NCBI GenBank assembly: GCA_963816185.1 | Contig: CAWFJJ010000008.1 | Coordinates: forward strand, 224,001 to 288,000 | DNA: 64,000 bases | From: Thermoanaerobaculia bacterium | GTDB lineage: Bacteria > Acidobacteriota > Thermoanaerobaculia > UBA5066 | Direction of reading: 5' to 3' | Notes under the pieces: model-generated | Told to the model about the DNA's origin: nothing | The model's database searches: none | What the model saw: the letters and a program-made list of their open reading frames with translations, nothing else | In this document: piece by piece, positions 1 through 64,000 of the stretch | How positions within the stretch are numbered: the stretch's first letter is position 1 | Layout: every line of letters begins with the position of its first letter | Position numbers and translations under genes: made by a program

Positions 1-110
1 GGGATGTGCCCGCTCCCCGCGCGAGTGCCTCCGTGGTGCTCGTCCTTCTGCGCCAGCGCCAGGAGCGAAGTGACCATGGCGATCAGGAAATAAACGGGGA
101 GCTTTTTCAT
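1..110 (-). CDS. Exported hypothetical protein, N-terminal part (runs off window edge)
   Basis: ATG at 110 with GGAGG upstream; MKKLPVYFLIAMVTSLLALAQKDEHH is a Sec signal peptide; frame stays open to the window edge. Confidence 0.7.
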   Translation of the reverse strand, partial: MKKLPVYFLIAMVTSLLALAQKDEHHGGTRAGSGHI

Positions 111-196
111 GGAGACCTCCCTTGATGTCTTTTCCTTCAAGGAACGTGCCGAAGTGCCGCTCCGCGCTCACAGCGCTCGGAGATGCCGACCCGTGG

Positions 197-436
197 TCAG
201 ACCCGCTTGATGAGCCTCACGAGCGCGACGAGAACGACGGCTCCGATGAGCCGGACGAGAAATTCGCCCAGGAGGCCGCCTGCCATGAAGAAACGGCCGA
301 GGAGAAATCCTCCGAGCCAGCCCCCCACGATCCCCAGCAGGATGTCTCCAAGAAGACCATAGCCTCCGCCCTTCATGATCTGTCCGGTCGCCCAGCCCGC
401 GAGCGCGCAAAGCGCGAGTTCCACGATCAGCCACAT
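197..436 (-). CDS. GlsB/YeaQ/YmgE (transglycosylase-associated) membrane protein
   Basis: 79 aa hydrophobic protein with family pattern [23 protein letters not shown]; GGAGG SD. Confidence 0.9.
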
Positions 437-494
437 GACGGCGTCCTCCCGTGCGCGGAATCCTATCCCTCGTTCCTGTTACATTCCCGCCCCC

Positions 495-2174
495 ATGGCC
501 GAGCAGTACATCTTCACGATGCAGAACCTGAGGAAGGTCGTCCCGCCGCAGCGGGAGATCCTCCGGGGCATTTACCTGTCTTTCTTTCCGGGCGCCAAGA
601 TCGGCATCCTCGGGCTCAACGGCGCGGGCAAGTCGACCGTCCTTCGCATCATGGCGGGCCTCGACAAGGAGTTCACGGGCGAGGCATACCCGGCCGAAGG
701 GATACGCATCGGTCACCTCTCGCAGGACCCGCAGCTCGATCCGAGGAAAACGGTGCTCGAGAACGTCGAGGACGGCGTCAAGGCCGTGAAGGATCTGCTC
801 CGGCGCTTCGACGAGCTCGGCGAAAAGATGGGCGAGAACCTGCCTGAAGGCGAGATGGACAAGGTCATGGCCGAGTACGGGAAAGTGCAGGACGCCATCG
901 AGGCCGCGAACGGCTGGGAGCTCGACCGGACGCTCGAGAATGCGATGGACGCGCTACGCTGCCCGCCGCCGGATGCGGACGTCACGAAGATCTCCGGGGG
1001 CGAGAGACGGCGCGTGGCTCTGTGCCGGCTCCTCCTCGAGAAGAACGACATGCTCCTTCTCGACGAGCCCACGAACCATCTCGACGCCGAGTCGGTCGCG
1101 TGGCTCGAGCAATTTCTCAAGGACTTCCCGGGCACGGTCGTGGCCGTCACGCACGACCGTTATTTCCTCGACAACGTCGCGGGGTGGATTCTCGAGCTCG
1201 ACCGCGGCGCGGGCATCCCCTGGAAGGGCAACTACTCCTCCTGGCTCGAGCAGAAGGAAGCCCGCCTCGAGATCGAGGAGAAGGCCGAGAGCGCGCGTCA
1301 GAGAGCGCTCAAACGCGAGCTGGAGTGGGTGCGCTTGTCGCCCCGGGCCCGGCAGGCGAAGAGCAAGGCTCGCCTGCAAGCGTACGAGCAGCTCGTTTCC
1401 GAGAGCGGCGTCGAAGCCCGTGGCGAGACGAACGAGATCTACATTCCGCCGGGACCCCGCCTCGGGGACGTCGTCGTGAGGGCCGAGGGCGTGAAGAAGT
1501 CCTTCGGCGACAAGCTGCTCTTCGAGGACCTGAATTTCGACCTGCCGAAGGGCGGCATCGTCGGCATCATCGGGCCGAACGGCGCGGGGAAGACGACGCT
1601 CTTCAAGATGATCATGGGATTCGAGAAAGCCGATGCCGGAGTGCTCCAGATCGGCGAGACCGTCGTCCCGAGCTATGTCGACCAGAATCGCGAGAGGCCC
1701 GACGCGAAAAAGACGGTGCACGACGAGCTGTCCGGCGGCCAGGACCTCGTCCTCCTCGGCAAGCGCGAGATGCCGAGCCGAGCCTTCTGTGCGATGTACA
1801 ACTTCAAGGGCGCCGACCAGCAGAAGCTCGTCGCGAACCTCTCGGGCGGCGAGATGAACCGCCTTCACCTCGCCCGCACGCTGAAGAAGGGCGGAAATCT
1901 CCTGCTCCTCGACGAGCCCACGAACGACCTCGACGTCGACACGCTGCGCGCCCTCGAAGAAGCGCTCCTCGCCTTCGGCGGGTGCGCCGTCGTGATCAGC
2001 CACGACCGCTGGTTCCTCGACCGCGTCGCGACGCACATGCTCGCCTTCGAGAGCGACAGCAAGGTCGTCTGGTACGAGGGCAACTATCAGGACTACGAAG
2101 CCGACCGGCACAGGAGGCTCGGCGTCGAGGCAGACCGCCCGCACCGGATCAGGTACCGCAAGTTGACGGGGTGA
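495..2174 (+). CDS. ettA: Energy-dependent translational throttle ABC-F protein EttA
   Basis: MAEQYIFTM start, [20 protein letters not shown], two ABC domains, [19 protein letters not shown] linker, C-terminal PHRIRYRKL. Confidence 0.95.
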
Positions 2175-2356
2175 AAGGCCCGGCTCTACTTCGGCACCGC
2201 GAGATTCGGGAAACGGGCTCGCTCGGCGGCAGACCAGTCCACGAGGCCCGCCGAGTCGCGCTTCGTCCAGAACGCGCGCTCGGCCGCTTCAGTGCGAAAG
2301 GCCGGGATCTTCTTTTTCTTCCTGCTCATGGCGCTTACTTTCTCGCCGGCTCAAGT

Positions 2357-3733
2357 CTACTCGGTTCGAACCAGGTGCCCTCTCCGTCCCCAGCATTTCG
2401 ATCCGTCGGGCGTCTTGTGGGCGCGCAGTGCCGAGTCGTTCTTCGAGTGTCGAAGCAGTTTCTGACAGTTCACGCATTCGAAGACGTATATGGGGTGGCT
2501 CCCCGAGCGTCGAGCCCTGGAGCCGAATATTGTTCGGGCTACGGGTGGCGCGCTGATAGCGCCCACCGGACTGAACTCGATCGGATGGCGCGGCGTGAAC
2601 GTCATCGAGGTGACTCGCAGGCCGCCGATCTTCTGGACGCTGAAGGCTTTGATGTTGGGTGAACTGACCTCCCATGCATAGAGAAGAAGGTTCCCATTGC
2701 GCGCGCGCCGGAGCGAGTAAGGCTCCGCTCGGCGGTGCTTGCCGTCATACGTGAATTCGACGAGAAGATGATTGATGCCAGCATACCGGGCCGTTTCGAG
2801 CGGAACGCCGAGGCCCCAATACGTTACGCCGGCGGGTGCGACGAGCGGCTCCCTGGACGCTGCAACGGCAGGAAGCGCCGGAGCGACCACCACGGGTGCA
2901 TCGATCCAGCGCAGCGCAGCCTCGAGGCGCGAGAGGTGTCCCTCGAAGGGCGGGAGGCTTGGAAGCTGATGTCCGAGCATGTTCTCCCACTCCGACCTCA
3001 GCTCTCCAGTCGATCGAACGACAGCCAGCAATTCCGCGGAAGACGGGGGCGCCACGCTCTTCGCCTCGCACTTCCGGCGGAAGAGGCCTCGAGTCTCGTC
3101 GAGATCGAAGTCGGCGGCCCTGCTTTCAAGGATGAAAACGACGTCATAGAGGTCGCGTGGGCGAGTACGTTCGAGAAGCGCCCGTGTCTTCTCGGCGAGC
3201 AGCTCTTCCAGGTAGTAGGCCTGAACTGTAGTGCCCTCAGGAAGCTGATCTGGATACGGATGGAAGACAGGACGGCTCTCGGGCTCTCCGAGCACCGGTT
3301 CGTGTCGGGTGAGGTCGAATAGGATGCGCGGAGTGCTGACGATCGCAAGGGGTCCGCGGTAGCCGATTTTTCCCTCAAAAGTCTCGCGACCGAGCTTGTC
3401 TTTGCGGGTTCTGACGCTGACGACGTCCGGCGGGAAGACGACGCCGCTCAACTCCTGTGCGATCCCGACGGCCTCAACCAGAATTTGCCGCAGGCCTTCG
3501 ACTTCGTAGACGGCCTCTGGAAGTAGCGTGAAGTCGAGGTCTTCCGAGAACCGATACGTTTCGAAGTAGCACTTCTTCAGGCACGTACCGCCTTTGAAGA
3601 TCCATTGCGTCGATGTCTCAGAGTGCTGAGCGATGGCGGCGAGCATCCAGCCGAGAACGTAGTCTTTCTCGACGACACCCGGCGTCAGCTGCCATTCCGC
3701 GGCTCTGTCGAGAATGTCCTGCTTGCTGATCAC
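2357..3733 (-). CDS. AbiEii-family nucleotidyltransferase toxin with C-terminal WYL-like domain and Zn-ribbon
   Basis: VEKDYVL, FKGGTCLKK, RFSEDLDF, EK..ALLER.RPRDLYD motifs; GTG start overlaps abiEi stop (GTGA); C-terminus VEFTY..KHRRAEPYSL...LLYAW...IKAFS and CX2C-X15-H-X7-C. Confidence 0.85.
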   Translation of the reverse strand: MISKQDILDRAAEWQLTPGVVEKDYVLGWMLAAIAQHSETSTQWIFKGGTCLKKCYFETYRFSEDLDFTLLPEAVYEVEGLRQILVEAVGIAQELSGVVFPPDVVSVRTRKDKLGRETFEGKIGYRGPLAIVSTPRILFDLTRHEPVLGEPESRPVFHPYPDQLPEGTTVQAYYLEELLAEKTRALLERTRPRDLYDVVFILESRAADFDLDETRGLFRRKCEAKSVAPPSSAELLAVVRSTGELRSEWENMLGHQLPSLPPFEGHLSRLEAALRWIDAPVVVAPALPAVAASREPLVAPAGVTYWGLGVPLETARYAGINHLLVEFTYDGKHRRAEPYSLRRARNGNLLLYAWEVSSPNIKAFSVQKIGGLRVTSMTFTPRHPIEFSPVGAISAPPVARTIFGSRARRSGSHPIYVFECVNCQKLLRHSKNDSALRAHKTPDGSKCWGRRGHLVRTE

Positions 3734-4542
3734 GTGTCTTCCGGTGATGTGTCGAGCCGGACGTTCAACCAGAGCCCCCAGCGCTTGCTGAGCCGGCCAC
3801 ATTCACCCACGTCGGGGTCGAGCTTCACGATGCCGGCCGTGAGGCGGGTGCGGGCCGCCGCCACGAGCGCGGGCTCGGCGGGGAGGATGGTTTCCGCCAG
3901 GTAGCCCAGGCGCTTGAAGGCGGCACCGGAGCCGACCTCGCCGACCCGCTCGAAAAGCCGATTCGGGTTCCACTCCTTCGCCATGTGATAAGTGCGGAGG
4001 ATCTCTGCGAGATGGCGGATTCCTCCCACCCACGAGGGCGACGCGAGAGCGTCAGCGATCGTGCGCTCGCGGTCGGAGACGGCGATGCGTTCGCGGCCCC
4101 GCCAGATCGGGCGAACGTTCTCGACTCGCGACCTCTTCGTGCGGACGAGGTGAAACTCGGCGCCGAGAAACGTCTCACTTGCGTGGCGGATTGCAGCGGC
4201 GGTGACGACAAACGTCGAACGGAAGAGCTGCTCGGTAAGCCCCCAGTGTTCCGCGGCGGTCCAACCGCCGATGTAACACGGCGCATACAGCTCGCGCGCG
4301 AGACTCCACGGATCCTCGACCGCGCCCCCTTCGCGGCCCGCTTCGAGTGGCAGCACGAGGTAGAGCCCACGGCGAACCCGCACGAGCCAGCCTTGCCGCA
4401 CCAGCCGTGAGAGCATCGCCGACGCTTCCGCTGGCGGTTGGCGCAGAAGCGCCGCACCTCGCGCGGTGGTCACGAGCCCTCCTCGTGCCCCCCGGGCTAG
4501 TAAGCGGAGCTTCTCTTTAGGGACTGGGCTCTTCTTTGTCAT
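3730..4542 (-). CDS. AbiEi-family type IV TA antitoxin / wHTH regulator
   Basis: LSRLVRQGWLVRVRRGLY wHTH, YIGGWTAAEHWGLTEQ, SDRERTIAD; translationally coupled to the toxin. Confidence 0.9.
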   Translation of the reverse strand: MTKKSPVPKEKLRLLARGARGGLVTTARGAALLRQPPAEASAMLSRLVRQGWLVRVRRGLYLVLPLEAGREGGAVEDPWSLARELYAPCYIGGWTAAEHWGLTEQLFRSTFVVTAAAIRHASETFLGAEFHLVRTKRSRVENVRPIWRGRERIAVSDRERTIADALASPSWVGGIRHLAEILRTYHMAKEWNPNRLFERVGEVGSGAAFKRLGYLAETILPAEPALVAAARTRLTAGIVKLDPDVGECGRLSKRWGLWLNVRLDTSPEDT

Positions 4543-4545
4543 CGC

Positions 4546-4606
4546 AGGTATAGTATACGCGTAGAAACAAACGTTCTTAGCTATTTACTACACTCTCACT
4601 ATACCT
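4546..4606. promoter_or_regulatory. abiE promoter with imperfect inverted-repeat operator
   Basis: AGGTATAGT-N4-GCGTAG (4546-4564) and inverted copy ending ACTATACCT (4598-4606); minus-strand TATACT 9 nt before the ATG. Confidence 0.7.
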
Positions 4607-4703
4607 CAATATTGATGCAGGCGACGGAGGCTTTTCCCTGACGACGCTGGGCCTCCCTTCACAGTCACCAATTCGAAAAGCCGCCCACGCGCCGTCTCTC
4701 GGC

Positions 4704-5933
4704 TCATTGCTGTCCAGGAACGTCGAACGCGAGCACAGCGACATAAAGCCGTCGGGCAGGATCGCTCGGCATGCGGAAGAGATAACGGAGGTTCGCCGAA
4801 TCCTTATGCGTCAGCGTCGATACGAAGCAGGGGTGTCTCTCTACTGCTTCTCTTAGTGATGCGAGCATCGTCGAGAAACCCTTATTCCGATTGAAGACGA
4901 GCAGGGCGGTCTTCGTGTCTCGCCACGTGACGTAACCGAGGAGCTGGTCGATAGCCTCGGACGTCGCCTTTTCGCCATGCCAGAACTTGCACTCAGCGAT
5001 GAAGACGTTCTGGTTGTTCTCACGGATCAGAATGTCGGTCTTGCCTGCCGCGTTGAACGTCTCCCCTGTCGCCCGCCCTTCGTATTGTCCGTTGAGCTGG
5101 ACGAGAAAATGTGATCGGAGGTCCTCTTCTCCGCACGCTGCAAAGACTTTTGGACTACGTTCGATGACACGCACCATGCTCCCGACGATTCGGAGGATCT
5201 CTTCGTACTCCTCCTGCGGAAGCGTTGGGTCGAGCGGAGCCGCGTCGTCGTGTCCGGAACGCTCCAGCGTAACTGATCGCCTCTTTACCGAAACCGCGTA
5301 GGTCGTCGGCGCATCAGGCCTCTTCTTGAGCGGAATTCCAAGAGCGGTGACCATGTCCGCCTGTTTCCGCAGACGCTCCTTTCGAGCCTGCAGGCGCTGC
5401 AGAATGTTGGAAGCCAGGCTATGGTTGTAGCCGCCAACCGAGTCTTCCAGTCGCGCCAAGTACGCCTTGATTGAGGTAATGGTGGTGGCTAGTTCCCGCG
5501 TCACGACCTGAGCGTCTGGCGTGGTCTGAATGAAGGTGAAGCGTAGCTCCTGCCCGACGACCTCCGCATGCGGTGGCATCGAATCGTAACTTGAGGGCCT
5601 GACTTCGAAGAGCTGGGGGTTGCCCCGAAAGGGAACCGCCACAATTAGGCGGTGGCCAGGAACGAACAAAGGCTCACTTCGATCGTGAAGGAAGCGATTA
5701 GGATCGTAACGAACGTCTACTGGCGTCTCGCCTTCGTCGACGATGTATTGAGAGCCCTCTTCAACGACCGGAACATCGATCTTTAGATCAAACATCAATG
5801 CCGCGACAAGATCGTCCTCTCGTTCGCGAAGAAGTCGAGTCGAAGACAGTTCGTCGACGCGCTTCCGCATCTCGCCCTGTAACCCTTCCAAGACTCCGTG
5901 TACATCGAGCCTCATGAACAGTACATCGCTCAT
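4704..5933 (-). CDS. Hypothetical protein with C-terminal PD-(D/E)XK nuclease-like domain
   Basis: EEDLR...GETFN..GKTDILI......FIAECKFW.G motif; AT-richer codon usage; ATG 5933 chosen as start. Confidence 0.7.
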   Translation of the reverse strand: MSDVLFMRLDVHGVLEGLQGEMRKRVDELSSTRLLREREDDLVAALMFDLKIDVPVVEEGSQYIVDEGETPVDVRYDPNRFLHDRSEPLFVPGHRLIVAVPFRGNPQLFEVRPSSYDSMPPHAEVVGQELRFTFIQTTPDAQVVTRELATTITSIKAYLARLEDSVGGYNHSLASNILQRLQARKERLRKQADMVTALGIPLKKRPDAPTTYAVSVKRRSVTLERSGHDDAAPLDPTLPQEEYEEILRIVGSMVRVIERSPKVFAACGEEDLRSHFLVQLNGQYEGRATGETFNAAGKTDILIRENNQNVFIAECKFWHGEKATSEAIDQLLGYVTWRDTKTALLVFNRNKGFSTMLASLREAVERHPCFVSTLTHKDSANLRYLFRMPSDPARRLYVAVLAFDVPGQQ

Positions 5934-6151
5934 GAGGAAACGATACGCCGTGCTGAAGAAGCGGGGCGAGTGAGTGACTGCCCACAACGGCTCGGCCTTG
6001 AACGCATTGTCGAGAATCGAGAGCGGGAGGGCTTCTAACCGCGCCACCCGCCTCTTTTGCAATAAGCCGAGAGAAGTTCCGCCCTCTATCTGCGCTAGGC
6101 TTGTCGGTGCCTAGATAGGGATTCACAACAATCCCCGCTGAGCGGCCTGAC

Positions 6152-6943
6152 ATGCTCCCGGCCTCACCCTTCCTCTTCCACCTCCGCCGCGAGCTGAAGC
6201 GGGTCGCAGCGGCGGCGAACGCGCCGGCGATGCAGGCATACATGAAATCCGACATGCCGTACCACGGCGTTGCAGCCGTGGCGATGCGCGCCGTTTGCCG
6301 CAGGGTCTTCGCGGGGCATCCGATCACATCCGCCGAGGCGTGGCGGCGCGACACGCTCGCCCTCTGGGACGGCGCTACGCACCGCGAGGAGCGCTACGCC
6401 GCGATCGAGTGGACCGGCGACCGGCGTGCCCGCGGGTTCCAGACCCTCGAGGCATTGCCGATGTACGAGCACATGATCGTGACCGGCGCGTGGTGGGACA
6501 CCGTCGATGCGCTCGCGAAGCTCAGGCTGGGCGAATTACTCCGCCGCGAGCCGAAGAAGATGCGCTCGAGGATGCTCGCCTGGAGCGTGGACGCGAACAT
6601 CTGGAAGAGGCGCTCGGCGATTCTCTGCCAGCTGGCCTTCAAGGAAAATACCGACCTGCCGCTCCTCTACGCCTGCATCGAGCCTTCTCTCGAGCCAAAT
6701 CTCAGGCGCGGGGCCCTGCGAGGCCGGAATCTTTCGGCGACGGACCTATTCTTTCTCCGCAAGGCGATCGGATGGGCGCTCCGGCAATACGCGTGGACGG
6801 ACCCGAAAGAGATCGCCCGCTTCGTCAGGAGGAGAGTCGACGCGCTGAGCGGCCTGAGCCGCCGCGAGGCCCTGAAGAACGTTCAGGGCGCAAGCGCCAT
6901 GACGGCGAACGTGGCGCCTTCGCGATCGGTCAGGAAGGCGTAG
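6152..6943 (+). CDS. DNA alkylation repair protein (AlkD-like HEAT-repeat glycosylase)
   Basis: MQAYMKS, REERYAA, WWDTVD, W.RRSAILCQL, FFLRKAIGWALRQY, LSRREALK. Confidence 0.88.
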   Translation: MLPASPFLFHLRRELKRVAAAANAPAMQAYMKSDMPYHGVAAVAMRAVCRRVFAGHPITSAEAWRRDTLALWDGATHREERYAAIEWTGDRRARGFQTLEALPMYEHMIVTGAWWDTVDALAKLRLGELLRREPKKMRSRMLAWSVDANIWKRRSAILCQLAFKENTDLPLLYACIEPSLEPNLRRGALRGRNLSATDLFFLRKAIGWALRQYAWTDPKEIARFVRRRVDALSGLSRREALKNVQGASAMTANVAPSRSVRKA

Positions 6944-7665
6944 CGTCCCACCTTCTCGATGTCGTCAGGCCCCCTGAAGATGCGCGCTCCGAGCGCCCGC
7001 GCCTTCGCCACGGCTGCGTCGCAGTCGGCCACCCGGAAATAGACTCCCCATGCCGGCTCGGCGGGAGACCGAGTTTTCTCGATCTCCATCATCCCGCCCG
7101 CGGGCCGCGGCCCTTTCCAAAGCTCCGTGTAGGCGCCTTCGCCCGTCTCCTGTTTCTTCAGCGCCCAGCCGAAGAGGCTCGCATAGAAGTGGCCCGCCGC
7201 GACCGTATCGGTCGTCAGGAGCTCGGTCCAGCACAGCGTGCCGATCTCGCCGACGATCTGCGCGCCCGGATGCACGCGAGCCTCCCACAGACACAACGTC
7301 GCGCCCTGCGGGTCCTTCACGATCACCATGCGCCCGTTCTTCCCGACGTCGAAGGGCGACCCGAAGGTCGTTCCCCCGAGAGCCTTCACGCGCGTGGCGC
7401 TCTCGTCGGCGCTCGCGACGGCTGCGTAGGAGTTCCAGCGAGCCGGAACGCCGCGCTCACGCTGCGAGGGCTGGAGAACGTAGAGAGCGGCCACGTCCCT
7501 GCCGGCGAGCCGCGCAACCGTGTATGTCGTGCCGGATGCAGCGGCCTGGTCGTCGAAAACCCACCCGAAAAGGCCGCCGTACAGAGCCTTCGCCGAATCC
7601 GCATCGGTCGTGGCGAGCTCCGGCCAGCAGAACGTGCCGGGCTCGTGCCGGACGATCTCGCGCAT
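6883..7665 (-). CDS. VOC/glyoxalase family protein (two domains)
   Basis: Duplicated FCW.EL.T.D...A..FY..LFGW and DPQGA/DREGA motifs. Confidence 0.9.
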   Translation of the reverse strand: MREIVRHEPGTFCWPELATTDADSAKALYGGLFGWVFDDQAAASGTTYTVARLAGRDVAALYVLQPSQRERGVPARWNSYAAVASADESATRVKALGGTTFGSPFDVGKNGRMVIVKDPQGATLCLWEARVHPGAQIVGEIGTLCWTELLTTDTVAAGHFYASLFGWALKKQETGEGAYTELWKGPRPAGGMMEIEKTRSPAEPAWGVYFRVADCDAAVAKARALGARIFRGPDDIEKVGRYAFLTDREGATFAVMALAP

Positions 7666-7721
7666 CGGCCACCTCCGCGGGGCTGCCTCATCATACGGTC
7701 GCCGGATCTCGCGGGGAAAGG

Positions 7722-8621
7722 TCAGGAGCCGGGAAGCGCGCGAAGCTCGCGAAAAAAGGCCTTCACGAGAGCAGACGCGACGTGCGCGCGATAGGCCGCC
7801 GTCGAGCGGATGTCGTCGATCGGGGCGATGTCGCGCCGGGTCGCCGCGTCGAGCTCCTCCTCGGAGACCGAGGCGAGATTCGGCGCGAGGGCGAGCGCGC
7901 GCACCGTCGGAAGGGACGCCGTCACGGGCGCGACCGACGCCATGCCGAATCCGGCACGAACGCCACGGCCTCTCTCGAGCTCGGCGACCGCGGCCAGGGC
8001 GACCTTCGAGATCGCCTGCGCCGCGCGCGTGCCCACCTTCCGCCAGATCTGGTGGGCGCCGGTGCGGGGGAGGACGAACTCCACCCGGACGATCACCTCG
8101 TCCTCGGCCCGCCGCGTCGCGCGGTAGCCCGTGAAGAACTGGGTGAGCGCCACCCGCCGCTCGCCGTGAACGCTCGCGAGGACGACGTCGGCCTCGAGGG
8201 CCATGAGGGCTGCCGCCCCGTCGGCCGCGGGAGACGCGGTCGCGAGATTGCCGCCCAGCGTCCCGCGCGCCTGGATCTGAACGGCGCCCACCTCGCGCGC
8301 CATGGCCGTCAGAACCGGCGCGCGCCTGAGGAGCACGGAATGGCTCCGGATCTCGAGGAAGGTGGCGGCCGCGCCGATCGCCGCACGCTCTCTCGCGACC
8401 TGGATGCCGCGCAGCTCGGGCAGGCGGGAGATGTCGAGCACGAGCGGCAGGTCGTCCGGGTCCTCCGGCGGCGCGAGGCCGCGCTCCACGATCCAGTCGG
8501 TTCCCCCGGCGAGGAGAACGGTCTTCTCCCGGCGACCCGCGCGGGCCGAAAGCGTGCGGCAGAGCTCGGCGAGCGTGGCCGGGCGTTCGAACGGGTAGAG
8601 CGCGAGCTCAGCCGGATTCAC
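7722..8621 (-). CDS. Xanthine/CO dehydrogenase family FAD-binding subunit
   Basis: LAGGTD, QIQARGTLGGNLATASPAADG, PIDDIRSTAAYR. Confidence 0.9.
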   Translation of the reverse strand: MNPAELALYPFERPATLAELCRTLSARAGRREKTVLLAGGTDWIVERGLAPPEDPDDLPLVLDISRLPELRGIQVARERAAIGAAATFLEIRSHSVLLRRAPVLTAMAREVGAVQIQARGTLGGNLATASPAADGAAALMALEADVVLASVHGERRVALTQFFTGYRATRRAEDEVIVRVEFVLPRTGAHQIWRKVGTRAAQAISKVALAAVAELERGRGVRAGFGMASVAPVTASLPTVRALALAPNLASVSEEELDAATRRDIAPIDDIRSTAAYRAHVASALVKAFFRELRALPGS

Positions 8622-9084
8622 GCGAGGCCAGCTCCTTGGCGGCGTGCCGGATCGATTCGACGATGCGCTGGTATCCGGTGCAGCGGCAGACGTTGCCCGC
8701 GATGCTCTCGCGGATCTCGCCCTCGCCGGGCTGCGGGTTCGCAGTGAGCAGCGCGTGCGCGGCCATGAGAAAGCCGGGCGTGCAGATGCCGCACTGCGTG
8801 CCGCCCTCTTTCACGAACGCGTCCTGCAGCTCGGAGAGCACGTCCTTCGTTCCGAGCCCCTCGACCGTCAGCACCGTACGCCCGTCGCATTGGCCGGCCA
8901 CGACGAGACAGGCGTTCACGGGGACGCCGTCGAGCAGCACCGTGCACGCGCCGCACTCCCCTTCGCCGCAGCCCTCCTTCGTCCCCGTGAGGCCGAGGGG
9001 GCCGCGCAGGAGGTCGATGAGACGCGCGAGAGGAGGCGCGTCGAGCTCGCGCTTCCTGCCGTTGAGGACGAACGCGATCCTCAC
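8608..9084 (-). CDS. Xanthine/CO dehydrogenase family 2Fe-2S subunit
   Basis: GTKEGCGEGECGACTV, QCGICTPG, GNVCRCTGY; GTG start overlaps upstream TGA. Confidence 0.92.
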   Translation of the reverse strand: MRIAFVLNGRKRELDAPPLARLIDLLRGPLGLTGTKEGCGEGECGACTVLLDGVPVNACLVVAGQCDGRTVLTVEGLGTKDVLSELQDAFVKEGGTQCGICTPGFLMAAHALLTANPQPGEGEIRESIAGNVCRCTGYQRIVESIRHAAKELASRESG

Positions 9085-11349
9085 GTGCCCGTCCGTCGCG
9101 CCGCGAAAAGATCCTCCGGCAGGAGCGGCAGGTGGTCGCGGACGATTCCCGTCGCGTGCTCGATCGCGGCCGCGATCGCGGGCGCGCCGCCGTCCATGGG
9201 CAGCTCGCCGATCCCCTTGGCGCCCCCGCCCGGGCCCTTCGAGTAGGGATCCTCCACGAGGATCGTCGTGAACCTCGGCGCGTCGAGACTCGTGGGGACG
9301 ATGTAATTCGCCATGCGGGCGTTCAGGATCCTGCCGTCCTTCACGACGAGCCTCTCGTTCAGCGCCCAGCCGATCGCCTGCAGCGTCCCGCCTTCGATCT
9401 GCCCCTTGCACTGCAGCGGGTGAATGGCTTTTCCCACGTCATCGACGGCCCAGAAACCGAGCACCGTCGTCTCGAACGTGTCGAGGTCCACCTCGACCTC
9501 GGCGATGTCGCAGCCCCAGGCGAAAACGGGATACGCGTCTCCGCGGTACGTCTCGTCGTCCCAGACGAGGTCCTTCGGCGTCTCGTACGTCTTTTCGGAG
9601 ACGACCGGCTCCTTCCCGGCGAGGAGGCGGAGCGCCGCGTCGTCGAACGAGCCTCCGCGCTTCTGGCGCTCGTGCTCGATGCGCGCGAAGAGCTCGCGCG
9701 CGGCGCGTTCGACGAGCGAACCGACGATCATCACGGTGCGCGATGCGACGGTCGGGCCCGAGTCGGGGACGACGGAAGTGGACGGCGTGGCGAACTCCAC
9801 GCGATCCATCGAGACCCAGAGCGCCTCGGCCGCGATCTGCCGGAAAACCGTCTCGGTGCCCTGGCCGATGTCCGTCGACGCCGTGCGGATCCTGAAAAGA
9901 GGCTTCTTCCCCGAGGGGCCCCGGAGCATGTCCATCGCCACCCGGCCCTTCAGCCTGCGTTCGCCCGAGCCCGTGAAGCCCGCTCCGTGCAGGAAGACGC
10001 TCGCGCCGATGCCGCGAGCCTTGCGGGGGGCGGACGCGCCGGGCGCGGTCCGGCGAAGCAGCGCGGAGCCCGGCCGCGCGGGCGCGCCGGCGCCGAGCGC
10101 CGCTCGCTTCTTGTCCCATCCGCTCGCTTTTCTCGCCTCCTCGACGCAGCGCTGCACGCCGACCGACTCCTTCAGGAACTGGCCGGTCGGCGTGGTGTCG
10201 CCGACCCGGAGGAGGTTTCTCTCGCGCAGCTCGAGCGGGTCGGCGGACAGCTCGCGCGCGATCCGATCCATGTGCCGCTCGATGGCCCAGATCGTCTGCG
10301 GCGCTCCGAAGCCCCGAAAGGCGCCGTTCGGAGGCGTGTTCGTCGCGACCGCGACCGCCTCGATCACGACGTGCTCCCAGCGGTAGGCGCCGGCCGCGTG
10401 CAGGGCGGCGCGCGAGAGGACGACGGGAGTCAGCGTGACGTACGCGCCGCCGTCCATGAGGATCTTGATCGAGACGGCGGACAGGTTCCCCTCGCGGTCG
10501 CAGCCGGACTCGATCGTCACCTCGCAGGGATGGCGCTTCGTCGTCGCCTCGACGTCTTCCTGCCGGTTGTAGATCATCTTCACGGGCCGGCCGCTCTTTT
10601 TCGCGAGGAGGAGGGCGTGAAGGGCGAGGAGCGTGGGGTACTCCTCCTTCCCGCCGAATCCGCCGCCCGTCACGGCCTGCGTCGACGTCCACGTGCGCGT
10701 CGTCGAGGCTGAACGTGCGCTTGACGCCTTTGTGGACGTAGAACGGACACTGCAGCGAGCCCACGAGGTGAGCCCCGCGCGCGTCCCAGAACGCGAGCAT
10801 GCCCTGAGGCTCGATGTAGAGCTGCTCCTGATGGTGCGTGCTGTACCGCCCGGTCAGGCGGACCGGGCTCGAAGAGATCGCCTGCGCGGCATCGCCTTTC
10901 GAGATCCGGTAAGTCGCGAAGACGTTGTCCGGTCCGTGAATCTGGGCCTTTCGCGCGAGCGCGTCGGCGACCGTGAGGACGGGCGGCAAGGGCTCGATCT
11001 CGGGCGTGAGCGCGCGCAGGGCCCGGGCGAGGCGAACGGGGTCCTCGGCCGCCACGAGAGCGATCGGCTCGTACGCGTGGCGCACCTCGTCCGAGGCGAG
11101 GACGGGCTGGTCTTCCTCGATGAGCGCGACGACGTTCACCGGCACGTCCTCGGCGGTCACGACCGTCACGCCTCCCCAGTCGAACGCGGGATCTCTTCGA
11201 ATGCCTCTGAGACGCCCGCGCGCCACGGGGCTGCGGAGGGTCACGCCGTAAAGGACGCCCGGCCTCGTCAGATCGTCGACGTACCGGGCCGTCCCGACGA
11301 CCTTGGCCGGTCCATCGACGCGCGGCACGCTGCGGCCGACGAGAGCCAT
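9081..11349 (-). CDS. Xanthine dehydrogenase family molybdopterin-binding subunit (+1 frameshift near 10683)
   Basis: N-half VGRSVPRVDG..KV.G.A.Y joins C-half GGGFGGK, AFRGFG, GQIEGG, AKGIGE if one base is removed (HVDV-TQAVTGGG). Confidence 0.88.
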
Positions 11350-11352
11350 CCT

Positions 11353-12258
11353 TCAGACTCCCGCAACATCCTGAAGAGCGGCGTCGACCAGGGGGAAGCG
11401 AAACGGAAAGCCGAGCGCCTCGGCTTTCTTCGGAACGATGCGCTGGCCGTCGAGCACGACGGTCGACATCTCGCCGAGCAGGAGGCGGACCGCGGCCGCG
11501 GGCATGCGCAGGAAGCTCGGCCGGTGCAAAGCGTGCCCGAGGGCCTTGGCGAATTCCCTCATCGTGACGGGATTCGGCGCGGTGCCGTTGACCGGGCCCT
11601 TTGCCTCCGGATTTTCGAGCGCGAAAACGTAGAGGGCCGCGAGGTCATCCAGATGGATCCAGGACAGAAACTGGCCGCCCCCGCCGATCGGGCCGCCGAG
11701 AAAGGCCTTGAACGGCGGGAGCATCTTCGCGAGCGCCCCGCCGCCTTGGCCGAGCACGACTCCGGTCCGGATCAGGACCACGCGCACCCCGAGCGGCTCG
11801 GCCTTTCGTGCGGCCTCCTCCCACGCGATGCACGTCGTCGCGAGAAAGTCGCTTCCGGGTGAAGAATCTTCGGAGGCGGCCTCCTCTCCTCGCGGACCGT
11901 AGATGCCGACCGCCGAGGCGTTGACGAGGACGGACGGCTTCAGGATCGCCTTCTCGATCGCCGCGAGGAGCCTCTCGGTCGCCGCGAGACGGCTCGACAG
12001 GATTCTCTCCTTCGCGGCCCGGGTCCAGCGCTGCGCGATGCTTTCGCCCGCGAGGTTCACGATTCCGCCCGCGCCGTCGATCCACGACTCCCAGTCCGCG
12101 CCCGGCGCCCATGACACGACGTGGACCTTCGGGTGAATGTGGTCTCGCGAGCGCGAGGCGTCGCGCGTAAGGAGGACGACGTCATGGCCTTTCGCGAGAA
12201 GGCTCTCCCAGAGCTTCGAACCGATGAACCCGGTCCCACCCGCCACGACGACGCGCAT
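11353..12258 (-). CDS. TIGR01777/YfcH-family NAD-dependent epimerase
   Basis: GGTGFIG, NLAGESI, SASAVG-like motif, GGQFLSWIHLDD, GP.NGTAPNP. Confidence 0.92.
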   Translation of the reverse strand: MRVVVAGGTGFIGSKLWESLLAKGHDVVLLTRDASRSRDHIHPKVHVVSWAPGADWESWIDGAGGIVNLAGESIAQRWTRAAKERILSSRLAATERLLAAIEKAILKPSVLVNASAVGIYGPRGEEAASEDSSPGSDFLATTCIAWEEAARKAEPLGVRVVLIRTGVVLGQGGGALAKMLPPFKAFLGGPIGGGGQFLSWIHLDDLAALYVFALENPEAKGPVNGTAPNPVTMREFAKALGHALHRPSFLRMPAAAVRLLLGEMSTVVLDGQRIVPKKAEALGFPFRFPLVDAALQDVAGV

Positions 12259-12317
12259 CCGCTCTCCTTAGTCCTTGCATCGTACCGAAATCCCGGCGCC
12301 GTATAGTCTGCAAGGTC

Positions 12318-13217
12318 ATGAAGGCTCGTTTGCCGGCATGCGCCGCCCTCGCGATCTCGCTCCTTCCCGGCGGGATCCGCGCGGAGATCGTGGCGCCGGC
12401 CGACGAAATAGACGCGCGCGACCTCGTCCGCCGGGTCGTGAGAAGCCAGCGCCGGGAGGAGGCCGCATGGAGCGGCACCACGTTCGACCAACGCGAGGTG
12501 AAGATCGAGTGGGGCCCGGACGGCCGGCCCAGGGAGATCGCGTCGCGTCTCTTCTACGTTCTGTCCGGGAACGGCGATACGGAAGGCTCGCGCGAGCTCG
12601 TCGAGGTCGACGGCCGCCCCGCGACCGAGGCCGAGAAGCGCAAGGCGGCCGATGAGGACGAGAAGAGCCGGAAGAAACGCGTCGAGGAGAAAGCCGCCGC
12701 AGAAGCCCGCCGAGCCGACAGGGTCTCCGGCGACGAGGACGACCCGCTCGTCGGACGCAAGCGGCTGTCGGAGCTCATCCGCCGGTTCCAAATCCGCGTC
12801 GTGGGCGAGGAAATCGTGGAGGGCCGCCCGGCGTACGTTCTCGACTTCTCGCCCGACCCGGCTGCGCCCGCGCCGAAGAGCCTCGGAGACCGCGCGCTCA
12901 ATTCGCTCGCGGGCCGCGCCCTCATCGACGCCGTGGACTTTCAGGTTCGTTCCGTCGTCGCCCATCTCACGAAGCCCGTGAAGGTGGCGGGAGGCCTCGC
13001 CGCGAACGTGAAGACGGCGGAGATCTCCTACACGGGCCAGCCGCTCGCGGGGGACCTGTGGTTTCCGTGCGTGGTCGAGCTCCGGCTGACGGGAAGGAAG
13101 GCTCTTTTCTTCCGCCTCGATACCTCGTTCCGATTCGAGTTCGCAAATCTCAAACGGTTCCGGGTGGACACGGAAAGTGACGTCCGCCCCCCCGGGAACC
13201 CGGGGAGCGCTCCATGA
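12318..13217 (+). CDS. Exported hypothetical protein
   Basis: Signal peptide, GC-typical codon usage, -10-like TATAGT upstream. Confidence 0.7.
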   Translation: MKARLPACAALAISLLPGGIRAEIVAPADEIDARDLVRRVVRSQRREEAAWSGTTFDQREVKIEWGPDGRPREIASRLFYVLSGNGDTEGSRELVEVDGRPATEAEKRKAADEDEKSRKKRVEEKAAAEARRADRVSGDEDDPLVGRKRLSELIRRFQIRVVGEEIVEGRPAYVLDFSPDPAAPAPKSLGDRALNSLAGRALIDAVDFQVRSVVAHLTKPVKVAGGLAANVKTAEISYTGQPLAGDLWFPCVVELRLTGRKALFFRLDTSFRFEFANLKRFRVDTESDVRPPGNPGSAP

Positions 13218-13787
13218 CACCGTCCCGCCGCCGCGTCTTTCTGGTCGCCGCTCTCGCCCTCCTGGCCGGCGGGTTCGCGTACGCCTACTGGCTCTCTCTC
13301 GTGCCGGCGACGCATCCCGATCACGACCACGGGATCCTGAACCTCGACGCGGGAGGCCGCCTGAACGTGATCACGCGGGAAGGGAAGAAGCGCAACCTCG
13401 TCGGGAGGCCGGGAAAGGCGCTCGTCGTCCACTTCTTCTCGAGCTCGGCTCCAGGGGCTGCCGAGGAGCTGGGGGGCATCTTCCGGATGCAGGAAGACGC
13501 TGAAGGCCGATCCTGCCGTGGAATTCGTCCTCATCGCGCACGACCCAGACTTCGCGACGCTGGACGCCTGGCTGAAGCAGAAGGGGCTCGTCGCGCCCGC
13601 GCCGGCGACGCTGGTCCTCGACCCGTCGGGCGACACGACGCAGAAGCTGAACTGCAAGCGGCCCCTCGAGACGATGTTCTTCAACGCCGCCGGCAAGCTC
13701 TCCTCGCAGGCGCGCGGAGCGCTCGAGTGGCCGGATGGTGCCATCGACTATCTCTCCCGCGCCCGGGGCGGGGAGACGATCGAGTAG
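13214..13787 (+). CDS. Membrane-anchored TlpA/redoxin-fold protein lacking CxxC (+1 frameshift near 13492)
   Basis: GKALVVHFFSSSAPGAAEEL then, after removing one G, KTLKADPAVEFVLIAHD...LVLDPSG...PLETMFFNAAGKL...GALEW. Confidence 0.7.
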
Positions 13788-13812
13788 CTGGCGCGCCGCT
13801 CTCTCCAGACTC

Positions 13813-14301
13813 CTACTTCGTCGCGGGGGCGGCGGCTGCAGTCGCCGGCGGGTCGCTCGCCGCGTGGTCGGAGACGTATTTCCAGACCCCGTCCTTCTCG
13901 GCGGCGACTGCAAGGAACGTCCCGGTCTCCGTCTTCGATGCTCCGCCCGCCTTCGGAACCGTCGTCATCCGCCAGTGTCCCCACCCCGCCGAGAGATGTC
14001 CGGCCGTCCTGTAGTGGGTGTCCGTCAGCGCTACCTCCGTGACCTTGACGTCCTTGAGGAAGCCTTCGTACGCCTCTGTAATCGCCGTCTTGCCCTTGAT
14101 CGCCGGCGATCCGGGCAGAACGAGAACGGCGTCGTCCGCGTAGAGGGCCGCGGCGGCCCCCGCGTCGCCGGCGAGCATCGACTTCGTCCAGACGGCGTCG
14201 ACACCCTTCATTCCAGGCGGCACCGTGGCGTCGGCGGCGGCGAGCGGACCGGCCGCGAGGGCGAAGCATGCGAGCACACACGCCAGCAGGGCTTTCTTCA
14301 T
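13813..14301 (-). CDS. Exported DUF4440/SnoaL-like (NTF2-fold) protein
   Basis: Signal peptide; GDA...AALYADDAVL..PGSP.I.G, GVWKYVSDHA. Confidence 0.85.
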   Translation of the reverse strand: MKKALLACVLACFALAAGPLAAADATVPPGMKGVDAVWTKSMLAGDAGAAAALYADDAVLVLPGSPAIKGKTAITEAYEGFLKDVKVTEVALTDTHYRTAGHLSAGWGHWRMTTVPKAGGASKTETGTFLAVAAEKDGVWKYVSDHAASDPPATAAAAPATK

Positions 14302-14348
14302 GGAATCTCCTCCCTTTCCGGTTAGTACGGAGATTCTATCTCAGCGGA

Positions 14349-15233
14349 TCACCGGTGCGATTCGCCGAGCGTGATCAGGACGACCGCTCCGACGATCACG
14401 GCAGCCGCGACGAGCATCCGCAGCGTCACCGCTTCGTCGGCCAGCGCCCAGCCGAGAAAGACCGCGACGACCGGGTTCACGAAGGCGTACGTCGAGACGC
14501 GCGAGGGGTCTGCCACGCGGAGAAGCCAGACGTAGATCGTGTATCCCACGAGCGAGCCGAACACCATGAGGTAGAGGAGCGCCACGAGAGAGCGCGCCGA
14601 AATGTGAGCGGGCGAGAAACGAGCCCACTCGCCGGTCGCGGCGGACGCCGCGAGCAGGAGGGCTCCGCCCGCGAGCATCTGGAGCGCCGTCGCCTGGAGC
14701 GGCGACTCGGTGGGCGCAAAGCGCCGCGAGAGAATGGACCCGAAGGCCCACGCGAGCGCGGCGAAAAGCACCGCCGCCGCTCCGAGGAGGTCGATGCGCT
14801 CGCCCCCCAGGCCTGCGGGGCCGAGGAGAAGCGCAACACCCGAGAGCCCGAGGACGAATCCGAAGAGGGCGCGATTGCCCGGCGCATGCCGCTCGGGCGG
14901 CAGCGCGCGCAGGAGGACGATGAAGAGGGGCTCGGTCGCGATGAGAAGGGCCGCGAGGCCGGAGGAGATCCGCTGCTCGGACCAGACGACTCCGCCGTTT
15001 CCGCAGAGGAGGAGCAGGGCGCCGCACGTGAAGGCGGGAACGAGATCGCGGCCCGCGACGGGAGGCGCTCCACGCGCCTTCGCGGCGGCGAGGAGGATCG
15101 CGCCCGCGCACGCGTACCGAAGGCCCGACATCACGAAAGGCGGAATCGATTCCAGGCCGAAGCGGATCGCGAGATACGTCGAGCCCCAGACGACGTAGAG
15201 GACGAGGAGACCGAGGACGGCGCCGCGCTTCAC
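14349..15233 (-). CDS. EamA/DMT transporter (YedA-like)
   Basis: YVVWGSTYLAIR, STYAFVNPVVAVFLG; about 10 hydrophobic segments. Confidence 0.92.
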   Translation of the reverse strand: MKRGAVLGLLVLYVVWGSTYLAIRFGLESIPPFVMSGLRYACAGAILLAAAKARGAPPVAGRDLVPAFTCGALLLLCGNGGVVWSEQRISSGLAALLIATEPLFIVLLRALPPERHAPGNRALFGFVLGLSGVALLLGPAGLGGERIDLLGAAAVLFAALAWAFGSILSRRFAPTESPLQATALQMLAGGALLLAASAATGEWARFSPAHISARSLVALLYLMVFGSLVGYTIYVWLLRVADPSRVSTYAFVNPVVAVFLGWALADEAVTLRMLVAAAVIVGAVVLITLGESHR

Positions 15234-17125
15234 GGCGCGATCATCGCCTCCCAGACGGCGCGCGACATCTTCCGCGCGGCGTCGATGACCTTCCGCCGCC
15301 CTTCCTCGTTCGCGCCGAAGTCGTTCGCGAGGAGGACGAGGACGTACTCCCGCCCGTCAGGCAGGCGGACGACCGCCGCGTCGTGCTGCGAGGTGGACAT
15401 ATTTCCCGTCTTGTGGCCCACGATCGCGCCCGACTGCGGATGGAGACCGGCGGGGATCTCCTCGTTGAACGTCTGGCCGGTGAGAATCTCCCATGCCTTC
15501 GCTCTCGAGGCGACCGAGAGCTTCGGCGACCGCACCGCCGCTTCCATTACCGTCGCCATGCCCGCCGCGTCCGTCTCGTTGTTCAGCCCCTCGTCGAACG
15601 CCTTCATGTCCTCGACGCACCGCCGCACCTTCACGGTGGGCGCGCCGAGCGCGTCCGTGAAGGCCTGGACGTTCTCTGGCCCGACGAGCGAGAGGACGAC
15701 GTTCGTCGCGAGATTGGAGGAGCGGACGATCATCTCCGTCACGAGGAATTCGAGCGTCGCCTTCCCGCCGAGCTTCTTCATCGTCGGCGCGTCGCCGTCC
15801 TCGAGGCCGATCGAGAACGGCGAGCCGTCGACGAGACTCTTGAACTCGTTCTTCACCGGCACCTCGTCCGAGAGTCGGAGCGTGCCTGCGTCGACGCGGC
15901 GGAGGACCTCAAGGAGGACGGGGGTCTTCATCGTGGAGGCAGCGTGCATAGGAAGAGAAGGATTCTTCGAAAGGGAAACGCCGCTAGAAAGGTCCTTGAA
16001 GTAGATGCCGAAGCGGGCCCCGCTGGCGTCGGCGATTTTGTCGAGCGTCGTCCTCAGGGTTCGCACCTTCGCCTCCGTGAGCCCCGTCCCCGCTTCCCCT
16101 TTCGAGGAAATCTTCTCTTCTCTCTTCAATCTCCGGGCATATCGAAAGAGAGGCTTCAGGAATGGGCTGTCGAACGGCGTGATCTGCGCGCCGGGCACAC
16201 CGTGACGCGTGGACTGCAGGACCGTGCCGTCGCCGAGCCACATCGCCTCGTGGTCGATCTTGTCCGGCGTGCCGAAGAAGAGGAGGTCGCCGGGCTGGAG
16301 CTTCTCGAACGCGACGGGGACGAGCTGCGGATCCTGGAACGCCTGCTCGTAACTGTTGCGCTTCAGGGTGACGCCGTGCTCCGAGAAGATCCGCCAGATG
16401 AGCCCCGAGCAGTCGAACCCGAGAGGCGAGGTCCCGCCCCAGGTGTACGGTGCGCCGAGGAAGCGCTTGCCGAACGCGATCCAGTCGGAAGGGGATTTGA
16501 GAGGAAGAGGGGAAGAAAGAGAAAGAGGGAGATTTTCTTTGAGGGTGAAGAGGGTCACGTCGCGGCGCGCGACGAAGCCGATGCGCCGATCCGGGAGGCG
16601 CACCTTCACCCAGGAGTAGACGTCCGCCGCATGGCCCGCCGCGGCCGGCTTGCCCTCTTCACCTTCTAAGAAATCTTCAACTGCGAACGTCACCCCCACC
16701 GGAGCGGTGAGGAGGGGACGGGCGGAGGTGAAGGACGGCGTCGCGTAGACATGCGCGAAGTTTGACGTCACGTGCGCGAGCTTCGATCCCGGCGCCGGCT
16801 GCGCCGGCGCCTCACCGCGGCGCAGCGCCCGCTCGGGGATCCACACGTCCTCGCCGGCGGCCGTCCGCACCCTCGCGAAGCCCGCGGCGCTTTCGAGGAC
16901 CGCGACGCGGTCGCCGAGGATCGCCTGGTCGTCGACGCTCGACGTCTCGTCCGGACGGACGAAGAGGTCCTGCACGGCTGTGACGACGACGGCCGTCTGC
17001 GGCGGCGCCGACGACGCACCGGGAGACGCGGAAAGGGAGATTTCTTCGATTGAGAGGAGAAGAACGGCCACAGTGAGTGCGCGAGCGGCGGTGAATCGGC
17101 GGGCGGGATTTCCTTCGAGGCACAT
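15230..17125 (-). CDS. SH3 + NlpC/P60 peptidase fused to class A beta-lactamase-fold serine hydrolase (start uncertain)
   Basis: GAPYTWGG....FDCSG, DH; then AASTMK (SxxK), SSN, HKTG. Confidence 0.85.
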   Translation of the reverse strand: MCLEGNPARRFTAARALTVAVLLLSIEEISLSASPGASSAPPQTAVVVTAVQDLFVRPDETSSVDDQAILGDRVAVLESAAGFARVRTAAGEDVWIPERALRRGEAPAQPAPGSKLAHVTSNFAHVYATPSFTSARPLLTAPVGVTFAVEDFLEGEEGKPAAAGHAADVYSWVKVRLPDRRIGFVARRDVTLFTLKENLPLSLSSPLPLKSPSDWIAFGKRFLGAPYTWGGTSPLGFDCSGLIWRIFSEHGVTLKRNSYEQAFQDPQLVPVAFEKLQPGDLLFFGTPDKIDHEAMWLGDGTVLQSTRHGVPGAQITPFDSPFLKPLFRYARRLKREEKISSKGEAGTGLTEAKVRTLRTTLDKIADASGARFGIYFKDLSSGVSLSKNPSLPMHAASTMKTPVLLEVLRRVDAGTLRLSDEVPVKNEFKSLVDGSPFSIGLEDGDAPTMKKLGGKATLEFLVTEMIVRSSNLATNVVLSLVGPENVQAFTDALGAPTVKVRRCVEDMKAFDEGLNNETDAAGMATVMEAAVRSPKLSVASRAKAWEILTGQTFNEEIPAGLHPQSGAIVGHKTGNMSTSQHDAAVVRLPDGREYVLVLLANDFGANEEGRRKVIDAARKMSRAVWEAMIAP

Positions 17126-17150
17126 TCCCGGATTCCACCATAATCCGGCC

Positions 17151-18302
17151 ATGACACAGTCCACTTCTCCCGCCCTCTCTCGCCGCGGACTCATTCTCTC
17201 CTCGGCGGCCGCCGCCGCGGCCGCCGCCCTGCCGCGTGCCGTCACCGCCGACGGCATGCCGAAGCCGTCCGGTCCTTCCCCTTCGACGCTCTCGTACCGA
17301 CCCCTCGTTCTGAAGCTCGAGCACACGTGGACGATCGCGCGTGGCTCCGCCGACGAGAAGAAGAACGGCCTCCTGACCTTCGCGTCCGAAGGCGTGACCG
17401 GCTACGGCGAGGCGGCCGCGAACAAGCGCTGGAACCAGAGCTGGGAGACGTCCGAGGCCGCCTTCGCGAGGGTCGAGAAGGCCGTCGCCGGCCTCTCGCC
17501 GTGGGACCACCTCACGTGCCTCGAGAAGGCCGAGGCCGCGGCCGGGAACGACCACGAGGTCGTCGCCGCGCTCGACATGGCCCTCTGGGACTGGAAGGGC
17601 AAGCGGCTCGGCCGGCCCGTCCACGAGATCCTCGGCGTGCCCGCGCGCGGCATGCCGGTCACGACGTTCTCGATCGGGATCGACACGGCCGAGGTCATCA
17701 AGCAGAAGGTGAAAGAGGCCGCCGCGTTCCCGAAACTCAAGGTCAAGATCGGCCTCGCGAACGACGAGGAGAACATCGCAGCGATCCGCTCGGTTTCGAA
17801 CCAGCCGATCACGGTGGACGCGAACGAGGGCTGGACGACCGTCGAGGAAGCGAAGAAGAAGATCCTCTGGCTGAACGGCGTCAAGCCGATCTTTCTCGAG
17901 CAGCCGATGCCGGCGGCGATGGACGGCGAGATGGCGAAGCTCAAGGGCCTCGCGACGTTCCCGATCCTCGGAGACGAGGGCGTCCTCACGGCGGCGGACG
18001 TCGCGAAGAAGGCCGGGCTCTATGACGGCGTCGTCGTGAAGCTCGCAAAGGCGGGCGGAATCACGCGTTCGTGGGAGCAGGTCGTCGTCGCGCGCGCCGT
18101 CGGCCTGAAGACGATGTGCGGCTGCATGATCGAGTCCTCGATCGGGATCGCGGCCGGGCTCGCGCTCGGGCCGCTCTTCGACTGGCTGGACCTCGACGGG
18201 TGCCTCCTCCTCGCGAAGGATCCGTTCACGGGGCTGAAGATCGAGAAGGGCGTCTGGGAGATGCCGAAGGGCCCGGGGCTGGGCGTCGCGATGGTGGCCT
18301 AG
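17151..18302 (+). CDS. L-Ala-D/L-Glu dipeptide epimerase (enolase superfamily) with Tat signal
   Basis: SRRGLIL Tat motif; KVKIG, VDANEGW, EQP, GDE, KLAK.GG, GCMIES, DLDG. Confidence 0.9.
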   Translation: MTQSTSPALSRRGLILSSAAAAAAAALPRAVTADGMPKPSGPSPSTLSYRPLVLKLEHTWTIARGSADEKKNGLLTFASEGVTGYGEAAANKRWNQSWETSEAAFARVEKAVAGLSPWDHLTCLEKAEAAAGNDHEVVAALDMALWDWKGKRLGRPVHEILGVPARGMPVTTFSIGIDTAEVIKQKVKEAAAFPKLKVKIGLANDEENIAAIRSVSNQPITVDANEGWTTVEEAKKKILWLNGVKPIFLEQPMPAAMDGEMAKLKGLATFPILGDEGVLTAADVAKKAGLYDGVVVKLAKAGGITRSWEQVVVARAVGLKTMCGCMIESSIGIAAGLALGPLFDWLDLDGCLLLAKDPFTGLKIEKGVWEMPKGPGLGVAMVA

Positions 18303-18311
18303 TCGCCGCGC

Positions 18312-19187
18312 TCAGTTCCTCGGCGCGAGAAAGAGCCTCGGCCGCTCGCCCGAGCGCGTGAGGCCGCGCGCGCGCAGGAGGCGGTGATCCGCGCGCGCGA
18401 TCGTCTTCTCGAGCGTCTCGCCGTCCTCTCGCGCGGCCCACCCGAGCGAGAAGGGTACGAGAAGCTCCCGTTCGGCCAGGAACACGAGGCGCTCGCTCGT
18501 GTTCTCGGTGGCGGCGGCATCCGCCCCGTCGAGAAGGAGCAGGAATTCGTCGCCGCCCATCCGAACGGTCGATTCCTCGGCGCGCGTCGTGCGCATCAGG
18601 AAGCGTGCGACTCGGTTCAGGACGGCGTCGCCTGCCTCGTGCCCGAACTCGTCGTTGTAGTGCTTGAAATGGTCGATGTCGACCATGATGCAGCCCCACG
18701 GGGCGCCCGAGTCGGTGTGGCGCCCGGCGAACTCGGTGAGATAGCGCCGGTTCCAGCAGCCCGTGAGCGGGTCGCGAAGGCTCTGGTCGAGAAGACGTTC
18801 TTCGAGGCGCTTGCGATCCGTGATGTCGATCAGGATGCCCTGGTAGTAGACCTCTCCCGTCTCCTGGTCGACGCAGCGGTAGACCGTGTCGATGACGGTC
18901 CGGATCTCGCCGTCCCTTCGCCGGATCTTGAGCTCGAAATCGCGAACGGCGCCGTCGCGCTCGAGAACGAGGAGCTCGGCCCCGCGGCGGGAAACGTCCA
19001 CGATGAAATCGATGACGGTCATCTCTCGAGCCTCCTCGAGCGACGCGACCCCGAGCATCGCGAGGAAGGCCGGGTTTCCGTCCACGATCCGGCCGGCTTC
19101 GTCCGTGACGTAGATCCCTTCGCGGAGATCGCGCACGAAGCGTCGCAACGCCTCGGCGTCGTCGAGACGGGAGAACCGGCTTGGCAT
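18312..19187 (-). CDS. PAS-GGDEF diguanylate cyclase
   Basis: PAS (GIYVTD..GRI...N.AF), DPLTG..NRR, DIDHFK..ND..GH..GD, RMGGDEF. Confidence 0.93.
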   Translation of the reverse strand: MPSRFSRLDDAEALRRFVRDLREGIYVTDEAGRIVDGNPAFLAMLGVASLEEAREMTVIDFIVDVSRRGAELLVLERDGAVRDFELKIRRRDGEIRTVIDTVYRCVDQETGEVYYQGILIDITDRKRLEERLLDQSLRDPLTGCWNRRYLTEFAGRHTDSGAPWGCIMVDIDHFKHYNDEFGHEAGDAVLNRVARFLMRTTRAEESTVRMGGDEFLLLLDGADAAATENTSERLVFLAERELLVPFSLGWAAREDGETLEKTIARADHRLLRARGLTRSGERPRLFLAPRN

Positions 19188-19225
19188 GGTCAAACGATCC
19201 TATAACGGACGGTCGCCAGGCGTCG

Positions 19226-20833
19226 TCAAGGAGCGAATTGAACCGGCCGTCCGTTCAGTTTTTGGGCGAGAGCGAGACCGCGTCTCACGACGTCGTTCCA
19301 CGGGAAGAGCGCGCCCGGGTCGTCTTTTCGGTCGGGCGCGATGTGCTGGTGCCCGACGATCCAGGGCGCGTCGATCGCGAACATCGCCGTGAGAACTCCC
19401 ACGAGCCGCACGACCGTCTCGATCTGGGCGGGCGTGAAGGGATACCGATTGCCGTCGCCGGTGATCTCGATGCCGACCGAGGTGCGGTTCAGGGCCATGC
19501 GCCCGTGGAGAAGCGAAACGCCCGCGTGCCACGCGCGGTGCTCGAGCGAGACGAACTGGAAAAGGCGGCCGTCGCGGCCGACGAGGAAGTGCGACGAGAC
19601 CTTTCTCTCGGGCTTCTCGAAGAGCGAGATGCACTCCTCGTCGGTGTCCTGCGACGTGTGATGGAGAACGAGTGCCGAGATCGGCTCGATCTTGAACGGC
19701 TCGTAACCCTCCCACCACGAGTTCGGCATCGGGATGAGGCAAGCGTCGGCCACGTCTCCGCCCGCCGCCTGCCAGAGATTCCAGAAGCGTCGGTCCGTCT
19801 CGCGGAAGACGCGGTCGAGGTAAAGGGCGTCGGGGTTCGCCCGGGCTTCGGCGAGCGTCCTCTCCGCGCGCGGCACCGGCGGCAGGAGGACCGGCGGAAG
19901 CGGAGGCTCGACCACGGGTTCGAGGTCGGGGAGCGAAGCGGACCACTCGTTAACGATCGCGGCGGCGACGTCGCCCATCACACGGACGGCACGGGCTTTT
20001 CCGTCCGCCGTGTCGGGAAAGTGGTCGGCGAACGCGACGAGGACGAAGCGGCCCTTCTTCGTCGTGAGGATGCCCGAATCGTTCCGTACGCCTCCGTAGC
20101 TGCCCGTCTTGCCGGCCCAGGACGTCCCGGGCTCGTCGAGGAGCAGCCGAGGCAGGCGGTCGCGATCGTGCTGCGTCGCGAGGAGCTTCCCGATGAGGCG
20201 GTCGCTCGCGGGACCGAGGAGCGTGCGTGTCGCGATCCGCCGATAGAGCTCCGCGGTGTCGCGGGGCGTCATGATGCCGAGGGGTGCCCACTTCGGAGGC
20301 TCCTCGCCCCTGCTCGGGATGCGGCCCACGAGCCGGATCCCGGGCAGGCCGAGCGCCGCCATGCGCGCGTTCACAGCCTCCGCGCCGAAGAGGTCGATGA
20401 AGCGGTCGGCCGCCGTGTTGTCGGAGATCGCGATCATGAGATGGAGCAGGTCGCGATTCGTGGGCGTGAGGCCGGGGTCGAACTCGTCGAGCATCCCCGA
20501 GCCCGCGGCCACGTTCTTCGCCGTGAGCTTCCAACGGTCCGTCAGGTCGAAACGGCCCTCCCCTTCGAGAGCGGCCGCCTCGACCAGGAGCGCGAGCTTG
20601 ATGACGCTCGCCGCCTCGAACTCCTCCGCGGCGTTCAGCTCGAGGCGCCGCCCGCTCTCGACGTGAAGCGCCACGATTCCCATTCGCGCCCCGCTCTTCG
20701 CCGCGAGCTTCGCGACGCGGCGGGCGAGCCCGCGGTCGTCCGGCGCCACGTGCAGCGAAGCAGGGATGGAGGTGCAGGACGCGAGAAACAGGAGGAGAAC
20801 GAAAGGGAGAATTCCTGCTATCGGTGGCCGCAT
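19226..20833 (-). CDS. Lipoprotein: beta-lactamase-fold serine hydrolase fused to N-acetylmuramoyl-L-alanine amidase (Amidase_2)
   Basis: LASC lipobox; AASVIK, SDN, KTG; LVLHHT, VSSHFLV, RAWHAG, GIE, GHQHIAP.RK.DPG. Confidence 0.9.
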   Translation of the reverse strand: MRPPIAGILPFVLLLFLASCTSIPASLHVAPDDRGLARRVAKLAAKSGARMGIVALHVESGRRLELNAAEEFEAASVIKLALLVEAAALEGEGRFDLTDRWKLTAKNVAAGSGMLDEFDPGLTPTNRDLLHLMIAISDNTAADRFIDLFGAEAVNARMAALGLPGIRLVGRIPSRGEEPPKWAPLGIMTPRDTAELYRRIATRTLLGPASDRLIGKLLATQHDRDRLPRLLLDEPGTSWAGKTGSYGGVRNDSGILTTKKGRFVLVAFADHFPDTADGKARAVRVMGDVAAAIVNEWSASLPDLEPVVEPPLPPVLLPPVPRAERTLAEARANPDALYLDRVFRETDRRFWNLWQAAGGDVADACLIPMPNSWWEGYEPFKIEPISALVLHHTSQDTDEECISLFEKPERKVSSHFLVGRDGRLFQFVSLEHRAWHAGVSLLHGRMALNRTSVGIEITGDGNRYPFTPAQIETVVRLVGVLTAMFAIDAPWIVGHQHIAPDRKDDPGALFPWNDVVRRGLALAQKLNGRPVQFAP

Positions 20834-20861
20834 GCGCGGCCACCGGCAAAGAGAACGTGTT

Positions 20862-20936
20862 GCCGGGCGGAGGCTGTCAAGGGTCCTCGACCGCTGCGCG
20901 GCGCGCGGAGCGCGCCCTTGACAGCCTTCGCCCGGC
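20862..20936. repeat. REP-like intergenic palindrome (22-bp arms)
   Basis: GCCGGGCGGAGGCTGTCAAGGG ... CCCTTGACAGCCTTCGCCCGGC, one mismatch. Confidence 0.8.
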
Positions 20937-21018
20937 CCAGATTCGTCCCTGCGGCGGCGGCGAATGCCGCCGCCGATATCAGAAGAAATTCTCATCTTCT
21001 GTCGTTCTAACATGCGCC

Positions 21019-22188
21019 ATCACGAGCGAGCAAAATCTCCCCTCTTCCTCCGCGTCCCCCGCCTCTGCGCCCGCCTCCGGCGGGCGCCTCGCGGCCCTCG
21101 ACATGTTTCGCGGCCTCACGGTCGTCGGGATGGTTTTCGTCAACAACCCGGGCGACTGGGGACACCTCTACTGGCCGTTCGACCACGCGGAGTGGCACGG
21201 CTGGACGCCGACCGACCTCATCTTCCCGTGGTTCCTGTTCATCGTGGGCGTCGCGGGCGTCTTTTCGCTCGAGAAGCGCATGGCGCAGGGCGCGGACCGT
21301 CTGGACCTCGCGCGCCACGCCTTCCGGCGAGGAATGACGATCGTCGTCGTGGGCTGGCTGATGGCCTTCTATCCGTTCGTTCCGTTCTTCGACCGCCTCG
21401 CACACCTTCGGATCCCCGGCGTTCTCGCACGCATCGGCGTCGCGTACGTTTTCGGCACGTGGATTCTCCTCGCGGTCTGGAAGCGGCGCGCCGTCGGCGT
21501 CGCGGCCGCCGTCGCGTTCCTGCTCGCCCTCCACACGTGGCTCCTCCTCGGGACGGGGTACGACCTGACGCCCGCCGGCAACGTCCAACGCGCGGTCGAT
21601 CTCGCCGTCCTGAAGGGCCATCTCTGGAAGAACGCCCAGGGCTGGGATCCCGAGGGGATCGTCTCGACGCTCACGGCGATCGCGACGATGCTGACGGGGA
21701 CGCTGACGGGTTTCCTCCTGAAGGGCCGGACCGGCGTGAAGGCGAAGGTGACGCGCCTCCTCGCCTGGGGCGCGATCGCGACCGCGGCGGGCCTCCTCTG
21801 GGGACGGGCGCTCCCGATCAACAAGAACCTCTGGACGGCGTCCTATGTCGTCTTCACGTCGGGTGCTGCCCTCCTCGTGATCGGCGTTTGCGTCCTCGTG
21901 ATCGACGTCCTCGGCTGGAAGAAACCGTTCGCGCCGTTTTTCACCTTCGGGACGAACCCGCTCCTCGTCTTCGTCCTCTCGGGCCTCCTCGCCAAGACGA
22001 TGGGGCTCGTCAAGCTGGGGGACGCGGCGGGCAAGACGGTCACGCTTCACGCGTGGGTCTACCGCTCCGGCTTCTCGTGGATCGCGGACCCGACCGTGCG
22101 CTCGCACGCGTTCGCTCTCGTCACGATCCTCTTCTGGTGGGCGATCCTGCGCGTCTTCGAGAAGAAGGGCTGGTACTGGAAGATCTGA
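21019..22188 (+). CDS. HGSNAT/NagX (DUF5009-like) membrane acyltransferase family protein; start uncertain
   Basis: RLAALDMFRG, VNNPG.W, HAEWHG.TPTDLIFP.FLFIVG, DPEG..ST, PINKNLWT.SYV. Confidence 0.88.
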   Translation: MTSEQNLPSSSASPASAPASGGRLAALDMFRGLTVVGMVFVNNPGDWGHLYWPFDHAEWHGWTPTDLIFPWFLFIVGVAGVFSLEKRMAQGADRLDLARHAFRRGMTIVVVGWLMAFYPFVPFFDRLAHLRIPGVLARIGVAYVFGTWILLAVWKRRAVGVAAAVAFLLALHTWLLLGTGYDLTPAGNVQRAVDLAVLKGHLWKNAQGWDPEGIVSTLTAIATMLTGTLTGFLLKGRTGVKAKVTRLLAWGAIATAAGLLWGRALPINKNLWTASYVVFTSGAALLVIGVCVLVIDVLGWKKPFAPFFTFGTNPLLVFVLSGLLAKTMGLVKLGDAAGKTVTLHAWVYRSGFSWIADPTVRSHAFALVTILFWWAILRVFEKKGWYWKI

Positions 22189-22201
22189 CGGACATCTCGC
22201 G

Positions 22202-23119
22202 TCAGGACGAGAGGATCCGGCGCGGGACCTCCGTCGCCGACCGGACCGCGACCTCTTCAGGAAAATTCGCCGCCACGAGGCGCGCGACGCAATCGTCGAG
22301 GAGGGCCGTCGAGCCGGCGAGGGCGCCCGAGGCGTTGCGGGCGGCGCCGCTCTTTACCGTGAGAGTCTCGCCCCAGACGGAATAGTCGCCGTCCGCGAGG
22401 CCTGCGGCCGGCATCGCGTCGCTGATCAGGGCGACGCGCCCGTCGCCCTTGGCGCGAAAGACGAGGCGGAGCATCTCGTTCGAAAGGTGGTGCGCGTCCG
22501 CGATGATGTCCACCGTCACGCCGTCCGTGACGAGGCCCCAGCCGATCGGGCCCGCCTCGCGGTGGTGGAGCGGCTTCATCGCGTTGGCGAAGTGCGTCAT
22601 GTGCCGTGCGCCAGCCGCGAGCGCCGCGTCGAGCGTCGCGACGTCGGCCTCCGTGTGGCCGATCGAGACGACGAACCCGCGCCTCACGAACTCCTTCACG
22701 ACGGCAATCCCGCCGGGGATCTCGGGGGCGAGCGTCGTCATTCCGTGGCCGGGCGGATCGCCGGCCGCCTCGAAAAACGCATCGAGCTTTCTCGGATCAC
22801 CGCCGTCGAGAAAGCACGAGGGGTGAAGGGCGCCGCAGCGCGCGGCCGAGACGAACGGTCCTTCGAAATGAATCCCGAGGGGCATCGCCCCGCGCCCATC
22901 GTCCGCGCGGCGCGAGCGCATCCACGCCGAGAGGCGCGCGACCGTCGCGGCTGTGTCGCCGAGAGGCTGCGGGACGAGCGTGGGAAGAAAGCCCGAGACG
23001 CCGCGGCCGGACAGCCCCCGAGCGAGGCGGTCGAGATCGCTCGCGGAGGCCGTCAGCACGTCGATACCGAATGCGCCGTGAATGTGAAGGTCGAGAAGAC
23101 CTTTTGCTCCCTCGCTCAT
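22202..23119 (-). CDS. nagA: N-acetylglucosamine-6-phosphate deacetylase (compact)
   Basis: DLHIHG, HFEGPF, TLAPE, GHT, THFANAM, ADAHH, ISDAM. Confidence 0.88.
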   Translation of the reverse strand: MSEGAKGLLDLHIHGAFGIDVLTASASDLDRLARGLSGRGVSGFLPTLVPQPLGDTAATVARLSAWMRSRRADDGRGAMPLGIHFEGPFVSAARCGALHPSCFLDGGDPRKLDAFFEAAGDPPGHGMTTLAPEIPGGIAVVKEFVRRGFVVSIGHTEADVATLDAALAAGARHMTHFANAMKPLHHREAGPIGWGLVTDGVTVDIIADAHHLSNEMLRLVFRAKGDGRVALISDAMPAAGLADGDYSVWGETLTVKSGAARNASGALAGSTALLDDCVARLVAANFPEEVAVRSATEVPRRILSS

Positions 23120-23982
23120 CCGCCGCCTCGCTCTGGCGGCTCGGTCAGCGCGGCGGCCACGTTCGAATGTTTCTTAGAAAGGTGAAGAGCGGCCGCGGAG
23201 GCATCGACTTTCCATTTCGCCGAGACGAGTGCGGTAGGCAAGTGCCAATTAACCCTTCTGAGAAATTCTTCTGCGTTCTCTTCGGACGTTTCCGCAATGT
23301 CCCGGACGATGCGGATCGCGCGTTTGCGGAGTTTTTCGTTCGTGGGTTTCATCGCGACCATCTCGTCGCGGTAGACGAAGCCTCTTTTCGCCATGACGGC
23401 CGTCGAGAGCATGTTGAGGGCGATCTTCTGCGCGGTTCCGGCCTTCAGCCGGCTGGACTCGGCGAGGACCTCGGGACCGGTATCGAGGACGATCGCGATG
23501 TCCGCGAGCCTCTCGAGAGGAGAATGGAAACGACATACGATCGCCACCGTGAGCGCGCCCGCGCGCTTCGCCTCTTCCAGGGCGCCCGACACATAGGGTG
23601 TCGTGCCGCTCGCGGAGATGCCCACGACGGCATCCTTTGCGCCCAAGCCCGCCGAGACGAGGTCGCGTGCGCCCGCGCCCGCACCGTCCTCCGCGCCCTC
23701 CTTCGCCTCTGACATTGCGTCGCGTCCGCCCGCGACGAGCGCGACGACGAGCGAGGGGTCGGTCCCGAACGTAGGCGGGATCTCTGCGGCGTCCAGCGCT
23801 CCGAGCCGGCCGCTCGTCCCGGCGCCCGTATAAAACCACCGGCCGCCCGCCTCGAGCCGCGAGGCGATTGCGTCGGCCGCGCGCGCAATCGCGGGAAGAG
23901 CCGCGCTCACGGCGTCCTGGACCGCGCGGTCGGCCGCGTGGAGCCGCCTGAGGAGGTCGAGCGTCGCGCTCATTTCGTGCAT
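23116..23982 (-). CDS. murQ: N-acetylmuramic acid 6-phosphate etherase
   Basis: GAGTSGRLG.LDA.E.PPTF, EGAED, GISASG.TPYV, GPEV...SSRLKAGTAQK..LNMLST. Confidence 0.92.
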   Translation of the reverse strand: MHEMSATLDLLRRLHAADRAVQDAVSAALPAIARAADAIASRLEAGGRWFYTGAGTSGRLGALDAAEIPPTFGTDPSLVVALVAGGRDAMSEAKEGAEDGAGAGARDLVSAGLGAKDAVVGISASGTTPYVSGALEEAKRAGALTVAIVCRFHSPLERLADIAIVLDTGPEVLAESSRLKAGTAQKIALNMLSTAVMAKRGFVYRDEMVAMKPTNEKLRKRAIRIVRDIAETSEENAEEFLRRVNWHLPTALVSAKWKVDASAAALHLSKKHSNVAAALTEPPERGGG

Positions 23983-24905
23983 TTCTCCTCCGCGAGCGCG
24001 AGGCGGATGGCGCCGATCTCCGGCGGAAAGGCCGACGGCCCGACCGTCGCTCCGGGTGCGACCGCCGTGATCGCCGCGCGAAGCGGGTCGAGGAGGGGTG
24101 AGCCGGCGGAGAGGACACCGCCGATCGTCGCGACCGGGAACGACTCCTTCTCGAGGCCGAGCTTGCGGACGACCGTGACGACGTCGAGAGCCAGCTCGCG
24201 CGCGGCTTCCTCGAGAATACGCCGCGCCTCGGCGTCGCCGTCCTTCGCCGCGGCGAGAACGACCGGGTAGTAAGCGGCGACGTCGGCCGCGCCGCTCTCG
24301 GAGTGGTACACGTGCTCGAGGAGGTCCGTGATCGAGCGGACGTCCTCCGTCGCGAAGAGACGCTTCTTGATCGCCGTCTTCGGGCCGCGGCCGTCGATCT
24401 CGCGCACGACCGCGATCAGCCCCCGCCGCGCGATCGCGTAGCCCGAGCCTTCGTCGCCGATCACGGGCCCGTAGCCGCCCGCCCGCGCGGTCGCGCCGTT
24501 TCGCCCCTGGCCGAAGGCGATCGCGCCCGTACCGGCGATGAGGATCACGGCCGGGGCGTCGAGGGCCTCTCGGGATGCCCCGGCAAGCGCGATGCGGGCG
24601 TCGCTCGTCAGGAGGACGCGGCCCGCGCCGAAGACGCCTTCGAGCGCGCCGAGAAGAGGGCGGCGATCGTGAATGGAATCGATTCCGGCGAGGCCGATCG
24701 CGACGCGACGCGGGTCAGCGTCGCCGGCGGCGGCGAGAGCGTCCGCTGCCGCCTCGTGAACCGTCTCGACCACGCTCGGCAGGGGTCTCGTCGCGGCGTT
24801 CGCCGGGCCCGAGGCTCCCCGGCCGAGCGGCACGAGATCGGCTCCCGCCACGACGGCGCGCGTACGGGTCCCGCCGCCGTCGATTCCGATGTAGAACGGC
24901 CCCAT
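23970..24905 (-). CDS. BadF/BadG-family GlcNAc/MurNAc kinase (MurK-like)
   Basis: GIDGGGTRT, SDA, IAGTG, GGYG..IGDEGSGY; operonic with murQ and nagA. Confidence 0.88.
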   Translation of the reverse strand: MGPFYIGIDGGGTRTRAVVAGADLVPLGRGASGPANAATRPLPSVVETVHEAAADALAAAGDADPRRVAIGLAGIDSIHDRRPLLGALEGVFGAGRVLLTSDARIALAGASREALDAPAVILIAGTGAIAFGQGRNGATARAGGYGPVIGDEGSGYAIARRGLIAVVREIDGRGPKTAIKKRLFATEDVRSITDLLEHVYHSESGAADVAAYYPVVLAAAKDGDAEARRILEEAARELALDVVTVVRKLGLEKESFPVATIGGVLSAGSPLLDPLRAAITAVAPGATVGPSAFPPEIGAIRLALAEEKCTK

Positions 24906-24981
24906 GGAGTCAGCTTAACAAGGGCCGCCAGATTCACCCGCATCAGTTCCGGTGAGCGCTCCATGGGGCTAGATTCTGCTC

Positions 24982-26298
24982 ATGACAATCGATCTCGACT
25001 GGAAAACCCGCTACTCCCGCAAAGTAGCCTCCGCCGAAGATGCCGTGCGCGCCATCCTGCCCGGCCGCCGCATACTCATCAGCTCCGGCGCCGGCGAGCC
25101 GGGGCGCCTCGTTCAGGCGCTCGTGACGCACGCCACGCAGCTACGGGGCAACGAGATCGTCCATCTCATGACGCTCGGAGCGGCGCCCTACGTCGCGCCC
25201 GGCCTCGAAGACCGCTTCCGGCACATGGCGTTCTTCATCGGTTCGAACGTGCGGCCGGCCGTTCAGGAAGGCCGGGCCGACTTCCTTCCCGTCTTCCTGT
25301 CGGAGATCCCGCTCCTGATCACGAGCGGGCGCATCGGCGTCCACGCGGCGCTCATCCAGGTCAGCCCGCCGGACCAGCACGGCTTCGTGAGCCTCGGCGT
25401 CTCCGTGGATATCGTCCGCGGCGCCGTCGATACGGCCGACATCATCCTCGCCGAGGTCAACCCGCAGATGCCGCGCACGCTGGGCGACTCCTTCCTCCAC
25501 GTGGACCACATCGCGCACCTCGTGCCCGTGGACGACCCGCTGCCCGAGCTGACGGTCGAGCCTCTCGACGACGTCTGCCGCCAGATCGGGCACCATGCCG
25601 CGCAGCTCATCCCGAACGGGGCGACGATGCAGATGGGGATCGGGCGCATTCCGGACGCCGTCATGAGCGGGCTCTGGGAGCGCAGCGACCTCGGCATCCA
25701 CACGGAGATGCTGTCCGACGGCGTCATGGCGCTCGCGAAGGCCGGCGTGATCACGGGCCGAAAAAAAACGCTCCTTCCGGGGAAGATCGTCACCTCGTTC
25801 GTCATGGGAACGCGCGCTCTCTACGACTGGGTGGACGACAACCCGGCCGTCGAGATGCGTCCCTCCAGCTTCACGAACGACTCCTTCCAGATCGCCCGGA
25901 ACGACCAGATGGTCGCGCTGAACTCGGCCCTCGCCGTCGATCTGACCGGCCAGGTCGCGGCCGACACGATCGGCGGGCGGTTCTTCTCGGGCATCGGCGG
26001 CCAGGTGGACTTCATTCGCGGCGCCGCGCGCAGCAAGGGCGGAAAACCCATCATCGCGCTGCCGTCCACCGCGAAGAACGGCTCGATCAGCCGGATCGTC
26101 CCCGTGCTCGAGGAAGGGGCGGGCGTCGTGACGAGCCGCGGCGACATCCACTACGTCGTCACGGAATACGGCGCGGCCGACCTGTGGGGCAAGAACATCC
26201 GGCAGAGGACGATGGCTCTCATCGGCATCGCGCATCCCGACTTCCGCGGCGACCTGCTCGCGGCCGCCAAGGCTCGGAAGTACATCTTCCCGGGCTGA
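24982..26298 (+). CDS. Acetyl-CoA hydrolase/4-hydroxybutyrate CoA-transferase family
   Basis: MGIG.IPDA, LGIHTEM, SGIGGQVDF.RGA..SKGG, VVTEYG.A.L.G. Confidence 0.93.
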   Translation: MTIDLDWKTRYSRKVASAEDAVRAILPGRRILISSGAGEPGRLVQALVTHATQLRGNEIVHLMTLGAAPYVAPGLEDRFRHMAFFIGSNVRPAVQEGRADFLPVFLSEIPLLITSGRIGVHAALIQVSPPDQHGFVSLGVSVDIVRGAVDTADIILAEVNPQMPRTLGDSFLHVDHIAHLVPVDDPLPELTVEPLDDVCRQIGHHAAQLIPNGATMQMGIGRIPDAVMSGLWERSDLGIHTEMLSDGVMALAKAGVITGRKKTLLPGKIVTSFVMGTRALYDWVDDNPAVEMRPSSFTNDSFQIARNDQMVALNSALAVDLTGQVAADTIGGRFFSGIGGQVDFIRGAARSKGGKPIIALPSTAKNGSISRIVPVLEEGAGVVTSRGDIHYVVTEYGAADLWGKNIRQRTMALIGIAHPDFRGDLLAAAKARKYIFPG

Positions 26299-26328
26299 GG
26301 TCCGTCCAGCCGCGCTAACCTCCGTCGC

Positions 26329-28192
26329 GTGCGCCGGCCGCTCTTCCTGCTCCTTCTCGCCACCTTCGCGCTGAAGGCGGCAGTCCTCGCGCGCTTCAAC
26401 GCCCATCCCCTTCTTCAGCCCGCGGGCGACATCGACGGCGGCGTCTACGCGCGTCTCGCGGCGGACGTGGCACGCGGAGATCTCCTGCTGCGCGGCGCCG
26501 GCCCCGTGCCGTTCTTCGTCTCGCCTCTCTACATCTACTTCCTCGCGGCGATCCAGGCTCTCTCATCCGGTTCACTTCTCGCGGTGAAGGTCGTGCAGAT
26601 CGCGCTCGGAACGGCCGCGGTCGCGCTCGTTTTCTTCACGGCAAGACGCCTTTTCGGCAGCCGCGCGGCGCTCGCCGCCGGCATCCTCTACGCACTCATT
26701 GGCGTCGTGACGTTTCACGAGGTCCTGATCCTCCAGGCGGCGATCGATCCCTTCTTGACGGCGCTCGCTCTTTTCCTGCTGGCTGATGCGCTCACGCGGG
26801 GCAGCTTGGGACGCTGGCTCGCTGCGGGCGCGGCGTTCGGCCTCCTCGCGTTGAATCGTCCGAACGCGCTTCTGTGCATCGTTGCAATCGTCGTCGTTCT
26901 GCTCGCATTCGCCGCGACGCGTCTCGTCGCGCGTCGCCACAACGGCCAGCCCTTCTTACCCTTCGAAGAAAATCCTCTTCGAACCCTGCAAGTTGTCGGG
27001 GCATTCCTCGTGGGGACGGGAGCAATGATTGCATTGCCCTTCGCACGCAACCTGATCGTCTCCGGCGAGCCCGTCCTGATCTCTTCACACGGCGGGCTGA
27101 ACTTCCTGATCGGGAACGGACCGGAAGCAAACGGCGTCTACCGAGTGATCCCGGGGATCACGCCCGACATCGGGGGGCAGGCGGCGGACGCGAAGCGCAT
27201 CGCGGAGGCAGCCGAAGGCCGGCCGCTTTCTACGCGGGAGGTCTCGGCGCACTTTGCGAAAGTCGCGTGGACGTGGATCAAGGAAGATCCGGGCGCGGCC
27301 GCTGGACTCTTCCTCAGGAAGATCTGGTACGTCCTCTCGCGCGACGAGGCGCCGCTCAATTTCAGCTTTCCGTGGTACCGCGAGCGAAGCCTCGCGCTGA
27401 AGGTGCTGTTCGTGAGCTCCGGCCTCCTCGTGCCGCTCGCGGGCGCGGGTTTCGTCCTGGCCTCTCTTTGCGTCGGCAGGGGCGGAGCGCCGCGCGCTCT
27501 TCGTCTGGGCGATCTTCGTCCCGGCGTACGTATTCGCCGTCGCGGCATTCTTCGTCGCGACGCGGTACCGTCTCCCGCTTCTCGTCGCTCTCGCCTCGCT
27601 CGGGGGCGCCGCCCTCGCGCGGCTCCCGGAGGCGTGGCGGACGAAGGGCGCTCGGCTCTGGTCAGCGGCGGCGGCGGCCGCCCTCCTTTCGGTGGTCTCC
27701 CTGTGGCCGACGGGCCTCTGGGACGGCGCCGGGGACGAGGAGATGCACCTCGTCCTCTGGGAGATCGAGCAGGGCGAGGCGGGGGCGATGCAGCACGCGG
27801 AGGCGGCAGCCCGAGAGCATCCCGATCCGGCTCTCGTCTGGCTACGTGTCGGGCGGTCGTTCGTGACGGCGGGGAAGAGCGACGAGGCGATCACGGCGCT
27901 CACTCGGTCCCACGAGATCGACGCCAACCGTCCCGGGACGGCTTCCTTTCTGTCGGCCCTGCTCGAAAAGAGGGGGCTCGCGCGCGTCCTCTCTGGAGAC
28001 CCGACGGGAGCGCGCCCCGATCTCGAGGAGGCCGTCCGGCTGGACGGCACGAACGCGTCGGCGTGCCTGAACCTTGCCGTGGCCCTCGCCGAGACGGGAG
28101 ACAGCTCGCGCGCCCGGGAGCTCATCCAACGGGCTCTCGTCTTGAGACCCGGCTACGACAAGGCCGAACAGCTCCTGAAGGCTCTCCGCTAG
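26329..28192 (+). CDS. ArnT/GT39-like membrane glycosyltransferase with C-terminal TPRs (+1 frameshift in G-run near 27480)
   Basis: PFFVSPLY.YFLA, RPN, GGLNFLIGN; after removing one G, FFVATRYRLP and TPR repeats to stop 28192. Confidence 0.82.
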
Positions 28193-28198
28193 GCGCTC

Positions 28199-28285
28199 AG
28201 GCCGGCCGGCGCCCCCTCTCCTTCGCGCGTGAACTCGCTTCGCTCAAACAGCACGCGCGTGCGTCGAGAGGGTGCCGTCTCGCCC
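28199..28285. repeat. REP-like hairpin containing AACTCGCTTCGCTCAAACA
   Basis: Imperfect stem (CGCGCGTG...CACGCGCG; CCCTCTC...GAGAGGG) between convergent genes. Confidence 0.5.
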
Positions 28286-28295
28286 CTCGCGCCAC

Positions 28296-28327
28296 AAGAA
28301 AAAGTGGCCCGGCGTTTCCGCCGGGCC
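28296..28327 (-). terminator. Rho-independent terminator of the TonB receptor gene
   Basis: Minus strand GGCCCGGCG-GAAA-CGCCGGGCC followed by ACTTTTTCTT. Confidence 0.85.
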
Positions 28328-28356
28328 CATCAAGAGAAGTTAGAGAAGGGGGAGTC

Positions 28357-31179
28357 TTAGAAGTCCAGACGAGCCGTCAGGACGAAGCGCCTCGGCGCGG
28401 CCCAAGCCGTCGGCGTCCCGAAGGCCGGGTTTGGCTGAGAGGTTCCCTGCGGGCCGAGGGAGGTCGGCGGGTTGGCGTCCTCGTACGCGTCGAAGTACTT
28501 TATATCGTCGACGCTCAGAACGGTCTGCGTGTTGAAGAGGTTCTGGACGCGCGCTTCGAGACGAATGCCAAGAGTGTCCGACGGCTTGAACGTGTAGGCC
28601 GCGAGGAGATCGAAGTTCGTCCACGTCGGGAGCCGGTGCGAACCGGCTGGCTCGAGGTAGCGGCCGTAGTCTGTCGACGGCGTCCCCCCGCGAGCCTCCC
28701 ACGGTGTGCCGCTCTGGACGCGGAGGAAGCCGCCCACGGTGACGCCGAACGGAAGGTCGTATGTTCCCATCGCCTTGAAGATGATCGGGCGGTCCTGCCG
28801 CATGAGGCCGTCACGATTCGGTTCGGCCGAGTACCAGCCGGGCTCGTCCTCGAGGAACGAGGAGGTGTTGAAGAGGGCGAGTCCGTAGTCCTCGTCGAAG
28901 TTACCGGCCAGCTTGCTGTACGTGATGTTCGCGTCCGCGTACCAACGGTTCGCGTACCTCTTCGAGACGTCCAGCGTAACACCGTGGTAATGGCGCCGGG
29001 CGTCGGGGAAGTTCGCGGCCTGGAAGCTGCCGAAGTAGGTGTTCGAGTCGTAGGGGTTCGCGCCGATCCCGGTGTCCTCGAACGCGTTCTTGAGGTTCCG
29101 GTACTGGTAGTAGAGGTCGAAGGTGACGTCCTTCGTGAGTGCCGCCGAGTAGCCGAGGATGAATTCCTGGTAGTACGGCGGCTTGAGGTCGGTCGGGATG
29201 AACTTCCCTCCCGAGGAGCCCCGGTACTGCGAGCCGAGGAATCCGCCATAGGGCACCGAGCCGCAGCCCGTCGTGACGGTGCAGAAGTAGGCCTGGTCCT
29301 GACGAATCCGGAACGGCGCGAAGGACCGCGCCGTGGACTTCTGGTCCATGCCGGCGTATTCGCCATAGGTCGAATAGAGCTTGTCGCTGGAGAGCAGGTT
29401 CGGGTTCCAGGTGATGCCGAGGCGAGGCTGGACCTGCTGGCTCCAGCTGAACGTCATGAAGTTGAAACGCGTGTCGGACGTTTCCGCGGGCGTCCCGGTC
29501 GACCCGCAGACCTGGCCGGCTTTGCAAACCTGGGCGAAGTCGTCCTTGTTGGCGAGAACCCCGACGTAGATCGTCAGGTTCTTCATCGTGATCGTGTCCT
29601 GGATGAAAGCCGAGTACGTGCGCGCCTTGGAGTTCTGCGTCGGCTGGGAGGTGTAGTACCGGGCGCGGTCCGAGGCATACTTGGTACCGGTGCCACAGAC
29701 AGCGGTCGGGCAGGTCCCGCCGATCGCCCCCCAGAGGCCCCAGCCGTTCGTCGCGCGGACGGTGTCCATCGAATCGTCCTCGAAGCCGCCGCCCAGCTTG
29801 AACGCGTTCTGCGTCGGTCCGATGTCGAGATACTGGCTGAGCGTGGCCTTGACCTCGCTCCTCTTGTACCGGTCGCCGGTCTCGGCGAACTCGGGCAAGC
29901 CTCCGTTGTTGCTATGCCGATTCGGGTCGGGAAAGTAGCCGTACGCCGCGAGATTTTTCGGGTCGATCGTCATCGGCTGGAATGCAGGAACGAGATTCTG
30001 GCCCACAGACGTGTCGTTCTCCTGCAGGGCGACGTACTTCGCCTCGAAGACCGTGTCTTTCGACGCGAACCAGTCCGCTGTGAAATTCCCGACGTAGTTC
30101 GTCGTGTCGGTCCCGTAGCCGGCGGTGGGTGCGTCGTAGACCGAGTTGAACTGGTCCGTCCCTTTGTTCGGCAGCGCGCGGAAGCCCGCGTTGAGAAGGA
30201 GCGACTGGCCGATGAAGCCTGTCAGCTTTCCGAAGTAGTCGCCGTTGTGCGACTTCGAGTCGGGCTGCGTCGCCGTGGTGTTGTCGACCAGCGTGGCCGA
30301 CTGGCCGGTCGTCTTATTGTCGTAGTAAGCGCCCGAGACATATCCGAAGAGCATGTCCTTCACGATCGGGAACCCGAGGTTCGCCTGACCGCTGTAGTTG
30401 TTGACATTGGACTGCGTGCCGAAGTCTCGGTTCGCCTGAAAGGAAGACGGCGAAATGATGGCCTGCACGCTGCCGACGATCTGGTTCGTTCCCGACTTCG
30501 TGACGGCGTTGATCATCGCGCCCGATGTCCGGCCGAACTCGGCCGAGATGCCGCCCTTCTTCACGTTGAAGTCCGCGATGTCGAGCTGGTTCGTGTCGAC
30601 GCCGAGGAAGCCGTAGCCCGGGTTCGTGATGTTGACGCCGTCGAGGAGGTACTTGTTGTCCTGCCGCGTTCCGCCGGAGATCGAGACGAAGCCTTGTCCG
30701 TCCGAGGCGGCGGCCCCCGGTACGAGCTTCAGGACTCCCTCGTACGTCCGCGAGAGCGGCAGGTCCTTGATCGTGTTGTCGGTGAAGTTGAAGTTGACCT
30801 CGGAGGCCGTCTTGTCGATCTCGGCCGCGGCGCCGGTCACGACGACCTCTGCCTTCGTCGTCTGAACGAGCGTGAGCGCGAGCTGCGCATCGCTGTCGAC
30901 GAAGACCTTGACCTTGTGGCTCGCCGTACCGAGCCCCTGGAGCTCCGCGGTGACAACGTAGTCGCCGGGCAGAAGGACCGTGAACTTGAACGCGCCGTTC
31001 GCGTTCGTGACGGTGTCGCGGGGGGCCTGTGCGCCCGCGAGCTTCACGCTGGCGCCGGGAACGGGAGCACCGGTGCCGTCTTTCACGACGCCCGAGATCG
31101 ACCCCGTCTCGCCCGCCAACGCCGCGGTGGCCGTGACGAGAAGCACAAGTGAAATGAGAACACGCGAGATGAGCCTCAT
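28357..31179 (-). CDS. Oar-like TonB-dependent outer-membrane receptor with carboxypeptidase-regulatory-like N-domain
   Basis: Signal peptide, G.ISG.V.D..GA.VPGA.V, SAEFGR.SG..IN..TKSGTN, terminal ARLDF; GGAGG SD. Confidence 0.92.
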   Translation of the reverse strand: MRLISRVLISLVLLVTATAALAGETGSISGVVKDGTGAPVPGASVKLAGAQAPRDTVTNANGAFKFTVLLPGDYVVTAELQGLGTASHKVKVFVDSDAQLALTLVQTTKAEVVVTGAAAEIDKTASEVNFNFTDNTIKDLPLSRTYEGVLKLVPGAAASDGQGFVSISGGTRQDNKYLLDGVNITNPGYGFLGVDTNQLDIADFNVKKGGISAEFGRTSGAMINAVTKSGTNQIVGSVQAIISPSSFQANRDFGTQSNVNNYSGQANLGFPIVKDMLFGYVSGAYYDNKTTGQSATLVDNTTATQPDSKSHNGDYFGKLTGFIGQSLLLNAGFRALPNKGTDQFNSVYDAPTAGYGTDTTNYVGNFTADWFASKDTVFEAKYVALQENDTSVGQNLVPAFQPMTIDPKNLAAYGYFPDPNRHSNNGGLPEFAETGDRYKRSEVKATLSQYLDIGPTQNAFKLGGGFEDDSMDTVRATNGWGLWGAIGGTCPTAVCGTGTKYASDRARYYTSQPTQNSKARTYSAFIQDTITMKNLTIYVGVLANKDDFAQVCKAGQVCGSTGTPAETSDTRFNFMTFSWSQQVQPRLGITWNPNLLSSDKLYSTYGEYAGMDQKSTARSFAPFRIRQDQAYFCTVTTGCGSVPYGGFLGSQYRGSSGGKFIPTDLKPPYYQEFILGYSAALTKDVTFDLYYQYRNLKNAFEDTGIGANPYDSNTYFGSFQAANFPDARRHYHGVTLDVSKRYANRWYADANITYSKLAGNFDEDYGLALFNTSSFLEDEPGWYSAEPNRDGLMRQDRPIIFKAMGTYDLPFGVTVGGFLRVQSGTPWEARGGTPSTDYGRYLEPAGSHRLPTWTNFDLLAAYTFKPSDTLGIRLEARVQNLFNTQTVLSVDDIKYFDAYEDANPPTSLGPQGTSQPNPAFGTPTAWAAPRRFVLTARLDF

Positions 31180-31334
31180 GCCTGAACCTCCTCCTCCTCG
31201 AATCGAATGCGATACGAATTCACCGTGACTTTTATCACGAAAGAGCGCTCGCGATCGAGTGATCAGGGCGCATCCAATTCTTTGGAGCCGCCAGACTCCG
31301 ACGCGTCGGGTGAGGCGCTGCTAGAGTGCCGCCC

Positions 31335-31979
31335 GTGAGCGCGGCTCCGGCGCTTCTCTACCTTCACGGCCTCGCGTCCTCGCCGAAGGGCCGCAAGAGG
31401 GAGATGCTCGAGAGACGCTTCGCGGCGGAAGGCTGGAAGGTCGTCGCTCCAGATCTGAACGTCCCCTCTTTTCGCGAGCTCTCTTTCGCCGAGATGTGCG
31501 CCGAAGCGTTCGTGACCTGCGCGGAGGCGAGGCCGCGAGTCGTCGTCGGCAGCTCGCTCGGCGCCCTCGTGGCCCTCTCCGTGACGGGCATGCTCGAAAA
31601 CGGCCGCCCGCCGCTCGTCCTCGTCGCACCCGCGCTCGGATTCGGCGAAAGGTGGAAGTCGAAGCTGCCGGAAGGCGACGTTTTCGAGCTCTTCCACCAC
31701 GGCGAAGGCCGGCCGCTTCCCATCCATCGCGCCTTTTTCGAGGAGATGGCGGGCGTGCGCGTGGACGAAGCGGCGCCGCCCGTGCCGGTCTCGATGGTCA
31801 TGGGAACGCGCGACGAATCCGTGCCCTTCGATCAGGTCGCCGAGTCGTGGGCGCGGTGGGAAGCCTCGGGGCGCCTCGCTCCCGGCTCACTCTTCCACCG
31901 CGTCGAGGGCGGCGACCACGGCCTCATCGAGTTCGGCGACGAGATCGAGGCCGCTGTGAGAGAGCGGCTTTCGGGCTAA
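31335..31979 (+). CDS. YqiA/YcfP-family alpha/beta hydrolase
   Basis: YLHGLASSP...K, GSSLG, G.RDESVP, GDH. Confidence 0.88.
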   Translation: MSAAPALLYLHGLASSPKGRKREMLERRFAAEGWKVVAPDLNVPSFRELSFAEMCAEAFVTCAEARPRVVVGSSLGALVALSVTGMLENGRPPLVLVAPALGFGERWKSKLPEGDVFELFHHGEGRPLPIHRAFFEEMAGVRVDEAAPPVPVSMVMGTRDESVPFDQVAESWARWEASGRLAPGSLFHRVEGGDHGLIEFGDEIEAAVRERLSG

Positions 31980-33346
31980 ACGGACTTTGCCGAGGGCCGC
32001 CCGACCGTCAGGTAATAGATCGGGATTCCCGCCGCGACGACGCCGAGGACAGCGAGCGTCGACCAGCGGCTCTCGGGCTGGACGATCGCGTTCGCGAGGA
32101 GATAGAGCACGGAGGCGATGAAGAGGATCGGCACGAGTGGGAAGAACGGCGCCCGAAAGGACGGCGCGTAGCCGGGCGCTCTCCTCAGCCGGAAAATAGA
32201 CGCGACCCCGAGAGCGTAGAAGGGGAGGAACGCGGTCACGAACGCGTCGGCGAGCTGCTCGAAGCTGCGCGACAGAACGAAGATGATCCCGAGGGCCGCC
32301 GTCATCGAGATCGACACCCAGGGCGTGCCCCAGCGCGGGTGCACGGAGGCGATCGGCTTGAAGAAGAGCCGGTCGTTCGCCATCGCGAAAAAGATGCGCG
32401 GGCTCGTGAAGAGCACCGTGTTGAGCGTGCCGAAGGTGGAGATCATCACCGTGACGGACACGAAAGCGACGCCGGCCCTCCCGAAGACGGCCTGTGCGAC
32501 GTCGGCGGCGACGAGCTTCGAGACGCGGATCTGGTCGATCGGAAGGACCGCGAGGTACGCGAGGTTCGCGAGGAGGTAGATCGCGACGACGGCGAGCGTG
32601 CCGCCGATGAGGGCGCGCGGGAGGTTCTTCGCCGGATCTTTGACCTCGCCGGCGTTGTAGGCGAGGTCGGCCCAGCCGTCGAATGCCCACAGCGTCGAGA
32701 CGAGCGCGAGGCCGAACGCGGCGAGCGTGAAGCTGCCCGCGGGAGCCGCCGGCGTGAAGTGGCCGCCCGTCGCCGGGAGGCCGAGACCGAACGCGACGAG
32801 GACGATGAAGACGAGCCCGCCGTATTTCGCGAGAACGGTCAGGTTGCTGACCATCGCCGCGAGCGAGACGCCGCGGATGTTGAAGAACGCCGTGAGGGCG
32901 ATCGCGAACGCCGCGAACCAGCGCACGATCCAGACGTTCGCGGGGCTCTCCGGGTCGGTCCCGATCACGCGGAAGAAATATTCCGAGAACACGATGGAGA
33001 TCGCCCCGAGTGAGGCGGCGCGGATCATCGAGAACTGTCCCCATCCGAAGAGGAAGCCCGCGAGACGGCCCCAGCCGTCGCGGCAGAAGACGTAAAGGCC
33101 GCCCGTTTCGGGCAGCGCGCTCGCGACCTCGGCCAGCGTCAGGGCGCCGCAGATCGCAAAGAGCCCGCCCGCCGCCCACACGCACAGCATGGGAAGCGGT
33201 CCAGGAAGCTTCGCGGCGATGCCCGCCGGCGATCTGAAGATCCCGGAGCCGATCGTCGAGCCGATGACGACGGCGACGGCGCTCCAGATGCCGAGCGTCC
33301 GCCGCAGCTCGTGCGGCGCCGCTGGAACCGAGGCGGCATCCGGCAT
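31976..33346 (-). CDS. APC-family amino acid permease
   Basis: IGSTIGSGIF, AE..SALP.TGG.Y, WAFDGW, GEVKDP..NLPRA. Confidence 0.92.
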   Translation of the reverse strand: MPDAASVPAAPHELRRTLGIWSAVAVVIGSTIGSGIFRSPAGIAAKLPGPLPMLCVWAAGGLFAICGALTLAEVASALPETGGLYVFCRDGWGRLAGFLFGWGQFSMIRAASLGAISIVFSEYFFRVIGTDPESPANVWIVRWFAAFAIALTAFFNIRGVSLAAMVSNLTVLAKYGGLVFIVLVAFGLGLPATGGHFTPAAPAGSFTLAAFGLALVSTLWAFDGWADLAYNAGEVKDPAKNLPRALIGGTLAVVAIYLLANLAYLAVLPIDQIRVSKLVAADVAQAVFGRAGVAFVSVTVMISTFGTLNTVLFTSPRIFFAMANDRLFFKPIASVHPRWGTPWVSISMTAALGIIFVLSRSFEQLADAFVTAFLPFYALGVASIFRLRRAPGYAPSFRAPFFPLVPILFIASVLYLLANAIVQPESRWSTLAVLGVVAAGIPIYYLTVGRPSAKSV

Positions 33347-33410
33347 CTACGAATGGTACAGGACCCGACACAGGCCGTCCTCGGGCGGAACGCCATAGAA
33401 TCGATCGGCC

Positions 33411-34559
33411 GTGAAGATGTCTTTCGGTCTCGCGGCTCTCGTGGCAGCCCTCGCCTGCGGCGTGGGCGCCGGGCCGCGGGGCGTGGACCCGGGCTTACGC
33501 CTGGCGGCCGACAAAGGCCCCGGCAGCCTCGCCCTTGCCGACCTGAACGGCGACGGGCGGCTGGATCTCGTCGTTGCGAACGACGAGAGCGGAGACGTGA
33601 CCGTTCTGCTCGGAGACGGGAAGGGAGGCTTCGCGGCGGCGCGCGGGTCGCCCTTCCCGGCCGGAGAATCCCCGAACGACATCGCGATCGCGGACTTCGA
33701 CGGCGACGGCAAGCCGGATCTCGCGTTCCCGAACCACGACACCTCCCACGTAACGGTCCTCCTCGGAGACGGGCGCGGCGGATTCGGGCCGGCGCCGGGG
33801 TCGCCGGTCACGGTCCGGAGCAAACCGCATCCGCACGGAATCGCCGCCGCGGACTTCAACGCGGACTCTCACGTCGATTTCGCCGTCGAGAGCTGGGCGA
33901 GCGATCAGGTCGAGGTGGTCTTCGGAACCGGAGGCGGGAGGTTCCGAACCCGGAGCCAGCTTTTCGGCGTGGGTCACATGCCCTACCAGAAGCTCCGAGC
34001 GGGCGATTTGAACGACGACGGAGTCCCCGACATCGTCACGACGAACTTCGAGGGAGGGAACGTGACCGCCCTGCTCGGAGACGGCAAGGGCGGCTTCCGC
34101 GAGCCGCCCGGCTCCCCGTTTCCCGCAGGGGAGACTCCGTTCTCGCTCGCGCTCGCCGACGTCGACCGGGACGGCCATCTCGACCTCGTCGTCTCGAACT
34201 TCTCCGGCCGCGGCGGTGATACGAGCCACGACGCCGTCAACGTGCTCCTCGGGGACGGGCGTGGCGGATTCCGTAAGATGAAAGGCTCGCCGTTCGCGGC
34301 GGGCCCGAACCCGATCCACGTGACCGTCGGCGACGTGAACGGCGACGGCTGGCCGGACATCGCGACCGCGAACATGAGGGGCGACGATGTGACGGTTCTC
34401 CTCGGAGACGGACACGGATCGTTCCAGCCCGGCGTTCGCAGGCCGGCGGGGAGAGAGCCGTACGGTGTGGCGGTGGAAGACGTAGACGGGGATGGCCGTG
34501 CCGAGATCTTCGTGGCGAACCACGGCGGCGGCGACGTCAAGATGATCCGGTTCCGCTGA
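33411..34559 (+). CDS. Exported FG-GAP/VCBS repeat beta-propeller protein
   Basis: Seven (A/G)D.NGDG..D.....N/VT.LLGDG.GGF repeats; signal peptide. Confidence 0.9.
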   Translation: MKMSFGLAALVAALACGVGAGPRGVDPGLRLAADKGPGSLALADLNGDGRLDLVVANDESGDVTVLLGDGKGGFAAARGSPFPAGESPNDIAIADFDGDGKPDLAFPNHDTSHVTVLLGDGRGGFGPAPGSPVTVRSKPHPHGIAAADFNADSHVDFAVESWASDQVEVVFGTGGGRFRTRSQLFGVGHMPYQKLRAGDLNDDGVPDIVTTNFEGGNVTALLGDGKGGFREPPGSPFPAGETPFSLALADVDRDGHLDLVVSNFSGRGGDTSHDAVNVLLGDGRGGFRKMKGSPFAAGPNPIHVTVGDVNGDGWPDIATANMRGDDVTVLLGDGHGSFQPGVRRPAGREPYGVAVEDVDGDGRAEIFVANHGGGDVKMIRFR

Positions 34560-37258
<2,699 letters not shown>

Positions 37259-37287
37259 GAGCGCGATCCTGGTCCAGAATGGCGCGC

Positions 37288-37491
37288 ATGTCGAAGCCAA
37301 GATCCGAGGACGAGCAGAAGGCCGTCGAGACGATCCTGTGGGCGCTCGGCCATCGCCTCGCGCGCCTGAGGGACGAGTACACGATGAAGGTTCAGCGCGG
37401 CGAGGAGCCCGAGGGCGTGACGAAGGGCTTCGAGATGGCGCTCCGCGAGATCAACGACATGCTTCCGCGGCGCAAGCGTTTCAGGGGCTGA
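37288..37491 (+). CDS. Small hypothetical helical protein
   Basis: 67 aa ORF with GC-typical codons filling the gap between trmJ and the NnrS-like gene. Confidence 0.65.
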   Translation: MSKPRSEDEQKAVETILWALGHRLARLRDEYTMKVQRGEEPEGVTKGFEMALREINDMLPRRKRFRG

Positions 37492-37497
37492 AACTGT

Positions 37498-38844
37498 TCA
37501 GGCGGCATGCGCGTGCACCGGGAGAGCCACGGGACTCGTGGCGTTCGCCCTCCGTTTAAGAGTCGCGACGAGGACGTGCGCCCACAGGAGCAGGCCTACC
37601 GTCGCGAAAATGCCGGTCGTCCCGACGAGCCTGTAAAGAGGCAGGCCGCCCCAGCCGAGGGCGACGGGGATCTGCAGCGCGCGGACCAAGGCCGCGGCGG
37701 CCACGAAGGCGAGGGCGAGACGTGCTTCGCGCGGGCGCACGAGCGCGCGACCCGTGAACGCCGGGACCACGCGCAGGCTCATGCCGACGATCAGGAGCGT
37801 GAGAAACCCGATCGTGTAGACGTGTCGCGCGCCGTCCCACACGAACTTGTGAACAGAGGCCCCCGAGAGCTCGCCGATCGAAGCCGCGATGGAGATCGCC
37901 GCGAAGAGCCCGAGAAAGGCGAACGGCGCGCGCAGCGAGAGCGCTCCGGGAGCCTTGGCGAACGGCGCGAGGATTCGGCCGGCGGCGAGGAACACGAGAA
38001 CCGCCGCAGAGACGAGCAGCGTTCCGCCGAGCGCGAAGCCGCGTGAGACGGGCGGCGTCAGGCCGGGAATCCAAGCGGCCGCGAGGAGGAGGACGCCTGC
38101 CCCCTGCAGCGCCGCGACGGGCCGCGCGCTCTTCGCAGTGGGTCGGTGCAGCCCCAGGAACGCGGGGACCATCCGCGAGGCGAAACCGAGTACGTACGAG
38201 AGAATGAAGCCGTAGAGCGCGATCGCGTAGAAGGGCTCGACGAGGCCGCCCGGGATCTCGGACTCCGCATGGCCCGCGAGGAAGAGCGACTGAGCGCCGG
38301 AGAGCACGACGGCGAGCGCGGCCCAGAGCGATCCGAAGAGGACGTGAAGGGAAAGAGGGTCGCCGAGGGAGCGGCGCGCGGCGAGAACGGGCAGAGCCCA
38401 GGCGAGGAACGCGAACACACCGGCGATCTCGAGCGTCCCCGAGAGAAGAGACAGGAATCGGCCCGCCGGCCAGGGCGCGAGCGGCTGTCCGAACGCGCGC
38501 AGCAGGGCGCCGCCGCCCACGCCGACGAGCACGGTGAAGAGCACCCGGTTGGACGGCGTTTTCGCTCCGAGGATGCGCGGAAGCGCGTGAAGCGCGACGC
38601 CGAAGATGAAGAGGCCGGCGAACCCGAGGAGCTGGACGTGCGCGTGAAGCTGAAGATGGGACACGAGAACCGTGCCTCCGGCGAAAGCCATCTGCCAGAT
38701 CGCCCAGCCGCCAGTCGAAACGCCGAGCGTGAGGGCGAGGGCGAGCGCGGTGAGGACGAAGGAGGGCAGGAGGTTGCGGGGGGGCGCGCTCGGGGCGTTC
38801 GACCCGCAAGCGCTGCAGCAAGGAGCGGTCTGAAGGGGGGCCAT
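37498..38844 (-). CDS. NnrS-like polytopic membrane protein
   Basis: H.QLHAHVQL.GF..LFI.G, GF..RM.PAF, RH..TIGF....I.GM..R..P; about 12 hydrophobic segments; GGAG SD. Confidence 0.7.
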   Translation of the reverse strand: MAPLQTAPCCSACGSNAPSAPPRNLLPSFVLTALALALTLGVSTGGWAIWQMAFAGGTVLVSHLQLHAHVQLLGFAGLFIFGVALHALPRILGAKTPSNRVLFTVLVGVGGGALLRAFGQPLAPWPAGRFLSLLSGTLEIAGVFAFLAWALPVLAARRSLGDPLSLHVLFGSLWAALAVVLSGAQSLFLAGHAESEIPGGLVEPFYAIALYGFILSYVLGFASRMVPAFLGLHRPTAKSARPVAALQGAGVLLLAAAWIPGLTPPVSRGFALGGTLLVSAAVLVFLAAGRILAPFAKAPGALSLRAPFAFLGLFAAISIAASIGELSGASVHKFVWDGARHVYTIGFLTLLIVGMSLRVVPAFTGRALVRPREARLALAFVAAAALVRALQIPVALGWGGLPLYRLVGTTGIFATVGLLLWAHVLVATLKRRANATSPVALPVHAHAA

Positions 38845-38888
38845 GTCTTTCTCCACGGCCAAATTAGGCGTCAAGGCGCGGGTCCGGT

Positions 38889-38902
38889 ATGACGGGCGTC
38901 AT
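38889..38902. promoter_or_regulatory. Crp/Fnr-type palindrome ATGAC-N4-GTCAT (box 1)
   Basis: ATGACGGGCGTCAT; minus-strand -10 TAATTT at 38866-38861. Confidence 0.7.
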
Positions 38903-38976
38903 TTCCGTGGGCTGAAGTCCCTGCATCATGGTTGCGCCGGCCATGGAGCACCATGCTTCAGCGCGGGAGGAGAACC

Positions 38977-40230
38977 TTGCTCAAGCCCGTCGAGCTCGAA
39001 ATCGAGCTCTTCTGCCGTGGGTTGCGCGTCGACCCTTCTTGCGAGGTGGATACCGACGGTCGCCGCATCTCGCGCACGCGCGCCGGCCTCGGGTCGGGCC
39101 TCGAGCTCGTCCTGCCGTCGCCGCGGAAGAAGATCTGGGTGAACGTGCCCGTCGTGGAGGCCTTCGCAGCGAAGTCGCCGTTCCTCCTGATGAAGACGGC
39201 GCGGGGCTACGTCGTTTGCGACTCTCGGCAAGGCGACCACTATCCCGTCGAGATCCCCGAGGAGCCCGCCTGGTACTCGTGGAAGACGTCGAGCGGCGTC
39301 GAGATGAGCCGTGTCGGAGTCCTGCAGGGCACGTACCTCGGGATCTACGTCTCGAACGCGTGTCTGTATTGGAACCTGCCGGCGTCTCCCGCGTGCGGCT
39401 TCTGCACGACGGGCCGCAACGTGGGCAAGGCCGAGGAGTCGAAGAAGAAGGTGGACGACGTGATCGAAGTCGCGAAGGCCGCGCGCGACGAGTCCGGCTC
39501 CATCTTCACGCATCTCAACACGGGCTATCACTTCGAGGACCGCGACGACCTCGAGGTCGTTCACGGCCTCAGGCAGTGCGAGCCGTTCGTGAAGCGGCTC
39601 CGCGCCGAGGTGGGCGGCTTCATCGGCGTCCAGGCCGTGCCGGTGCCGCGGCGCAAGTTCAACGAGTACGACGACCTGATCGCCGCCGGAACGGACCATT
39701 TCTCGTTCTGTTACGAATTCGAGGATCCCGCGTACTTCGCGAAGTTCTGCCCCGGTAAAGAGCTCACGCTGGGCCAAAAGGCGTTCTTCGAAGCGATGGA
39801 TTACACGGCGAAGAAGCTCGGGCCGGGGAAAGTCTCGGGCGAGATCATCGCGGGGCTCGAGCCTCTCGAGGCCACGAAGCGCGGTATCGACCGCATCGTG
39901 GATGCCGGGGCCTTTCCCACCGTCTGCATCTTCCGTCCCACCGTCGGCAGCGCGCTCGAGAGCGCCCCGCCACCCAAGGCGGACGAGATGCGCGAGGTCT
40001 TCACGCATCTCTGGAAGGCGGTGCAACGCGCCGGCCTCCCCGTCGGAATCCTCCCGGGCATCCAGGTCTCGCTCGTCGTCCAGCCGGAAGAAGCGGCCGA
40101 CCTCGTGCCGCCGACGTTCTCCTCGCGTCTCTACGAGACGAAGCTCGCGGCGCTGCGCACGTTCGCGAAACCTTACGTCGCGTGGAAGCTCCGCCCGAAG
40201 AGCGGACGGGTACGGGCGGCGACCGCGTAG
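38977..40230 (+). CDS. Radical SAM protein with atypical CX10CX2C motif
   Basis: CLYWNLPASPACGFC, IIAGLEPLE, PTVCIFRP..GS.L; TTG start after GGAGG. Confidence 0.8.
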   Translation: MLKPVELEIELFCRGLRVDPSCEVDTDGRRISRTRAGLGSGLELVLPSPRKKIWVNVPVVEAFAAKSPFLLMKTARGYVVCDSRQGDHYPVEIPEEPAWYSWKTSSGVEMSRVGVLQGTYLGIYVSNACLYWNLPASPACGFCTTGRNVGKAEESKKKVDDVIEVAKAARDESGSIFTHLNTGYHFEDRDDLEVVHGLRQCEPFVKRLRAEVGGFIGVQAVPVPRRKFNEYDDLIAAGTDHFSFCYEFEDPAYFAKFCPGKELTLGQKAFFEAMDYTAKKLGPGKVSGEIIAGLEPLEATKRGIDRIVDAGAFPTVCIFRPTVGSALESAPPPKADEMREVFTHLWKAVQRAGLPVGILPGIQVSLVVQPEEAADLVPPTFSSRLYETKLAALRTFAKPYVAWKLRPKSGRVRAATA

Positions 40231-40261
40231 AGGGCACCGTGGTCGGAAACACGCGCCCCCT

Positions 40262-40275
40262 ATGACCTTCGTCAT
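40262..40275. promoter_or_regulatory. Crp/Fnr-type palindrome ATGAC-N4-GTCAT (box 2)
   Basis: ATGACCTTCGTCAT centred 41.5 bp upstream of ATG 40310. Confidence 0.75.
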
Positions 40276-40309
40276 GACGGGCCGCCGCGTGGGAGAACAA
40301 CCTTCGACG

Positions 40310-42340
40310 ATGGCGATCTCCGTCCGGTTCCCCGACCTCGAACACTGGAAAGCGCAGGTCAAGTGTCAGGCCGGCTGTCCCGTCGCGACGGACGCCGGGC
40401 GATATGTCCAGCTCATCGCCGAAGGGCGGGACGAGGATGCCTTTCTCGTCGCGCGCGCGCCGAATCCGTTCGCGTCGGTGTGCGGGCGCGTTTGCGCCGC
40501 CCCGTGCGAAGACGCGTGCCGCCGCGGCTCGATCGACGCGCCCATCTCGATCCGGGCGCTGAAGCGCTTCGTCACGGAGCAGTACGGCGTCGAATCGCGT
40601 CGGCCGGACACGCAGGAAAGGCTGTTCAGAGAGCCGATCCTGGAGGGAAACCGCTATTCGGGTCACCTGCCGATTCACCCTTCGGGCGCAAAGAAGATTT
40701 TCTTAGAAGGGAATACAGACGAGGGCGCCGCGGGTGCACCGGCCGATCTCGCGAGCGCCGCCGAGCGCATTTCGCCCTCTTCACCTTCTAAGAAATCTCC
40801 CGGTTCTTCCGGGCGACCGAAGGTCGCCGTCGTTGGAGCCGGTCCGGCCGGCCTTTCCGCCGCGCACGACCTCGCGCTCCTCGGCTACAGCGTGACCGTC
40901 TTCGAGGCGGCGGGGGAGCCCGGCGGAATGATGCGCTTCGGCATCCCGGAGTACCGCCTCCCGCGGACGCTCATCAAGGCCGAGATCGACCGGATCCTCT
41001 CGTTCGGCGTCGCGCTCCGGCTTGGAACGCCTCTGACTCCGGACTTCGGCCTGACGGAGCTCAAGGCCGAAGGCTACGAGGCCGTCTTCCTTTCCGTCGG
41101 CGTGTCGAAGGGGCGCGACCTGCAGGTCCCGGGCGTCGAGCTGGACGGCGTCGTGAAAGCGGTCGACTACCTCCTGAACGTCAACCACGGCTTCCGCATG
41201 GACCTCGGGCGGCGCGTCGTCGTCATCGGCGGCGGGTTCGTCGCGTTCGACGCGGCGCGCACGGCGCTCCGCCTGGGGCGCGAAGCCGACGTCGACGCGC
41301 TCGAAGAGAAAGCCGGCGAAGCCGACGCGCGCCTCAAGGAAGCGCTCGACTCGGCGCGGGCCGCGCTGCGCGGCGGCGCGGCCGAGGTAACACTCGTCTC
41401 TCTCGAGAACTTCGAGGAGATGCCGGTTCTCCGGACGACGCAGGGCCACGAGGAGTTCGAGGAGGCGAAAAAGGAAGGCGTTCGCTTCCATCCGCGCCGC
41501 GGCCCGCAGCGCTTCCTCGGCAGCGGGCGCCTGACCGCCGTCGAGCTGAAGAGGGTGACGTCCGTCTTCGACGAGCGCGGGCGTTTCGCCCCCGCGTACG
41601 ACGAGTCGGACGTCGTGACGCTCGAAGCGGACGCCTGCGTCCTCGCGATCGGCCAGAAGGCGGACCTTTCGTTCCTGAAGCAGGGAGACGGCATCGCGCT
41701 CACGCCGGCCGGCACGATCGCGGTCGACAAGACGACGCTCGCGACGTCGGCTCCGGGGATCTTCGCGGGCGGCGACGTCGCCTTCGGCCCGCGCAACCTC
41801 ATCGAGGCGGTCGCGAACGGCAAGCGCGCCGCGCGCTCGATCCACGAGCACCTCGCGAAGGAGAAGGCCTCGATCCGCGCCACGCTCGAGATCGAGAAGA
41901 TCCCGACGTCGTCGTACCGGATGATCGCGGGCTTCGAGATCCTCGACCGCGAGGCGCCGCCGACGCTGGACCTCGGGCGGCGCACGGGCATCGCCGAAGT
42001 CGAGACGGGCTACGCGGCACTCGAGGCGCGCGCGCAGGCCGCGCGCTGCCTCATCTGCCACGTGCAGACGATCTACGACCCGGAGGCCTGCGTCCTTTGC
42101 AACCGCTGCGTCGACGTCTGCCCGGAGTACTGCCTCGCGCTCGTGCCGCTCGAGGAGCTGGACCTCCCGGAGGACGAGCGCGCGGCCCTCGCGGCGCGCG
42201 CCGGAGGAAACGGTTTGCCGCTGTCCGCGATGGTCAAGGACGACGACCGCTGCATCCGCTGCGGCCTGTGCGCGATCAGGTGCCCGACGGACGCGATGAC
42301 GATGGAGAAGTTCTCCATCACGGAGGGATTCGATGAGTGA
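40310..42340 (+). CDS. GltD/NfnB-like NAD(P)H-dependent flavoprotein with N-terminal Fe-S and C-terminal 2x[4Fe-4S] domain
   Basis: CQAGCP, CGRVCAAPCE..C, GAGPAG, GIPEYRLP, GGGFVA.D, FAGGD, RCL.C, two CxxCxxCxxxCP. Confidence 0.9.
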   Translation: MAISVRFPDLEHWKAQVKCQAGCPVATDAGRYVQLIAEGRDEDAFLVARAPNPFASVCGRVCAAPCEDACRRGSIDAPISIRALKRFVTEQYGVESRRPDTQERLFREPILEGNRYSGHLPIHPSGAKKIFLEGNTDEGAAGAPADLASAAERISPSSPSKKSPGSSGRPKVAVVGAGPAGLSAAHDLALLGYSVTVFEAAGEPGGMMRFGIPEYRLPRTLIKAEIDRILSFGVALRLGTPLTPDFGLTELKAEGYEAVFLSVGVSKGRDLQVPGVELDGVVKAVDYLLNVNHGFRMDLGRRVVVIGGGFVAFDAARTALRLGREADVDALEEKAGEADARLKEALDSARAALRGGAAEVTLVSLENFEEMPVLRTTQGHEEFEEAKKEGVRFHPRRGPQRFLGSGRLTAVELKRVTSVFDERGRFAPAYDESDVVTLEADACVLAIGQKADLSFLKQGDGIALTPAGTIAVDKTTLATSAPGIFAGGDVAFGPRNLIEAVANGKRAARSIHEHLAKEKASIRATLEIEKIPTSSYRMIAGFEILDREAPPTLDLGRRTGIAEVETGYAALEARAQAARCLICHVQTIYDPEACVLCNRCVDVCPEYCLALVPLEELDLPEDERAALAARAGGNGLPLSAMVKDDDRCIRCGLCAIRCPTDAMTMEKFSITEGFDE

Positions 42341-42839
42341 GCCGAAGAGCCGGCGCGAGATCTTCCTGAAGCTGGGGTTCGGGGCAGGCGTGGCGGCCCT
42401 CGGAGCCCAGGCAGTCGCTTCATTGCGGTCGCTCGTGCCAAACGTGTCCTACGACGCGCCGACGACCGTAAAGATCGGCCTTCCGAACGACTTTCCCGAT
42501 GGGATGAAGTTTCTGCCGGACGAGAGGCTCTTCGTGTTCCGCGAAGGAAGAACGCTTCACGCGATTTCCGCGGTGTGCACGCACCTCGGCTGCACGGTCC
42601 GCGCGGAAGCGTTGTCCTCGCCGGAGACGAAAGACGTCAGCGGCAAGCCGCTGCGCCTCACGCACCGTTTCCTCTGTCCGTGTCACGGCTCGAAGTACGC
42701 CGGGGACGGCACGAACGTGGCCGGTCCCGCGCCGAAGCCGCTCGCCTGGTACCACCTCTCGCTTTCACCCGACGACGGACAGCTCGTCGTCGACCTCGCG
42801 CAGCCCGTGGAGCGCGACTTCCGCTTCACGCTGGCCTGA
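42333..42839 (+). CDS. Rieske 2Fe-2S protein (Tat-anchored)
   Basis: SRREIFLK, CTHLGC, CPCHGS. Confidence 0.95.
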   Translation: MSEPKSRREIFLKLGFGAGVAALGAQAVASLRSLVPNVSYDAPTTVKIGLPNDFPDGMKFLPDERLFVFREGRTLHAISAVCTHLGCTVRAEALSSPETKDVSGKPLRLTHRFLCPCHGSKYAGDGTNVAGPAPKPLAWYHLSLSPDDGQLVVDLAQPVERDFRFTLA

Positions 42840-42853
42840 AGGCCCGAGGAAAC

Positions 42854-44203
42854 ATGAGCGCAAAACCCGAAAAGCCCGGTTCTCCGCCCGCGAGCGCGCC
42901 CGGAGTCCATTCGAAGCCGCTGTGGAGCGTCAGGCCGGCCTCCGACCGCGAGGCGGGCGACGCCGTCGTGTCGAACTTCCTGCTCCACTGGTTTCCGGCG
43001 AAGACCTACAAGCCGTCGCTCGACTGGAACTATTCGTTCTGGCTCGGCACGGCCTCGGCCGCGCTGCTCCTGCTCCTGACCCTGTCGGGGCTGCCGCTCC
43101 TCTTTCTGTACGTCCCGTCCGTCGAGCGCGCGTACGGGTCCGTGAAGGACATCGAGTACGTCACGACGTTCGGCTTCTGGATCCGCGCGGTGCACCGCCT
43201 CTCCGCGCATCTCATGGTGGCCGTCGTCTTCCTCCACATGGTGCGCGTCTTCCTCACGGGCGCTTACAAGAACGGCCGTGGACAAGGGCAGAAGAGGGAG
43301 CAGAACTGGGTCCTCGGCGTGGGCCTGCTCCTCACTACGCTCCTCCTCTCCTTCACGGGCTATCTCCTCCCGTGGGACCAGCTCGCCTACTGGGCGATCA
43401 CCGTAGGGACGAACATCGCGTCCTCGATCCCGTTCGCCGGGCCGGCGATCCGCGAACTGCTCCTCGGCGGGCGCGCGATCGACCAGCCCACGCTCATCCG
43501 CTTCTACGTCCTGCACGTCCTCGCGCTCCCGGCCGCGATCGGCGTCCTCTTCCTGTACCACATGTGGCGCGTGCGCAAGGACGGCGGTCTCGCGCGGGCA
43601 GACAGGGCGACGCTCCTGCCGGAAAGGGCCGCCGAGGCTCCGTCGAAGACGAAGACCTACACGCTCCTCGGCATCGCGCGCGGGACGTCGCCGGCGGTGA
43701 AGGCTTCCACGCTCGAGCGAGAGGATACGACGGTCAACTCCATCCCCGACCTCACGAGGCGCATCGCGATCGTCGTCCTCGCGATTTTCGCGATCGTGAG
43801 CATCGCGTCGGTCTTCACCCACGCGCCGCTCGAGGAGCCGGCGAACGCGCTCGTGACGCCGAACCCGGCGAAGGCACCCTGGTACTTCCTGTGGCTCCAG
43901 GAGATCGTGACCGACACGACCGTGAAGATCGGCTCTTTCACGATCAACGGGGCGTTCCTCGGCGGCGTGCTCCTGCCGGGGGCTCTCGTCCTCCTGATGA
44001 CGGTCTGGCCGTGGCTCGAAAAGAGCGCGCCCGGCTCGGCCGGCGTGTGGTTCCCGAAGGACCGGCGGACGCAAAACGCGGTCTTCCTCGTGCTCGTCGC
44101 GATCGTCCTCGTGCTCACCTTCATCGGCACGTTCTGCCGCGGGCCGTACTGGCACCTCTACTGGCCGTGGCAGGCGTGGCCAGAGCTGCCGACGAGGATC
44201 TGA
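42854..44203 (+). CDS. Cytochrome b (b6-like domain fused to subunit-IV-like domain)
   Basis: Heme His pairs RAVH..FLH and VLH..LYH, FTGYLLPWDQ.AYWA, PNPAKAPWYF. Confidence 0.92.
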   Translation: MSAKPEKPGSPPASAPGVHSKPLWSVRPASDREAGDAVVSNFLLHWFPAKTYKPSLDWNYSFWLGTASAALLLLLTLSGLPLLFLYVPSVERAYGSVKDIEYVTTFGFWIRAVHRLSAHLMVAVVFLHMVRVFLTGAYKNGRGQGQKREQNWVLGVGLLLTTLLLSFTGYLLPWDQLAYWAITVGTNIASSIPFAGPAIRELLLGGRAIDQPTLIRFYVLHVLALPAAIGVLFLYHMWRVRKDGGLARADRATLLPERAAEAPSKTKTYTLLGIARGTSPAVKASTLEREDTTVNSIPDLTRRIAIVVLAIFAIVSIASVFTHAPLEEPANALVTPNPAKAPWYFLWLQEIVTDTTVKIGSFTINGAFLGGVLLPGALVLLMTVWPWLEKSAPGSAGVWFPKDRRTQNAVFLVLVAIVLVLTFIGTFCRGPYWHLYWPWQAWPELPTRI

Positions 44204-44204
44204 C

Positions 44205-45452
44205 ATGGAAAAACGCTCCGACTCTCCTTACCCGAAGATCGACCGGCCGATCCTGGCGGCCGTCGGCATCCTGCTCGTCGTCTCCTGCGCGCTCTTCGCG
44301 TGGAGCGACCGCGCGCACGACTGGCGCTATTACCAGGCCGCGTTCAAGGCCCAGGTCACGGCGAAGCTCGGAGCCGAGAAGGCGAAGGAGGTGCACGGGG
44401 GCCTCCAGCAGATCTGGGTCGCCGATCTCAGGCGCGCCGACCGCTGCGTCACCTGCCACCAGGCCGCGCTCTGGAAAGGGTTCGAGACGGCCGACGAGCC
44501 GCTGCGCACGCACCCGCCGGAGCCGTTCCGGAACCACCCCATCGAGAAATACGGCTGTACGTCCTGCCACGGCGGGCAGGGCTATGCCGTGGATACCGAA
44601 GAGGCGCACGGGCCCATCGAGCACTGGGAAGAGCCGGTGCTCGGCCGCTCACTCGGAGAAGCGTATTCGCTCGTGGACGACAAGAACGCCGCGATGCAGA
44701 TGAACTGCAACGTGTGCCACCGGTACGACCGCGAGACGAAGGGCGCCGACGCGATCAACCTCGCCAAGAAGCTCGTCGTGGAGAAGGGCTGCCGCGCGTG
44801 TCACGTCGTGAACGGGCGCGGCGGGTCGATCGGACCGGACCTGACGAACGTGGGCGAGAAGGCGGCCGAGCAATACGAATACGGCCGTCTTTCGGGGCAG
44901 AAGACGTCGTTCGCGTGGCACGTCGCGCATTTCAAGGATCCCCGTGCCCTCGTGATCGACACCGTCATGCCGAACTTCCACTTCTCGACGAAAGAGGCCC
45001 AGGCCCTCGCGATGCTCGTTCTCTCGTGGCGGCGCGCGCCGGTGCCGGCCGACTACAGGCCCGGCACGCCCCATACCGATCCGCAGACGGCGGCCGAAGT
45101 CGAAGCCGAAGAGAGGATGAAGACCGGCCCGGGCGCGTGGTTCGTCAAGACGGGCTGTTTCGTCTGCCATTCGATCCAGGCCCTCGGTGTGAAGAGCCCG
45201 GCGCAGATCGGTCCGGACCTGTCCAACGCCGTCGAGGACGTGCAGTCCCGGTTCGGCCGGACCGTCGACGACTTCCTGAGAGAGCCTACGGGAACGATGG
45301 CGGTCGTCCTTTCTCGCCAGATCATCCTGACGCCCGAAGATAAAGCCGTAGCCGTCGGAAAGCTCCGCGAGGCTTTCGCGGAATACCAGAAGCAGAAGGC
45401 CGAAGAAGCGAAGGGCAGGAAGCCCGCCGCCTCGGTCGCTTCATCCCATTGA
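44205..45452 (+). CDS. Membrane-anchored pentaheme cytochrome c
   Basis: CVTCH, CTSCH, CNVCH, CRACH, CFVCH; N-terminal TM helix. Confidence 0.92.
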   Translation: MEKRSDSPYPKIDRPILAAVGILLVVSCALFAWSDRAHDWRYYQAAFKAQVTAKLGAEKAKEVHGGLQQIWVADLRRADRCVTCHQAALWKGFETADEPLRTHPPEPFRNHPIEKYGCTSCHGGQGYAVDTEEAHGPIEHWEEPVLGRSLGEAYSLVDDKNAAMQMNCNVCHRYDRETKGADAINLAKKLVVEKGCRACHVVNGRGGSIGPDLTNVGEKAAEQYEYGRLSGQKTSFAWHVAHFKDPRALVIDTVMPNFHFSTKEAQALAMLVLSWRRAPVPADYRPGTPHTDPQTAAEVEAEERMKTGPGAWFVKTGCFVCHSIQALGVKSPAQIGPDLSNAVEDVQSRFGRTVDDFLREPTGTMAVVLSRQIILTPEDKAVAVGKLREAFAEYQKQKAEEAKGRKPAASVASSH

Positions 45453-45468
45453 GTCAAGGAGGAAGGGA

Positions 45469-47340
45469 ATGTTAACGACACGGAAGAAGTGGATGAGCTG
45501 GGGAGGGGCCGTCGCGATCGCTGCGGCCGGCCTCCTTGCGTGGCACTGCGCGCCCTCGGCGCCGAAGGGCGCGAAGAAAGGGCCCGCGAACGCGTCGGAC
45601 CAGTCGGTCGCGGCGATGAAGACCTACATCGCCCCGGGGGACCTCGACGAGTACTACTTGTTCTCGTCCGGCGGGCACTCGGGACAGGTGTACGTCTACG
45701 GCGTGCCGTCCATGCGCCATCTCTCGACGATCCCCGTCTTCACGCCGTATCCGGGAATCGGCTATGGGTTCGACGACGAATCGAAGGCGATGCTCGGCGG
45801 CCTGACGTGGGGCGACGCCCACCACCCGGCTCTGTCGGAGACGAACGGCGACTACGACGGCCGCTGGCTCTTCATCAACGACATGAACGGCCGCCTCGCG
45901 CGAATCGACCTCAGGGATTTCAAGACGAAGCAGATCTACGGGCCGGTCCCGAACGTGTCGGGCAACCACTCCGGCTCGTTCGTCACCCCGAACAGCGAGT
46001 ACGCCATGATGGGCTCGCGCTTTTCGATCCCGATCCCGAAGGGAAAGTACCTGCCCCTCGACAAGTACGCGACGGAATGGAAGGGCGTGCTCGCGGCCAT
46101 CAAGATCGACCCGAAGAGCGGCGAGATGTCGCTCGGCTGGCAGATCCTGATGCCGCCCTTCGACTACGACCTCGGCGACGCCGGCAAGAAGGTCTCCGAC
46201 GGCTGGATGTTCTGGACCTGCTACAACGCAGAGCGTGCCACCGGGAAGCTCGAGGTCACGGCCTCGCAGCGCGACCGTGACTACATCGCGGCCGTCGACT
46301 GGCACGCGGCCCAGAAGGCGATCGACGAAGGCAAGGGCGACCTCATCGGCGGCGTGAAGGTTCTCGATCCGAAGAAGGTGCCCGGGATCGTGTGGCTCAT
46401 GCCCTGCGGCAAGTCGCCCCACGGCGTGGACGTCTCGCCCGACGGCAAGTACGTCGTCGGCTCGGGCAAACTCCAGGGCGTCACGACCGTCTTCAACTTC
46501 GAGAAAGTCCAGACGGCGATCCGCAACAAGGACTTCACCGGCGACGAGGACGGCATCCCGGTCCTGAAGTACGAGTCCATCAAGGATGCCGAGGTGCCCG
46601 TCGGCCTCGGACCGCTCCACACGCAGTTCGGACCCGATGGCTACGCGTACACATCCCTCTTCCTCGACAGCGCGATCGCGAAGTGGAAGCTCGGGACGTG
46701 GGAGGTCGTGGACAAGGTCCCGATGTCCTACAACATCGGCCACCTCTGTGCGGCCGAGGGTGACACCTGCTCGCCCAAGGGCAAGTACCTCGTCGGCCTG
46801 AACAAGCTCTCGCACGGCCGGCACCTCTCGGTCGGGCCCGGGCAGCCCGAGTCGTCGCAGCTCGTGGACATCTCCGAGGAGAAGATGAAGCTGATCTACG
46901 ACGCCTTCACCGAGCCGGAGCCGCACTACGCCCAGATGATCGAGGCGAAGAAGCTCCACCCGATCGAGGTCTATCCGAAGGAGGAGAGCAAGAACCCGCT
47001 GGCCATCTGGGACGTCAAGGACGCGGGCGTGACGCGGCAAGGCCCGAACGTCACGGCGAAAGTCGTGCTCGTGCGCTCCACGATCACGCCGCAGGCCATC
47101 GAGGTGAACCAGGGCGACACGGTCAGGATCGCGCTGACGAACATCGAGCAGACGACCGACGAGCTGCACGGCTTCGGCCTGCTCGACTACAACATCAACA
47201 TCGTGTGCGATCCGGGCGAGACGAAGGTCGTCACGTTCAAGGCCGACAAGGCCGGCGTCTATCCCTATTACTGCACGAACTTCTGCTCCGCGCTCCACCA
47301 GGAGATGCAGGGCTACCTGATCGTCAAGCCGAAGGCGTAG
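45469..47340 (+). CDS. nosZ: Clade II (Sec-type) nitrous-oxide reductase
   Basis: SGGHSGQ, CuZ His motifs DAHH, GNH, SPHG, PLH, GHL, EPH; CuA HGF...CTNFCSALHQEM; no twin-arginine motif. Confidence 0.96.
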   Translation: MLTTRKKWMSWGGAVAIAAAGLLAWHCAPSAPKGAKKGPANASDQSVAAMKTYIAPGDLDEYYLFSSGGHSGQVYVYGVPSMRHLSTIPVFTPYPGIGYGFDDESKAMLGGLTWGDAHHPALSETNGDYDGRWLFINDMNGRLARIDLRDFKTKQIYGPVPNVSGNHSGSFVTPNSEYAMMGSRFSIPIPKGKYLPLDKYATEWKGVLAAIKIDPKSGEMSLGWQILMPPFDYDLGDAGKKVSDGWMFWTCYNAERATGKLEVTASQRDRDYIAAVDWHAAQKAIDEGKGDLIGGVKVLDPKKVPGIVWLMPCGKSPHGVDVSPDGKYVVGSGKLQGVTTVFNFEKVQTAIRNKDFTGDEDGIPVLKYESIKDAEVPVGLGPLHTQFGPDGYAYTSLFLDSAIAKWKLGTWEVVDKVPMSYNIGHLCAAEGDTCSPKGKYLVGLNKLSHGRHLSVGPGQPESSQLVDISEEKMKLIYDAFTEPEPHYAQMIEAKKLHPIEVYPKEESKNPLAIWDVKDAGVTRQGPNVTAKVVLVRSTITPQAIEVNQGDTVRIALTNIEQTTDELHGFGLLDYNINIVCDPGETKVVTFKADKAGVYPYYCTNFCSALHQEMQGYLIVKPKA

Positions 47341-47345
47341 GGGAA

Positions 47346-47990
47346 ATGAAAGCCATCTTCGAAAAGAGCAACCGTTTTCTCGAACTCCCCCTGGACCTCG
47401 GTCCGCGCGGCCTCCTCGTCGTGGCCGTGCTCCTCCTCGTGCCCTCGTATCTCTTTCCGCTCTGGAACCTGACGATGTTCGCGCCGCAGTACCGGGACGG
47501 CCTGAGGATGCACATCTACAGCTGGAAGCTCGAGGGCGGGAACGCCGGCCACGACATCACGGAGATCAACGTCCTGAACCATTACATCGGTATGCGCGAC
47601 CTCTCGCCCGCCGACTTCACCGAGTTCAAGTGGATCCCGTTCGTCGTCGGTATCGTGGGCCTCCTGATGCTGCGGACGGCCGTCCTCGGGAAGATGTCGC
47701 ATCTCGTCGACAACGTCGTCCTGTATCTCTACTTCGGGGCGTTCTCTCTTTGGTCGTTCGGGTTCAAGCTGTGGACTTACGGCCACAACCTCTCGCCGAC
47801 CGCGGCGGTCAAGATCGCGCCGTTCATGCCGCCGATGTTCGGGTACAGGAAGCTCGCGAACTTCGAGATCTATTCGTATCCGGGCCCCGGGTCGTACGCG
47901 CTCGGCCTCGTCGCGGTCGTCCTCGTTGCGGCGATGGCGCTCGCCTGGCGAGAGGGCAGGCGCGCGTCCGCGCGCACGCCTGGATCCTGA
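47346..47990 (+). CDS. nosB: NosB membrane protein of clade II nos clusters
   Basis: PLW....APQY..GL, EIN.LNHYIGM, YGHNL.P.A, PP.FG...LANF...SYP. Confidence 0.88.
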   Translation: MKAIFEKSNRFLELPLDLGPRGLLVVAVLLLVPSYLFPLWNLTMFAPQYRDGLRMHIYSWKLEGGNAGHDITEINVLNHYIGMRDLSPADFTEFKWIPFVVGIVGLLMLRTAVLGKMSHLVDNVVLYLYFGAFSLWSFGFKLWTYGHNLSPTAAVKIAPFMPPMFGYRKLANFEIYSYPGPGSYALGLVAVVLVAAMALAWREGRRASARTPGS

Positions 47991-49348
47991 TGATCGCCCT
48001 GCCCCTCGTCCTCCTCCTGCAGATCACCGGCGACATGGCGCCCGTGACGCCGGGAGGGCTCGAGGGACGTCCGCCCGCGGCGGAGGCCTCCCCGTTGCAG
48101 GTCCGGGTGGACCGAGCGGCGCCGGGAGAGACGGTCGTCGTCTTGCCCGGGTCTTTCGTGGGCGATCTCGTTCTCGACCGTCCCATTCATCTCGTGGGAG
48201 TGGGGCGGCCACGGCTCGTCGGATCCGGGAAGGGGAGCGTCGTGCGCGTGCGCGCGGACGGCGTGACTCTCGAGGGCTTCGACATCGACGGCGTGAAGGG
48301 CGGGGACCTCGCTAGGGACTCCTCGGGCGTCCACATCGCGGCCCGGAACGTCGTCGTGCGCGACTGCCGCATCTCGGACGCGCTCTTCGGCATCTACCTG
48401 CGGCAGGCGGACGGCGCGCGCGTGGAGAGCTGCCGCATCCGGGGAATCCACGGACGGGATCCGGGAGAGAAAGGCTCCGGCCTCCACGTCTGGGACACGA
48501 AAGGGTTCACGTTCGAGGACAACGTGATCGAGGACGTGCGCGACGGTTTCTACATCCAGTCCTCCTCGGGCGGGACGATCGTCCGCAACACGGCACGCGA
48601 CCTCCGGTACGGCCTCCACTACATGTTCTCGGACGACAACACTTTCGAGGAGAACACCTTCGAGAACGGCGCGGCCGGCACGGCGCTCATGTACAGCAAG
48701 CGCATCGTCTTCCGCCGGAACCGGTTTCTGAAGAACCGCGGCTTCGCGTCGGTGGGGCTGCTCTTCAAGACCTGCGACGACGTCCTCGCCGAGGACAACC
48801 TCATCGCCGACAACGCGCGCGGGATCTTTCTCGAAGGCTCGTACCGCAACGTCTTCCGGAGGAACGTCGTCGCCCTCTCCGACGCCGCGATCGTCCTCTA
48901 CGACTCCTGCGGCCAGAACCGTTTCGAGGGCAACTCGTTCGTCGGAAACCTTGCGCCGCTCGCTCTCGTGGGACACCGCACGGACACCGTCTTCGACGGC
49001 AACTACTGGTCGGACAACGACGAGCCGGACCTCGACGGCGACGGCATCTCGGACCGGCCTTTCCCTCTTTCCAACGTCTTCGACCACCTGCGCGGAAACC
49101 TGACCGCTGCCGACCTCTTTTCGCGAAGCCTCGCGGCGCGGGCCCTCGGAGCGGCTGAGCGCGGATTCCCCGTGCTGAGAGCGGTCGAGGTCTTCGACCG
49201 CACTCCCCTTGCCCATCCGCCCGCGCTCCCTCGCGTTCCGCATCAGGACCGTCCGGCGGCTTCCCACGGTGCGTTCGCGCTCGCGATGTCGGGCCTTTCG
49301 CTGCTCGGCGGGGGCGGCGTGCTTTTCGCCGGGCGGAGGCGCGCGTGA
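47990..49348 (+). CDS. nosD: N2O reductase maturation protein NosD
   Basis: CASH beta-helix, RDG.Y, LRYGLHYMFSD.N, GNYWSD. Confidence 0.92.
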   Translation: MIALPLVLLLQITGDMAPVTPGGLEGRPPAAEASPLQVRVDRAAPGETVVVLPGSFVGDLVLDRPIHLVGVGRPRLVGSGKGSVVRVRADGVTLEGFDIDGVKGGDLARDSSGVHIAARNVVVRDCRISDALFGIYLRQADGARVESCRIRGIHGRDPGEKGSGLHVWDTKGFTFEDNVIEDVRDGFYIQSSSGGTIVRNTARDLRYGLHYMFSDDNTFEENTFENGAAGTALMYSKRIVFRRNRFLKNRGFASVGLLFKTCDDVLAEDNLIADNARGIFLEGSYRNVFRRNVVALSDAAIVLYDSCGQNRFEGNSFVGNLAPLALVGHRTDTVFDGNYWSDNDEPDLDGDGISDRPFPLSNVFDHLRGNLTAADLFSRSLAARALGAAERGFPVLRAVEVFDRTPLAHPPALPRVPHQDRPAASHGAFALAMSGLSLLGGGGVLFAGRRRA

Positions 49349-50085
49349 TCCGCTTCGAATCGTTCTCGAAGAGCTTCGGCGCGCAGCGCGCCGTCTCCGA
49401 CCTGACCGTCGCGATCGAGCCCGGCGAGATCGTGGCGCTCCTGGGGCCGAACGGCTCGGGAAAGACGACCTCGCTGAAGGCCGCTGCGGGCCTCATCCAC
49501 CCGACGAAGGGCAGAGTCGTCGTGGGAGAGGCAGGGCTGCCGGCGACCGTGCCTGCGGCGCGCCGCACACTCTCCTTCCTTCCGCAGAAAGTCACTTTTC
49601 CCGATTCCCTGACGGGACGCGAGGTGCTGGATTTCTATCGCGCGCTGCGCGGCGTGGATTCCCGCCGCGTGGACGAGGTGCTGAAGATGGCCTCGTTGAA
49701 CGGGGCCGCGGGGCGCGCCGTGGGCACGTACTCCGGCGGCATGACGCAGCGGCTCGGGCTCGCGGTCGCTGCGCTGCCCGACACGGCGGTCCTCCTCCTC
49801 GACGAGCCGACCGCCGCCCTGGACCCCGACGGGCTCTGCGCATTCTATGGCCTGGCCGTCGCGCGCCGTCGCGAGGGAAAGACCGTTCTGTTCACGACGC
49901 ATCAGCTCGGGGACGTGGAGCGCCTCGCGGACCGCGTCGGCGTCCTCGTGGAGGGAAAGCTCGCCGCCCTCCTGACGCGCCGCGAGCTCGAAGACTGGCT
50001 CGGCGCACACGGCTTCCCGCTCGTACAGACCGGGACGAGCCCTCTCGAAAGTCTTTACCGCGAGCTCGTGGGAGGTCACGCGTGA
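49345..50085 (+). CDS. nosF: ABC ATPase NosF
   Basis: GPNGSGKTT, YSGGM.QR, LDEPT; position after nosD. Confidence 0.88.
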   Translation: MIRFESFSKSFGAQRAVSDLTVAIEPGEIVALLGPNGSGKTTSLKAAAGLIHPTKGRVVVGEAGLPATVPAARRTLSFLPQKVTFPDSLTGREVLDFYRALRGVDSRRVDEVLKMASLNGAAGRAVGTYSGGMTQRLGLAVAALPDTAVLLLDEPTAALDPDGLCAFYGLAVARRREGKTVLFTTHQLGDVERLADRVGVLVEGKLAALLTRRELEDWLGAHGFPLVQTGTSPLESLYRELVGGHA

Positions 50086-50540
50086 GGCTTCGCGGCGGGC
50101 TCGTGGTCCTCGCGCTCGCTCTCTTTGCGGCCTGCGCGCGCGGACCTGTTGCGCCCGCCGCGCTCGACACGAAGAACGAGAGCTGCGGCTGGTGCCGCAT
50201 GGCGGTCTCGGACGCTCGTTTCGCCGCGCAGCTCGTGTCGCCGTCCGAGGAGCCCCGCTTTTTCGACGACGTCGGCTGTCTCACGACGTTCCTGAAGTCC
50301 GGCGGCGCGCCGGCGAAGGGCCAGATCGCGTACGTGGCCGACCACCGGACGAAGGCCTGGGTGCGCGCGTCGACCGCGGTCTACACGAAGAAGCCGGGCC
50401 TCGAAACGCCGATGGGATCGGGCCTCGTCGCGCACGCCGATGCGGCCTCCCGGGATGCGGATCCGGATGCCGCCGGAGGAGCTCCGGCGAGTGCCCGCGA
50501 CGTCTTCGGGCCGAACGGTGTCCCGGACGGTGGCCGATGA
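50082..50540 (+). CDS. nosL: Copper chaperone lipoprotein NosL
   Basis: FAAC lipobox, CGWCRM, FDDVGC, TPMG. Confidence 0.9.
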   Translation: MRLRGGLVVLALALFAACARGPVAPAALDTKNESCGWCRMAVSDARFAAQLVSPSEEPRFFDDVGCLTTFLKSGGAPAKGQIAYVADHRTKAWVRASTAVYTKKPGLETPMGSGLVAHADAASRDADPDAAGGAPASARDVFGPNGVPDGGR

Positions 50541-51394
50541 ATGGCTCGCTCGGCTCGCTCGGCTCGTTCGGCCCCTTCGCCCTCTGCGCGCGGCAGGAGC
50601 TCCTTCTCGCGGTGCGTTCGCGCTGGACGCAGATTTTCGCGGCCGTCTTCGCGGCGCTCGCGCTCGGCGTGGCCTCCTCGGGGTACGTGCTCTCCGGAGG
50701 TCACGGCGTGCAGGATTTCGCGCGCACGACGGCCTCCCTCGTCGAGCTGGTCCTGCTCCTCGTGCCCCTGACGGCCCTTCTGATCGGGGTCCTGTCGCTC
50801 GCGCCCGAGCGAGGCGCGGCGGAGCTCCTCTTCTCGCAGCCCGTCTCCCGGCGCGCGATCCTCCTCGGGAAGACGGCCGGCCTTTTCGTCGCGCTTTCGG
50901 CGGCGCAGGCCCTCGGGTTCGGCTCGGCCGGCCTCGTCATCTTCTCGCAGGCGGGCGGCGAGGGCCTTCCGGGCTTCGGCCTTCTCGTTCTCGGGTCATT
51001 CGTCCTCACGGCCGTCTTCCTCGGGCTGGCGGCGCTCGTCTCCGCCGGTGCCGTGGGACGCCGGACGCGCGCCCTCGCGATCGCGCTCGTCCTGTGGTTC
51101 TTTGCAGTCGTCCTCTTCGACGTGGCCGCGCTCGGAGCGGCGTCCCTCCTTCCGTCCGGCCCGGCGTCGCGCGTCCTCATCGTCTCGGTGCTCGTGAACC
51201 CAGCGGACGCGGTCCGGACCGGCGCGCTTCTCGGCCTCGAGGGAAGCGGCGCGTTCGGCGCGGCGTCCCTCGCGCTCCTCAGGTTCACGAAGGGCCCCAC
51301 GGGCGCCGGAATCCTGCTCGTCTCGTCCCTGCTTCTCTGGCTGGTGGTGCCGGCGCTCCTCGCCGCGCGGAGGCTCGGGAAAGCCGACCTCTGA
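50537..51394 (+). CDS. nosY: ABC permease NosY
   Basis: R.TASL..LVL..VPL, ELLFSQPVSR, NP.D..R. Confidence 0.9.
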   Translation: MNGSLGSLGSFGPFALCARQELLLAVRSRWTQIFAAVFAALALGVASSGYVLSGGHGVQDFARTTASLVELVLLLVPLTALLIGVLSLAPERGAAELLFSQPVSRRAILLGKTAGLFVALSAAQALGFGSAGLVIFSQAGGEGLPGFGLLVLGSFVLTAVFLGLAALVSAGAVGRRTRALAIALVLWFFAVVLFDVAALGAASLLPSGPASRVLIVSVLVNPADAVRTGALLGLEGSGAFGAASLALLRFTKGPTGAGILLVSSLLLWLVVPALLAARRLGKADL

Positions 51395-51434
51395 GATTTC
51401 CGGAATTCTCCGTGAGAGAGCCCCGGCGAATGGC

Positions 51435-52007
51435 TCACTCCCCGCCCGAGGTCGTCTCGACGTCCTCCGCGGGGTAGCGCAATGTCCCGTCAGCCATGAC
51501 GCTCACACCGGGAGTGAGCGTCGCCGGGATGACTTGGCCAGGTCCCATGATGTGCTCGACACGCGTTCCGCCGGCCAACAGGTAATCCGTGATGATCCGG
51601 CGATGACAGCGCCACCACACTGCTTCGGCGCACATGATCGCGCCCCGATGATCGCGCGTGAGCGCGCACAAGTCGTCCAGACCGGCGCGGAATTCGTCAG
51701 TCTCCGCGTAGTCGGCGTAATTCCTGAACGCCGCGACGCGCCAGTAGATGTTGAGCGAGGGCGACGCGCCTTTGCGATGATGACGTCGGCCGCCGAGCGC
51801 GTGCAGATGCCGGTAGCCGATGCCATCGGCGGCGAGGGAGTCCGGGAGCGTCTCTTCATTGAACTGCGGCGCCGCTCGCGAGCGCGGGATCGAGCGCACG
51901 TCCACGAGCAGCGTGACGTCCACCTGCCGTAAGAGCGACACGAAGTCTGCGAGGCTCCGCGTGGAGTGGCCGATGGTGAAGACGATATCGCCCGCCAGGC
52001 GATTCAC
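51435..52007 (-). CDS. DUF488 family protein
   Basis: FTIGHSTR, LVDVR..P.S...PQF, LGG.R, MCAE..WWRCHR. Confidence 0.9.
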   Translation of the reverse strand: MNRLAGDIVFTIGHSTRSLADFVSLLRQVDVTLLVDVRSIPRSRAAPQFNEETLPDSLAADGIGYRHLHALGGRRHHRKGASPSLNIYWRVAAFRNYADYAETDEFRAGLDDLCALTRDHRGAIMCAEAVWWRCHRRIITDYLLAGGTRVEHIMGPGQVIPATLTPGVSVMADGTLRYPAEDVETTSGGE

Positions 52008-52492
52008 TTCCGGGGTGTTCGCTTCTCTTGCGGGGCCGGCTGGTAGATGCCGGGCGGGGCGCGGAAGGGGATCGCGAGCCGGTTCCAGGCGTTGATCGCC
52101 ACGACCACCCAGTTGAGGTCGACGAGCTCCTTTTCGGAGAAGTGCTGCCGCGCCTCCTCGTACACCTCGTCCGGCACGTGCGTTTCGGAGACCCGCGTGA
52201 CGGACTCGGTCCAGGCCAGGGCGGCCCGTTCACGCGGGGAGTAGAAGGAGGATTCTCGCCAGGCATCGAGCAGATAGAGGCGCTGCTCTGTCTCGCCGGC
52301 GGCCCGGGCGTCCTTCGTGTGCATGTCGATGCAATAGGCGCAGCCGTTGATCTGGGACGCACGCAGCTTGACGAGCTCGATCAGAGAGCGCGAAAGCCCG
52401 CAGCGGTGGAGGTAGCTCTCGAGAGCCAACATCGTTTCGTACGCCTCCGGAGCCGTCGCATGAGCATCGATCCTTGGCTGCGTGTGGTCCAT
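52004..52492 (-). CDS. AhpD/carboxymuconolactone decarboxylase family protein
   Basis: ELVKLRASQINGCAYCIDMH, ERAALAWTE, INAWNR. Confidence 0.92.
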   Translation of the reverse strand: MDHTQPRIDAHATAPEAYETMLALESYLHRCGLSRSLIELVKLRASQINGCAYCIDMHTKDARAAGETEQRLYLLDAWRESSFYSPRERAALAWTESVTRVSETHVPDEVYEEARQHFSEKELVDLNWVVVAINAWNRLAIPFRAPPGIYQPAPQEKRTPRK

Positions 52493-52560
52493 GTCGATCC
52501 TCCGGCTGCGCTTCCACCGATGCGCAAGGCGAGTCTCTCACTCCGGCTCAGCGTCCGCCC

Positions 52561-53214
52561 TCACTTCACGAATTTCTTCGGGAACTGCTTGACGATTCCG
52601 CTCGTCAGCACATCGGCGAACATGAGCATGTGCGCGTGGCCTTTGTCGTAGGCCCCGATGTCGGCCGGCCAGTCCTTCTTGAGCCTCGAGACGACCTCGG
52701 TCGTCGTGAAGTCGAGGTGTTTGTAGAGCATGTCCGTCAGGACGGCTTTCGGCCAGTTGGGATTAGCGCCGCTCAGGAAGGTGGCGATCTCGTCCCCATT
52801 GGCGTGCCAGCGCTTCTCCCCGTTGGCCACGCCGTCGTCGTTGCCGGCCTTGGCTGCCTTCACGATGTCCGCGGCGATGAGGATGTGATCCCGGAGCAGA
52901 GACGCCAGTTTCTTACCCGCCGCTTCTCCGTAGAACGGCTTGACGGCATCGCCGATGTCGTCCTGGTTTCGGAGAAGCCGTTCCGCCACCTTGTCGGTAT
53001 CGCCAAGATCAGCCAAGGCGCTGATGATGAAGTTCCTCGTGTAGACGATGTGCTCTTCCCAGAGCTGGCGCATCGCGTTTCGGAGATCCACGGCCGAGGC
53101 GGTGTGGCTCATCGCGTCCGCTTTCATGTGCTCGTCGGCCCGGACCGGCGCCGCGAGAACGACTCCTGCAAGCACGACGGACGCGAAGATTCCTGTTGAA
53201 CGGATACGCTTCAT
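52561..53214 (-). CDS. Exported His-rich helical protein, function unknown
   Basis: Signal peptide; MR.LWEEH, LLRNQ, DHI, W..N, KHL, HAHM; AAGGAGG SD. Confidence 0.75.
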   Translation of the reverse strand: MKRIRSTGIFASVVLAGVVLAAPVRADEHMKADAMSHTASAVDLRNAMRQLWEEHIVYTRNFIISALADLGDTDKVAERLLRNQDDIGDAVKPFYGEAAGKKLASLLRDHILIAADIVKAAKAGNDDGVANGEKRWHANGDEIATFLSGANPNWPKAVLTDMLYKHLDFTTTEVVSRLKKDWPADIGAYDKGHAHMLMFADVLTSGIVKQFPKKFVK

Positions 53215-53246
53215 GGTCGTGTCCTCCTTCTTTCGTAAGCCTCGGA

Positions 53247-54155
53247 TCAGAACGGTGTGAGCGATTCCTGCATGTGTACGAATGCGCCGTCGTTGGTCCC
53301 CGTGTCCTTCCAGACGACGTATCCGGCGAGCTGCGAGGTGCCGGCCACCGCCTCGGCGAAGACGATCAGCGAAGGCGCTCCGGCCGGAAACTGATACGCG
53401 TTAGTCCCTCCGACGTTGAAGATGTCGCTGATCTGGGTCATCTGCCCGGGCGCGAGGACGAACGTCGGCTGTGTTCCGACGGGCGCGCCGGTGCTCGGAT
53501 CGACGAACGTGAGGCGCACGGTGAGAGGGGCGTCGACCGGATCGCCGGCATCGTCAATCCCGACGTTCTCGATCCCGATGTTGGTCAGGAGGCCGTCCCC
53601 GTTGCGAAGGAGGCCGGCCAGGGCATGGGCGCCTCCCGTGTGGAGCGGCCGGGCGCGGTATGCGGTGCCGTTCGTCGGACCGGCGCTCCCGTTGGCGAAG
53701 CTCCAGACGCGCGCGACGGCGGTCGCCTCGCTCCCCGTGCGGAAGGCCGCGTTGTCGAACGTCAGGAGCATCGTGCCGAACGTGTTCTCGGCCTGACCGG
53801 GCGGGATGATCCCGGCGGACGCCAGCGACAGGAGGACGTCCTCCGTGTGGATGTTGTCGAATCCGAGCAGCGTCCCGAAGGAGCCGCTGCGGGTCGCGGA
53901 CCCGTCGGCCGGCGTGTAGAAGAAATCGACGTCCGTGGGCTGGGCGGTGTTGTTCGTGATGTCGAGCGACGTGAAGAACTTGGTCGAAAAGCCGCGCGTT
54001 CTCGCGACGACCGGCAGGTCGACCGAGAAGCCTCCGCCTGCGCTCAAGACCCGGATTGCAAAAGGCCGCGACAGCGGGACCGCCTGCGGAGCGCGGGCGA
54101 AGGACGGGCCGGCGGCGGCGAGGCCGAGACAGAGGAGAGAGAGGCGGAGCTTCAT
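53247..54155 (-). CDS. Exported beta-rich hypothetical protein
   Basis: Signal peptide; LPVVA...G...F.T.L.I.N, TNIG..N, D..TNDG pattern; GAGG SD. Confidence 0.75.
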   Translation of the reverse strand: MKLRLSLLCLGLAAAGPSFARAPQAVPLSRPFAIRVLSAGGGFSVDLPVVARTRGFSTKFFTSLDITNNTAQPTDVDFFYTPADGSATRSGSFGTLLGFDNIHTEDVLLSLASAGIIPPGQAENTFGTMLLTFDNAAFRTGSEATAVARVWSFANGSAGPTNGTAYRARPLHTGGAHALAGLLRNGDGLLTNIGIENVGIDDAGDPVDAPLTVRLTFVDPSTGAPVGTQPTFVLAPGQMTQISDIFNVGGTNAYQFPAGAPSLIVFAEAVAGTSQLAGYVVWKDTGTNDGAFVHMQESLTPF

Positions 54156-54164
54156 GGCGTCACC

Positions 54165-55548
54165 TCAGAGCGACTTCAGGTACTCGACGAGATCGTTCTT
54201 CTCGCCCGGGGTGAGAGAGAGGCTCTTGAAGGAGTCGTAGTGATTCACGACGTCGAGGAGGGTCGGGAAGCGGCCGTCGTGGTAGAAGCCCCCCTTCGTG
54301 CGCGCGAAGAGGCTGCGGAGAGGCGTCGTGCGATAGCGCTTGTCTGGGGAGCGGCTGGATTGGAAGTCGTCGATGCCGATCTCCTCCGGCGCGTGCAGGT
54401 TCCAGCCGGGCTCGGTCGTGAGCGGGCTGACGTGGCAGGACGCGCACTGCCCCTTCTCGGCGAAGAGGACTCCTCCGCGCTCGGCGGCGGCGGCGTCGAA
54501 GCTGCCGGCCGGCGGAGTCGGGGCCGGAATCGAGAGCTGGTAGTAATGCAGGGGTCCGAGCTTCGCGGTGACCTGGTCCTCGCCCTCGGCGGCCTGCGTG
54601 TGGCCGGAATGCGCGCGAGCGGCAACGGGGAACTGCGTGGCGTCGTCCAGGCGCGGGTCGTAGAAAGTACCCTTGCCGTGCATCTCGAGAACCGCGACGA
54701 AGGCGTTCCAATACGTCATCGAGCCCCAGCCCGTGTACGTGCTGAGGTTCGTGCCCGCGAGGCCGAACGCGGCCGGGATGAGCGTCGCCGCCGACTTGCC
54801 ATCCGGCCGGAACGCCTTTCCGTCGAGGAAGAGCTCCGCGTCGAACCTTCCGGGGCCCCAGCTCGCGAGGACCGTGCGGGTCGTCGCGTCGCTGACGCCG
54901 AGGAAGCTGTCGACGGCCGAGAGGTCCGGCGACAGGGCCACGATGGCCCCGACGTTGAGGTCGCGGTTCGGCCATCCGTCGAGGCGATGACCGATGCCGG
55001 GAGCGAACGAATCGTCGACGGTCGAGTGACAGAACGAGCACTGAATTCCGAGCGAGACGATCTTCTTGTCCGGGGAGAAGCGGCCGGTCACGCCGACGAC
55101 CGCGTCGAGCTGCAGTAGAGCCAGCGTCGTCGCCGGATCGTCCAGACTGATCGCGCCGGACTTGATTCCCGAAACGACCGCGGGGGGCAGAGCGTCGGCG
55201 TCCACCTTCAGGCCCACGGCAAGCGCGGTTTTCGGGCTCACACCCGGACCGACTCCTCCGTTCGCCGACCCGGCGATGGCCTCGTGAAGCTTGAGCGTGT
55301 CGCCCCAGAACGCCTCGTCGCCGAACGTGTCGTAGCGGAAGATCTGCCGCCCTTCGTCCAGCATCCTGTGGCTGCTCACGGTGATGACCCGGTCGAACTG
55401 ACCGCCCGATCCCCGCGAGCCGGCCACGACGTCGTTCGGCGAAGGCCGTCGACTGCGCATTGGCGGCCCGGCCGCCGCGGAGAGCGCCGACGAGAATCAG
55501 AACGCTGACGAGAGGAGACAGTGTGAAGAGAGAGATTTTCTTCTTCAT
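54165..55548 (-). CDS. Di-heme cytochrome c, CCP/MauG-superfamily-like (+1 frameshift near 55456)
   Basis: Signal peptide in one frame; CSFCH, CASCH, YRTTPLR, FYHDG...L..VV.HY in the next. Confidence 0.82.
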
Positions 55549-55552
55549 GGCG

Positions 55553-55978
55553 TTAGGCGGCGGACGTCGAGGGGCCGCGAGCGCGGATGGCAGAAGGAAT
55601 GGCTTCGCCCTGGCGGATCTCGCTCAGGCGGCCGAGGACGAACGCGCCGCACGCCATCCCGAGGTCGCGCACGGCCACGTCGAAATAGTGTCCGGTCGTG
55701 ACGAGGTTGAGCGCGATCACCGTGAGCCACCCGGCCACGACGTAGCCGCCGAGCCGCGTGATGCCGACGAGGATCGCGATTCCGGCAGTGATCTCGATCA
55801 CACCCGCGACGCGCATGAGCGTTCCCGCCGAAATCGGCGCCAGGCGCAGAACCAGCGGGCTCGCGTACTGCTCCCAGTTGGTCAACAGGTTCAGGAACTT
55901 GTCGAGCCCTGCGAGGAAAGCGGTCAGCCCGAAGGCGATGCGAAGAGTCCAGAAGGCAGACGTGAGTCGCGTGTCCAT
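55553..55978 (-). CDS. DoxX-family membrane protein
   Basis: LRI.FG...F.AG.DKF.N.L..W..Y, G..EI..G, D.AVRD; GGAGG SD. Confidence 0.85.
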   Translation of the reverse strand: MDTRLTSAFWTLRIAFGLTAFLAGLDKFLNLLTNWEQYASPLVLRLAPISAGTLMRVAGVIEITAGIAILVGITRLGGYVVAGWLTVIALNLVTTGHYFDVAVRDLGMACGAFVLGRLSEIRQGEAIPSAIRARGPSTSAA

Positions 55979-56061
55979 GAATGGGTGTCCTCCGATTCGG
56001 GTTAGTGCGTCGTCGTGACGCGAGTGAATGAAGGGAGATTTCGGGTGGGCCTGCATGCGAG

Positions 56062-56094
56062 TACAGAGTCCGGAACGAGACCGAGGGTTCCCGA
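56062..56094 (-). promoter_or_regulatory. ECF sigma-dependent promoter of the doxX operon
   Basis: TCGGGAACC-N14-GGACTCTGTA, identical to the motif at 56900-56932. Confidence 0.75.
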
Positions 56095-56199
56095 GCTGGA
56101 AACGGGCAGGACTTCGAAATGCGACTGGCGCCCTTGCAGTCGACTTCTGGCGTCAGGGGGACAAATCTGTTCGGATCCAGAGCAACGCCGGCTCGGCTG

Positions 56200-56892
56200 T
56201 CAGGCGCCTCTGCTTTGCTCCTCGGCTATCTTTTGCATGACGATCGTCACGATCCGGGTGCATCGGGAGTCTCCGAAGGAAAATGCCGTAAGGATCCCTT
56301 GCCCGGCACGTGCGAGCAGGTGGCTCTCGATCTGGCGGCGCGCCCGATGAAGGCGCGTCTTCACGGTCTCTTCCTTCAGTCCCAGGCACTCGGCGGTCTC
56401 GGCCTGGTTCATCTGCTCGATCTCCCGCATGACGAAGACCTCGCGGAAGGAATCGGGCAGGTGGTCGACGGCTTCCTCGATCAGTCGTTTCAGCTCGTGC
56501 CGGGCCGCATTCTGTTCGGGATCGGGAAGGTTGCTGCGGAGCTCCACGACACGGCCCTCGTCGTCGCCCACGGTGACCTCCAGCGGCTGGAGCCTTCTGC
56601 CTCGCCGAGCGCGGGCCATCGCCTCGTAGACGGCGATTTTCGTCAGCCAGGTGGCGAAGCTCGACCGGCCCTCGAACTGGTCGAGGTGGCTGTACGCCTT
56701 GAGGTAGGCCTCCTGGAGCACATCCTCGGCGTCGGAGTCGGTTCCGAGGATGGACCGGATGATCCGGTAGAGCCTCTGGTTGTACCTGCGCATCACGATT
56801 TCGAAGAGGGCGATCTCCCCCTGCTTCACGCGGCCGACGACGGTTTCATCGTCGAGGATGGCGAGCGCGACGGGCTTCGGATCGGCCTGCAT
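56200..56892 (-). CDS. ECF RNA polymerase sigma factor with C-terminal F.F...RC extension
   Basis: RRYNQRLYR, DAEDVLQEAYLKA, F.TWL.KIA, TVKTRLHRAR. Confidence 0.92.
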   Translation of the reverse strand: MQADPKPVALAILDDETVVGRVKQGEIALFEIVMRRYNQRLYRIIRSILGTDSDAEDVLQEAYLKAYSHLDQFEGRSSFATWLTKIAVYEAMARARRGRRLQPLEVTVGDDEGRVVELRSNLPDPEQNAARHELKRLIEEAVDHLPDSFREVFVMREIEQMNQAETAECLGLKEETVKTRLHRARRQIESHLLARAGQGILTAFSFGDSRCTRIVTIVMQKIAEEQSRGA

Positions 56893-56899
56893 GTGCTCT

Positions 56900-56932
56900 T
56901 ACAGAGTCCCAGGCCAGTCTAGAGGTTCCCGA
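56900..56932 (-). promoter_or_regulatory. Autoregulatory ECF promoter of the sigma gene
   Basis: TCGGGAACC-N14-GGACTCTGTA ending 7 nt before the ATG. Confidence 0.75.
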
Positions 56933-57025
56933 TCCGTTCGTTTTCGCTGTCGGTCTCGGGACGACCCGGTCGCCCCGCCGACTCCGGCCTAATTCGACAC
57001 GGCCAACGAGCCCCGGATATGATAT

Positions 57026-57037
57026 ATGGGATCCCAT
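57026..57037. promoter_or_regulatory. Putative MarR operator overlapping the start codon
   Basis: Perfect palindrome ATGGGATCCCAT next to an AT-rich -10 region. Confidence 0.5.
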
Positions 57038-57500
57038 GGAAGATCGGAAGGCCGTCCTCGACTCGATCCGCCGGATCGTCCGCGCGGTAAGGCTTTCTTC
57101 CCGGTCGTCCGAATCGGCCGTCGGGCTGAGCGCCGCGCAGCTCTTCGTCCTCCAGAAGCTCGCCGAGCACGATGGCCTGTCGATCAATGAGCTCGCAAGC
57201 GAGACCCTGACCCACCAGAGCTCCGTCTCGGTCGTCGTCTCGAAACTGGCGGCACGGAGGCTCGTCCGTCGCACGATCTCCCGCCTGGACAGGCGTCGGA
57301 CCTTGATCTCTCTCTCCGCAAAGGGACGTCGGGCGCTGGCAGGCGCTCCGGAGGCGATGCAGGTCCGGCTGATCGCGGCCCTCGACGACCTTTCCGAGGC
57401 CGACGTCACGCGGCTGGCGAGGCTCCTGGCCCGGTGGACCGATGCCGCGGGGATCGCCGGCACCGTCCCAACGCTCTTCGGAGAAGAAGAAAGACGATGA
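57036..57500 (+). CDS. MarR-family regulator
   Basis: GLS.AQLFVL..L, S..ELA, HQSSVS.VVS.L, DRRR..ISL...G. Confidence 0.9.
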   Translation: MEDRKAVLDSIRRIVRAVRLSSRSSESAVGLSAAQLFVLQKLAEHDGLSINELASETLTHQSSVSVVVSKLAARRLVRRTISRLDRRRTLISLSAKGRRALAGAPEAMQVRLIAALDDLSEADVTRLARLLARWTDAAGIAGTVPTLFGEEERR

Positions 57501-59263
57501 AAAAGGGAATCCGGGGCGATTTCTCCGCCGACCGGCGGCTGCTCCAGCTGTCCGCGATCTCGATCGGGATCGGCGCCGTCTGCTCGCTGGTCGCAGTCCT
57601 GCTGCTCTCCATGATCGCCTGCTTCACGAACCTTTTCTTCTACGGCCGGCTCTCGTTGACATCGCGCGGCCCGGCCGGGAGCCCGCTCGGCGCATGGATG
57701 ATCGCCGTGCCCGTCGCCGGCGGGCTGATCGTCGGCCTCATCGCGCGGTACGGGTCGGAGAAGATCCGGGGCCATGGCATTCCCGAGGCGCTGGAGGCGA
57801 TCCTGTTCGGCAAGAGCCTCATTTCGCCGAAAGTGGCGATCCTCAAGCCGCTTTCGTCGGCGATCTCGATCGGATCGGGGGGGCCATTCGGGGCCGAAGG
57901 ACCGATCATCATGACCGGCGGCGCATTCGGGTCGATCATCGCCCAGTGGTTTCACCTCTCGGCGGCAGAGAGGAAGACGTTGCTCGTCGCCGGAGCGGCG
58001 GCCGGGATGTCGGCGACCTTCGCGTCCCCGATCGCCGCGGTCCTCCTGGCCGTGGAGCTCCTTCTGTTCGAGTGGAAGCCCCGCAGCCTGATCCCCGTGG
58101 CGCTGGCGAGCGCGGTTGCCGCCGCGATACGTCCCCACCTGCTCGGCTCGGGACCGCTCTTCCCGGTTCCCGCCCACGGGGCCATCGGGTGGCCGGGGCT
58201 GCTGGGAGCGGCCGCCGTCGGTCTCGCCGCGGGAGCGTTCTCGTCGGGGCTCAGCACCGCGCTCTACGCTTTCGAGGACGCGTTCGAGCATCTCCCGTTC
58301 CACTGGATGTGGCGCCCGGCCCTCGGCGGCTTGATTGTCGGGATCGGCGGGTTCTTCCAGCCCCGGGCCCTCGGCGTAGGCTACGACGTCATCGGGGACC
58401 TCTTGCAGGGGCACATGGCGCTCTCGTTGATCGTCGGACTCCTCCTCGTGAAGTGCGGCATCTGGCTGGTGTCCCTCGCCTCCGGGACGTCGGGCGGCGT
58501 CGTGGCCCCGCTTCTGATCATGGGGTGCGGGCTCGGCGCGGTGGAGTCGGCGCTCCTGCCCGCCGCCGCAGGCAGCGCCTCCCTCTGGCCGCTCGTCAGC
58601 ATGGCGGCCGTGCTGGGCGGAATGATGCGCGCCCCGTTCACCGCGGTGATCTTCGCGCTGGAGCTTTCCCACGACGTTCAGGCACTGCCGCCGCTCCTGA
58701 TCGCGGCGATCGCCGCCTACGGGTTCACCGTCCTCACGATGAAGCGTTCGATCCTCACCGAGAAGGTGGCCCGCAGGGGCTACGACATTTTTCGGGAGTA
58801 CGAGGTCGACCCCCTCGAGCGATCTCGAGTCGCGGAAGCGATGACGGGAGCCGTCACGACGATCCCGGCATCCCTCGCGGCGAACCGCGTCTATGACGAG
58901 TACTTCTCCTCGAGCCTCAAGCACCGGGGCTTTCCCGTGGTCGACGCGGCGGGGCTCCTCGTCGGCGTCCTGACGATGTCGGATCTCATGGAGGATTCCC
59001 TCCTCGAGAAGGATCTCTCCCTGACAGCCCGCGACCTCGTGAAGCGCGAGCCCATCGTGGCTTATCCCCATGAGACATGCCGGCAGGCCGCCGAGCGGAT
59101 GGCGGCTTCGGGCATCGGACGCCTTCCCGTTCTCTCCGCGGACGAGCCTGGCAAGCTGATCGGCATCCTCACGCGCAGCGATCTCCTGAAGCCGAGGCTC
59201 CAGCGCTTCGAGGAGGAGAAGGTCGTCGAGCGCCGTTTCGGCGGCAGGACGAGGCCTGTCTAG
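57497..59263 (+). CDS. ClC-family anion channel/antiporter with CBS pair
   Basis: GHGIPE, GPFGAEGP, GTSGG..AP, two CBS domains. Confidence 0.92.
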   Translation: MKKGIRGDFSADRRLLQLSAISIGIGAVCSLVAVLLLSMIACFTNLFFYGRLSLTSRGPAGSPLGAWMIAVPVAGGLIVGLIARYGSEKIRGHGIPEALEAILFGKSLISPKVAILKPLSSAISIGSGGPFGAEGPIIMTGGAFGSIIAQWFHLSAAERKTLLVAGAAAGMSATFASPIAAVLLAVELLLFEWKPRSLIPVALASAVAAAIRPHLLGSGPLFPVPAHGAIGWPGLLGAAAVGLAAGAFSSGLSTALYAFEDAFEHLPFHWMWRPALGGLIVGIGGFFQPRALGVGYDVIGDLLQGHMALSLIVGLLLVKCGIWLVSLASGTSGGVVAPLLIMGCGLGAVESALLPAAAGSASLWPLVSMAAVLGGMMRAPFTAVIFALELSHDVQALPPLLIAAIAAYGFTVLTMKRSILTEKVARRGYDIFREYEVDPLERSRVAEAMTGAVTTIPASLAANRVYDEYFSSSLKHRGFPVVDAAGLLVGVLTMSDLMEDSLLEKDLSLTARDLVKREPIVAYPHETCRQAAERMAASGIGRLPVLSADEPGKLIGILTRSDLLKPRLQRFEEEKVVERRFGGRTRPV

Positions 59264-59290
59264 AACGGCGTCGAGAAGGAGCGAAGAGGA

Positions 59291-61582
59291 ATGTCGAGCG
59301 ACCCTTCGGAGAAGCAGCTCTCGTCGTGGTGGCGCCACGCCGTCATCCTCGTGATGGCGCTCGGCTTCAGCCTGCTCACGCTCGTGACCGTCCTCACGTA
59401 CACGAACGCGCCGCCCATCCCGGAGCGGGTGACCGACGCCGCCGGGTCAACCCTCTTCACGCGGGAGAATATCGAGCACGGGCAGGAGGTCTTCCTCAAG
59501 CACGGCCTCATGGAGCACGGGACGCTCTGGGGCCACGGAGCGTATCTCGGCCCGGACTACACCGCCGAGTACCTGCACCGGCTGGCGGAGATCACCCGTG
59601 ACGCCCGCGCCCGTGAGCGTTATGGCCGCCCGTACGCTGAGCTCGATCCGGACGCGGCTTCGGCCGTAGATGCGGCCGTGCACAACCTGTTGAAGGAGAA
59701 CCGCTACGACTCGGGCACCGATACGCTCCGGTTCTCGGCGTCCGAGGCGGCGGCCTGGCAGACGCAGAAGGCGGAGTGGGCCGACTACTTCTCGGGGAAG
59801 ACGCCGGCACCGGGCCTGCCCGCGAAGTACATCCGCGGTGGGGCCGAGCTCGAAGACCTCGACTCGTACTTCGCGTGGGCGGCGTGGGCGACGGTCGCGA
59901 ACCGGCCCGGGAAGGACTACTCCTACACCAACAACTGGCCGTACGAACCGGCCGTCGGCAACCGGCCGAGCGCGTCGGCCTATCTGTGGAGCGCGCTCAG
60001 CCTCGTGACTCTCCTCGCGGGGCTCGGGACCGTCCTGTTCGCCTTTGGCCGGTTCGATTATCTCGGCTGGCACGGGCCGTCGGCGAGCGGACACGTGCAC
60101 GACAGCATCCTCGCCCGCTGGACCCTGACGCCGAGCCAGAAGGCGGGCGGCCTCTACTTTGGAGTGGTCGCGCTGCTGTTCCTGCTCCAGGCGTTCGCGG
60201 GGGGCGCCCTCGCCCACTACCGTGTCGAGTCCGGCGCCTTTTACGGGATCGACCTCGCGCGTATCTTCCCCTACAACCTGCTCCGGACATTCCACCTTCA
60301 GCTCGCCATCTTCTGGATCGCCACCGCGTGGGTCGCAGGCGGCCTCTTTCTCGCGCCGATCGTCGGCGGCACCGAGCCCCGGGGGCAGCGGGCGGGCGCC
60401 CTCGGGCTGCTCGCGGCCCTCGCGGTCGTCGTCTTCGGAAGCCTCGGCGGCGAATGGCTGGGTCTCAACGATCGCCTGGGCACGCTCTGGTTCTGGCTCG
60501 GCCACCAGGGCTCGGAATACCTGGATCTCGGTCGCTTCTGGCAGCTCTTGCTGGCGGCCTCTCTCGCGGGCTGGCTTGTCCTCATGTACCGGGCGCTGCG
60601 CCCGGCAATCCGCGACCGGCAGCGGTCCGAGCTGGCCTCGCTCTTCCTCTACGCCGCGGCCGCGATCCCGCTCTTCTACCTGCCCGCGCTCTTCTTCGGC
60701 CCCCGCACCAATTTCGCCGTGATCGACAACTGGCGCTTCTGGATCATCCACCTGTGGGTGGAGGGCTTCTTCGAGCTGTTCGCCACCGTGCTCGTCGCCG
60801 TGATGTTCGTGATCCTGGGTCTCGTCACGACCCGCACCGCCACGCGCGTCATCTACCTGGATGCGATCCTCTACCTGGCCGGCGGCATCGTGGGGACCGG
60901 CCACCACTGGTACTTCACCGGCCAGGGAACTCTCAACATGGGCCTGGCCGCGTGCTTCTCCGCGCTGGAGGTGGTCCCGCTCACCCTTCTCACGCTCGAC
61001 GCCTGGGACTTCGTCCGCCTCCGTGAGAGGCGGTGCGACGACTGCCATGAGACGTTCGCGGGCCGTCACCGCTGGGCGATCTACTTTCTGATGGCCGTGG
61101 GCTTCTGGAACTTCGTTGGCGCGGGAATCTTCGGTTTCCTGATCAACCTGCCGATCGTCTCGTACTTCGAGGTCGGCACCGCCCTGACGAATAACCACGC
61201 CCACGGGGCGCTCTTCGGCGTCTTCGGGATGCTCGCGCTGGCCGTGCTCGTCTTCTGCCTGCGTCTTCTGGCCGACGATGCGGTATGGGCACGCGCGGAG
61301 CGCTGGATCCGGATGGGCTTCTGGGGGCTGAACGCGGGGCTCGCGCTCATGATGACGATCGATCTCTTTCCGTCGGGCGTCCTGCAACTGTGGGACGTCC
61401 TCGAGAACGGCTACTGGCACGCCCGGCGGCTCACGTACCTCATGAGCGGGACGTTCCACGCGCTGGAGTGGGCGCGTGTCGCCGCCGACGGAGTGTTCCT
61501 CGTAATCGGGGTCGTCCCGCTGGTCCTGGCGGTCGCCGTCCTGCTCCTCGCCCCCCGCAAGGGTGGAGCGCCCGTGTCGTGA
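59291..61582 (+). CDS. norB: Quinol-dependent nitric oxide reductase (qNor)
   Basis: GHGAYLGPDYTA, SYTNNWP, H.QL...WIAT, HLWVEGFFE, GHHWY, SALEVVPL, HAHGA. Confidence 0.95.
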   Translation: MSSDPSEKQLSSWWRHAVILVMALGFSLLTLVTVLTYTNAPPIPERVTDAAGSTLFTRENIEHGQEVFLKHGLMEHGTLWGHGAYLGPDYTAEYLHRLAEITRDARARERYGRPYAELDPDAASAVDAAVHNLLKENRYDSGTDTLRFSASEAAAWQTQKAEWADYFSGKTPAPGLPAKYIRGGAELEDLDSYFAWAAWATVANRPGKDYSYTNNWPYEPAVGNRPSASAYLWSALSLVTLLAGLGTVLFAFGRFDYLGWHGPSASGHVHDSILARWTLTPSQKAGGLYFGVVALLFLLQAFAGGALAHYRVESGAFYGIDLARIFPYNLLRTFHLQLAIFWIATAWVAGGLFLAPIVGGTEPRGQRAGALGLLAALAVVVFGSLGGEWLGLNDRLGTLWFWLGHQGSEYLDLGRFWQLLLAASLAGWLVLMYRALRPAIRDRQRSELASLFLYAAAAIPLFYLPALFFGPRTNFAVIDNWRFWIIHLWVEGFFELFATVLVAVMFVILGLVTTRTATRVIYLDAILYLAGGIVGTGHHWYFTGQGTLNMGLAACFSALEVVPLTLLTLDAWDFVRLRERRCDDCHETFAGRHRWAIYFLMAVGFWNFVGAGIFGFLINLPIVSYFEVGTALTNNHAHGALFGVFGMLALAVLVFCLRLLADDAVWARAERWIRMGFWGLNAGLALMMTIDLFPSGVLQLWDVLENGYWHARRLTYLMSGTFHALEWARVAADGVFLVIGVVPLVLAVAVLLLAPRKGGAPVS

Positions 61583-61621
61583 CGTTCGGAAGTCGGGGGA
61601 GCCGCCTCTCGCAATCCCGGC

Positions 61622-61635
61622 ATGACGCCGGTCAT
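61622..61635. promoter_or_regulatory. Crp/Fnr-type palindrome ATGAC-N4-GTCAT (box 3)
   Basis: ATGACGCCGGTCAT centred 42.5 bp upstream of ATG 61671. Confidence 0.75.
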
Positions 61636-61670
61636 GGCGGCCGGGACGCCCAGGGCCCAGATTTCGGGCC

Positions 61671-61925
61671 ATGGCCGACTCCCCTCCCCCCGACGTGATC
61701 CTCGACGTACGGCCCGACCTGGCACGCGGCGAAGAGCCGCTAACGAAGATCCTGACGGCGGCTCGCGCCATCCAGCCGGGAGGACGGCTCGTCGTCCAGG
61801 CGCCGTTCGAGCCTTTTCCCCTCTACGGCGTCCTCGCAAAGCAGGGCTTCTCGAGCGCGTCGGAAAACCTCGGCTCCGAAGGATTCCGAGTCACGTTTCA
61901 TCGTCAGAAGACGGCCGAGCCGTGA
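61671..61925 (+). CDS. DUF2249 domain protein
   Basis: LDVRP....GEEP...I, APFEP.PLY.VL...GF. Confidence 0.85.
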   Translation: MADSPPPDVILDVRPDLARGEEPLTKILTAARAIQPGGRLVVQAPFEPFPLYGVLAKQGFSSASENLGSEGFRVTFHRQKTAEP

Positions 61926-62131
61926 CGGAAATCCTCGACCTCAGGGGCCTCCCGCCTCCGGAGCCCCTCGTGCGCGCGCTCGAGGCCGTCGAGGCGCTGT
62001 CCGACGGCGACGAGCTCGTCGTCCTGACAGAACGGCGTCCCGTTCACCTCCTGCCGCTCCTTGCGGAGCGCGGGGTCGAGGTGGCGGTGCGCGAGCTCGC
62101 GGATGGTCATGAGATCCGCCTCCGGCGATAG
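61922..62131 (+). CDS. DUF2249 domain protein (second)
   Basis: LDLRGLPPPEPL.R.L, R.P.HL.P.L.ERG; GTGA overlap. Confidence 0.85.
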   Translation: MTEILDLRGLPPPEPLVRALEAVEALSDGDELVVLTERRPVHLLPLLAERGVEVAVRELADGHEIRLRR

Positions 62132-63449
62132 CGCTCACGGGCCGGGTCCGGCGTTCCTCTCCGAGGCGCCGAGGCCTTCGCTCCCGACGGCTTTCTTCCT
62201 GCCGGCGATCGCGCTTCTTCTCGCCGCGGCGGTCGCCGCGCCGTTCCTCGCGGCGAAGATGGCGGACTGGACGTACCAGCAGGAGATCCTGGCACTCGTT
62301 CACACCGTGACGCTGGGGTTCCTCCTGGCCGTCTTCCTCGGCGCCTCGGTGCAACTCCTTCCCGTCGTGGCGGGCGTCACCGTGACGCGAACGCCCCTCG
62401 TTCGTGCGGCGGCTGCCTGCTATTTCGTTGGCACGCTGGGAATGGTCTTCCACTTCGCCAAGCTGCGCTGGAACGGCCTCGTGGTGTCCGCCGCCATGGT
62501 GACGCTCGCGGTCATCCTCTTCTTCTTCGCGGTCCTGCCCGTGCTCGTGAAGGCCCCGCCCGGGCCCGTCCGGCTCGCCTTCGCCCTCGCCTATTCGGGC
62601 TTGGCGCTCACGATGACGGCGGGCCTCCTGATCGGGCTCGACCGCCGGCACGCGTTCCTGCCGGGGGCTCCGCTGGACCACCTCGCGGCTCACCTCAACC
62701 TCGGCCTCCTCGCCACCTTCACCGTGGCGATCTGGGGCGTGTCGTCGAAGCTCCTCCCGATGTTCCTTCTCGCGCCGGCTCCGAATCCGCGTCAGCAGAG
62801 CACGGCGCTCGTCCTTCTTTTCGGCGGCGCGGTCCTGCTCGCGGTCGCGCTTTGGCTCGGCTGGCCGGTCGCGCCTTTCGCGGCCCTCCCGGCGGTGGCG
62901 TTTCTCATTCAAGCGTCGCTCTTGCGGGACCTCCTGCGCGCGCGCCGCCGGGGGCGGATCGACGCCGGTTTCCGTTACGCGCTTTCGGCGTACGCGGATC
63001 TCTTCGCGGCGGGAGTCGTGGGCATCCTCATTGCGCTCGGCGTCGGGAAGGGAACCCTTCTCTCCCTGCGCCTGCCGTGGGTGTACGGATTCCTCCTCCT
63101 GGGAGGCTGGGTGCTGCAGACCGTCGTGGGCATCCTCTCGAAGATCCTCCCGTTCCTCGTGTGGCAGGCCGTCTATGCACGCCGCGCGGGCCTCGGGCCG
63201 CTCCCGAAGCTCGCGGATCTTTCCTCCGAGCGCCTCCAGATGGCCGGCTTCGTCCTCTTCCGGATCGCGACGGTGGCGATGGCCGTTGCGCTCTTCCGCG
63301 GCCACGTGGGCGAGCTGCGCGCCGCGACGATTCTCTTCGCGATCTCTCTCCTGCCCTTCGCCGGACACGTCGCCCTCGTCGTCTCGCACTTGAAAAAGCC
63401 GCGCGCCTTCGCCGCGCCCGCCGGAACCCGATATGCCTCCGCCCACTGA
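62109..63449 (+). CDS. Polytopic His-containing membrane protein (NnrS/heme-copper-fold-like) of DUF2249 operons
   Basis: LVH..TLGF, GA..QL.PV, AH.NLG, G...K..PMF, G.L.KI.PFL.W. Confidence 0.7.
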   Translation: MRSASGDSAHGPGPAFLSEAPRPSLPTAFFLPAIALLLAAAVAAPFLAAKMADWTYQQEILALVHTVTLGFLLAVFLGASVQLLPVVAGVTVTRTPLVRAAAACYFVGTLGMVFHFAKLRWNGLVVSAAMVTLAVILFFFAVLPVLVKAPPGPVRLAFALAYSGLALTMTAGLLIGLDRRHAFLPGAPLDHLAAHLNLGLLATFTVAIWGVSSKLLPMFLLAPAPNPRQQSTALVLLFGGAVLLAVALWLGWPVAPFAALPAVAFLIQASLLRDLLRARRRGRIDAGFRYALSAYADLFAAGVVGILIALGVGKGTLLSLRLPWVYGFLLLGGWVLQTVVGILSKILPFLVWQAVYARRAGLGPLPKLADLSSERLQMAGFVLFRIATVAMAVALFRGHVGELRAATILFAISLLPFAGHVALVVSHLKKPRAFAAPAGTRYASAH

Positions 63450-63741
63450 AGCCGACGTCCTGGACGCGCTCGAGCCCGTCATCGACCCGGAGCTCGGGCT
63501 CTCGGTCGTGGATCTGGGCCTCGTCTACGACGTGACGATCTCGCCCGAGGGCGCCGTGCACGTGACGTTCACGGCGACGACTCCCGGCTGCCCCGTGACG
63601 GAGATCCTCGCGTACGGGATCTTCCGGGCGGTCTCCGCTCTCGACGGCGTCACGGCGGTCTCCACGGAGCTCGTGTGGGAGCCGCCCTGGGAACCCTCCC
63701 GCATCGCGCCCGACGCGCTCCGGCGGCTCGAGGAGCGCTGA
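63433..63741 (+). CDS. DUF59/SufT-like metal-sulfur cluster assembly factor
   Basis: L..VIDPELG.S.VDLGL.Y, T.TTPGCP, VWEPPW. Confidence 0.92.
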   Translation: MPPPTEADVLDALEPVIDPELGLSVVDLGLVYDVTISPEGAVHVTFTATTPGCPVTEILAYGIFRAVSALDGVTAVSTELVWEPPWEPSRIAPDALRRLEER

Positions 63742-64000
63742 TCAGTCCTCGGTCACCGTCTCGAGCGCCCGAAGGTTCGGGATTGTGAACTCATCGGGCC
63801 GGGTGATCACGACTTGCTCCTTTCCCCAACGGCTCATGACGCGAATGGCGGTCTCGACCGTCGTTGCGGTCATGTCCGCGATCTCCTGGCGGGAGAGCGC
63901 GAGCGGAATCGTCGCCCCCGCGCCCTCACTCCGCCCGACGCGCCGTGCGAGCATGAGGAAGAGCCGCGCGATCCGTTTCTCGACCGGACCGGTCAGGTCC
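63742..64000 (-). CDS. Crp/Fnr-family regulator, C-terminal HTH (partial, runs off window edge)
   Basis: VEKRIARL.L, LSRQEIADM..TTVETAIRVMS. Confidence 0.88.
   Translation of the reverse strand, partial: DLTGPVEKRIARLFLMLARRVGRSEGAGATIPLALSRQEIADMTATTVETAIRVMSRWGKEQVVITRPDEFTIPNLRALETVTED

Follow-up and report, generated by a model that had tools for sequence, protein, structure and literature searches.

The analysed window, a stretch of 64,000 nucleotides from a Thermoanaerobaculia bacterium (contig CAWFJJ010000008.1, positions 224,001 to 288,000), contains 13 copies of the motif (G)AAGATTT(T)CTTNGAAGGTGAAGAGGG, here referred to as arms. Ten of these form five convergent pairs, which are located within genes for MurQ, TrmJ-like, NfnB/GltD-like and NlpC/P60-beta-lactamase-like proteins. 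The host ORFs are all real genes, as identified by both Pfam and NCBIfam. They encode a fusion of SH3b-NlpC/P60 and class A beta-lactamase-like domains (15230..17326, minus strand; also matched in PDB), the start of which is probably nearer 17119, an N-acetylmuramic acid 6-phosphate etherase, MurQ (23116..23982, minus strand; also supported by homologues), a TrmJ/SpoU-family RNA methyltransferase (36578..37300, minus strand) and an NfnB/GltD-like Fe-S flavoprotein (40262..42340, plus strand). No arms are present in the low-GC AbiE island or in the window's nos cluster.

Arms were located with an nhmmer profile built from the copies (E <= 0.15), and the remaining matches all scored below 6 bits. 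In each pair, the forward arm (plus strand) precedes the reverse arm (minus strand). In the fusion gene, arm 1a (15954..15983, 14.0 bits; minus-strand reading GVSLSKNPSLP) lies in the beta-lactamase-like domain and aligns without gaps to the class A-like structure 2j7v, while arm 1b with its purine-rich flank (16089..16117, 14.0 bits) lies in the linker that joins the NlpC/P60 domain to the beta-lactamase-like one (KREEKISSKGEAG) and is kept in loci L053 and L028. Arm 2a (16526..16555) has the minus-strand reading LFTLKENL, and its CT-rich flank accounts for about 8 extra residues in the linker between SH3 and NlpC/P60 (an 8-residue insertion relative to 3h41); the core of its partner 2b (16652..16682) is identical in sequence in L053. 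Arms 3a (23162..23191; minus-strand reading AALHLSKKHSN, in the C-terminal helices) and 3b (23244..23274; AEEFLRR) lie in MurQ, and arms 4a (36961..36988; minus-strand reading TTFEEISR) and 4b (37081..37109) in the TrmJ/SpoU-like gene, where GAEDFLRK of arm 4b sits over the conserved GATDILDA segment of solved TrmJ. Arm 5a (40689..40718; KKIFLEGN) is in a linker of the NfnB/GltD-like oxidoreductase, and arm 5b (40774..40804; SPSSPSKKSP) sits in a lineage-specific insertion that adds about 60 residues to the linker.

Three arms were unpaired. The first (17032..17055, plus strand, 12.5 bits; LSIEEIS) encodes the end of the fusion protein's signal peptide and is kept in L053 and L028, and no inverted partner was detected. 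The second is a weak copy (17103..17126, plus strand, 8.8 bits, E 0.15) that overlaps the ATG with which this gene probably starts and was not conserved in L053. The third (26950..26980, minus strand, 19.5 bits; PFLPFEENPL) is in an ORF for a PMT_2 glycosyltransferase, and a partner was again not detected.

We compared these arms to a preliminary description of the window, and its observation is confirmed as real. The exact 25-mer that it reported was found at both positions, 16652-16676 in arm 2b (EDFLEGEEG, minus-strand gene) and 40774-40798 in arm 5b (SPSSPSKKS, plus-strand gene), with 0.00 occurrences expected from 100 shuffles. Its pair coordinates differ from the profile-search arms by no more than a few bases, the 60-111 bp between the arms of a pair also agree with it, and its two singletons (~17035 and 26956-26977) correspond to the first and third of the unpaired arms.

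Exact copies of the 22/23-mer were recovered from at least 120 places, every one of them in metagenome-assembled genomes (MAGs) of the Acidobacteriota/Thermoanaerobaculia. Since these 24 assemblies come from independent studies and assemblers, the motif is not an assembly artefact. In 1.44 Mb of DNA from related MAGs, with the ascertained copies masked, TTTCTTAGAA occurred 77 times as compared to 0.06 expected, and the top 40 enriched 10-mers were all words of the motif. The carriers are a group of soil Acidobacteria, in which arms occur both within and between genes at a density of about 0.8-2 per 10 kb. By a crude codon-usage gene caller written for the analysis, on which the other genic and intergenic counts also depend, 156 of 268 arms were placed within genes. 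We found no description of the motif in print.

The arms are asymmetric and strictly oriented. A near-invariant core, TTTCTTNGAAGG, is followed on the inner side by a GTGAAGAGGG-like tail and preceded on the outer side by about 25 nt of purine-rich, (GAAGAG)n-like sequence; the near-invariant stretch is 12 nt long. The fixed polarity claimed for the pairs holds generally: of 201 arms, 140 had an inverted partner 35-200 nt away on their inner side and 4 had one on the outer side, and neighbouring arms at most 400 bp apart were arranged as +- in 115 cases, -- in 10, -+ in 6 and ++ in 5. The checks by which the preliminary description could have been refuted, on enrichment, orientation and occurrence in sister genomes, all came out in its favour. 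The centre-to-centre distance is preferentially ~75-80 bp, and 60 to 150 bp are tolerated. There was no 10.5-bp phasing of the pair spacing (vector length 0.065), which a rigid looping protein would be expected to impose.

Strict inversion of a single repeat sequence common to all loci is also what would be seen if the pairs were targets of a site-specific invertase, with hundreds of small invertible segments acting as promoter or ORF switches or as intragenic invertons that introduce premature stops. When inverted in silico, 20 of the 28 non-kinase pairs and all 14 kinase pairs acquired a stop, and premature stops are the commoner type among intragenic invertons, with 8 of the 10 validated cases listed in the part of the preprint considered here (PMC10028968). 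However, the inner segment was inverted in none of 146 alignments of orthologues or paralogues, of which about 14 represent distinct non-kinase orthologous pairs; among these are intergenic pairs, which should drift in orientation. At 60-150 bp, the segments are moreover very short for synapsis, and inversion would wreck essential segments such as the kinase alpha-C or that adjoining the beta-lactamase-like SxxK motif. We consider invertase targets very improbable.

Selection or drive targets the nucleotides rather than the protein, as the preliminary description had suggested. The GC3 of arm codons is 0.34, as compared to 0.90 genome-wide in the rest of the genes and 0.89 expected from the arm amino acids; TTA codons lay within arms in 30 of 94 cases, arms are translated in several frames, and the pairs have a fixed polarity. 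In kinase paralogues, the residue varies (L/F) while TTCTTNGAA is retained. The central base of the arm steers clear of in-frame stops: it is A in 87 of 107 intergenic arms, but mostly C or T in those frames in which an A would produce TAG or TAA (C11 T7 A9; C21 T4 A3). Genic elements are fitted to the reading frame by means of rare AT-ending codons and the variable central base, and they occupy permissive segments of the protein such as linkers, termini and variable helices.

The arms evolved in place. Through both of its arms, MurQ aligns without gaps to the solved structure 4s12 and to 11 homologues (44-51% identity), and both arm peptides are kept in all orthologues at 74-84% identity; the TrmJ alignment differs by 1 residue at one arm. 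Indels at arms are few or none in the MurQ, beta-lactamase and TrmJ alignments, and the inner segments are locus-specific host coding sequence, unrelated between loci. These alignments do not support the suggested analogy to the palindromic elements of Rickettsia, and an identity as such an element or as a MITE was rejected. Purifying constraint shows in 16 comparisons, in which orthologous arms were 81.4% identical (599 of 736 positions), as compared to 71.8% for the sequence outside, 66.1% for the inner segment and 64.8% for the purine flank. Partner arms also turn over through point substitution: the window uses CTTTCGAAGAATCC, of which the L053 counterpart is a decayed copy, whereas L053 uses CTCGAAGAAATCTCC, for which the window has CTCGACAAAATCGCC. 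Block gain or loss of units occurs as well, as one orthologous locus pair differs by a whole unit of ~150 bp.

The latter difference, along with the linker insertion that holds the NfnB-like pair, would suit inverted doublets that are mobile, as in REPINs or TIR repeats, and owe their movement to a transposase of the Y1 (RAYT/TIRYT-like) or another kind; the doublet copies would since have decayed or been domesticated. The geometry is that of REPINs, described as mostly inverted doublets at a distance of 71 or 110 bp whose spacer is poorly conserved in the sections consulted of Bertels and Rainey (2011; PMC3116915), and Acidobacteria have been reported to contain TIR-flanked Y1 transposases and TIR repeat families in those of Di Nocera et al. 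(2013; PMC3733652). It is improbable that such doublets explain the pairs, given that inner segments are not shared between loci with unrelated flanks (41 matches were chance hits of 12-16 nt, except two of 31-33 nt) but align as host coding sequence without gaps. The orthologous arms are, unlike decaying insertions, better conserved than their surroundings; there is no sharp terminus, the flanks are inverted-symmetric rather than direct duplications, compensatory changes are absent, and the 12 ORFs that lie between + ... - arms include no transposase.

Accumulation by substitution is shared with uptake signals, and this part of the uptake-sequence idea stands, including the adaptation to the reading frame; the strict pair rule has no counterpart in uptake sequences. 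Molecular drive without host benefit, through uptake, biased transmission or biased repair, would let motif-improving mutations accumulate where proteins tolerate them. The coding-region mode described for USS and DUS in the portion used of Findlay and Redfield (2009; PMC2817400) is of this kind (substitution, reading-frame bias, poorly conserved residues), and the clade-specific motif common to the 24 assemblies and the arm-free AbiE island and nos cluster fit as well. We give drive a low probability: uptake signals are single sites in either orientation, whereas the partners here lie almost exclusively on the inner side, a lost partner arm is replaced nearby, and the density is about 10-fold below the USS/DUS counts of 1,471, 765 and 1,892 per genome (PMC2817400).

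There is no covariation between the two arms of a pair, which behave as independent sites. Arm-to-arm identity was 0.481, as compared to 0.489 with shuffled partners, the duplex energy was -42.6 kcal/mol with the arm's own partner and -43.8 with non-partners (p = 0.25), and arm subtypes were paired at random (AA 3, AB 17, BB 26). The proposed mRNA stem, if kept by compensatory change, thus finds no support. In any transcript through a pair, the 5' arm is rich in purines and the 3' arm in pyrimidines, and the two could still form an imperfect stem of 25-40 bp, serving as a REP-like stabiliser of mRNA 3' ends, a terminator, a processing site or an intragenic modulator of translation. The predicted duplexes between arms average -42.6 kcal/mol, arm-to-arm folding is seen for window pairs 1, 2 and 5 (z -1.9 to -4.3), and purine and pyrimidine flanks could pair loosely without covariation. 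Gene stops were located within 21 of 78 pairs, as compared to about 10% expected, with 30 of 33 stops at or shortly before the first arm (-44 to +8); this resembles REPs acting on mRNA 3' ends. REPs are mainly 3' of coding regions, at times intragenic, and may provide TAG stops with their ends, according to the sections consulted of Di Nocera et al. (PMC3733652).

Yet partner-specific complementarity is lacking, arm-to-arm folding is not seen for window pairs 3 and 4 (z ~ +1), and the inner segments are no more structured than expected (mean z -0.2). Pairs are not tied to a transcription unit, with neither strand preferred for stem stability (26 sense and 19 antisense) and with the genes flanking intergenic pairs convergent in 6, divergent in 6 and tandem in 16 of 28 cases. 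A Rfam search gave no family match, only 6 of 210 arms were in the position of a ribosome-binding site, and a stem alone does not account for 12 near-invariant nucleotides. An RNA-level element is rather unlikely on this evidence, but a paired protein site and a stem are the two readings that survive.

Our best explanation, to which we assign a probability of roughly 0.4, is that the pairs are a clade-specific cis-element of the Thermoanaerobaculia, maintained by selection rather than inserted as mobile DNA, in which each arm is an oriented recognition site for a putative sequence-specific factor acting on DNA. The motif was written by point changes and not inserted, and therefore the factor probably reads the DNA or RNA itself; most likely, it would be a protein acting on DNA. 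Arms would be gained, retained and lost in situ by point substitution, and two facing arms would be the functional unit. The cell may gain a site of the nucleoid-structuring or topoisomerase type, such as has been proposed for REP/BIME, or alternatively a set of sites that serves a domesticated transposase or recombinase. Counted against this explanation are the absence of phasing, the whole-unit difference, the NfnB-like linker insertion and the stops near first arms, and neither a binding protein nor a gene co-occurring with the motif was identified. The strand-asymmetric long purine flanks and the predicted stems would suit a single-stranded hairpin just as well. Taken as a whole, the interpretation in the preliminary description is partly supported.

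Like the Rickettsia palindromic elements and in-frame MITEs, the repeat lies in frame in unrelated genes and is translated in several frames. The former, which Ogata and co-workers reportedly described in 2000, are segments of 100-150 bp, inserted as a whole, that resemble each other over their full length and add residues, whereas only two arms of ~25 nt are common between our loci and the host proteins mostly keep their length. HIP1 in cyanobacteria is likewise a hyper-abundant, lineage-specific word in genes and spacers, thought to spread by substitution and of unknown function. It is an 8-bp perfect palindrome that occurs singly, whereas asymmetry, a length of 12-25 nt and an obligatory inverted partner characterise the present site. 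Invertons, including the intragenic ones described in the part consulted of the preprint by Chanin et al. (PMC10028968), are also inverted repeats bounding short intragenic segments, but here one repeat sequence serves all loci, the segments are very short, and the flipped orientation was seen in no comparison. With the USS of Pasteurellaceae and the DUS of Neisseria, as far as covered by the text used of PMC2817400, the motif shares clade specificity, accumulation in coding regions by point substitution, fitting to the frame at poorly conserved residues, and distorted local codon and peptide usage. It differs in its strictly convergent pairs at 60-150 bp spacing, greater length, purine-rich flanks and lower density. 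The REP/BIME/REPIN elements of E. coli and Pseudomonas are, in the sections consulted (PMC3116915, PMC3733652), short repeats in hundreds of copies, mostly arranged as inverted doublets with tens of bp of poorly conserved spacer between them, often directly after stop codons, which they may supply, and occasionally intragenic. In contrast, the majority of our arms are in called genes, where substitution has overlaid them on the coding sequence; the spacers consist of unrelated host DNA, compensatory changes are absent, the arm is not itself a palindromic hairpin and lacks a GTAG or CGTC tag, a linked Y1 transposase was not seen, and arms are conserved at orthologous sites across species. The element combines a REPIN/BIME-like geometry with a USS-like evolution.

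The window has a G+C content of 60-71%, and the AT-rich 25-mer placed by the preliminary description at positions 16652-16676 and 40774-40798 was confirmed at both sites, where shuffled sequences predict none. Using a profile built from aligned copies, we identified 13 copies of the motif (here called arms) at E <= 0.15, with the remaining matches scoring below 6 bits. Five pairs, each consisting of a forward arm facing a reverse arm, start at positions 15954/16089 (pair 1), 16526/16652 (pair 2), 23162/23244 (pair 3), 36961/37081 (pair 4) and 40689/40774 (pair 5), and the arms outside these pairs start at 17032, 17103 (weak) and 26950. The arm density in the window is about 2 per 10 kb, all 13 arms are confined to 15.9-40.8 kb, and the same profile search recovered no arms at all from 42-64 kb. 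All five pairs are located in genes confirmed by Pfam. The genuine host genes, as identified by Pfam and NCBIfam, encode a fusion of SH3b-NlpC/P60 with a class A beta-lactamase-like domain (pairs 1 and 2), MurQ (pair 3), a PMT_2 glycosyltransferase, a TrmJ/SpoU methyltransferase (pair 4) and an NfnB/GltD-like flavoprotein (pair 5).

Several features of the gene content of the window were also recorded. Pfam and NCBIfam matches identify a peptidoglycan-recycling cluster with unusual fusions at 15230-24905, in which the SH3b-NlpC/P60-class A beta-lactamase-like gene (15230-17326) and a fusion of a beta-lactamase-like domain with an AmpD amidase (19226-20833) adjoin genes for an L-Ala-D/L-Glu epimerase-like protein, a GGDEF protein, NagX, NagA, MurQ and NagK. 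The PMT_2 glycosyltransferase ORF (26329-31179, plus strand) is open over 1607 codons and antisense to a strongly coding gene for a 940-aa CarboxypepD_reg/OMP beta-barrel protein (28357-31179, minus strand), and a separate plus-strand frame is coding at 27692-28192; this layout suggests either that the PMT_2 gene contains a frameshift or an assembly indel or that the GC-rich extension of the ORF is spurious. The stretch at 2357-6047 has a lower GC fraction (0.60-0.63) and lacks arms; besides hypothetical genes, it contains an AbiEii/AbiEi type IV toxin-antitoxin pair, and it may be an island of recent acquisition. Denitrification-related genes, located at 37498-38862 and 42333-61582, include NnrS, Rieske/cytochrome b, a Sec-type (clade II) NosZ with NosD and an ABC ATPase, and a NorB-like cytochrome c-fused oxidase. 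Finally, arm-like matches at 17100-17126 in the window and at 17343-17404 in L004, a motif-bearing locus from a related MAG, overlap ordinary or twin-arginine signal peptides (e.g., MESRRGFLRKG), which indicates that RRxFLK-type coding sequence can double as an arm.

A scan of a genome collection with an exact 22/23-mer of the motif gave matches in at least 120 places; all matches listed were in Acidobacteriota/Thermoanaerobaculia MAGs, among them 24 assemblies from differing studies and assemblers. In total, the profile identified 406 arms, 389 of them unique, in 1.47 Mb of related loci collected through these matches, which were ascertained via one arm subtype and of which many pairs are mutually orthologous or paralogous. 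With the ascertained copies masked by +/-300 bp, 1.44 Mb remained, in which all of the 40 most over-represented 10-mers (40/40) correspond to the motif, and TTTCTTAGAA occurs 77 times, as compared to 0.06 expected. Away from the ascertained copies, the arm density is 0.84 per 10 kb. The absence of the 25-mer from shuffles, the enrichment of 10-mers in the masked sequence and the presence in multiple independent assemblies rule out chance or artefact as an explanation. A literature search with the motif string TTCTTAGAAGG did not retrieve a description of the element, the matches listed being unrelated as judged by title and abstract. Likewise, nothing was retrieved for Thermoanaerobaculia combined with inverted repeats, and the motif was not described among the matches listed for Acidobacteria and repetitive extragenic palindromic sequences.

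The near-invariant core of the arm is TTTCTTNGAAGG, in which palindromy is limited to TTC-N3-GAA. On the inner side, which faces the partner arm, the core is followed by a weaker (T)GAAGAGGGG tail, and on the outer side by about 25 nt with 70-90% purines, often arranged as (GAAGAG)n or another short repeat in tandem. Conservation fades gradually into these purine-rich, inverted-symmetric flanks. In L059 (4491-4620), L041 (10011-10200) and other related loci, the outer flanks often grade into (TCCGAA)n, (GAAGAG)n or (GAA)n, which suggests that slippage-prone low-complexity DNA adjoins the motif.

Pair polarity is strict. Neighbouring arms less than 400 bp apart were arranged as +- in 115 cases, as compared to 10 for --, 6 for -+ and 5 for ++. 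In a count with an internal control, an inverted core was found 35-200 nt away on the inner side of 140 of 201 arms and on the outer side of only 4, and forward cores were found in 15 and 14 cases on the two sides. Many seemingly solo arms have a decayed partner. Of 32 intergenic pairs, 15 have arm centres 74-81 bp apart, and in genic pairs this distance is 63-150 bp. No 10.5-bp helical phasing was detected in the pair spacing, and the sole periodicity is one of 3 nt, which arises from coding constraints. A spacing class of exactly 91/93 bp represents a family of Pkinase-PD40 paralogues with both arms at fixed positions. Such Ser/Thr kinase-PD40 paralogues are arranged in tandem in L078 (3800-18000; six in 20 kb) and L023 (6800-18000), and in each of them the alpha-C helix is preceded by KVLPEDFLEGEE from one arm and followed by YSFEEIP from the other, after which comes a poly-Ser tract.

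Constraint at the nucleotide level is evident from codon usage, as estimated from approximate gene calls made with a purpose-made crude caller. The GC3 of codons located wholly inside arms is 0.34, as compared to 0.90 for other codons in called genes and 0.89 expected from the amino acids encoded by the arms. Likewise, 30 of 94 TTA codons in called genes are inside arms, which account for only about 0.25% of the codons. The arms are translated in at least five combinations of frame and orientation, yielding peptides such as EDFLEGEEG, SSPSKKSSS, YSFEEIP and LHLLRK. Most intergenic arms (87 of 107) have A as the central base, and C or T prevails at this position in the two gene frames in which A would give TAG or TAA, with the few cases of A there representing ORF ends.

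The preliminary description had suggested an analogy to the in-frame palindromic elements (RPEs) of Rickettsia, which does not hold. The 30-50 or so extra residues expected of such insertions were not seen: MurQ aligns without gaps to the solved structure 4s12 over residues 6-278, and the region of its pair is gapless in comparison with 11 homologues of 44-51% identity, with the inner segment (the DNA between the arms) retaining the conserved alanine and leucine columns of the family. The arm in the beta-lactamase-like domain immediately precedes the SxxK motif and shows no gap relative to 2j7v. In the TrmJ-like protein, "GAEDFLRK" aligns over the conserved "GATDILDA" of the solved TrmJ, and the alignment shows a 1-residue difference at one arm. 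Extra residues are confined to linkers, namely 8 residues at the CT-rich flank in the NlpC/P60 linker and an insertion of about 60 residues that contains the pair in the NfnB-like protein. Nor are the copies similar over their whole length, as RPEs are, since inner segments with unrelated flanks share matches of only 12-16 nt, except for two of 31-33 nt, and inner segments of different loci are alike only where the flanks are also homologous. For the same reason, a family of MITEs or RPEs with a common interior was rejected, and the inner segments have no excess structure (mean z -0.2 relative to shuffles). The data exclude an insertion family of the RPE or MITE type. In one comparison, a complete unit (about 150 bp) distinguishes the orthologous loci L055 (9990-10180) and L011 (11590-11700): L055 contains two tandem forward arms together with a reverse arm and the inner segment, and L011 retains a single forward arm.

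Comparisons of orthologs show how the arms persist and turn over. Aligned across three species (about 78% identity), the NlpC/P60-beta-lactamase gene retains its arms at orthologous positions, although the partner of the linker arm has been relocated, with the window and L053 using different downstream sites that are 2-3 point substitutions apart. Across 16 orthologous comparisons, the identity is 81.4% in arms (599/736), 71.8% outside, 66.1% in inner segments and 64.8% in the purine flanks. All 16 MurQ orthologues (74-84% identity) retain AE[DEG]FLR... and ...LSKK..., which implies that the MurQ pair is old.

The main rival to recognition at the DNA level is a sequence-specific RNA hairpin, to which the stem potential of the arms and the proximity of pairs to stop codons both point. 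Arm-to-arm folding was predicted for window pairs 1, 2 and 5 (z -1.9 to -4.3) and not for pairs 3 and 4. Gene stops are enriched, occurring at 21 of 78 pairs as compared to about 10% expected, and 30 of 33 stops near pairs fall between -44 and +8 relative to the first arm, ten of them being the arm's own TAG or TGA. The two arms of a pair are nevertheless mutually independent. Arm-to-arm covariation is absent (identity 0.481 within pairs vs 0.489 across pairs, z -1.1, 80 pairs), as is partner-specific duplex stability (-42.6 kcal/mol for own vs -43.8 kcal/mol for foreign partners, p 0.25, 78 pairs), and stems are equally stable on both strands (26 vs 19), giving no G·U asymmetry in favour of the sense strand. 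Arm subtypes in unascertained pairs fit independence (AA 3, AB 17, BB 26); an apparent rule of heterotypic A/B arms was an ascertainment effect that disappeared once the ascertainment was removed. Rfam 15 gave no matches in the window at the gathering score and none in four related loci at E <= 0.1.

The positions of arms relative to genes bear on the same question. According to the crude caller, 156 of 268 arms are located in genes and 112 between them, with uncalled DNA making up only 19% of the sequence; the genes on either side of intergenic pairs are convergent in 6 cases, divergent in 6 and tandem in 16. Since the arms are constrained in sequence, asymmetric, mutually independent and placed regardless of transcription units, recognition sites for a DNA-binding factor are favoured over the RNA hairpin. 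A role of arms as ribosome-binding sites was rejected, with only 6 of 210 so placed. In L042 and L045 (10011-10150), the forward arm provides a Shine-Dalgarno-like AGAAGGTGA 8 nt before the start codon (ATG in L042, GTG in L045) of a putative NagZ-like gene, identified by reading its translation, in which rare codons in the "FLLFKRNL" segment make up a decayed reverse arm.

Three other explanations are less likely. A set of invertase sites would fit the strictly inverted orientation of the arms, but inverted inner segments were found in 0 of 146 alignments of orthologs or paralogs, in consensus assemblies that are blind to rare flipped subpopulations. Inversion that preserves and recodes the ORF is unsupported, since inverted inner segments mostly create stops: in silico, inversion left the ORF open in 8 of the 28 non-kinase pairs and in none of the 14 kinase pairs, as compared to 65% of random segments. 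Doublets mobilized by a Y1 transposase would share the paired geometry, and none of the 12 ORFs bracketed by distant + ... - arms encodes a transposase. Drive without function would be compatible with build-up by substitution.

The element is clade-specific, paired and evolving in place under nucleotide-level constraint, with the inverted-doublet geometry of REPINs and BIMEs. We tentatively interpret the arms as oriented sites recognized by a putative DNA-binding factor with sequence specificity, the unit being two sites that face each other, and assign this reading a probability of roughly 0.4. A broader proposal, which we consider rather unlikely, is a class-wide "second code" in which each genome contains several hundred convergent site pairs with one dedicated sequence-specific reader. 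The pairs would have been selected into intergenic DNA and, through synonymous and conservative changes, into the sequence of housekeeping genes and even of catalytic domains. If true, it would represent a new kind of chromosome-wide punctuation that marks short loops, wrapped segments or single-strand hairpins, and would join REPIN-like geometry to USS-like in-place evolution without transposition. The host lineage is poorly studied, mostly uncultured and found in soil and sediment, and identification of the reader of the motif could uncover a novel nucleoid, topology, recombination or RNA-processing system. In practical terms, the element can serve to mark the clade, and it calls for care in gene calling and in analyses of codon usage in these genomes.

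Dispersed bacterial repeats are usually accounted for as mobile DNA (REPIN, MITE, RPE) or as single words under drive or selection (USS/DUS, Chi, HIP1), and the element fits neither account: its architecture is paired and oriented like transposon ends or REP doublets, yet point substitution creates, keeps and replaces it, even in conserved enzyme domains. The arms are paid for with the rarest codons in a genome whose GC3 is 0.90, and this cost implies strong and lasting pressure from the putative factor. MITEs are expected to have a sharp terminus and a direct target-site duplication; the arms fade gradually into inverted-symmetric flanks. Invertons are expected in both segment orientations, unlike the inner segments in the consensus assemblies. 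Inverted-doublet geometry is typical of REPINs and BIMEs (PMC3116915; PMC3733652), and here as there inverted doublets predominate with a characteristic spacing, as seen in the 140 of 201 inner partners and the 74-81 bp class. However, REPs are mostly extragenic, whereas more than half of the arms (156/268) are in called genes; each REP is palindromic and its hairpin is kept by compensatory changes, whereas the arm core is palindromic only as TTC-N3-GAA and its pairs show neither covariation nor partner-specific stability. REPINs are expected to have a repeat-flanked cognate RAYT/TIRYT gene; the 12 bracketed ORFs scanned here include no transposase. In-place evolution under nucleotide-level constraint is described for uptake sequences (PMC2817400), and, like USS/DUS, the arms have built up in ORFs by substitution, with a frame bias and at poorly conserved residues. 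The uptake unit, however, is a single copy in free orientation, whereas the arms are paired and facing (+- 115 vs -+ 6; inner 140 vs outer 4).

Follow-up and report, generated by a model that had tools for sequence, protein, structure and literature searches.

A clade II nos operon that opens with genes for a putative flavoprotein-bearing Rieske/cytochrome b complex

The window (the whole 64,000-nucleotide stretch analysed) contains a nos operon that starts with its own quinol-oxidising membrane complex and an extra cytoplasmic Fe-S flavoprotein of the NAD(H) type, a design whose flavoprotein-bearing counterpart has so far been discussed, as a proposal, for anammox bacteria only. We tentatively read the product as a complex built for NosZ, in which the flavoprotein would sit on cytochrome b and menaquinol electrons would be bifurcated to N2O and NAD+. 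ORF calls placed ten tightly packed genes at window positions 40310-51394 of the plus strand, in the order flavoprotein, Tat-Rieske, cytochrome b, pentahaem cytochrome c and clade II nosZ-B-D-F-L-Y (Table 1), and all the genes of the tight operon described in an earlier note on this DNA were found in place. The flavoprotein and Rieske genes overlap by 8 bp, the next junctions through nosZ/nosB are gaps of 14, 1, 16 and 5 bp, and the remaining four are overlaps, with starts refined to 47990 for nosD, 50082 for nosL and 50537 for nosY. These junctions indicate translational coupling, and an arrangement by chance is excluded because the gene order is conserved in related loci. A scan for promoters and terminators returned nothing above shuffled controls. 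The host is a soil-type acidobacterium.

Table 1. Genes of the nos operon, with window coordinates and the main evidence for each assignment.
Feature	Position	Strand	Evidence
NfnB/GltD-like cytoplasmic flavoprotein	40310..42340	+	Pfam Fer4_20, Pyr_redox_2, C-terminal 4Fe-4S dicluster (Fer4)
Tat Rieske [2Fe-2S] protein, twin-arginine signal/anchor	42333..42839	+	PF00355; SRREIFLK; CTH..CPCHGSKY
Cytochrome b, b6-like + subunit-IV-like fusion	42854..44203	+	Cytochrome_B + Cytochrom_B_C in one chain
Pentahaem cytochrome c	44205..45452	+	five CXXCH; Cytochrom_C domain; one N-terminal TM helix at 11-35
Clade II (Sec-dependent) NosZ	45469..47340	+	TIGR04246, 896.8 bits vs cut-off 625
NosB-like membrane protein, directly 3' of nosZ	47346..47990	+	position conserved in 50/52 loci reaching that far
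NosD	47990..49348	+	TIGR04247, 372.1 bits vs cut-off 300; start refined
NosF, ABC ATPase	49345..50085	+	PF00005; conserved position
NosL-like lipoprotein	50082..50540	+	conserved position; hydrophobic N-terminus then Cys; start refined
NosY, ABC-2 permease	50537..51394	+	PF12679; in 40/40 loci reaching that far

The flavoprotein begins with a two-cluster domain, continues with Rossmann domains for FAD and NAD(H) that have both the FAD and the nucleotide GxGxxG/A motifs, and ends with a ferredoxin domain of the 2x[4Fe-4S] type; zero transmembrane helices are predicted. Seventeen cysteines are invariant across 62 sequences, enough for four clusters. Its best solved relatives are NfnA, NfnB and GltD, and the top fold match of its model is NfnABC 9bov_A (E 2.5e-32, probability 1.00), which is identical in sequence to 9bp5, the closest structure or homologue named for the flavoprotein subunit Kuste4570 in passages of the anammox modelling paper (PMC12954380); the anammox parallel drawn in the earlier note is thus apt. 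With the two-[4Fe-4S], FAD-containing family of NfnB, the NfnA of NfnABC and GltD it shares Fer4_20 and Pyr_redox_2, but it carries the extra ferredoxin domain, its partner would be a membrane cytochrome b, and the motif RCLxC follows the FAD domain, whereas in NfnI it precedes the cluster domain. SLE replaces the NADPH-binding YRR, and its glutamate (Glu366) is invariant, which fits NADH by a rule of thumb that turns on a single acidic residue.

The nearest solved relatives, NfnABC, StnABC and NfnI, are all bifurcating enzymes, and the flavoprotein might itself be an NfnB-like bifurcating or confurcating one, its FAD splitting electron pairs between a haem b route and a low-potential ferredoxin docked on the C-terminal ferredoxin domain, so that ferredoxin would be linked to N2O respiration. 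The additional 2x[4Fe-4S] domain would suit this arrangement, as would the third Rieske/cytochrome b locus of the genome, where a polyferredoxin replaces the flavoprotein. We nevertheless regard it as improbable: the operon has neither a ferredoxin gene nor a second flavoprotein subunit, and a simpler reading of the four clusters is a single wire that links the membrane to FAD, the arrangement modelled for anammox in passages of PMC12954380.

The membrane partners resemble those of cytochrome b6f and Firmicute-type b6c complexes in the Tat-Rieske, the subunit-IV-like C-terminal part and the spacing of the helix D histidines. Cytochrome b has seven predicted TM helices and the ligand pairs His114/128 and His221/236, with the 14 residues between His221 and His236 typical of b6, and its best solved relative is a cytochrome b6 (1.5e-38). 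It differs from b6f and b6c in that one chain joins the b6 and subunit IV parts, Trp63 occupies the aligned place of the haem-cn cysteine of cytochrome b6 (Cys35), the sole cysteine being residue 428, and APWY at 341 stands in place of PEWY, so that the quinol-site glutamate is missing; the APWY, the 14-residue spacing and the missing haem-ci/cn cysteine had all been read correctly in the earlier note. Past the inner-haem ligand, where the sequence is a b6-like HMWRVRKDG, bc1-type quinone-site residues were not recognised. Further differences from b6f and b6c are the cytoplasmic flavoprotein and the pentahaem cytochrome, which takes the place of cytochrome f or a dihaem cytochrome c and whose five CXXCH motifs recur in 58 of 59 orthologues. 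Rieske orthologues keep the RR motif in 70 of 71 cases and CPCHGS.Y in 67 of 71. This box holds a Ser/Tyr pair that passages of PMC12954380 link to high potential in anammox bacteria, a rule of thumb by which the Rieske protein here would also be of high potential. The genome encodes menaquinone synthesis by the futalosine route (two MqnA/D matches), and a high-potential Rieske would therefore be paired with a quinol of low potential, which is also the anammox situation.

In the mechanism that we favour, the first four genes would encode a single respiratory complex. On the periplasmic side, the exported Rieske protein and the quinol-oxidising site of cytochrome b would draw electrons from menaquinol, and the high-potential electron would pass through the membrane-anchored pentahaem cytochrome to the CuA of NosZ. 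On the cytoplasmic side, the inner haem b would be wired through the four [4Fe-4S] clusters of the soluble flavoprotein, seated on cytochrome b, to its FAD and NAD(H) site, and the second menaquinol electron would cross the membrane by way of the two b haems and reduce NAD+, as has been proposed for anammox. Reduction of NAD+ would take over from recycling at a quinone-reducing site, a site that this cytochrome b, to judge from the absent haem-cn cysteine, seems to lack; the uphill step would be paid for by the very high potential of N2O, and the NADH formed may re-enter the chain through complex I, for which NuoF is encoded in the genome. We infer the physical association of the flavoprotein, the electron path and the direction of flow. 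Against this mechanism, the hosts are probably heterotrophs with NADH in surplus, for which extra NADH would be a less evident gain than for autotrophic anammox bacteria; this cytochrome b also lacks the haem cn of the modelled anammox cytochromes b and the quinol-site glutamate of PEWY.

The same complex could run in reverse, the alternative raised in the earlier note, with the flavoprotein oxidising NAD(P)H and the Fe-S chain delivering electrons to the inner haem b and a quinone-reducing site, so that an NADH dehydrogenase and a quinol:cytochrome c reductase would together act as an NADH:N2O oxidoreductase. What structure and synteny say for a flavoprotein-bearing complex holds for this direction just as well, heterotrophs need to oxidise NADH, and transfer from NADH (-320 mV) to haem b is downhill. 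It is still the rather unlikely direction of the two, since the quinone-reducing site that it calls for is doubtful in the absence of the haem-cn cysteine and of recognisable bc1-type residues, complex I is already available, and the authors of PMC12954380 argue, in passages of that paper, that much energy is wasted this way.

Both directions of flow presuppose that the flavoprotein sits on cytochrome b. Complex prediction for cytochrome b with flavoprotein residues 127-676 (three runs, 3 controls) gave ipSAE values of 0.56, 0.50 and 0.34 (median 0.50), compared with 0.00 for the best control, at a partner pLDDT of at least 73 and a contact agreement among runs of at least 0%, meaning no guaranteed common contacts. 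In the calibration the mark was reached by 116 of 157 solved complexes and by 2 of 215 mismatched pairs, and at scores up to 0.60 by 18 of the 157 solved complexes and by both of the mismatches. The complex envisaged in the earlier note thus finds weak support for this pair: scores stand above the controls, but the runs need not share an interface.

Among 80 flavoprotein loci, those long enough to be informative encoded cytochrome b in 68 of 68 cases, the pentahaem cytochrome in 64 of 64 and NosZ in 60 of 60 (59 by ORF extraction and one, L038, separately). Gene order was fixed in every related locus that was long enough and across several phyla, was unchanged around five remoter flavoproteins (51-66% identity), and the entire cluster is present in three complete Anaeromyxobacteraceae genomes. 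In a phylogeny, the 78 nos-linked flavoproteins formed one clade (support 0.981) within a wider set of paralogues serving octahaem cytochromes; these sister modules, with the same flavoprotein and layout, octahaem cytochromes and no nos genes, occur at 13 of 20 fetched loci and once more in this genome. Synteny and phylogeny together support the earlier claim of a four-gene module dedicated to clade II NosZ. In a phylum sample of 301 genomes, 35 had nosZ, and in 13 of these the flavoprotein gene lay on the nosZ contig, 3-5 kb upstream; it is the same 13 that had the most similar NosZ proteins (at least 62% identity). The module was absent from the other 22, so N2O reduction as such does not depend on it. 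At 12 fetched loci of these 22, no Rieske or cytochrome b gene was found upstream of nosZ, and the neighbourhoods contained azurin-type cupredoxins (3 loci), small cytochromes c (3 loci) and SCO1 (1 locus).

These comparisons also bear on whether the flavoprotein could have nothing to do with the complex, being a cytoplasmic enzyme such as a glutamate-synthase-like reductase whose gene merely adjoins the Rieske and cytochrome b genes. No NCBIfam model scores it above the curated cut-off, so that its exact family is not fixed, and at two of the 20 fetched homologues (L113 and L116) it occurs without cytochrome b genes. Coincidental adjacency is nonetheless very improbable given the overlap with the Rieske gene, the fixed gene order, the shared layout of the paralogous modules, an identity across classes of 69-86%, a degree of conservation on a par with the membrane subunits, and a docking prediction that is weak yet clearly above its controls.

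NosZ has 623 residues, no RR at its N-terminus, the CuA motif CTNFCSALHQEM and no fused cytochrome c domain. The NosB-like protein has three hydrophobic segments; NosB and NosL had zero family matches in Pfam and NCBIfam, and their order is conserved in related loci. The operon contains no nosR, nosH or nosX, the 94.9%-complete genome has zero matches to Fer4_5 (NosR/NosH/NapH), and its two ApbE genes are on other contigs, in agreement with the absence of nosR, nosX and nosGH recorded in the earlier note. As a NosR/NosH-type protein was not found, the module might stand in for NosR, with low-potential electrons from cytoplasmic NAD(P)H crossing the membrane to keep CuZ active and not supplying the bulk respiratory flux; for the NosR of clade I, an Fe-S flavoprotein, passages of PMC13685413 give a proposed role in keeping the enzyme active. 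There is little to recommend this role in a module with complete machinery for quinol oxidation (a Rieske protein, a cytochrome b with its four histidines and a subunit-IV part), the octahaem sister modules argue that the flavoprotein is not specific to NosZ, and acidobacterial nos clusters that have azurin or small cytochromes c and not the module also lack NosR.

The clade II nos system of Wolinella succinogenes, as Hein and colleagues are said to have described it in 2017, comprises NosGH, NosC1/C2, NosB and a housekeeping Rieske/cytochrome bc complex. Common to both systems are a Sec-type NosZ, nosB directly downstream, nosDFYL, the absence of nosR and nosX, and the passage of menaquinol electrons through a Rieske/cytochrome b complex. 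Here, in contrast, NosG and NosH are missing, no cytochrome c domain is fused to NosZ, and the Rieske/cytochrome b genes lie inside the operon and come with a flavoprotein.

Closer in design are the Kuenenia stuttgartiensis complexes Kuste4569-4574 and Kustd1480-1485, compared by published description, in which a Rieske/cytochrome b complex includes an NAD(P) oxidoreductase subunit. In both systems one operon encodes a cytoplasmic FAD/Fe-S NAD(P)-binding protein whose closest solved fold is NfnABC (9bov/9bp5), a Rieske protein with the Ser/Tyr signature, a b6-type cytochrome b and multihaem cytochromes c; in both it adjoins an enzyme that converts an N-oxide, and in both the function is a proposal. 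The terminal enzyme is NosZ here and an HAO-like octahaem protein there; the present system has cytochrome b and subunit IV in one chain and one pentahaem protein as its cytochrome c, and it occurs in Acidobacteriota and Myxococcota, whereas the anammox hosts are autotrophic Planctomycetes. In the models described in passages of PMC12954380, the anammox cytochromes b have haem cn, for which the cysteine is missing here, and bind an extra haem b through His43. Near that position lies His45, a candidate ligand that is kept in 20 of 20 flavoprotein-linked cytochromes b and also in a cytochrome b of the same genome that has an adjacent polyferredoxin gene and no flavoprotein.

The earlier description of the complex as uncharacterised stands in part: the gene set is already labelled (Fe-S, Rieske, cyt-b, cyt-c) in figure legends of nos papers, while a text identifying the Fe-S gene of these published cluster figures was not found. 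According to Dibrova et al., Fe-S proteins of this NAD(P)-binding kind are neighbours of cytochrome b genes "in many other cases".

The earlier note had read the flavoprotein, Rieske, cytochrome b and pentahaem cytochrome c genes as forming one tightly coupled operon with nosZBDFLY, and ORF extraction bore this out: ten plus-strand genes span 40310-51394, joined by an 8-bp overlap, gaps of 14, 1, 16 and 5 bp, and thereafter overlaps. The draft genome to which the window belongs, as part of contig C8, is 5.09 Mb in size and 94.9% complete, and G+C across the window is 60-71%. No promoter-like site turned up in a scan of 38800-52100, and the 7 terminator-like sites there match the 7.0 expected of shuffled sequence. 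An FNR/CRP-type box (TTGA-N6-TCAA) was considered and dropped: among the 300-bp stretches that precede the flavoprotein gene, those of 2/78 loci contain one, and that of the window does not. As had also been noted, there is no nosR, nosX or nosGH inside the operon. A profile search of the 94.9%-complete genome found no Fer4_5 protein, and the ApbE genes of the genome lie on other contigs only. A NosR-like activation role for the module is one of the lesser readings of an operon that is without nosR and has a Rieske/cytochrome b complex in front of nosZ.

Features of the operon and its surroundings in the window. The last column gives, by ORF extraction, the loci that carry the gene among those of the best 80 of 333 flavoprotein loci that extend far enough downstream.
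Feature	Position	Strand	Description	Loci with gene
NnrS-family membrane protein	37498-38874	-	PF05940; divergent from the radical-SAM and nos genes	
Variant radical-SAM gene	38932-40230	+	NF045502, 181 bits vs cut-off 125; its end is 79 bp short of the flavoprotein gene	
Flavoprotein	40310-42340	+	676 aa, soluble; Fer4_20, Pyr_redox_2 FAD/NAD(P) domain, C-terminal 4Fe-4S dicluster domain	
Rieske protein	gene 2	+	168 aa; PF00355; twin-arginine SRREIFLK; boxes CTH...CPCH	71/73 (locus L040: seen by homology after all; locus L066: only ~550 bp left)
Cytochrome b	gene 3	+	449 aa; b6-like and subunit-IV-like parts fused; 7 predicted helices	68/68
Pentahaem cytochrome c	gene 4	+	415 aa; single N-terminal helix; five CXXCH	64/64
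NosZ	gene 5	+	Sec-dependent model TIGR04246, 896.8 bits vs cut-off 625	59/60 (locus L038: present by homology)
NosB, NosD, NosF, NosL, NosY	genes 6-10	+	Profile matches and/or conserved order	NosB 50/52 (both misses at contig ends); NosD 47/48 (locus L081: present by homology); NosY 40/40
Quinol-type nitric-oxide reductase	59291-61582	+	NorB cytochrome-c-like domain and COX1, 763 aa; 8 kb downstream of the operon	
DUF2249 gene	61671-61925	+	Directly after the nitric-oxide reductase gene	

The NosZ exceeds the cut-off of the Sec-dependent equivalog TIGR04246 and is a member of it, while the TAT-type model TIGR04244 scores it at 417.7 bits, below a cut-off of 625. The N-terminal sequence MLTTRKKWMSWGG lacks an RR and hence a twin-arginine signal. 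The gene order is Z-B-D-F-L-Y, as expected of clade II, with nosB immediately 3' of nosZ and nosDFYL all present; NosB was called by position and conservation only, because there is no family model for it.

The flavoprotein contains PF14691 (Fer4_20; 1.1e-16) and PF07992 (Pyr_redox_2; 4.5e-33), and its closest solved relatives by sequence are the NfnA of NfnABC (9n5u, 3.3e-74), 9bov/9bp5, the NfnI large subunit, NfnB, GltD and DPD. It falls under every curated NCBIfam cut-off, the best scores being 414.6 bits against 516 for PRK12771 and 271 against 471.75 for TIGR01316, and it is a relative, not a member, of the named NfnB/GltD-type equivalogs (gltA/gltD, PRK12771 and others). An AlphaFold2 model (mean pLDDT 75.6, pTM 0.78, with a disordered linker at 126-166) gave the electron-bifurcating NfnABC as its top fold match (9bov_A, E 2.5e-32, 720 aligned columns), with further matches to NfnI, NfnB and GltD. 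Seventeen Cys are invariant among 62 sequences (19, 23, 58, 62, 66, 70, 580, 583, 594, 597, 600, 604, 608, 648, 651, 654 and 658), which are enough for four [4Fe-4S] clusters. The segment around Cys580/583 aligns with the extreme N-terminus of NfnI and NfnB; HMMER alignments place this "RCLxC" segment, N-terminal in those proteins, after the FAD domain here (window 41938-42070, residues ~544-586), which makes this part of the flavoprotein a circular permutation of the Nfn arrangement. NfnABC proteins carry the motif VYRR...EMPA, which we take to bind the 2'-phosphate of NADPH. The flavoprotein has VSLE..EEMP at the same place, with Leu365 and Glu366 invariant, and since VSLE with the invariant Glu366 replaces VYRR, the usual Rossmann-fold rule points to NADH as its nucleotide. 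The likeness to electron-bifurcating NfnABC brings in ferredoxin-linked flavin bifurcation as another of the lesser alternatives.

The motifs and an alignment with b6 agree on the details previously claimed for the cytochrome b, namely APWY for PEWY, a 14-residue His spacing and no haem-cn Cys. The haem ligands are His114/His128 and His221/His236, the latter pair 14 residues apart, and all four are invariant or nearly so among 61 sequences. APWY stands at 341 instead of PEWY, and does so in 62/63 orthologues, so that the acidic residue of the quinol site is gone and the P-W-Y frame retained. Trp63 stands opposite the haem-cn Cys of the b6 motif NIFYCLGG, the strict CxGG of b6f is absent, and the sole Cys of the protein is residue 428. 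The Rieske protein carries CxH...CxxH boxes on an exported domain, with the Ser/Tyr signature behind the second box in 67/71 orthologues. A further residue of the cytochrome b, His45 (LLHWFPAK), is kept in 20/20 flavoprotein-linked cytochromes b. An equivalent is also found in a third cytochrome b of the same genome, on contig C1, which has a polyferredoxin neighbour and no flavoprotein; this ruled out His45 as a mark of flavoprotein-bearing complexes alone. The other two cytochromes b of the genome (contigs C29 and C24) have no His aligned with it, and this small sample hints at an association between His45 and a cytoplasmic Fe-S partner.

A scan of one genome per species recovered 333 relatives of the flavoprotein, from which the best 80, at 69-86% identity, were kept; these 80 loci span Thermoanaerobaculia, Vicinamibacteria, Holophagales, Anaeromyxobacteraceae, Myxococcaceae and Binatia. 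The claim that the module is dedicated to clade II NosZ gained support from the fixed gene order in the loci that reach nosZ, from the 13 of 35 NosZ genomes in a phylum survey where the two are linked, and from a flavoprotein tree. The survey, an even sample of 301 genomes, found a flavoprotein of this architecture in 69 and NosZ in 35. The flavoprotein gene precedes nosZ by 3-5 kb on a shared contig in 13 genomes, and the same 13, and no others, have a NosZ at least 62% identical to that of the window. The NosZ of the other 22 genomes is 37-60% identical and has no linked flavoprotein; G263 alone among these 22 has a flavoprotein homologue, on another contig. Searches with tblastn found no Rieske protein or cytochrome b upstream of nosZ in the 12 of these 22 module-less genomes that were fetched, where upstream ORFs with Pfam matches included azurin-type cupredoxins (3), mono- or dihaem cytochromes c (3) and SCO1 (1). 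G246, from the genus of the window, has no NosZ at threshold, and its 88%-identical flavoprotein is cut down to a 117-aa fragment, a state that probably comes from a broken assembly.

Twenty more distant flavoprotein loci were of three kinds. Five, at 51-66% identity, continue with Rieske, cytochrome b, pentahaem cytochrome c and nosZBDF(L)Y; 13, at 39-50% identity, have Rieske, a split cytochrome b6/subunit IV, an octahaem c and often a monohaem c, and none of these 13 contains nos genes; in the remaining two the flavoprotein gene stands alone. Of 95 flavoproteins placed in a tree, the 78 that are nos-linked group as a single clade (support 0.981) that branches from among the octahaem type, so the nos-linked module arose once from a wider flavoprotein-bearing Rieske/cytochrome b family and then spread with the nos genes across phyla. 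In the Anaeromyxobacteraceae, the family of the genome carrying locus L085, a 74-79% identical flavoprotein was found in 17/61 genomes and a 44% homologue in one more, and the single-contig genomes G340, G310 and G327 have all ten genes in order. The cytoplasmic FAD/Fe-S protein is genetically locked to the Rieske/cytochrome b/c complex.

Mere adjacency of the flavoprotein gene, without a shared complex, is a lesser alternative on which structure prediction also bears. The whole cytochrome b was modelled with flavoprotein residues 127-676, using our own alignments, in three runs with three controls. The runs gave ipSAE of 0.56, 0.50 and 0.34 (median 0.50) against 0.00 for the best control, with partner pLDDT of at least 73 and agreement between runs in at least 0% of contacts, and no interface was reported. 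In calibration, 116/157 solved complexes and 2/215 mismatched pairs reached the mark; at ipSAE of 0.60 or less, only 18/157 solved complexes passed, together with both of the passing mismatched pairs. The prediction adds a mild plus to a strong genomic prior, giving weak support to docking of the flavoprotein on cytochrome b.

The complex has the parts for outside quinol oxidation and for electron transfer via the pentahaem cytochrome to NosZ. We propose that quinol would be oxidized on the outer side and its electrons passed along this route, and that the flavoprotein would exchange electrons with the inner haem b. The direction we favour, at a little short of an even chance, is from quinol to NAD+. 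No quinone-reducing site stands out clearly, since the haem-cn Cys is lacking and the stretch behind the inner haem ligand resembles b6; the high-potential Rieske signature goes together with menaquinol, a pairing also found in anammox; and the very wide span to N2O can pay for an uphill branch, the potentials being +1.35 V (N2O), -0.07 V (menaquinone) and -0.32 V (NAD). The genome has NuoF of complex I and the flavoprotein a putative NADH-type site, so an electron carried on NADH could re-enter via complex I and drive pumping a second time. In the main rival, which seems to us unlikely, electrons would run the other way, from NADH into the b haems; this suits heterotrophs but requires an inside quinone site. 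It is possible, if rather doubtful, that this is a true bifurcating Rieske/cytochrome b enzyme, in which the menaquinol-N2O span would lift every second electron to NAD+, NADH would return through complex I, and far more protons would be moved per electron than in a normal Q cycle.

Evidence on flavoprotein-bearing Rieske/cytochrome b complexes so far consists of modelling and redox titrations of anammox proteins (PMC12954380). Two such complexes of Kuenenia stuttgartiensis have a putative cytoplasmic NAD(P) oxidoreductase, and Kartal et al. proposed that quinol bifurcation in them drives NAD(P)+ reduction; the Rieske potentials, +303 and +335 mV, are high although the quinone is menaquinone. 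In AlphaFold3 models, a chain of four clusters connects the membrane with FAD, and His43 (or His62) of the two cytochrome b monomers is predicted to bind an additional haem b; the closest solved fold of the anammox flavoprotein is 9bp5, and the mechanism is still a proposal (PMC12954380). The window's operon resembles these systems, as far as they are described there, in combining a gene for an FAD/NAD(P)-binding multi-[4Fe-4S] protein with Rieske, cytochrome b and multihaem c genes. The closest solved fold is also the same (9bov/9bp5), and it is through this shared fold that the flavoprotein is linked to Kuste4570/Kustd1483 as a putative counterpart. Further likenesses are the Ser/Tyr signature of the Rieske protein, the conserved His45 of cytochrome b, and a menaquinone pathway in the genome, represented by two MqnA/D matches. 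Dibrova et al. had earlier stated that NAD(P)-binding Fe-S proteins of this kind adjoin cytochrome b genes "in many other cases" (PMC5600118), and the accessible text of the Nitrospina genome paper mentions no flavoprotein-bearing complex (PMC3578206).

The complex had been called uncharacterised, which holds for its function and not for its gene content. The drawing of these genes reportedly goes back to Sanford et al. 2012. Legends to figures of clade II nos clusters label "Fe-S", Rieske, cyt-b and cyt-c genes (PMC11096178, PMC11237620, PMC13122619), so the genes have already been drawn, and the available part of a 2026 review names clade II only with NosGH and cytochromes (PMC13685413). Our literature search found no text equating the nos "Fe-S" gene with an NAD(P)H flavoprotein or tying it to anammox, a point on which Sanford et al. 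2012, the Hein and Simon review and Kartal et al. 2013 may differ. The complex encoded in the window belongs to a kind that is already known but unproven.

Should the flavoprotein prove to be a working subunit, respiration of N2O in these bacteria would be coupled to cytoplasmic NAD(H), a link absent from current nos electron-chain models, with bearing on growth yield, affinity and the electron donors that sustain N2O removal. To our knowledge NosZ is the only biological N2O sink. The complex could also serve as a tractable model for flavoprotein-bearing Rieske/cytochrome b complexes: the Anaeromyxobacteraceae are a family with cultured N2O respirers, and because the ten-gene cluster occurs in complete genomes of this family, a true bifurcating enzyme would bring the "quinol to NAD(P)H" mechanism, long debated for anammox, within reach of genetic and biochemical tests. 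On average, 16.1% of soil-metagenome nosZ reads are Acidobacteriota clade II nosZ, with Vicinamibacteria and Thermoanaerobaculia in the lead (PMC13122619). These are also the classes of most related loci among the best 80 of 333, and a bifurcating complex, if real, would account for much of the N2O sink in soil.

Several other features of the sequences were observed. Among the NosZ matches listed for the phylum sample, 11/36 have one or two in-frame stops, and a nos-linked flavoprotein at G043:C8:39015-40543 is read in two pieces and with an in-frame TAA; these may be long-read MAG assembly errors or decaying genes. The NnrS family (PF05940) often accompanies denitrification genes, and with an NnrS gene upstream and a quinol-type nitric-oxide reductase downstream, the nos operon is part of a small denitrification island. 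The nitric-oxide reductase gene is immediately preceded by MarR and ClC channel genes. A homologue of the radical-SAM gene was found upstream of the flavoprotein in 20 of the best 80 of 333 loci, 7 directly upstream on the same strand and 13 on the opposite strand, two of the latter several kb off.

The genome encodes two other Rieske/cytochrome b operons of note. One, the genome's second flavoprotein-bearing module (locus L097, G000:C25:264000-283500, minus strand, 10184-16986), comprises a flavoprotein 50% identical to that of the window, Rieske (CPCHGSRF), split b6, subunit IV (APWY), a 675-aa cytochrome c with 8 CXXCH and a monohaem c, followed by a histidine kinase and response regulator with no adjoining terminal reductase. 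The third Rieske/cytochrome b operon (locus L134, G000:C1:103000-119000, plus strand, 5584-12826) runs from a 149-aa polyferredoxin and a HEAT-repeat protein through Rieske, cytochrome b6 and subunit IV to a 1048-aa cytochrome c with 8 CXXCH, and its cytochrome b6 has the haem-cn Cys (WCAGG).
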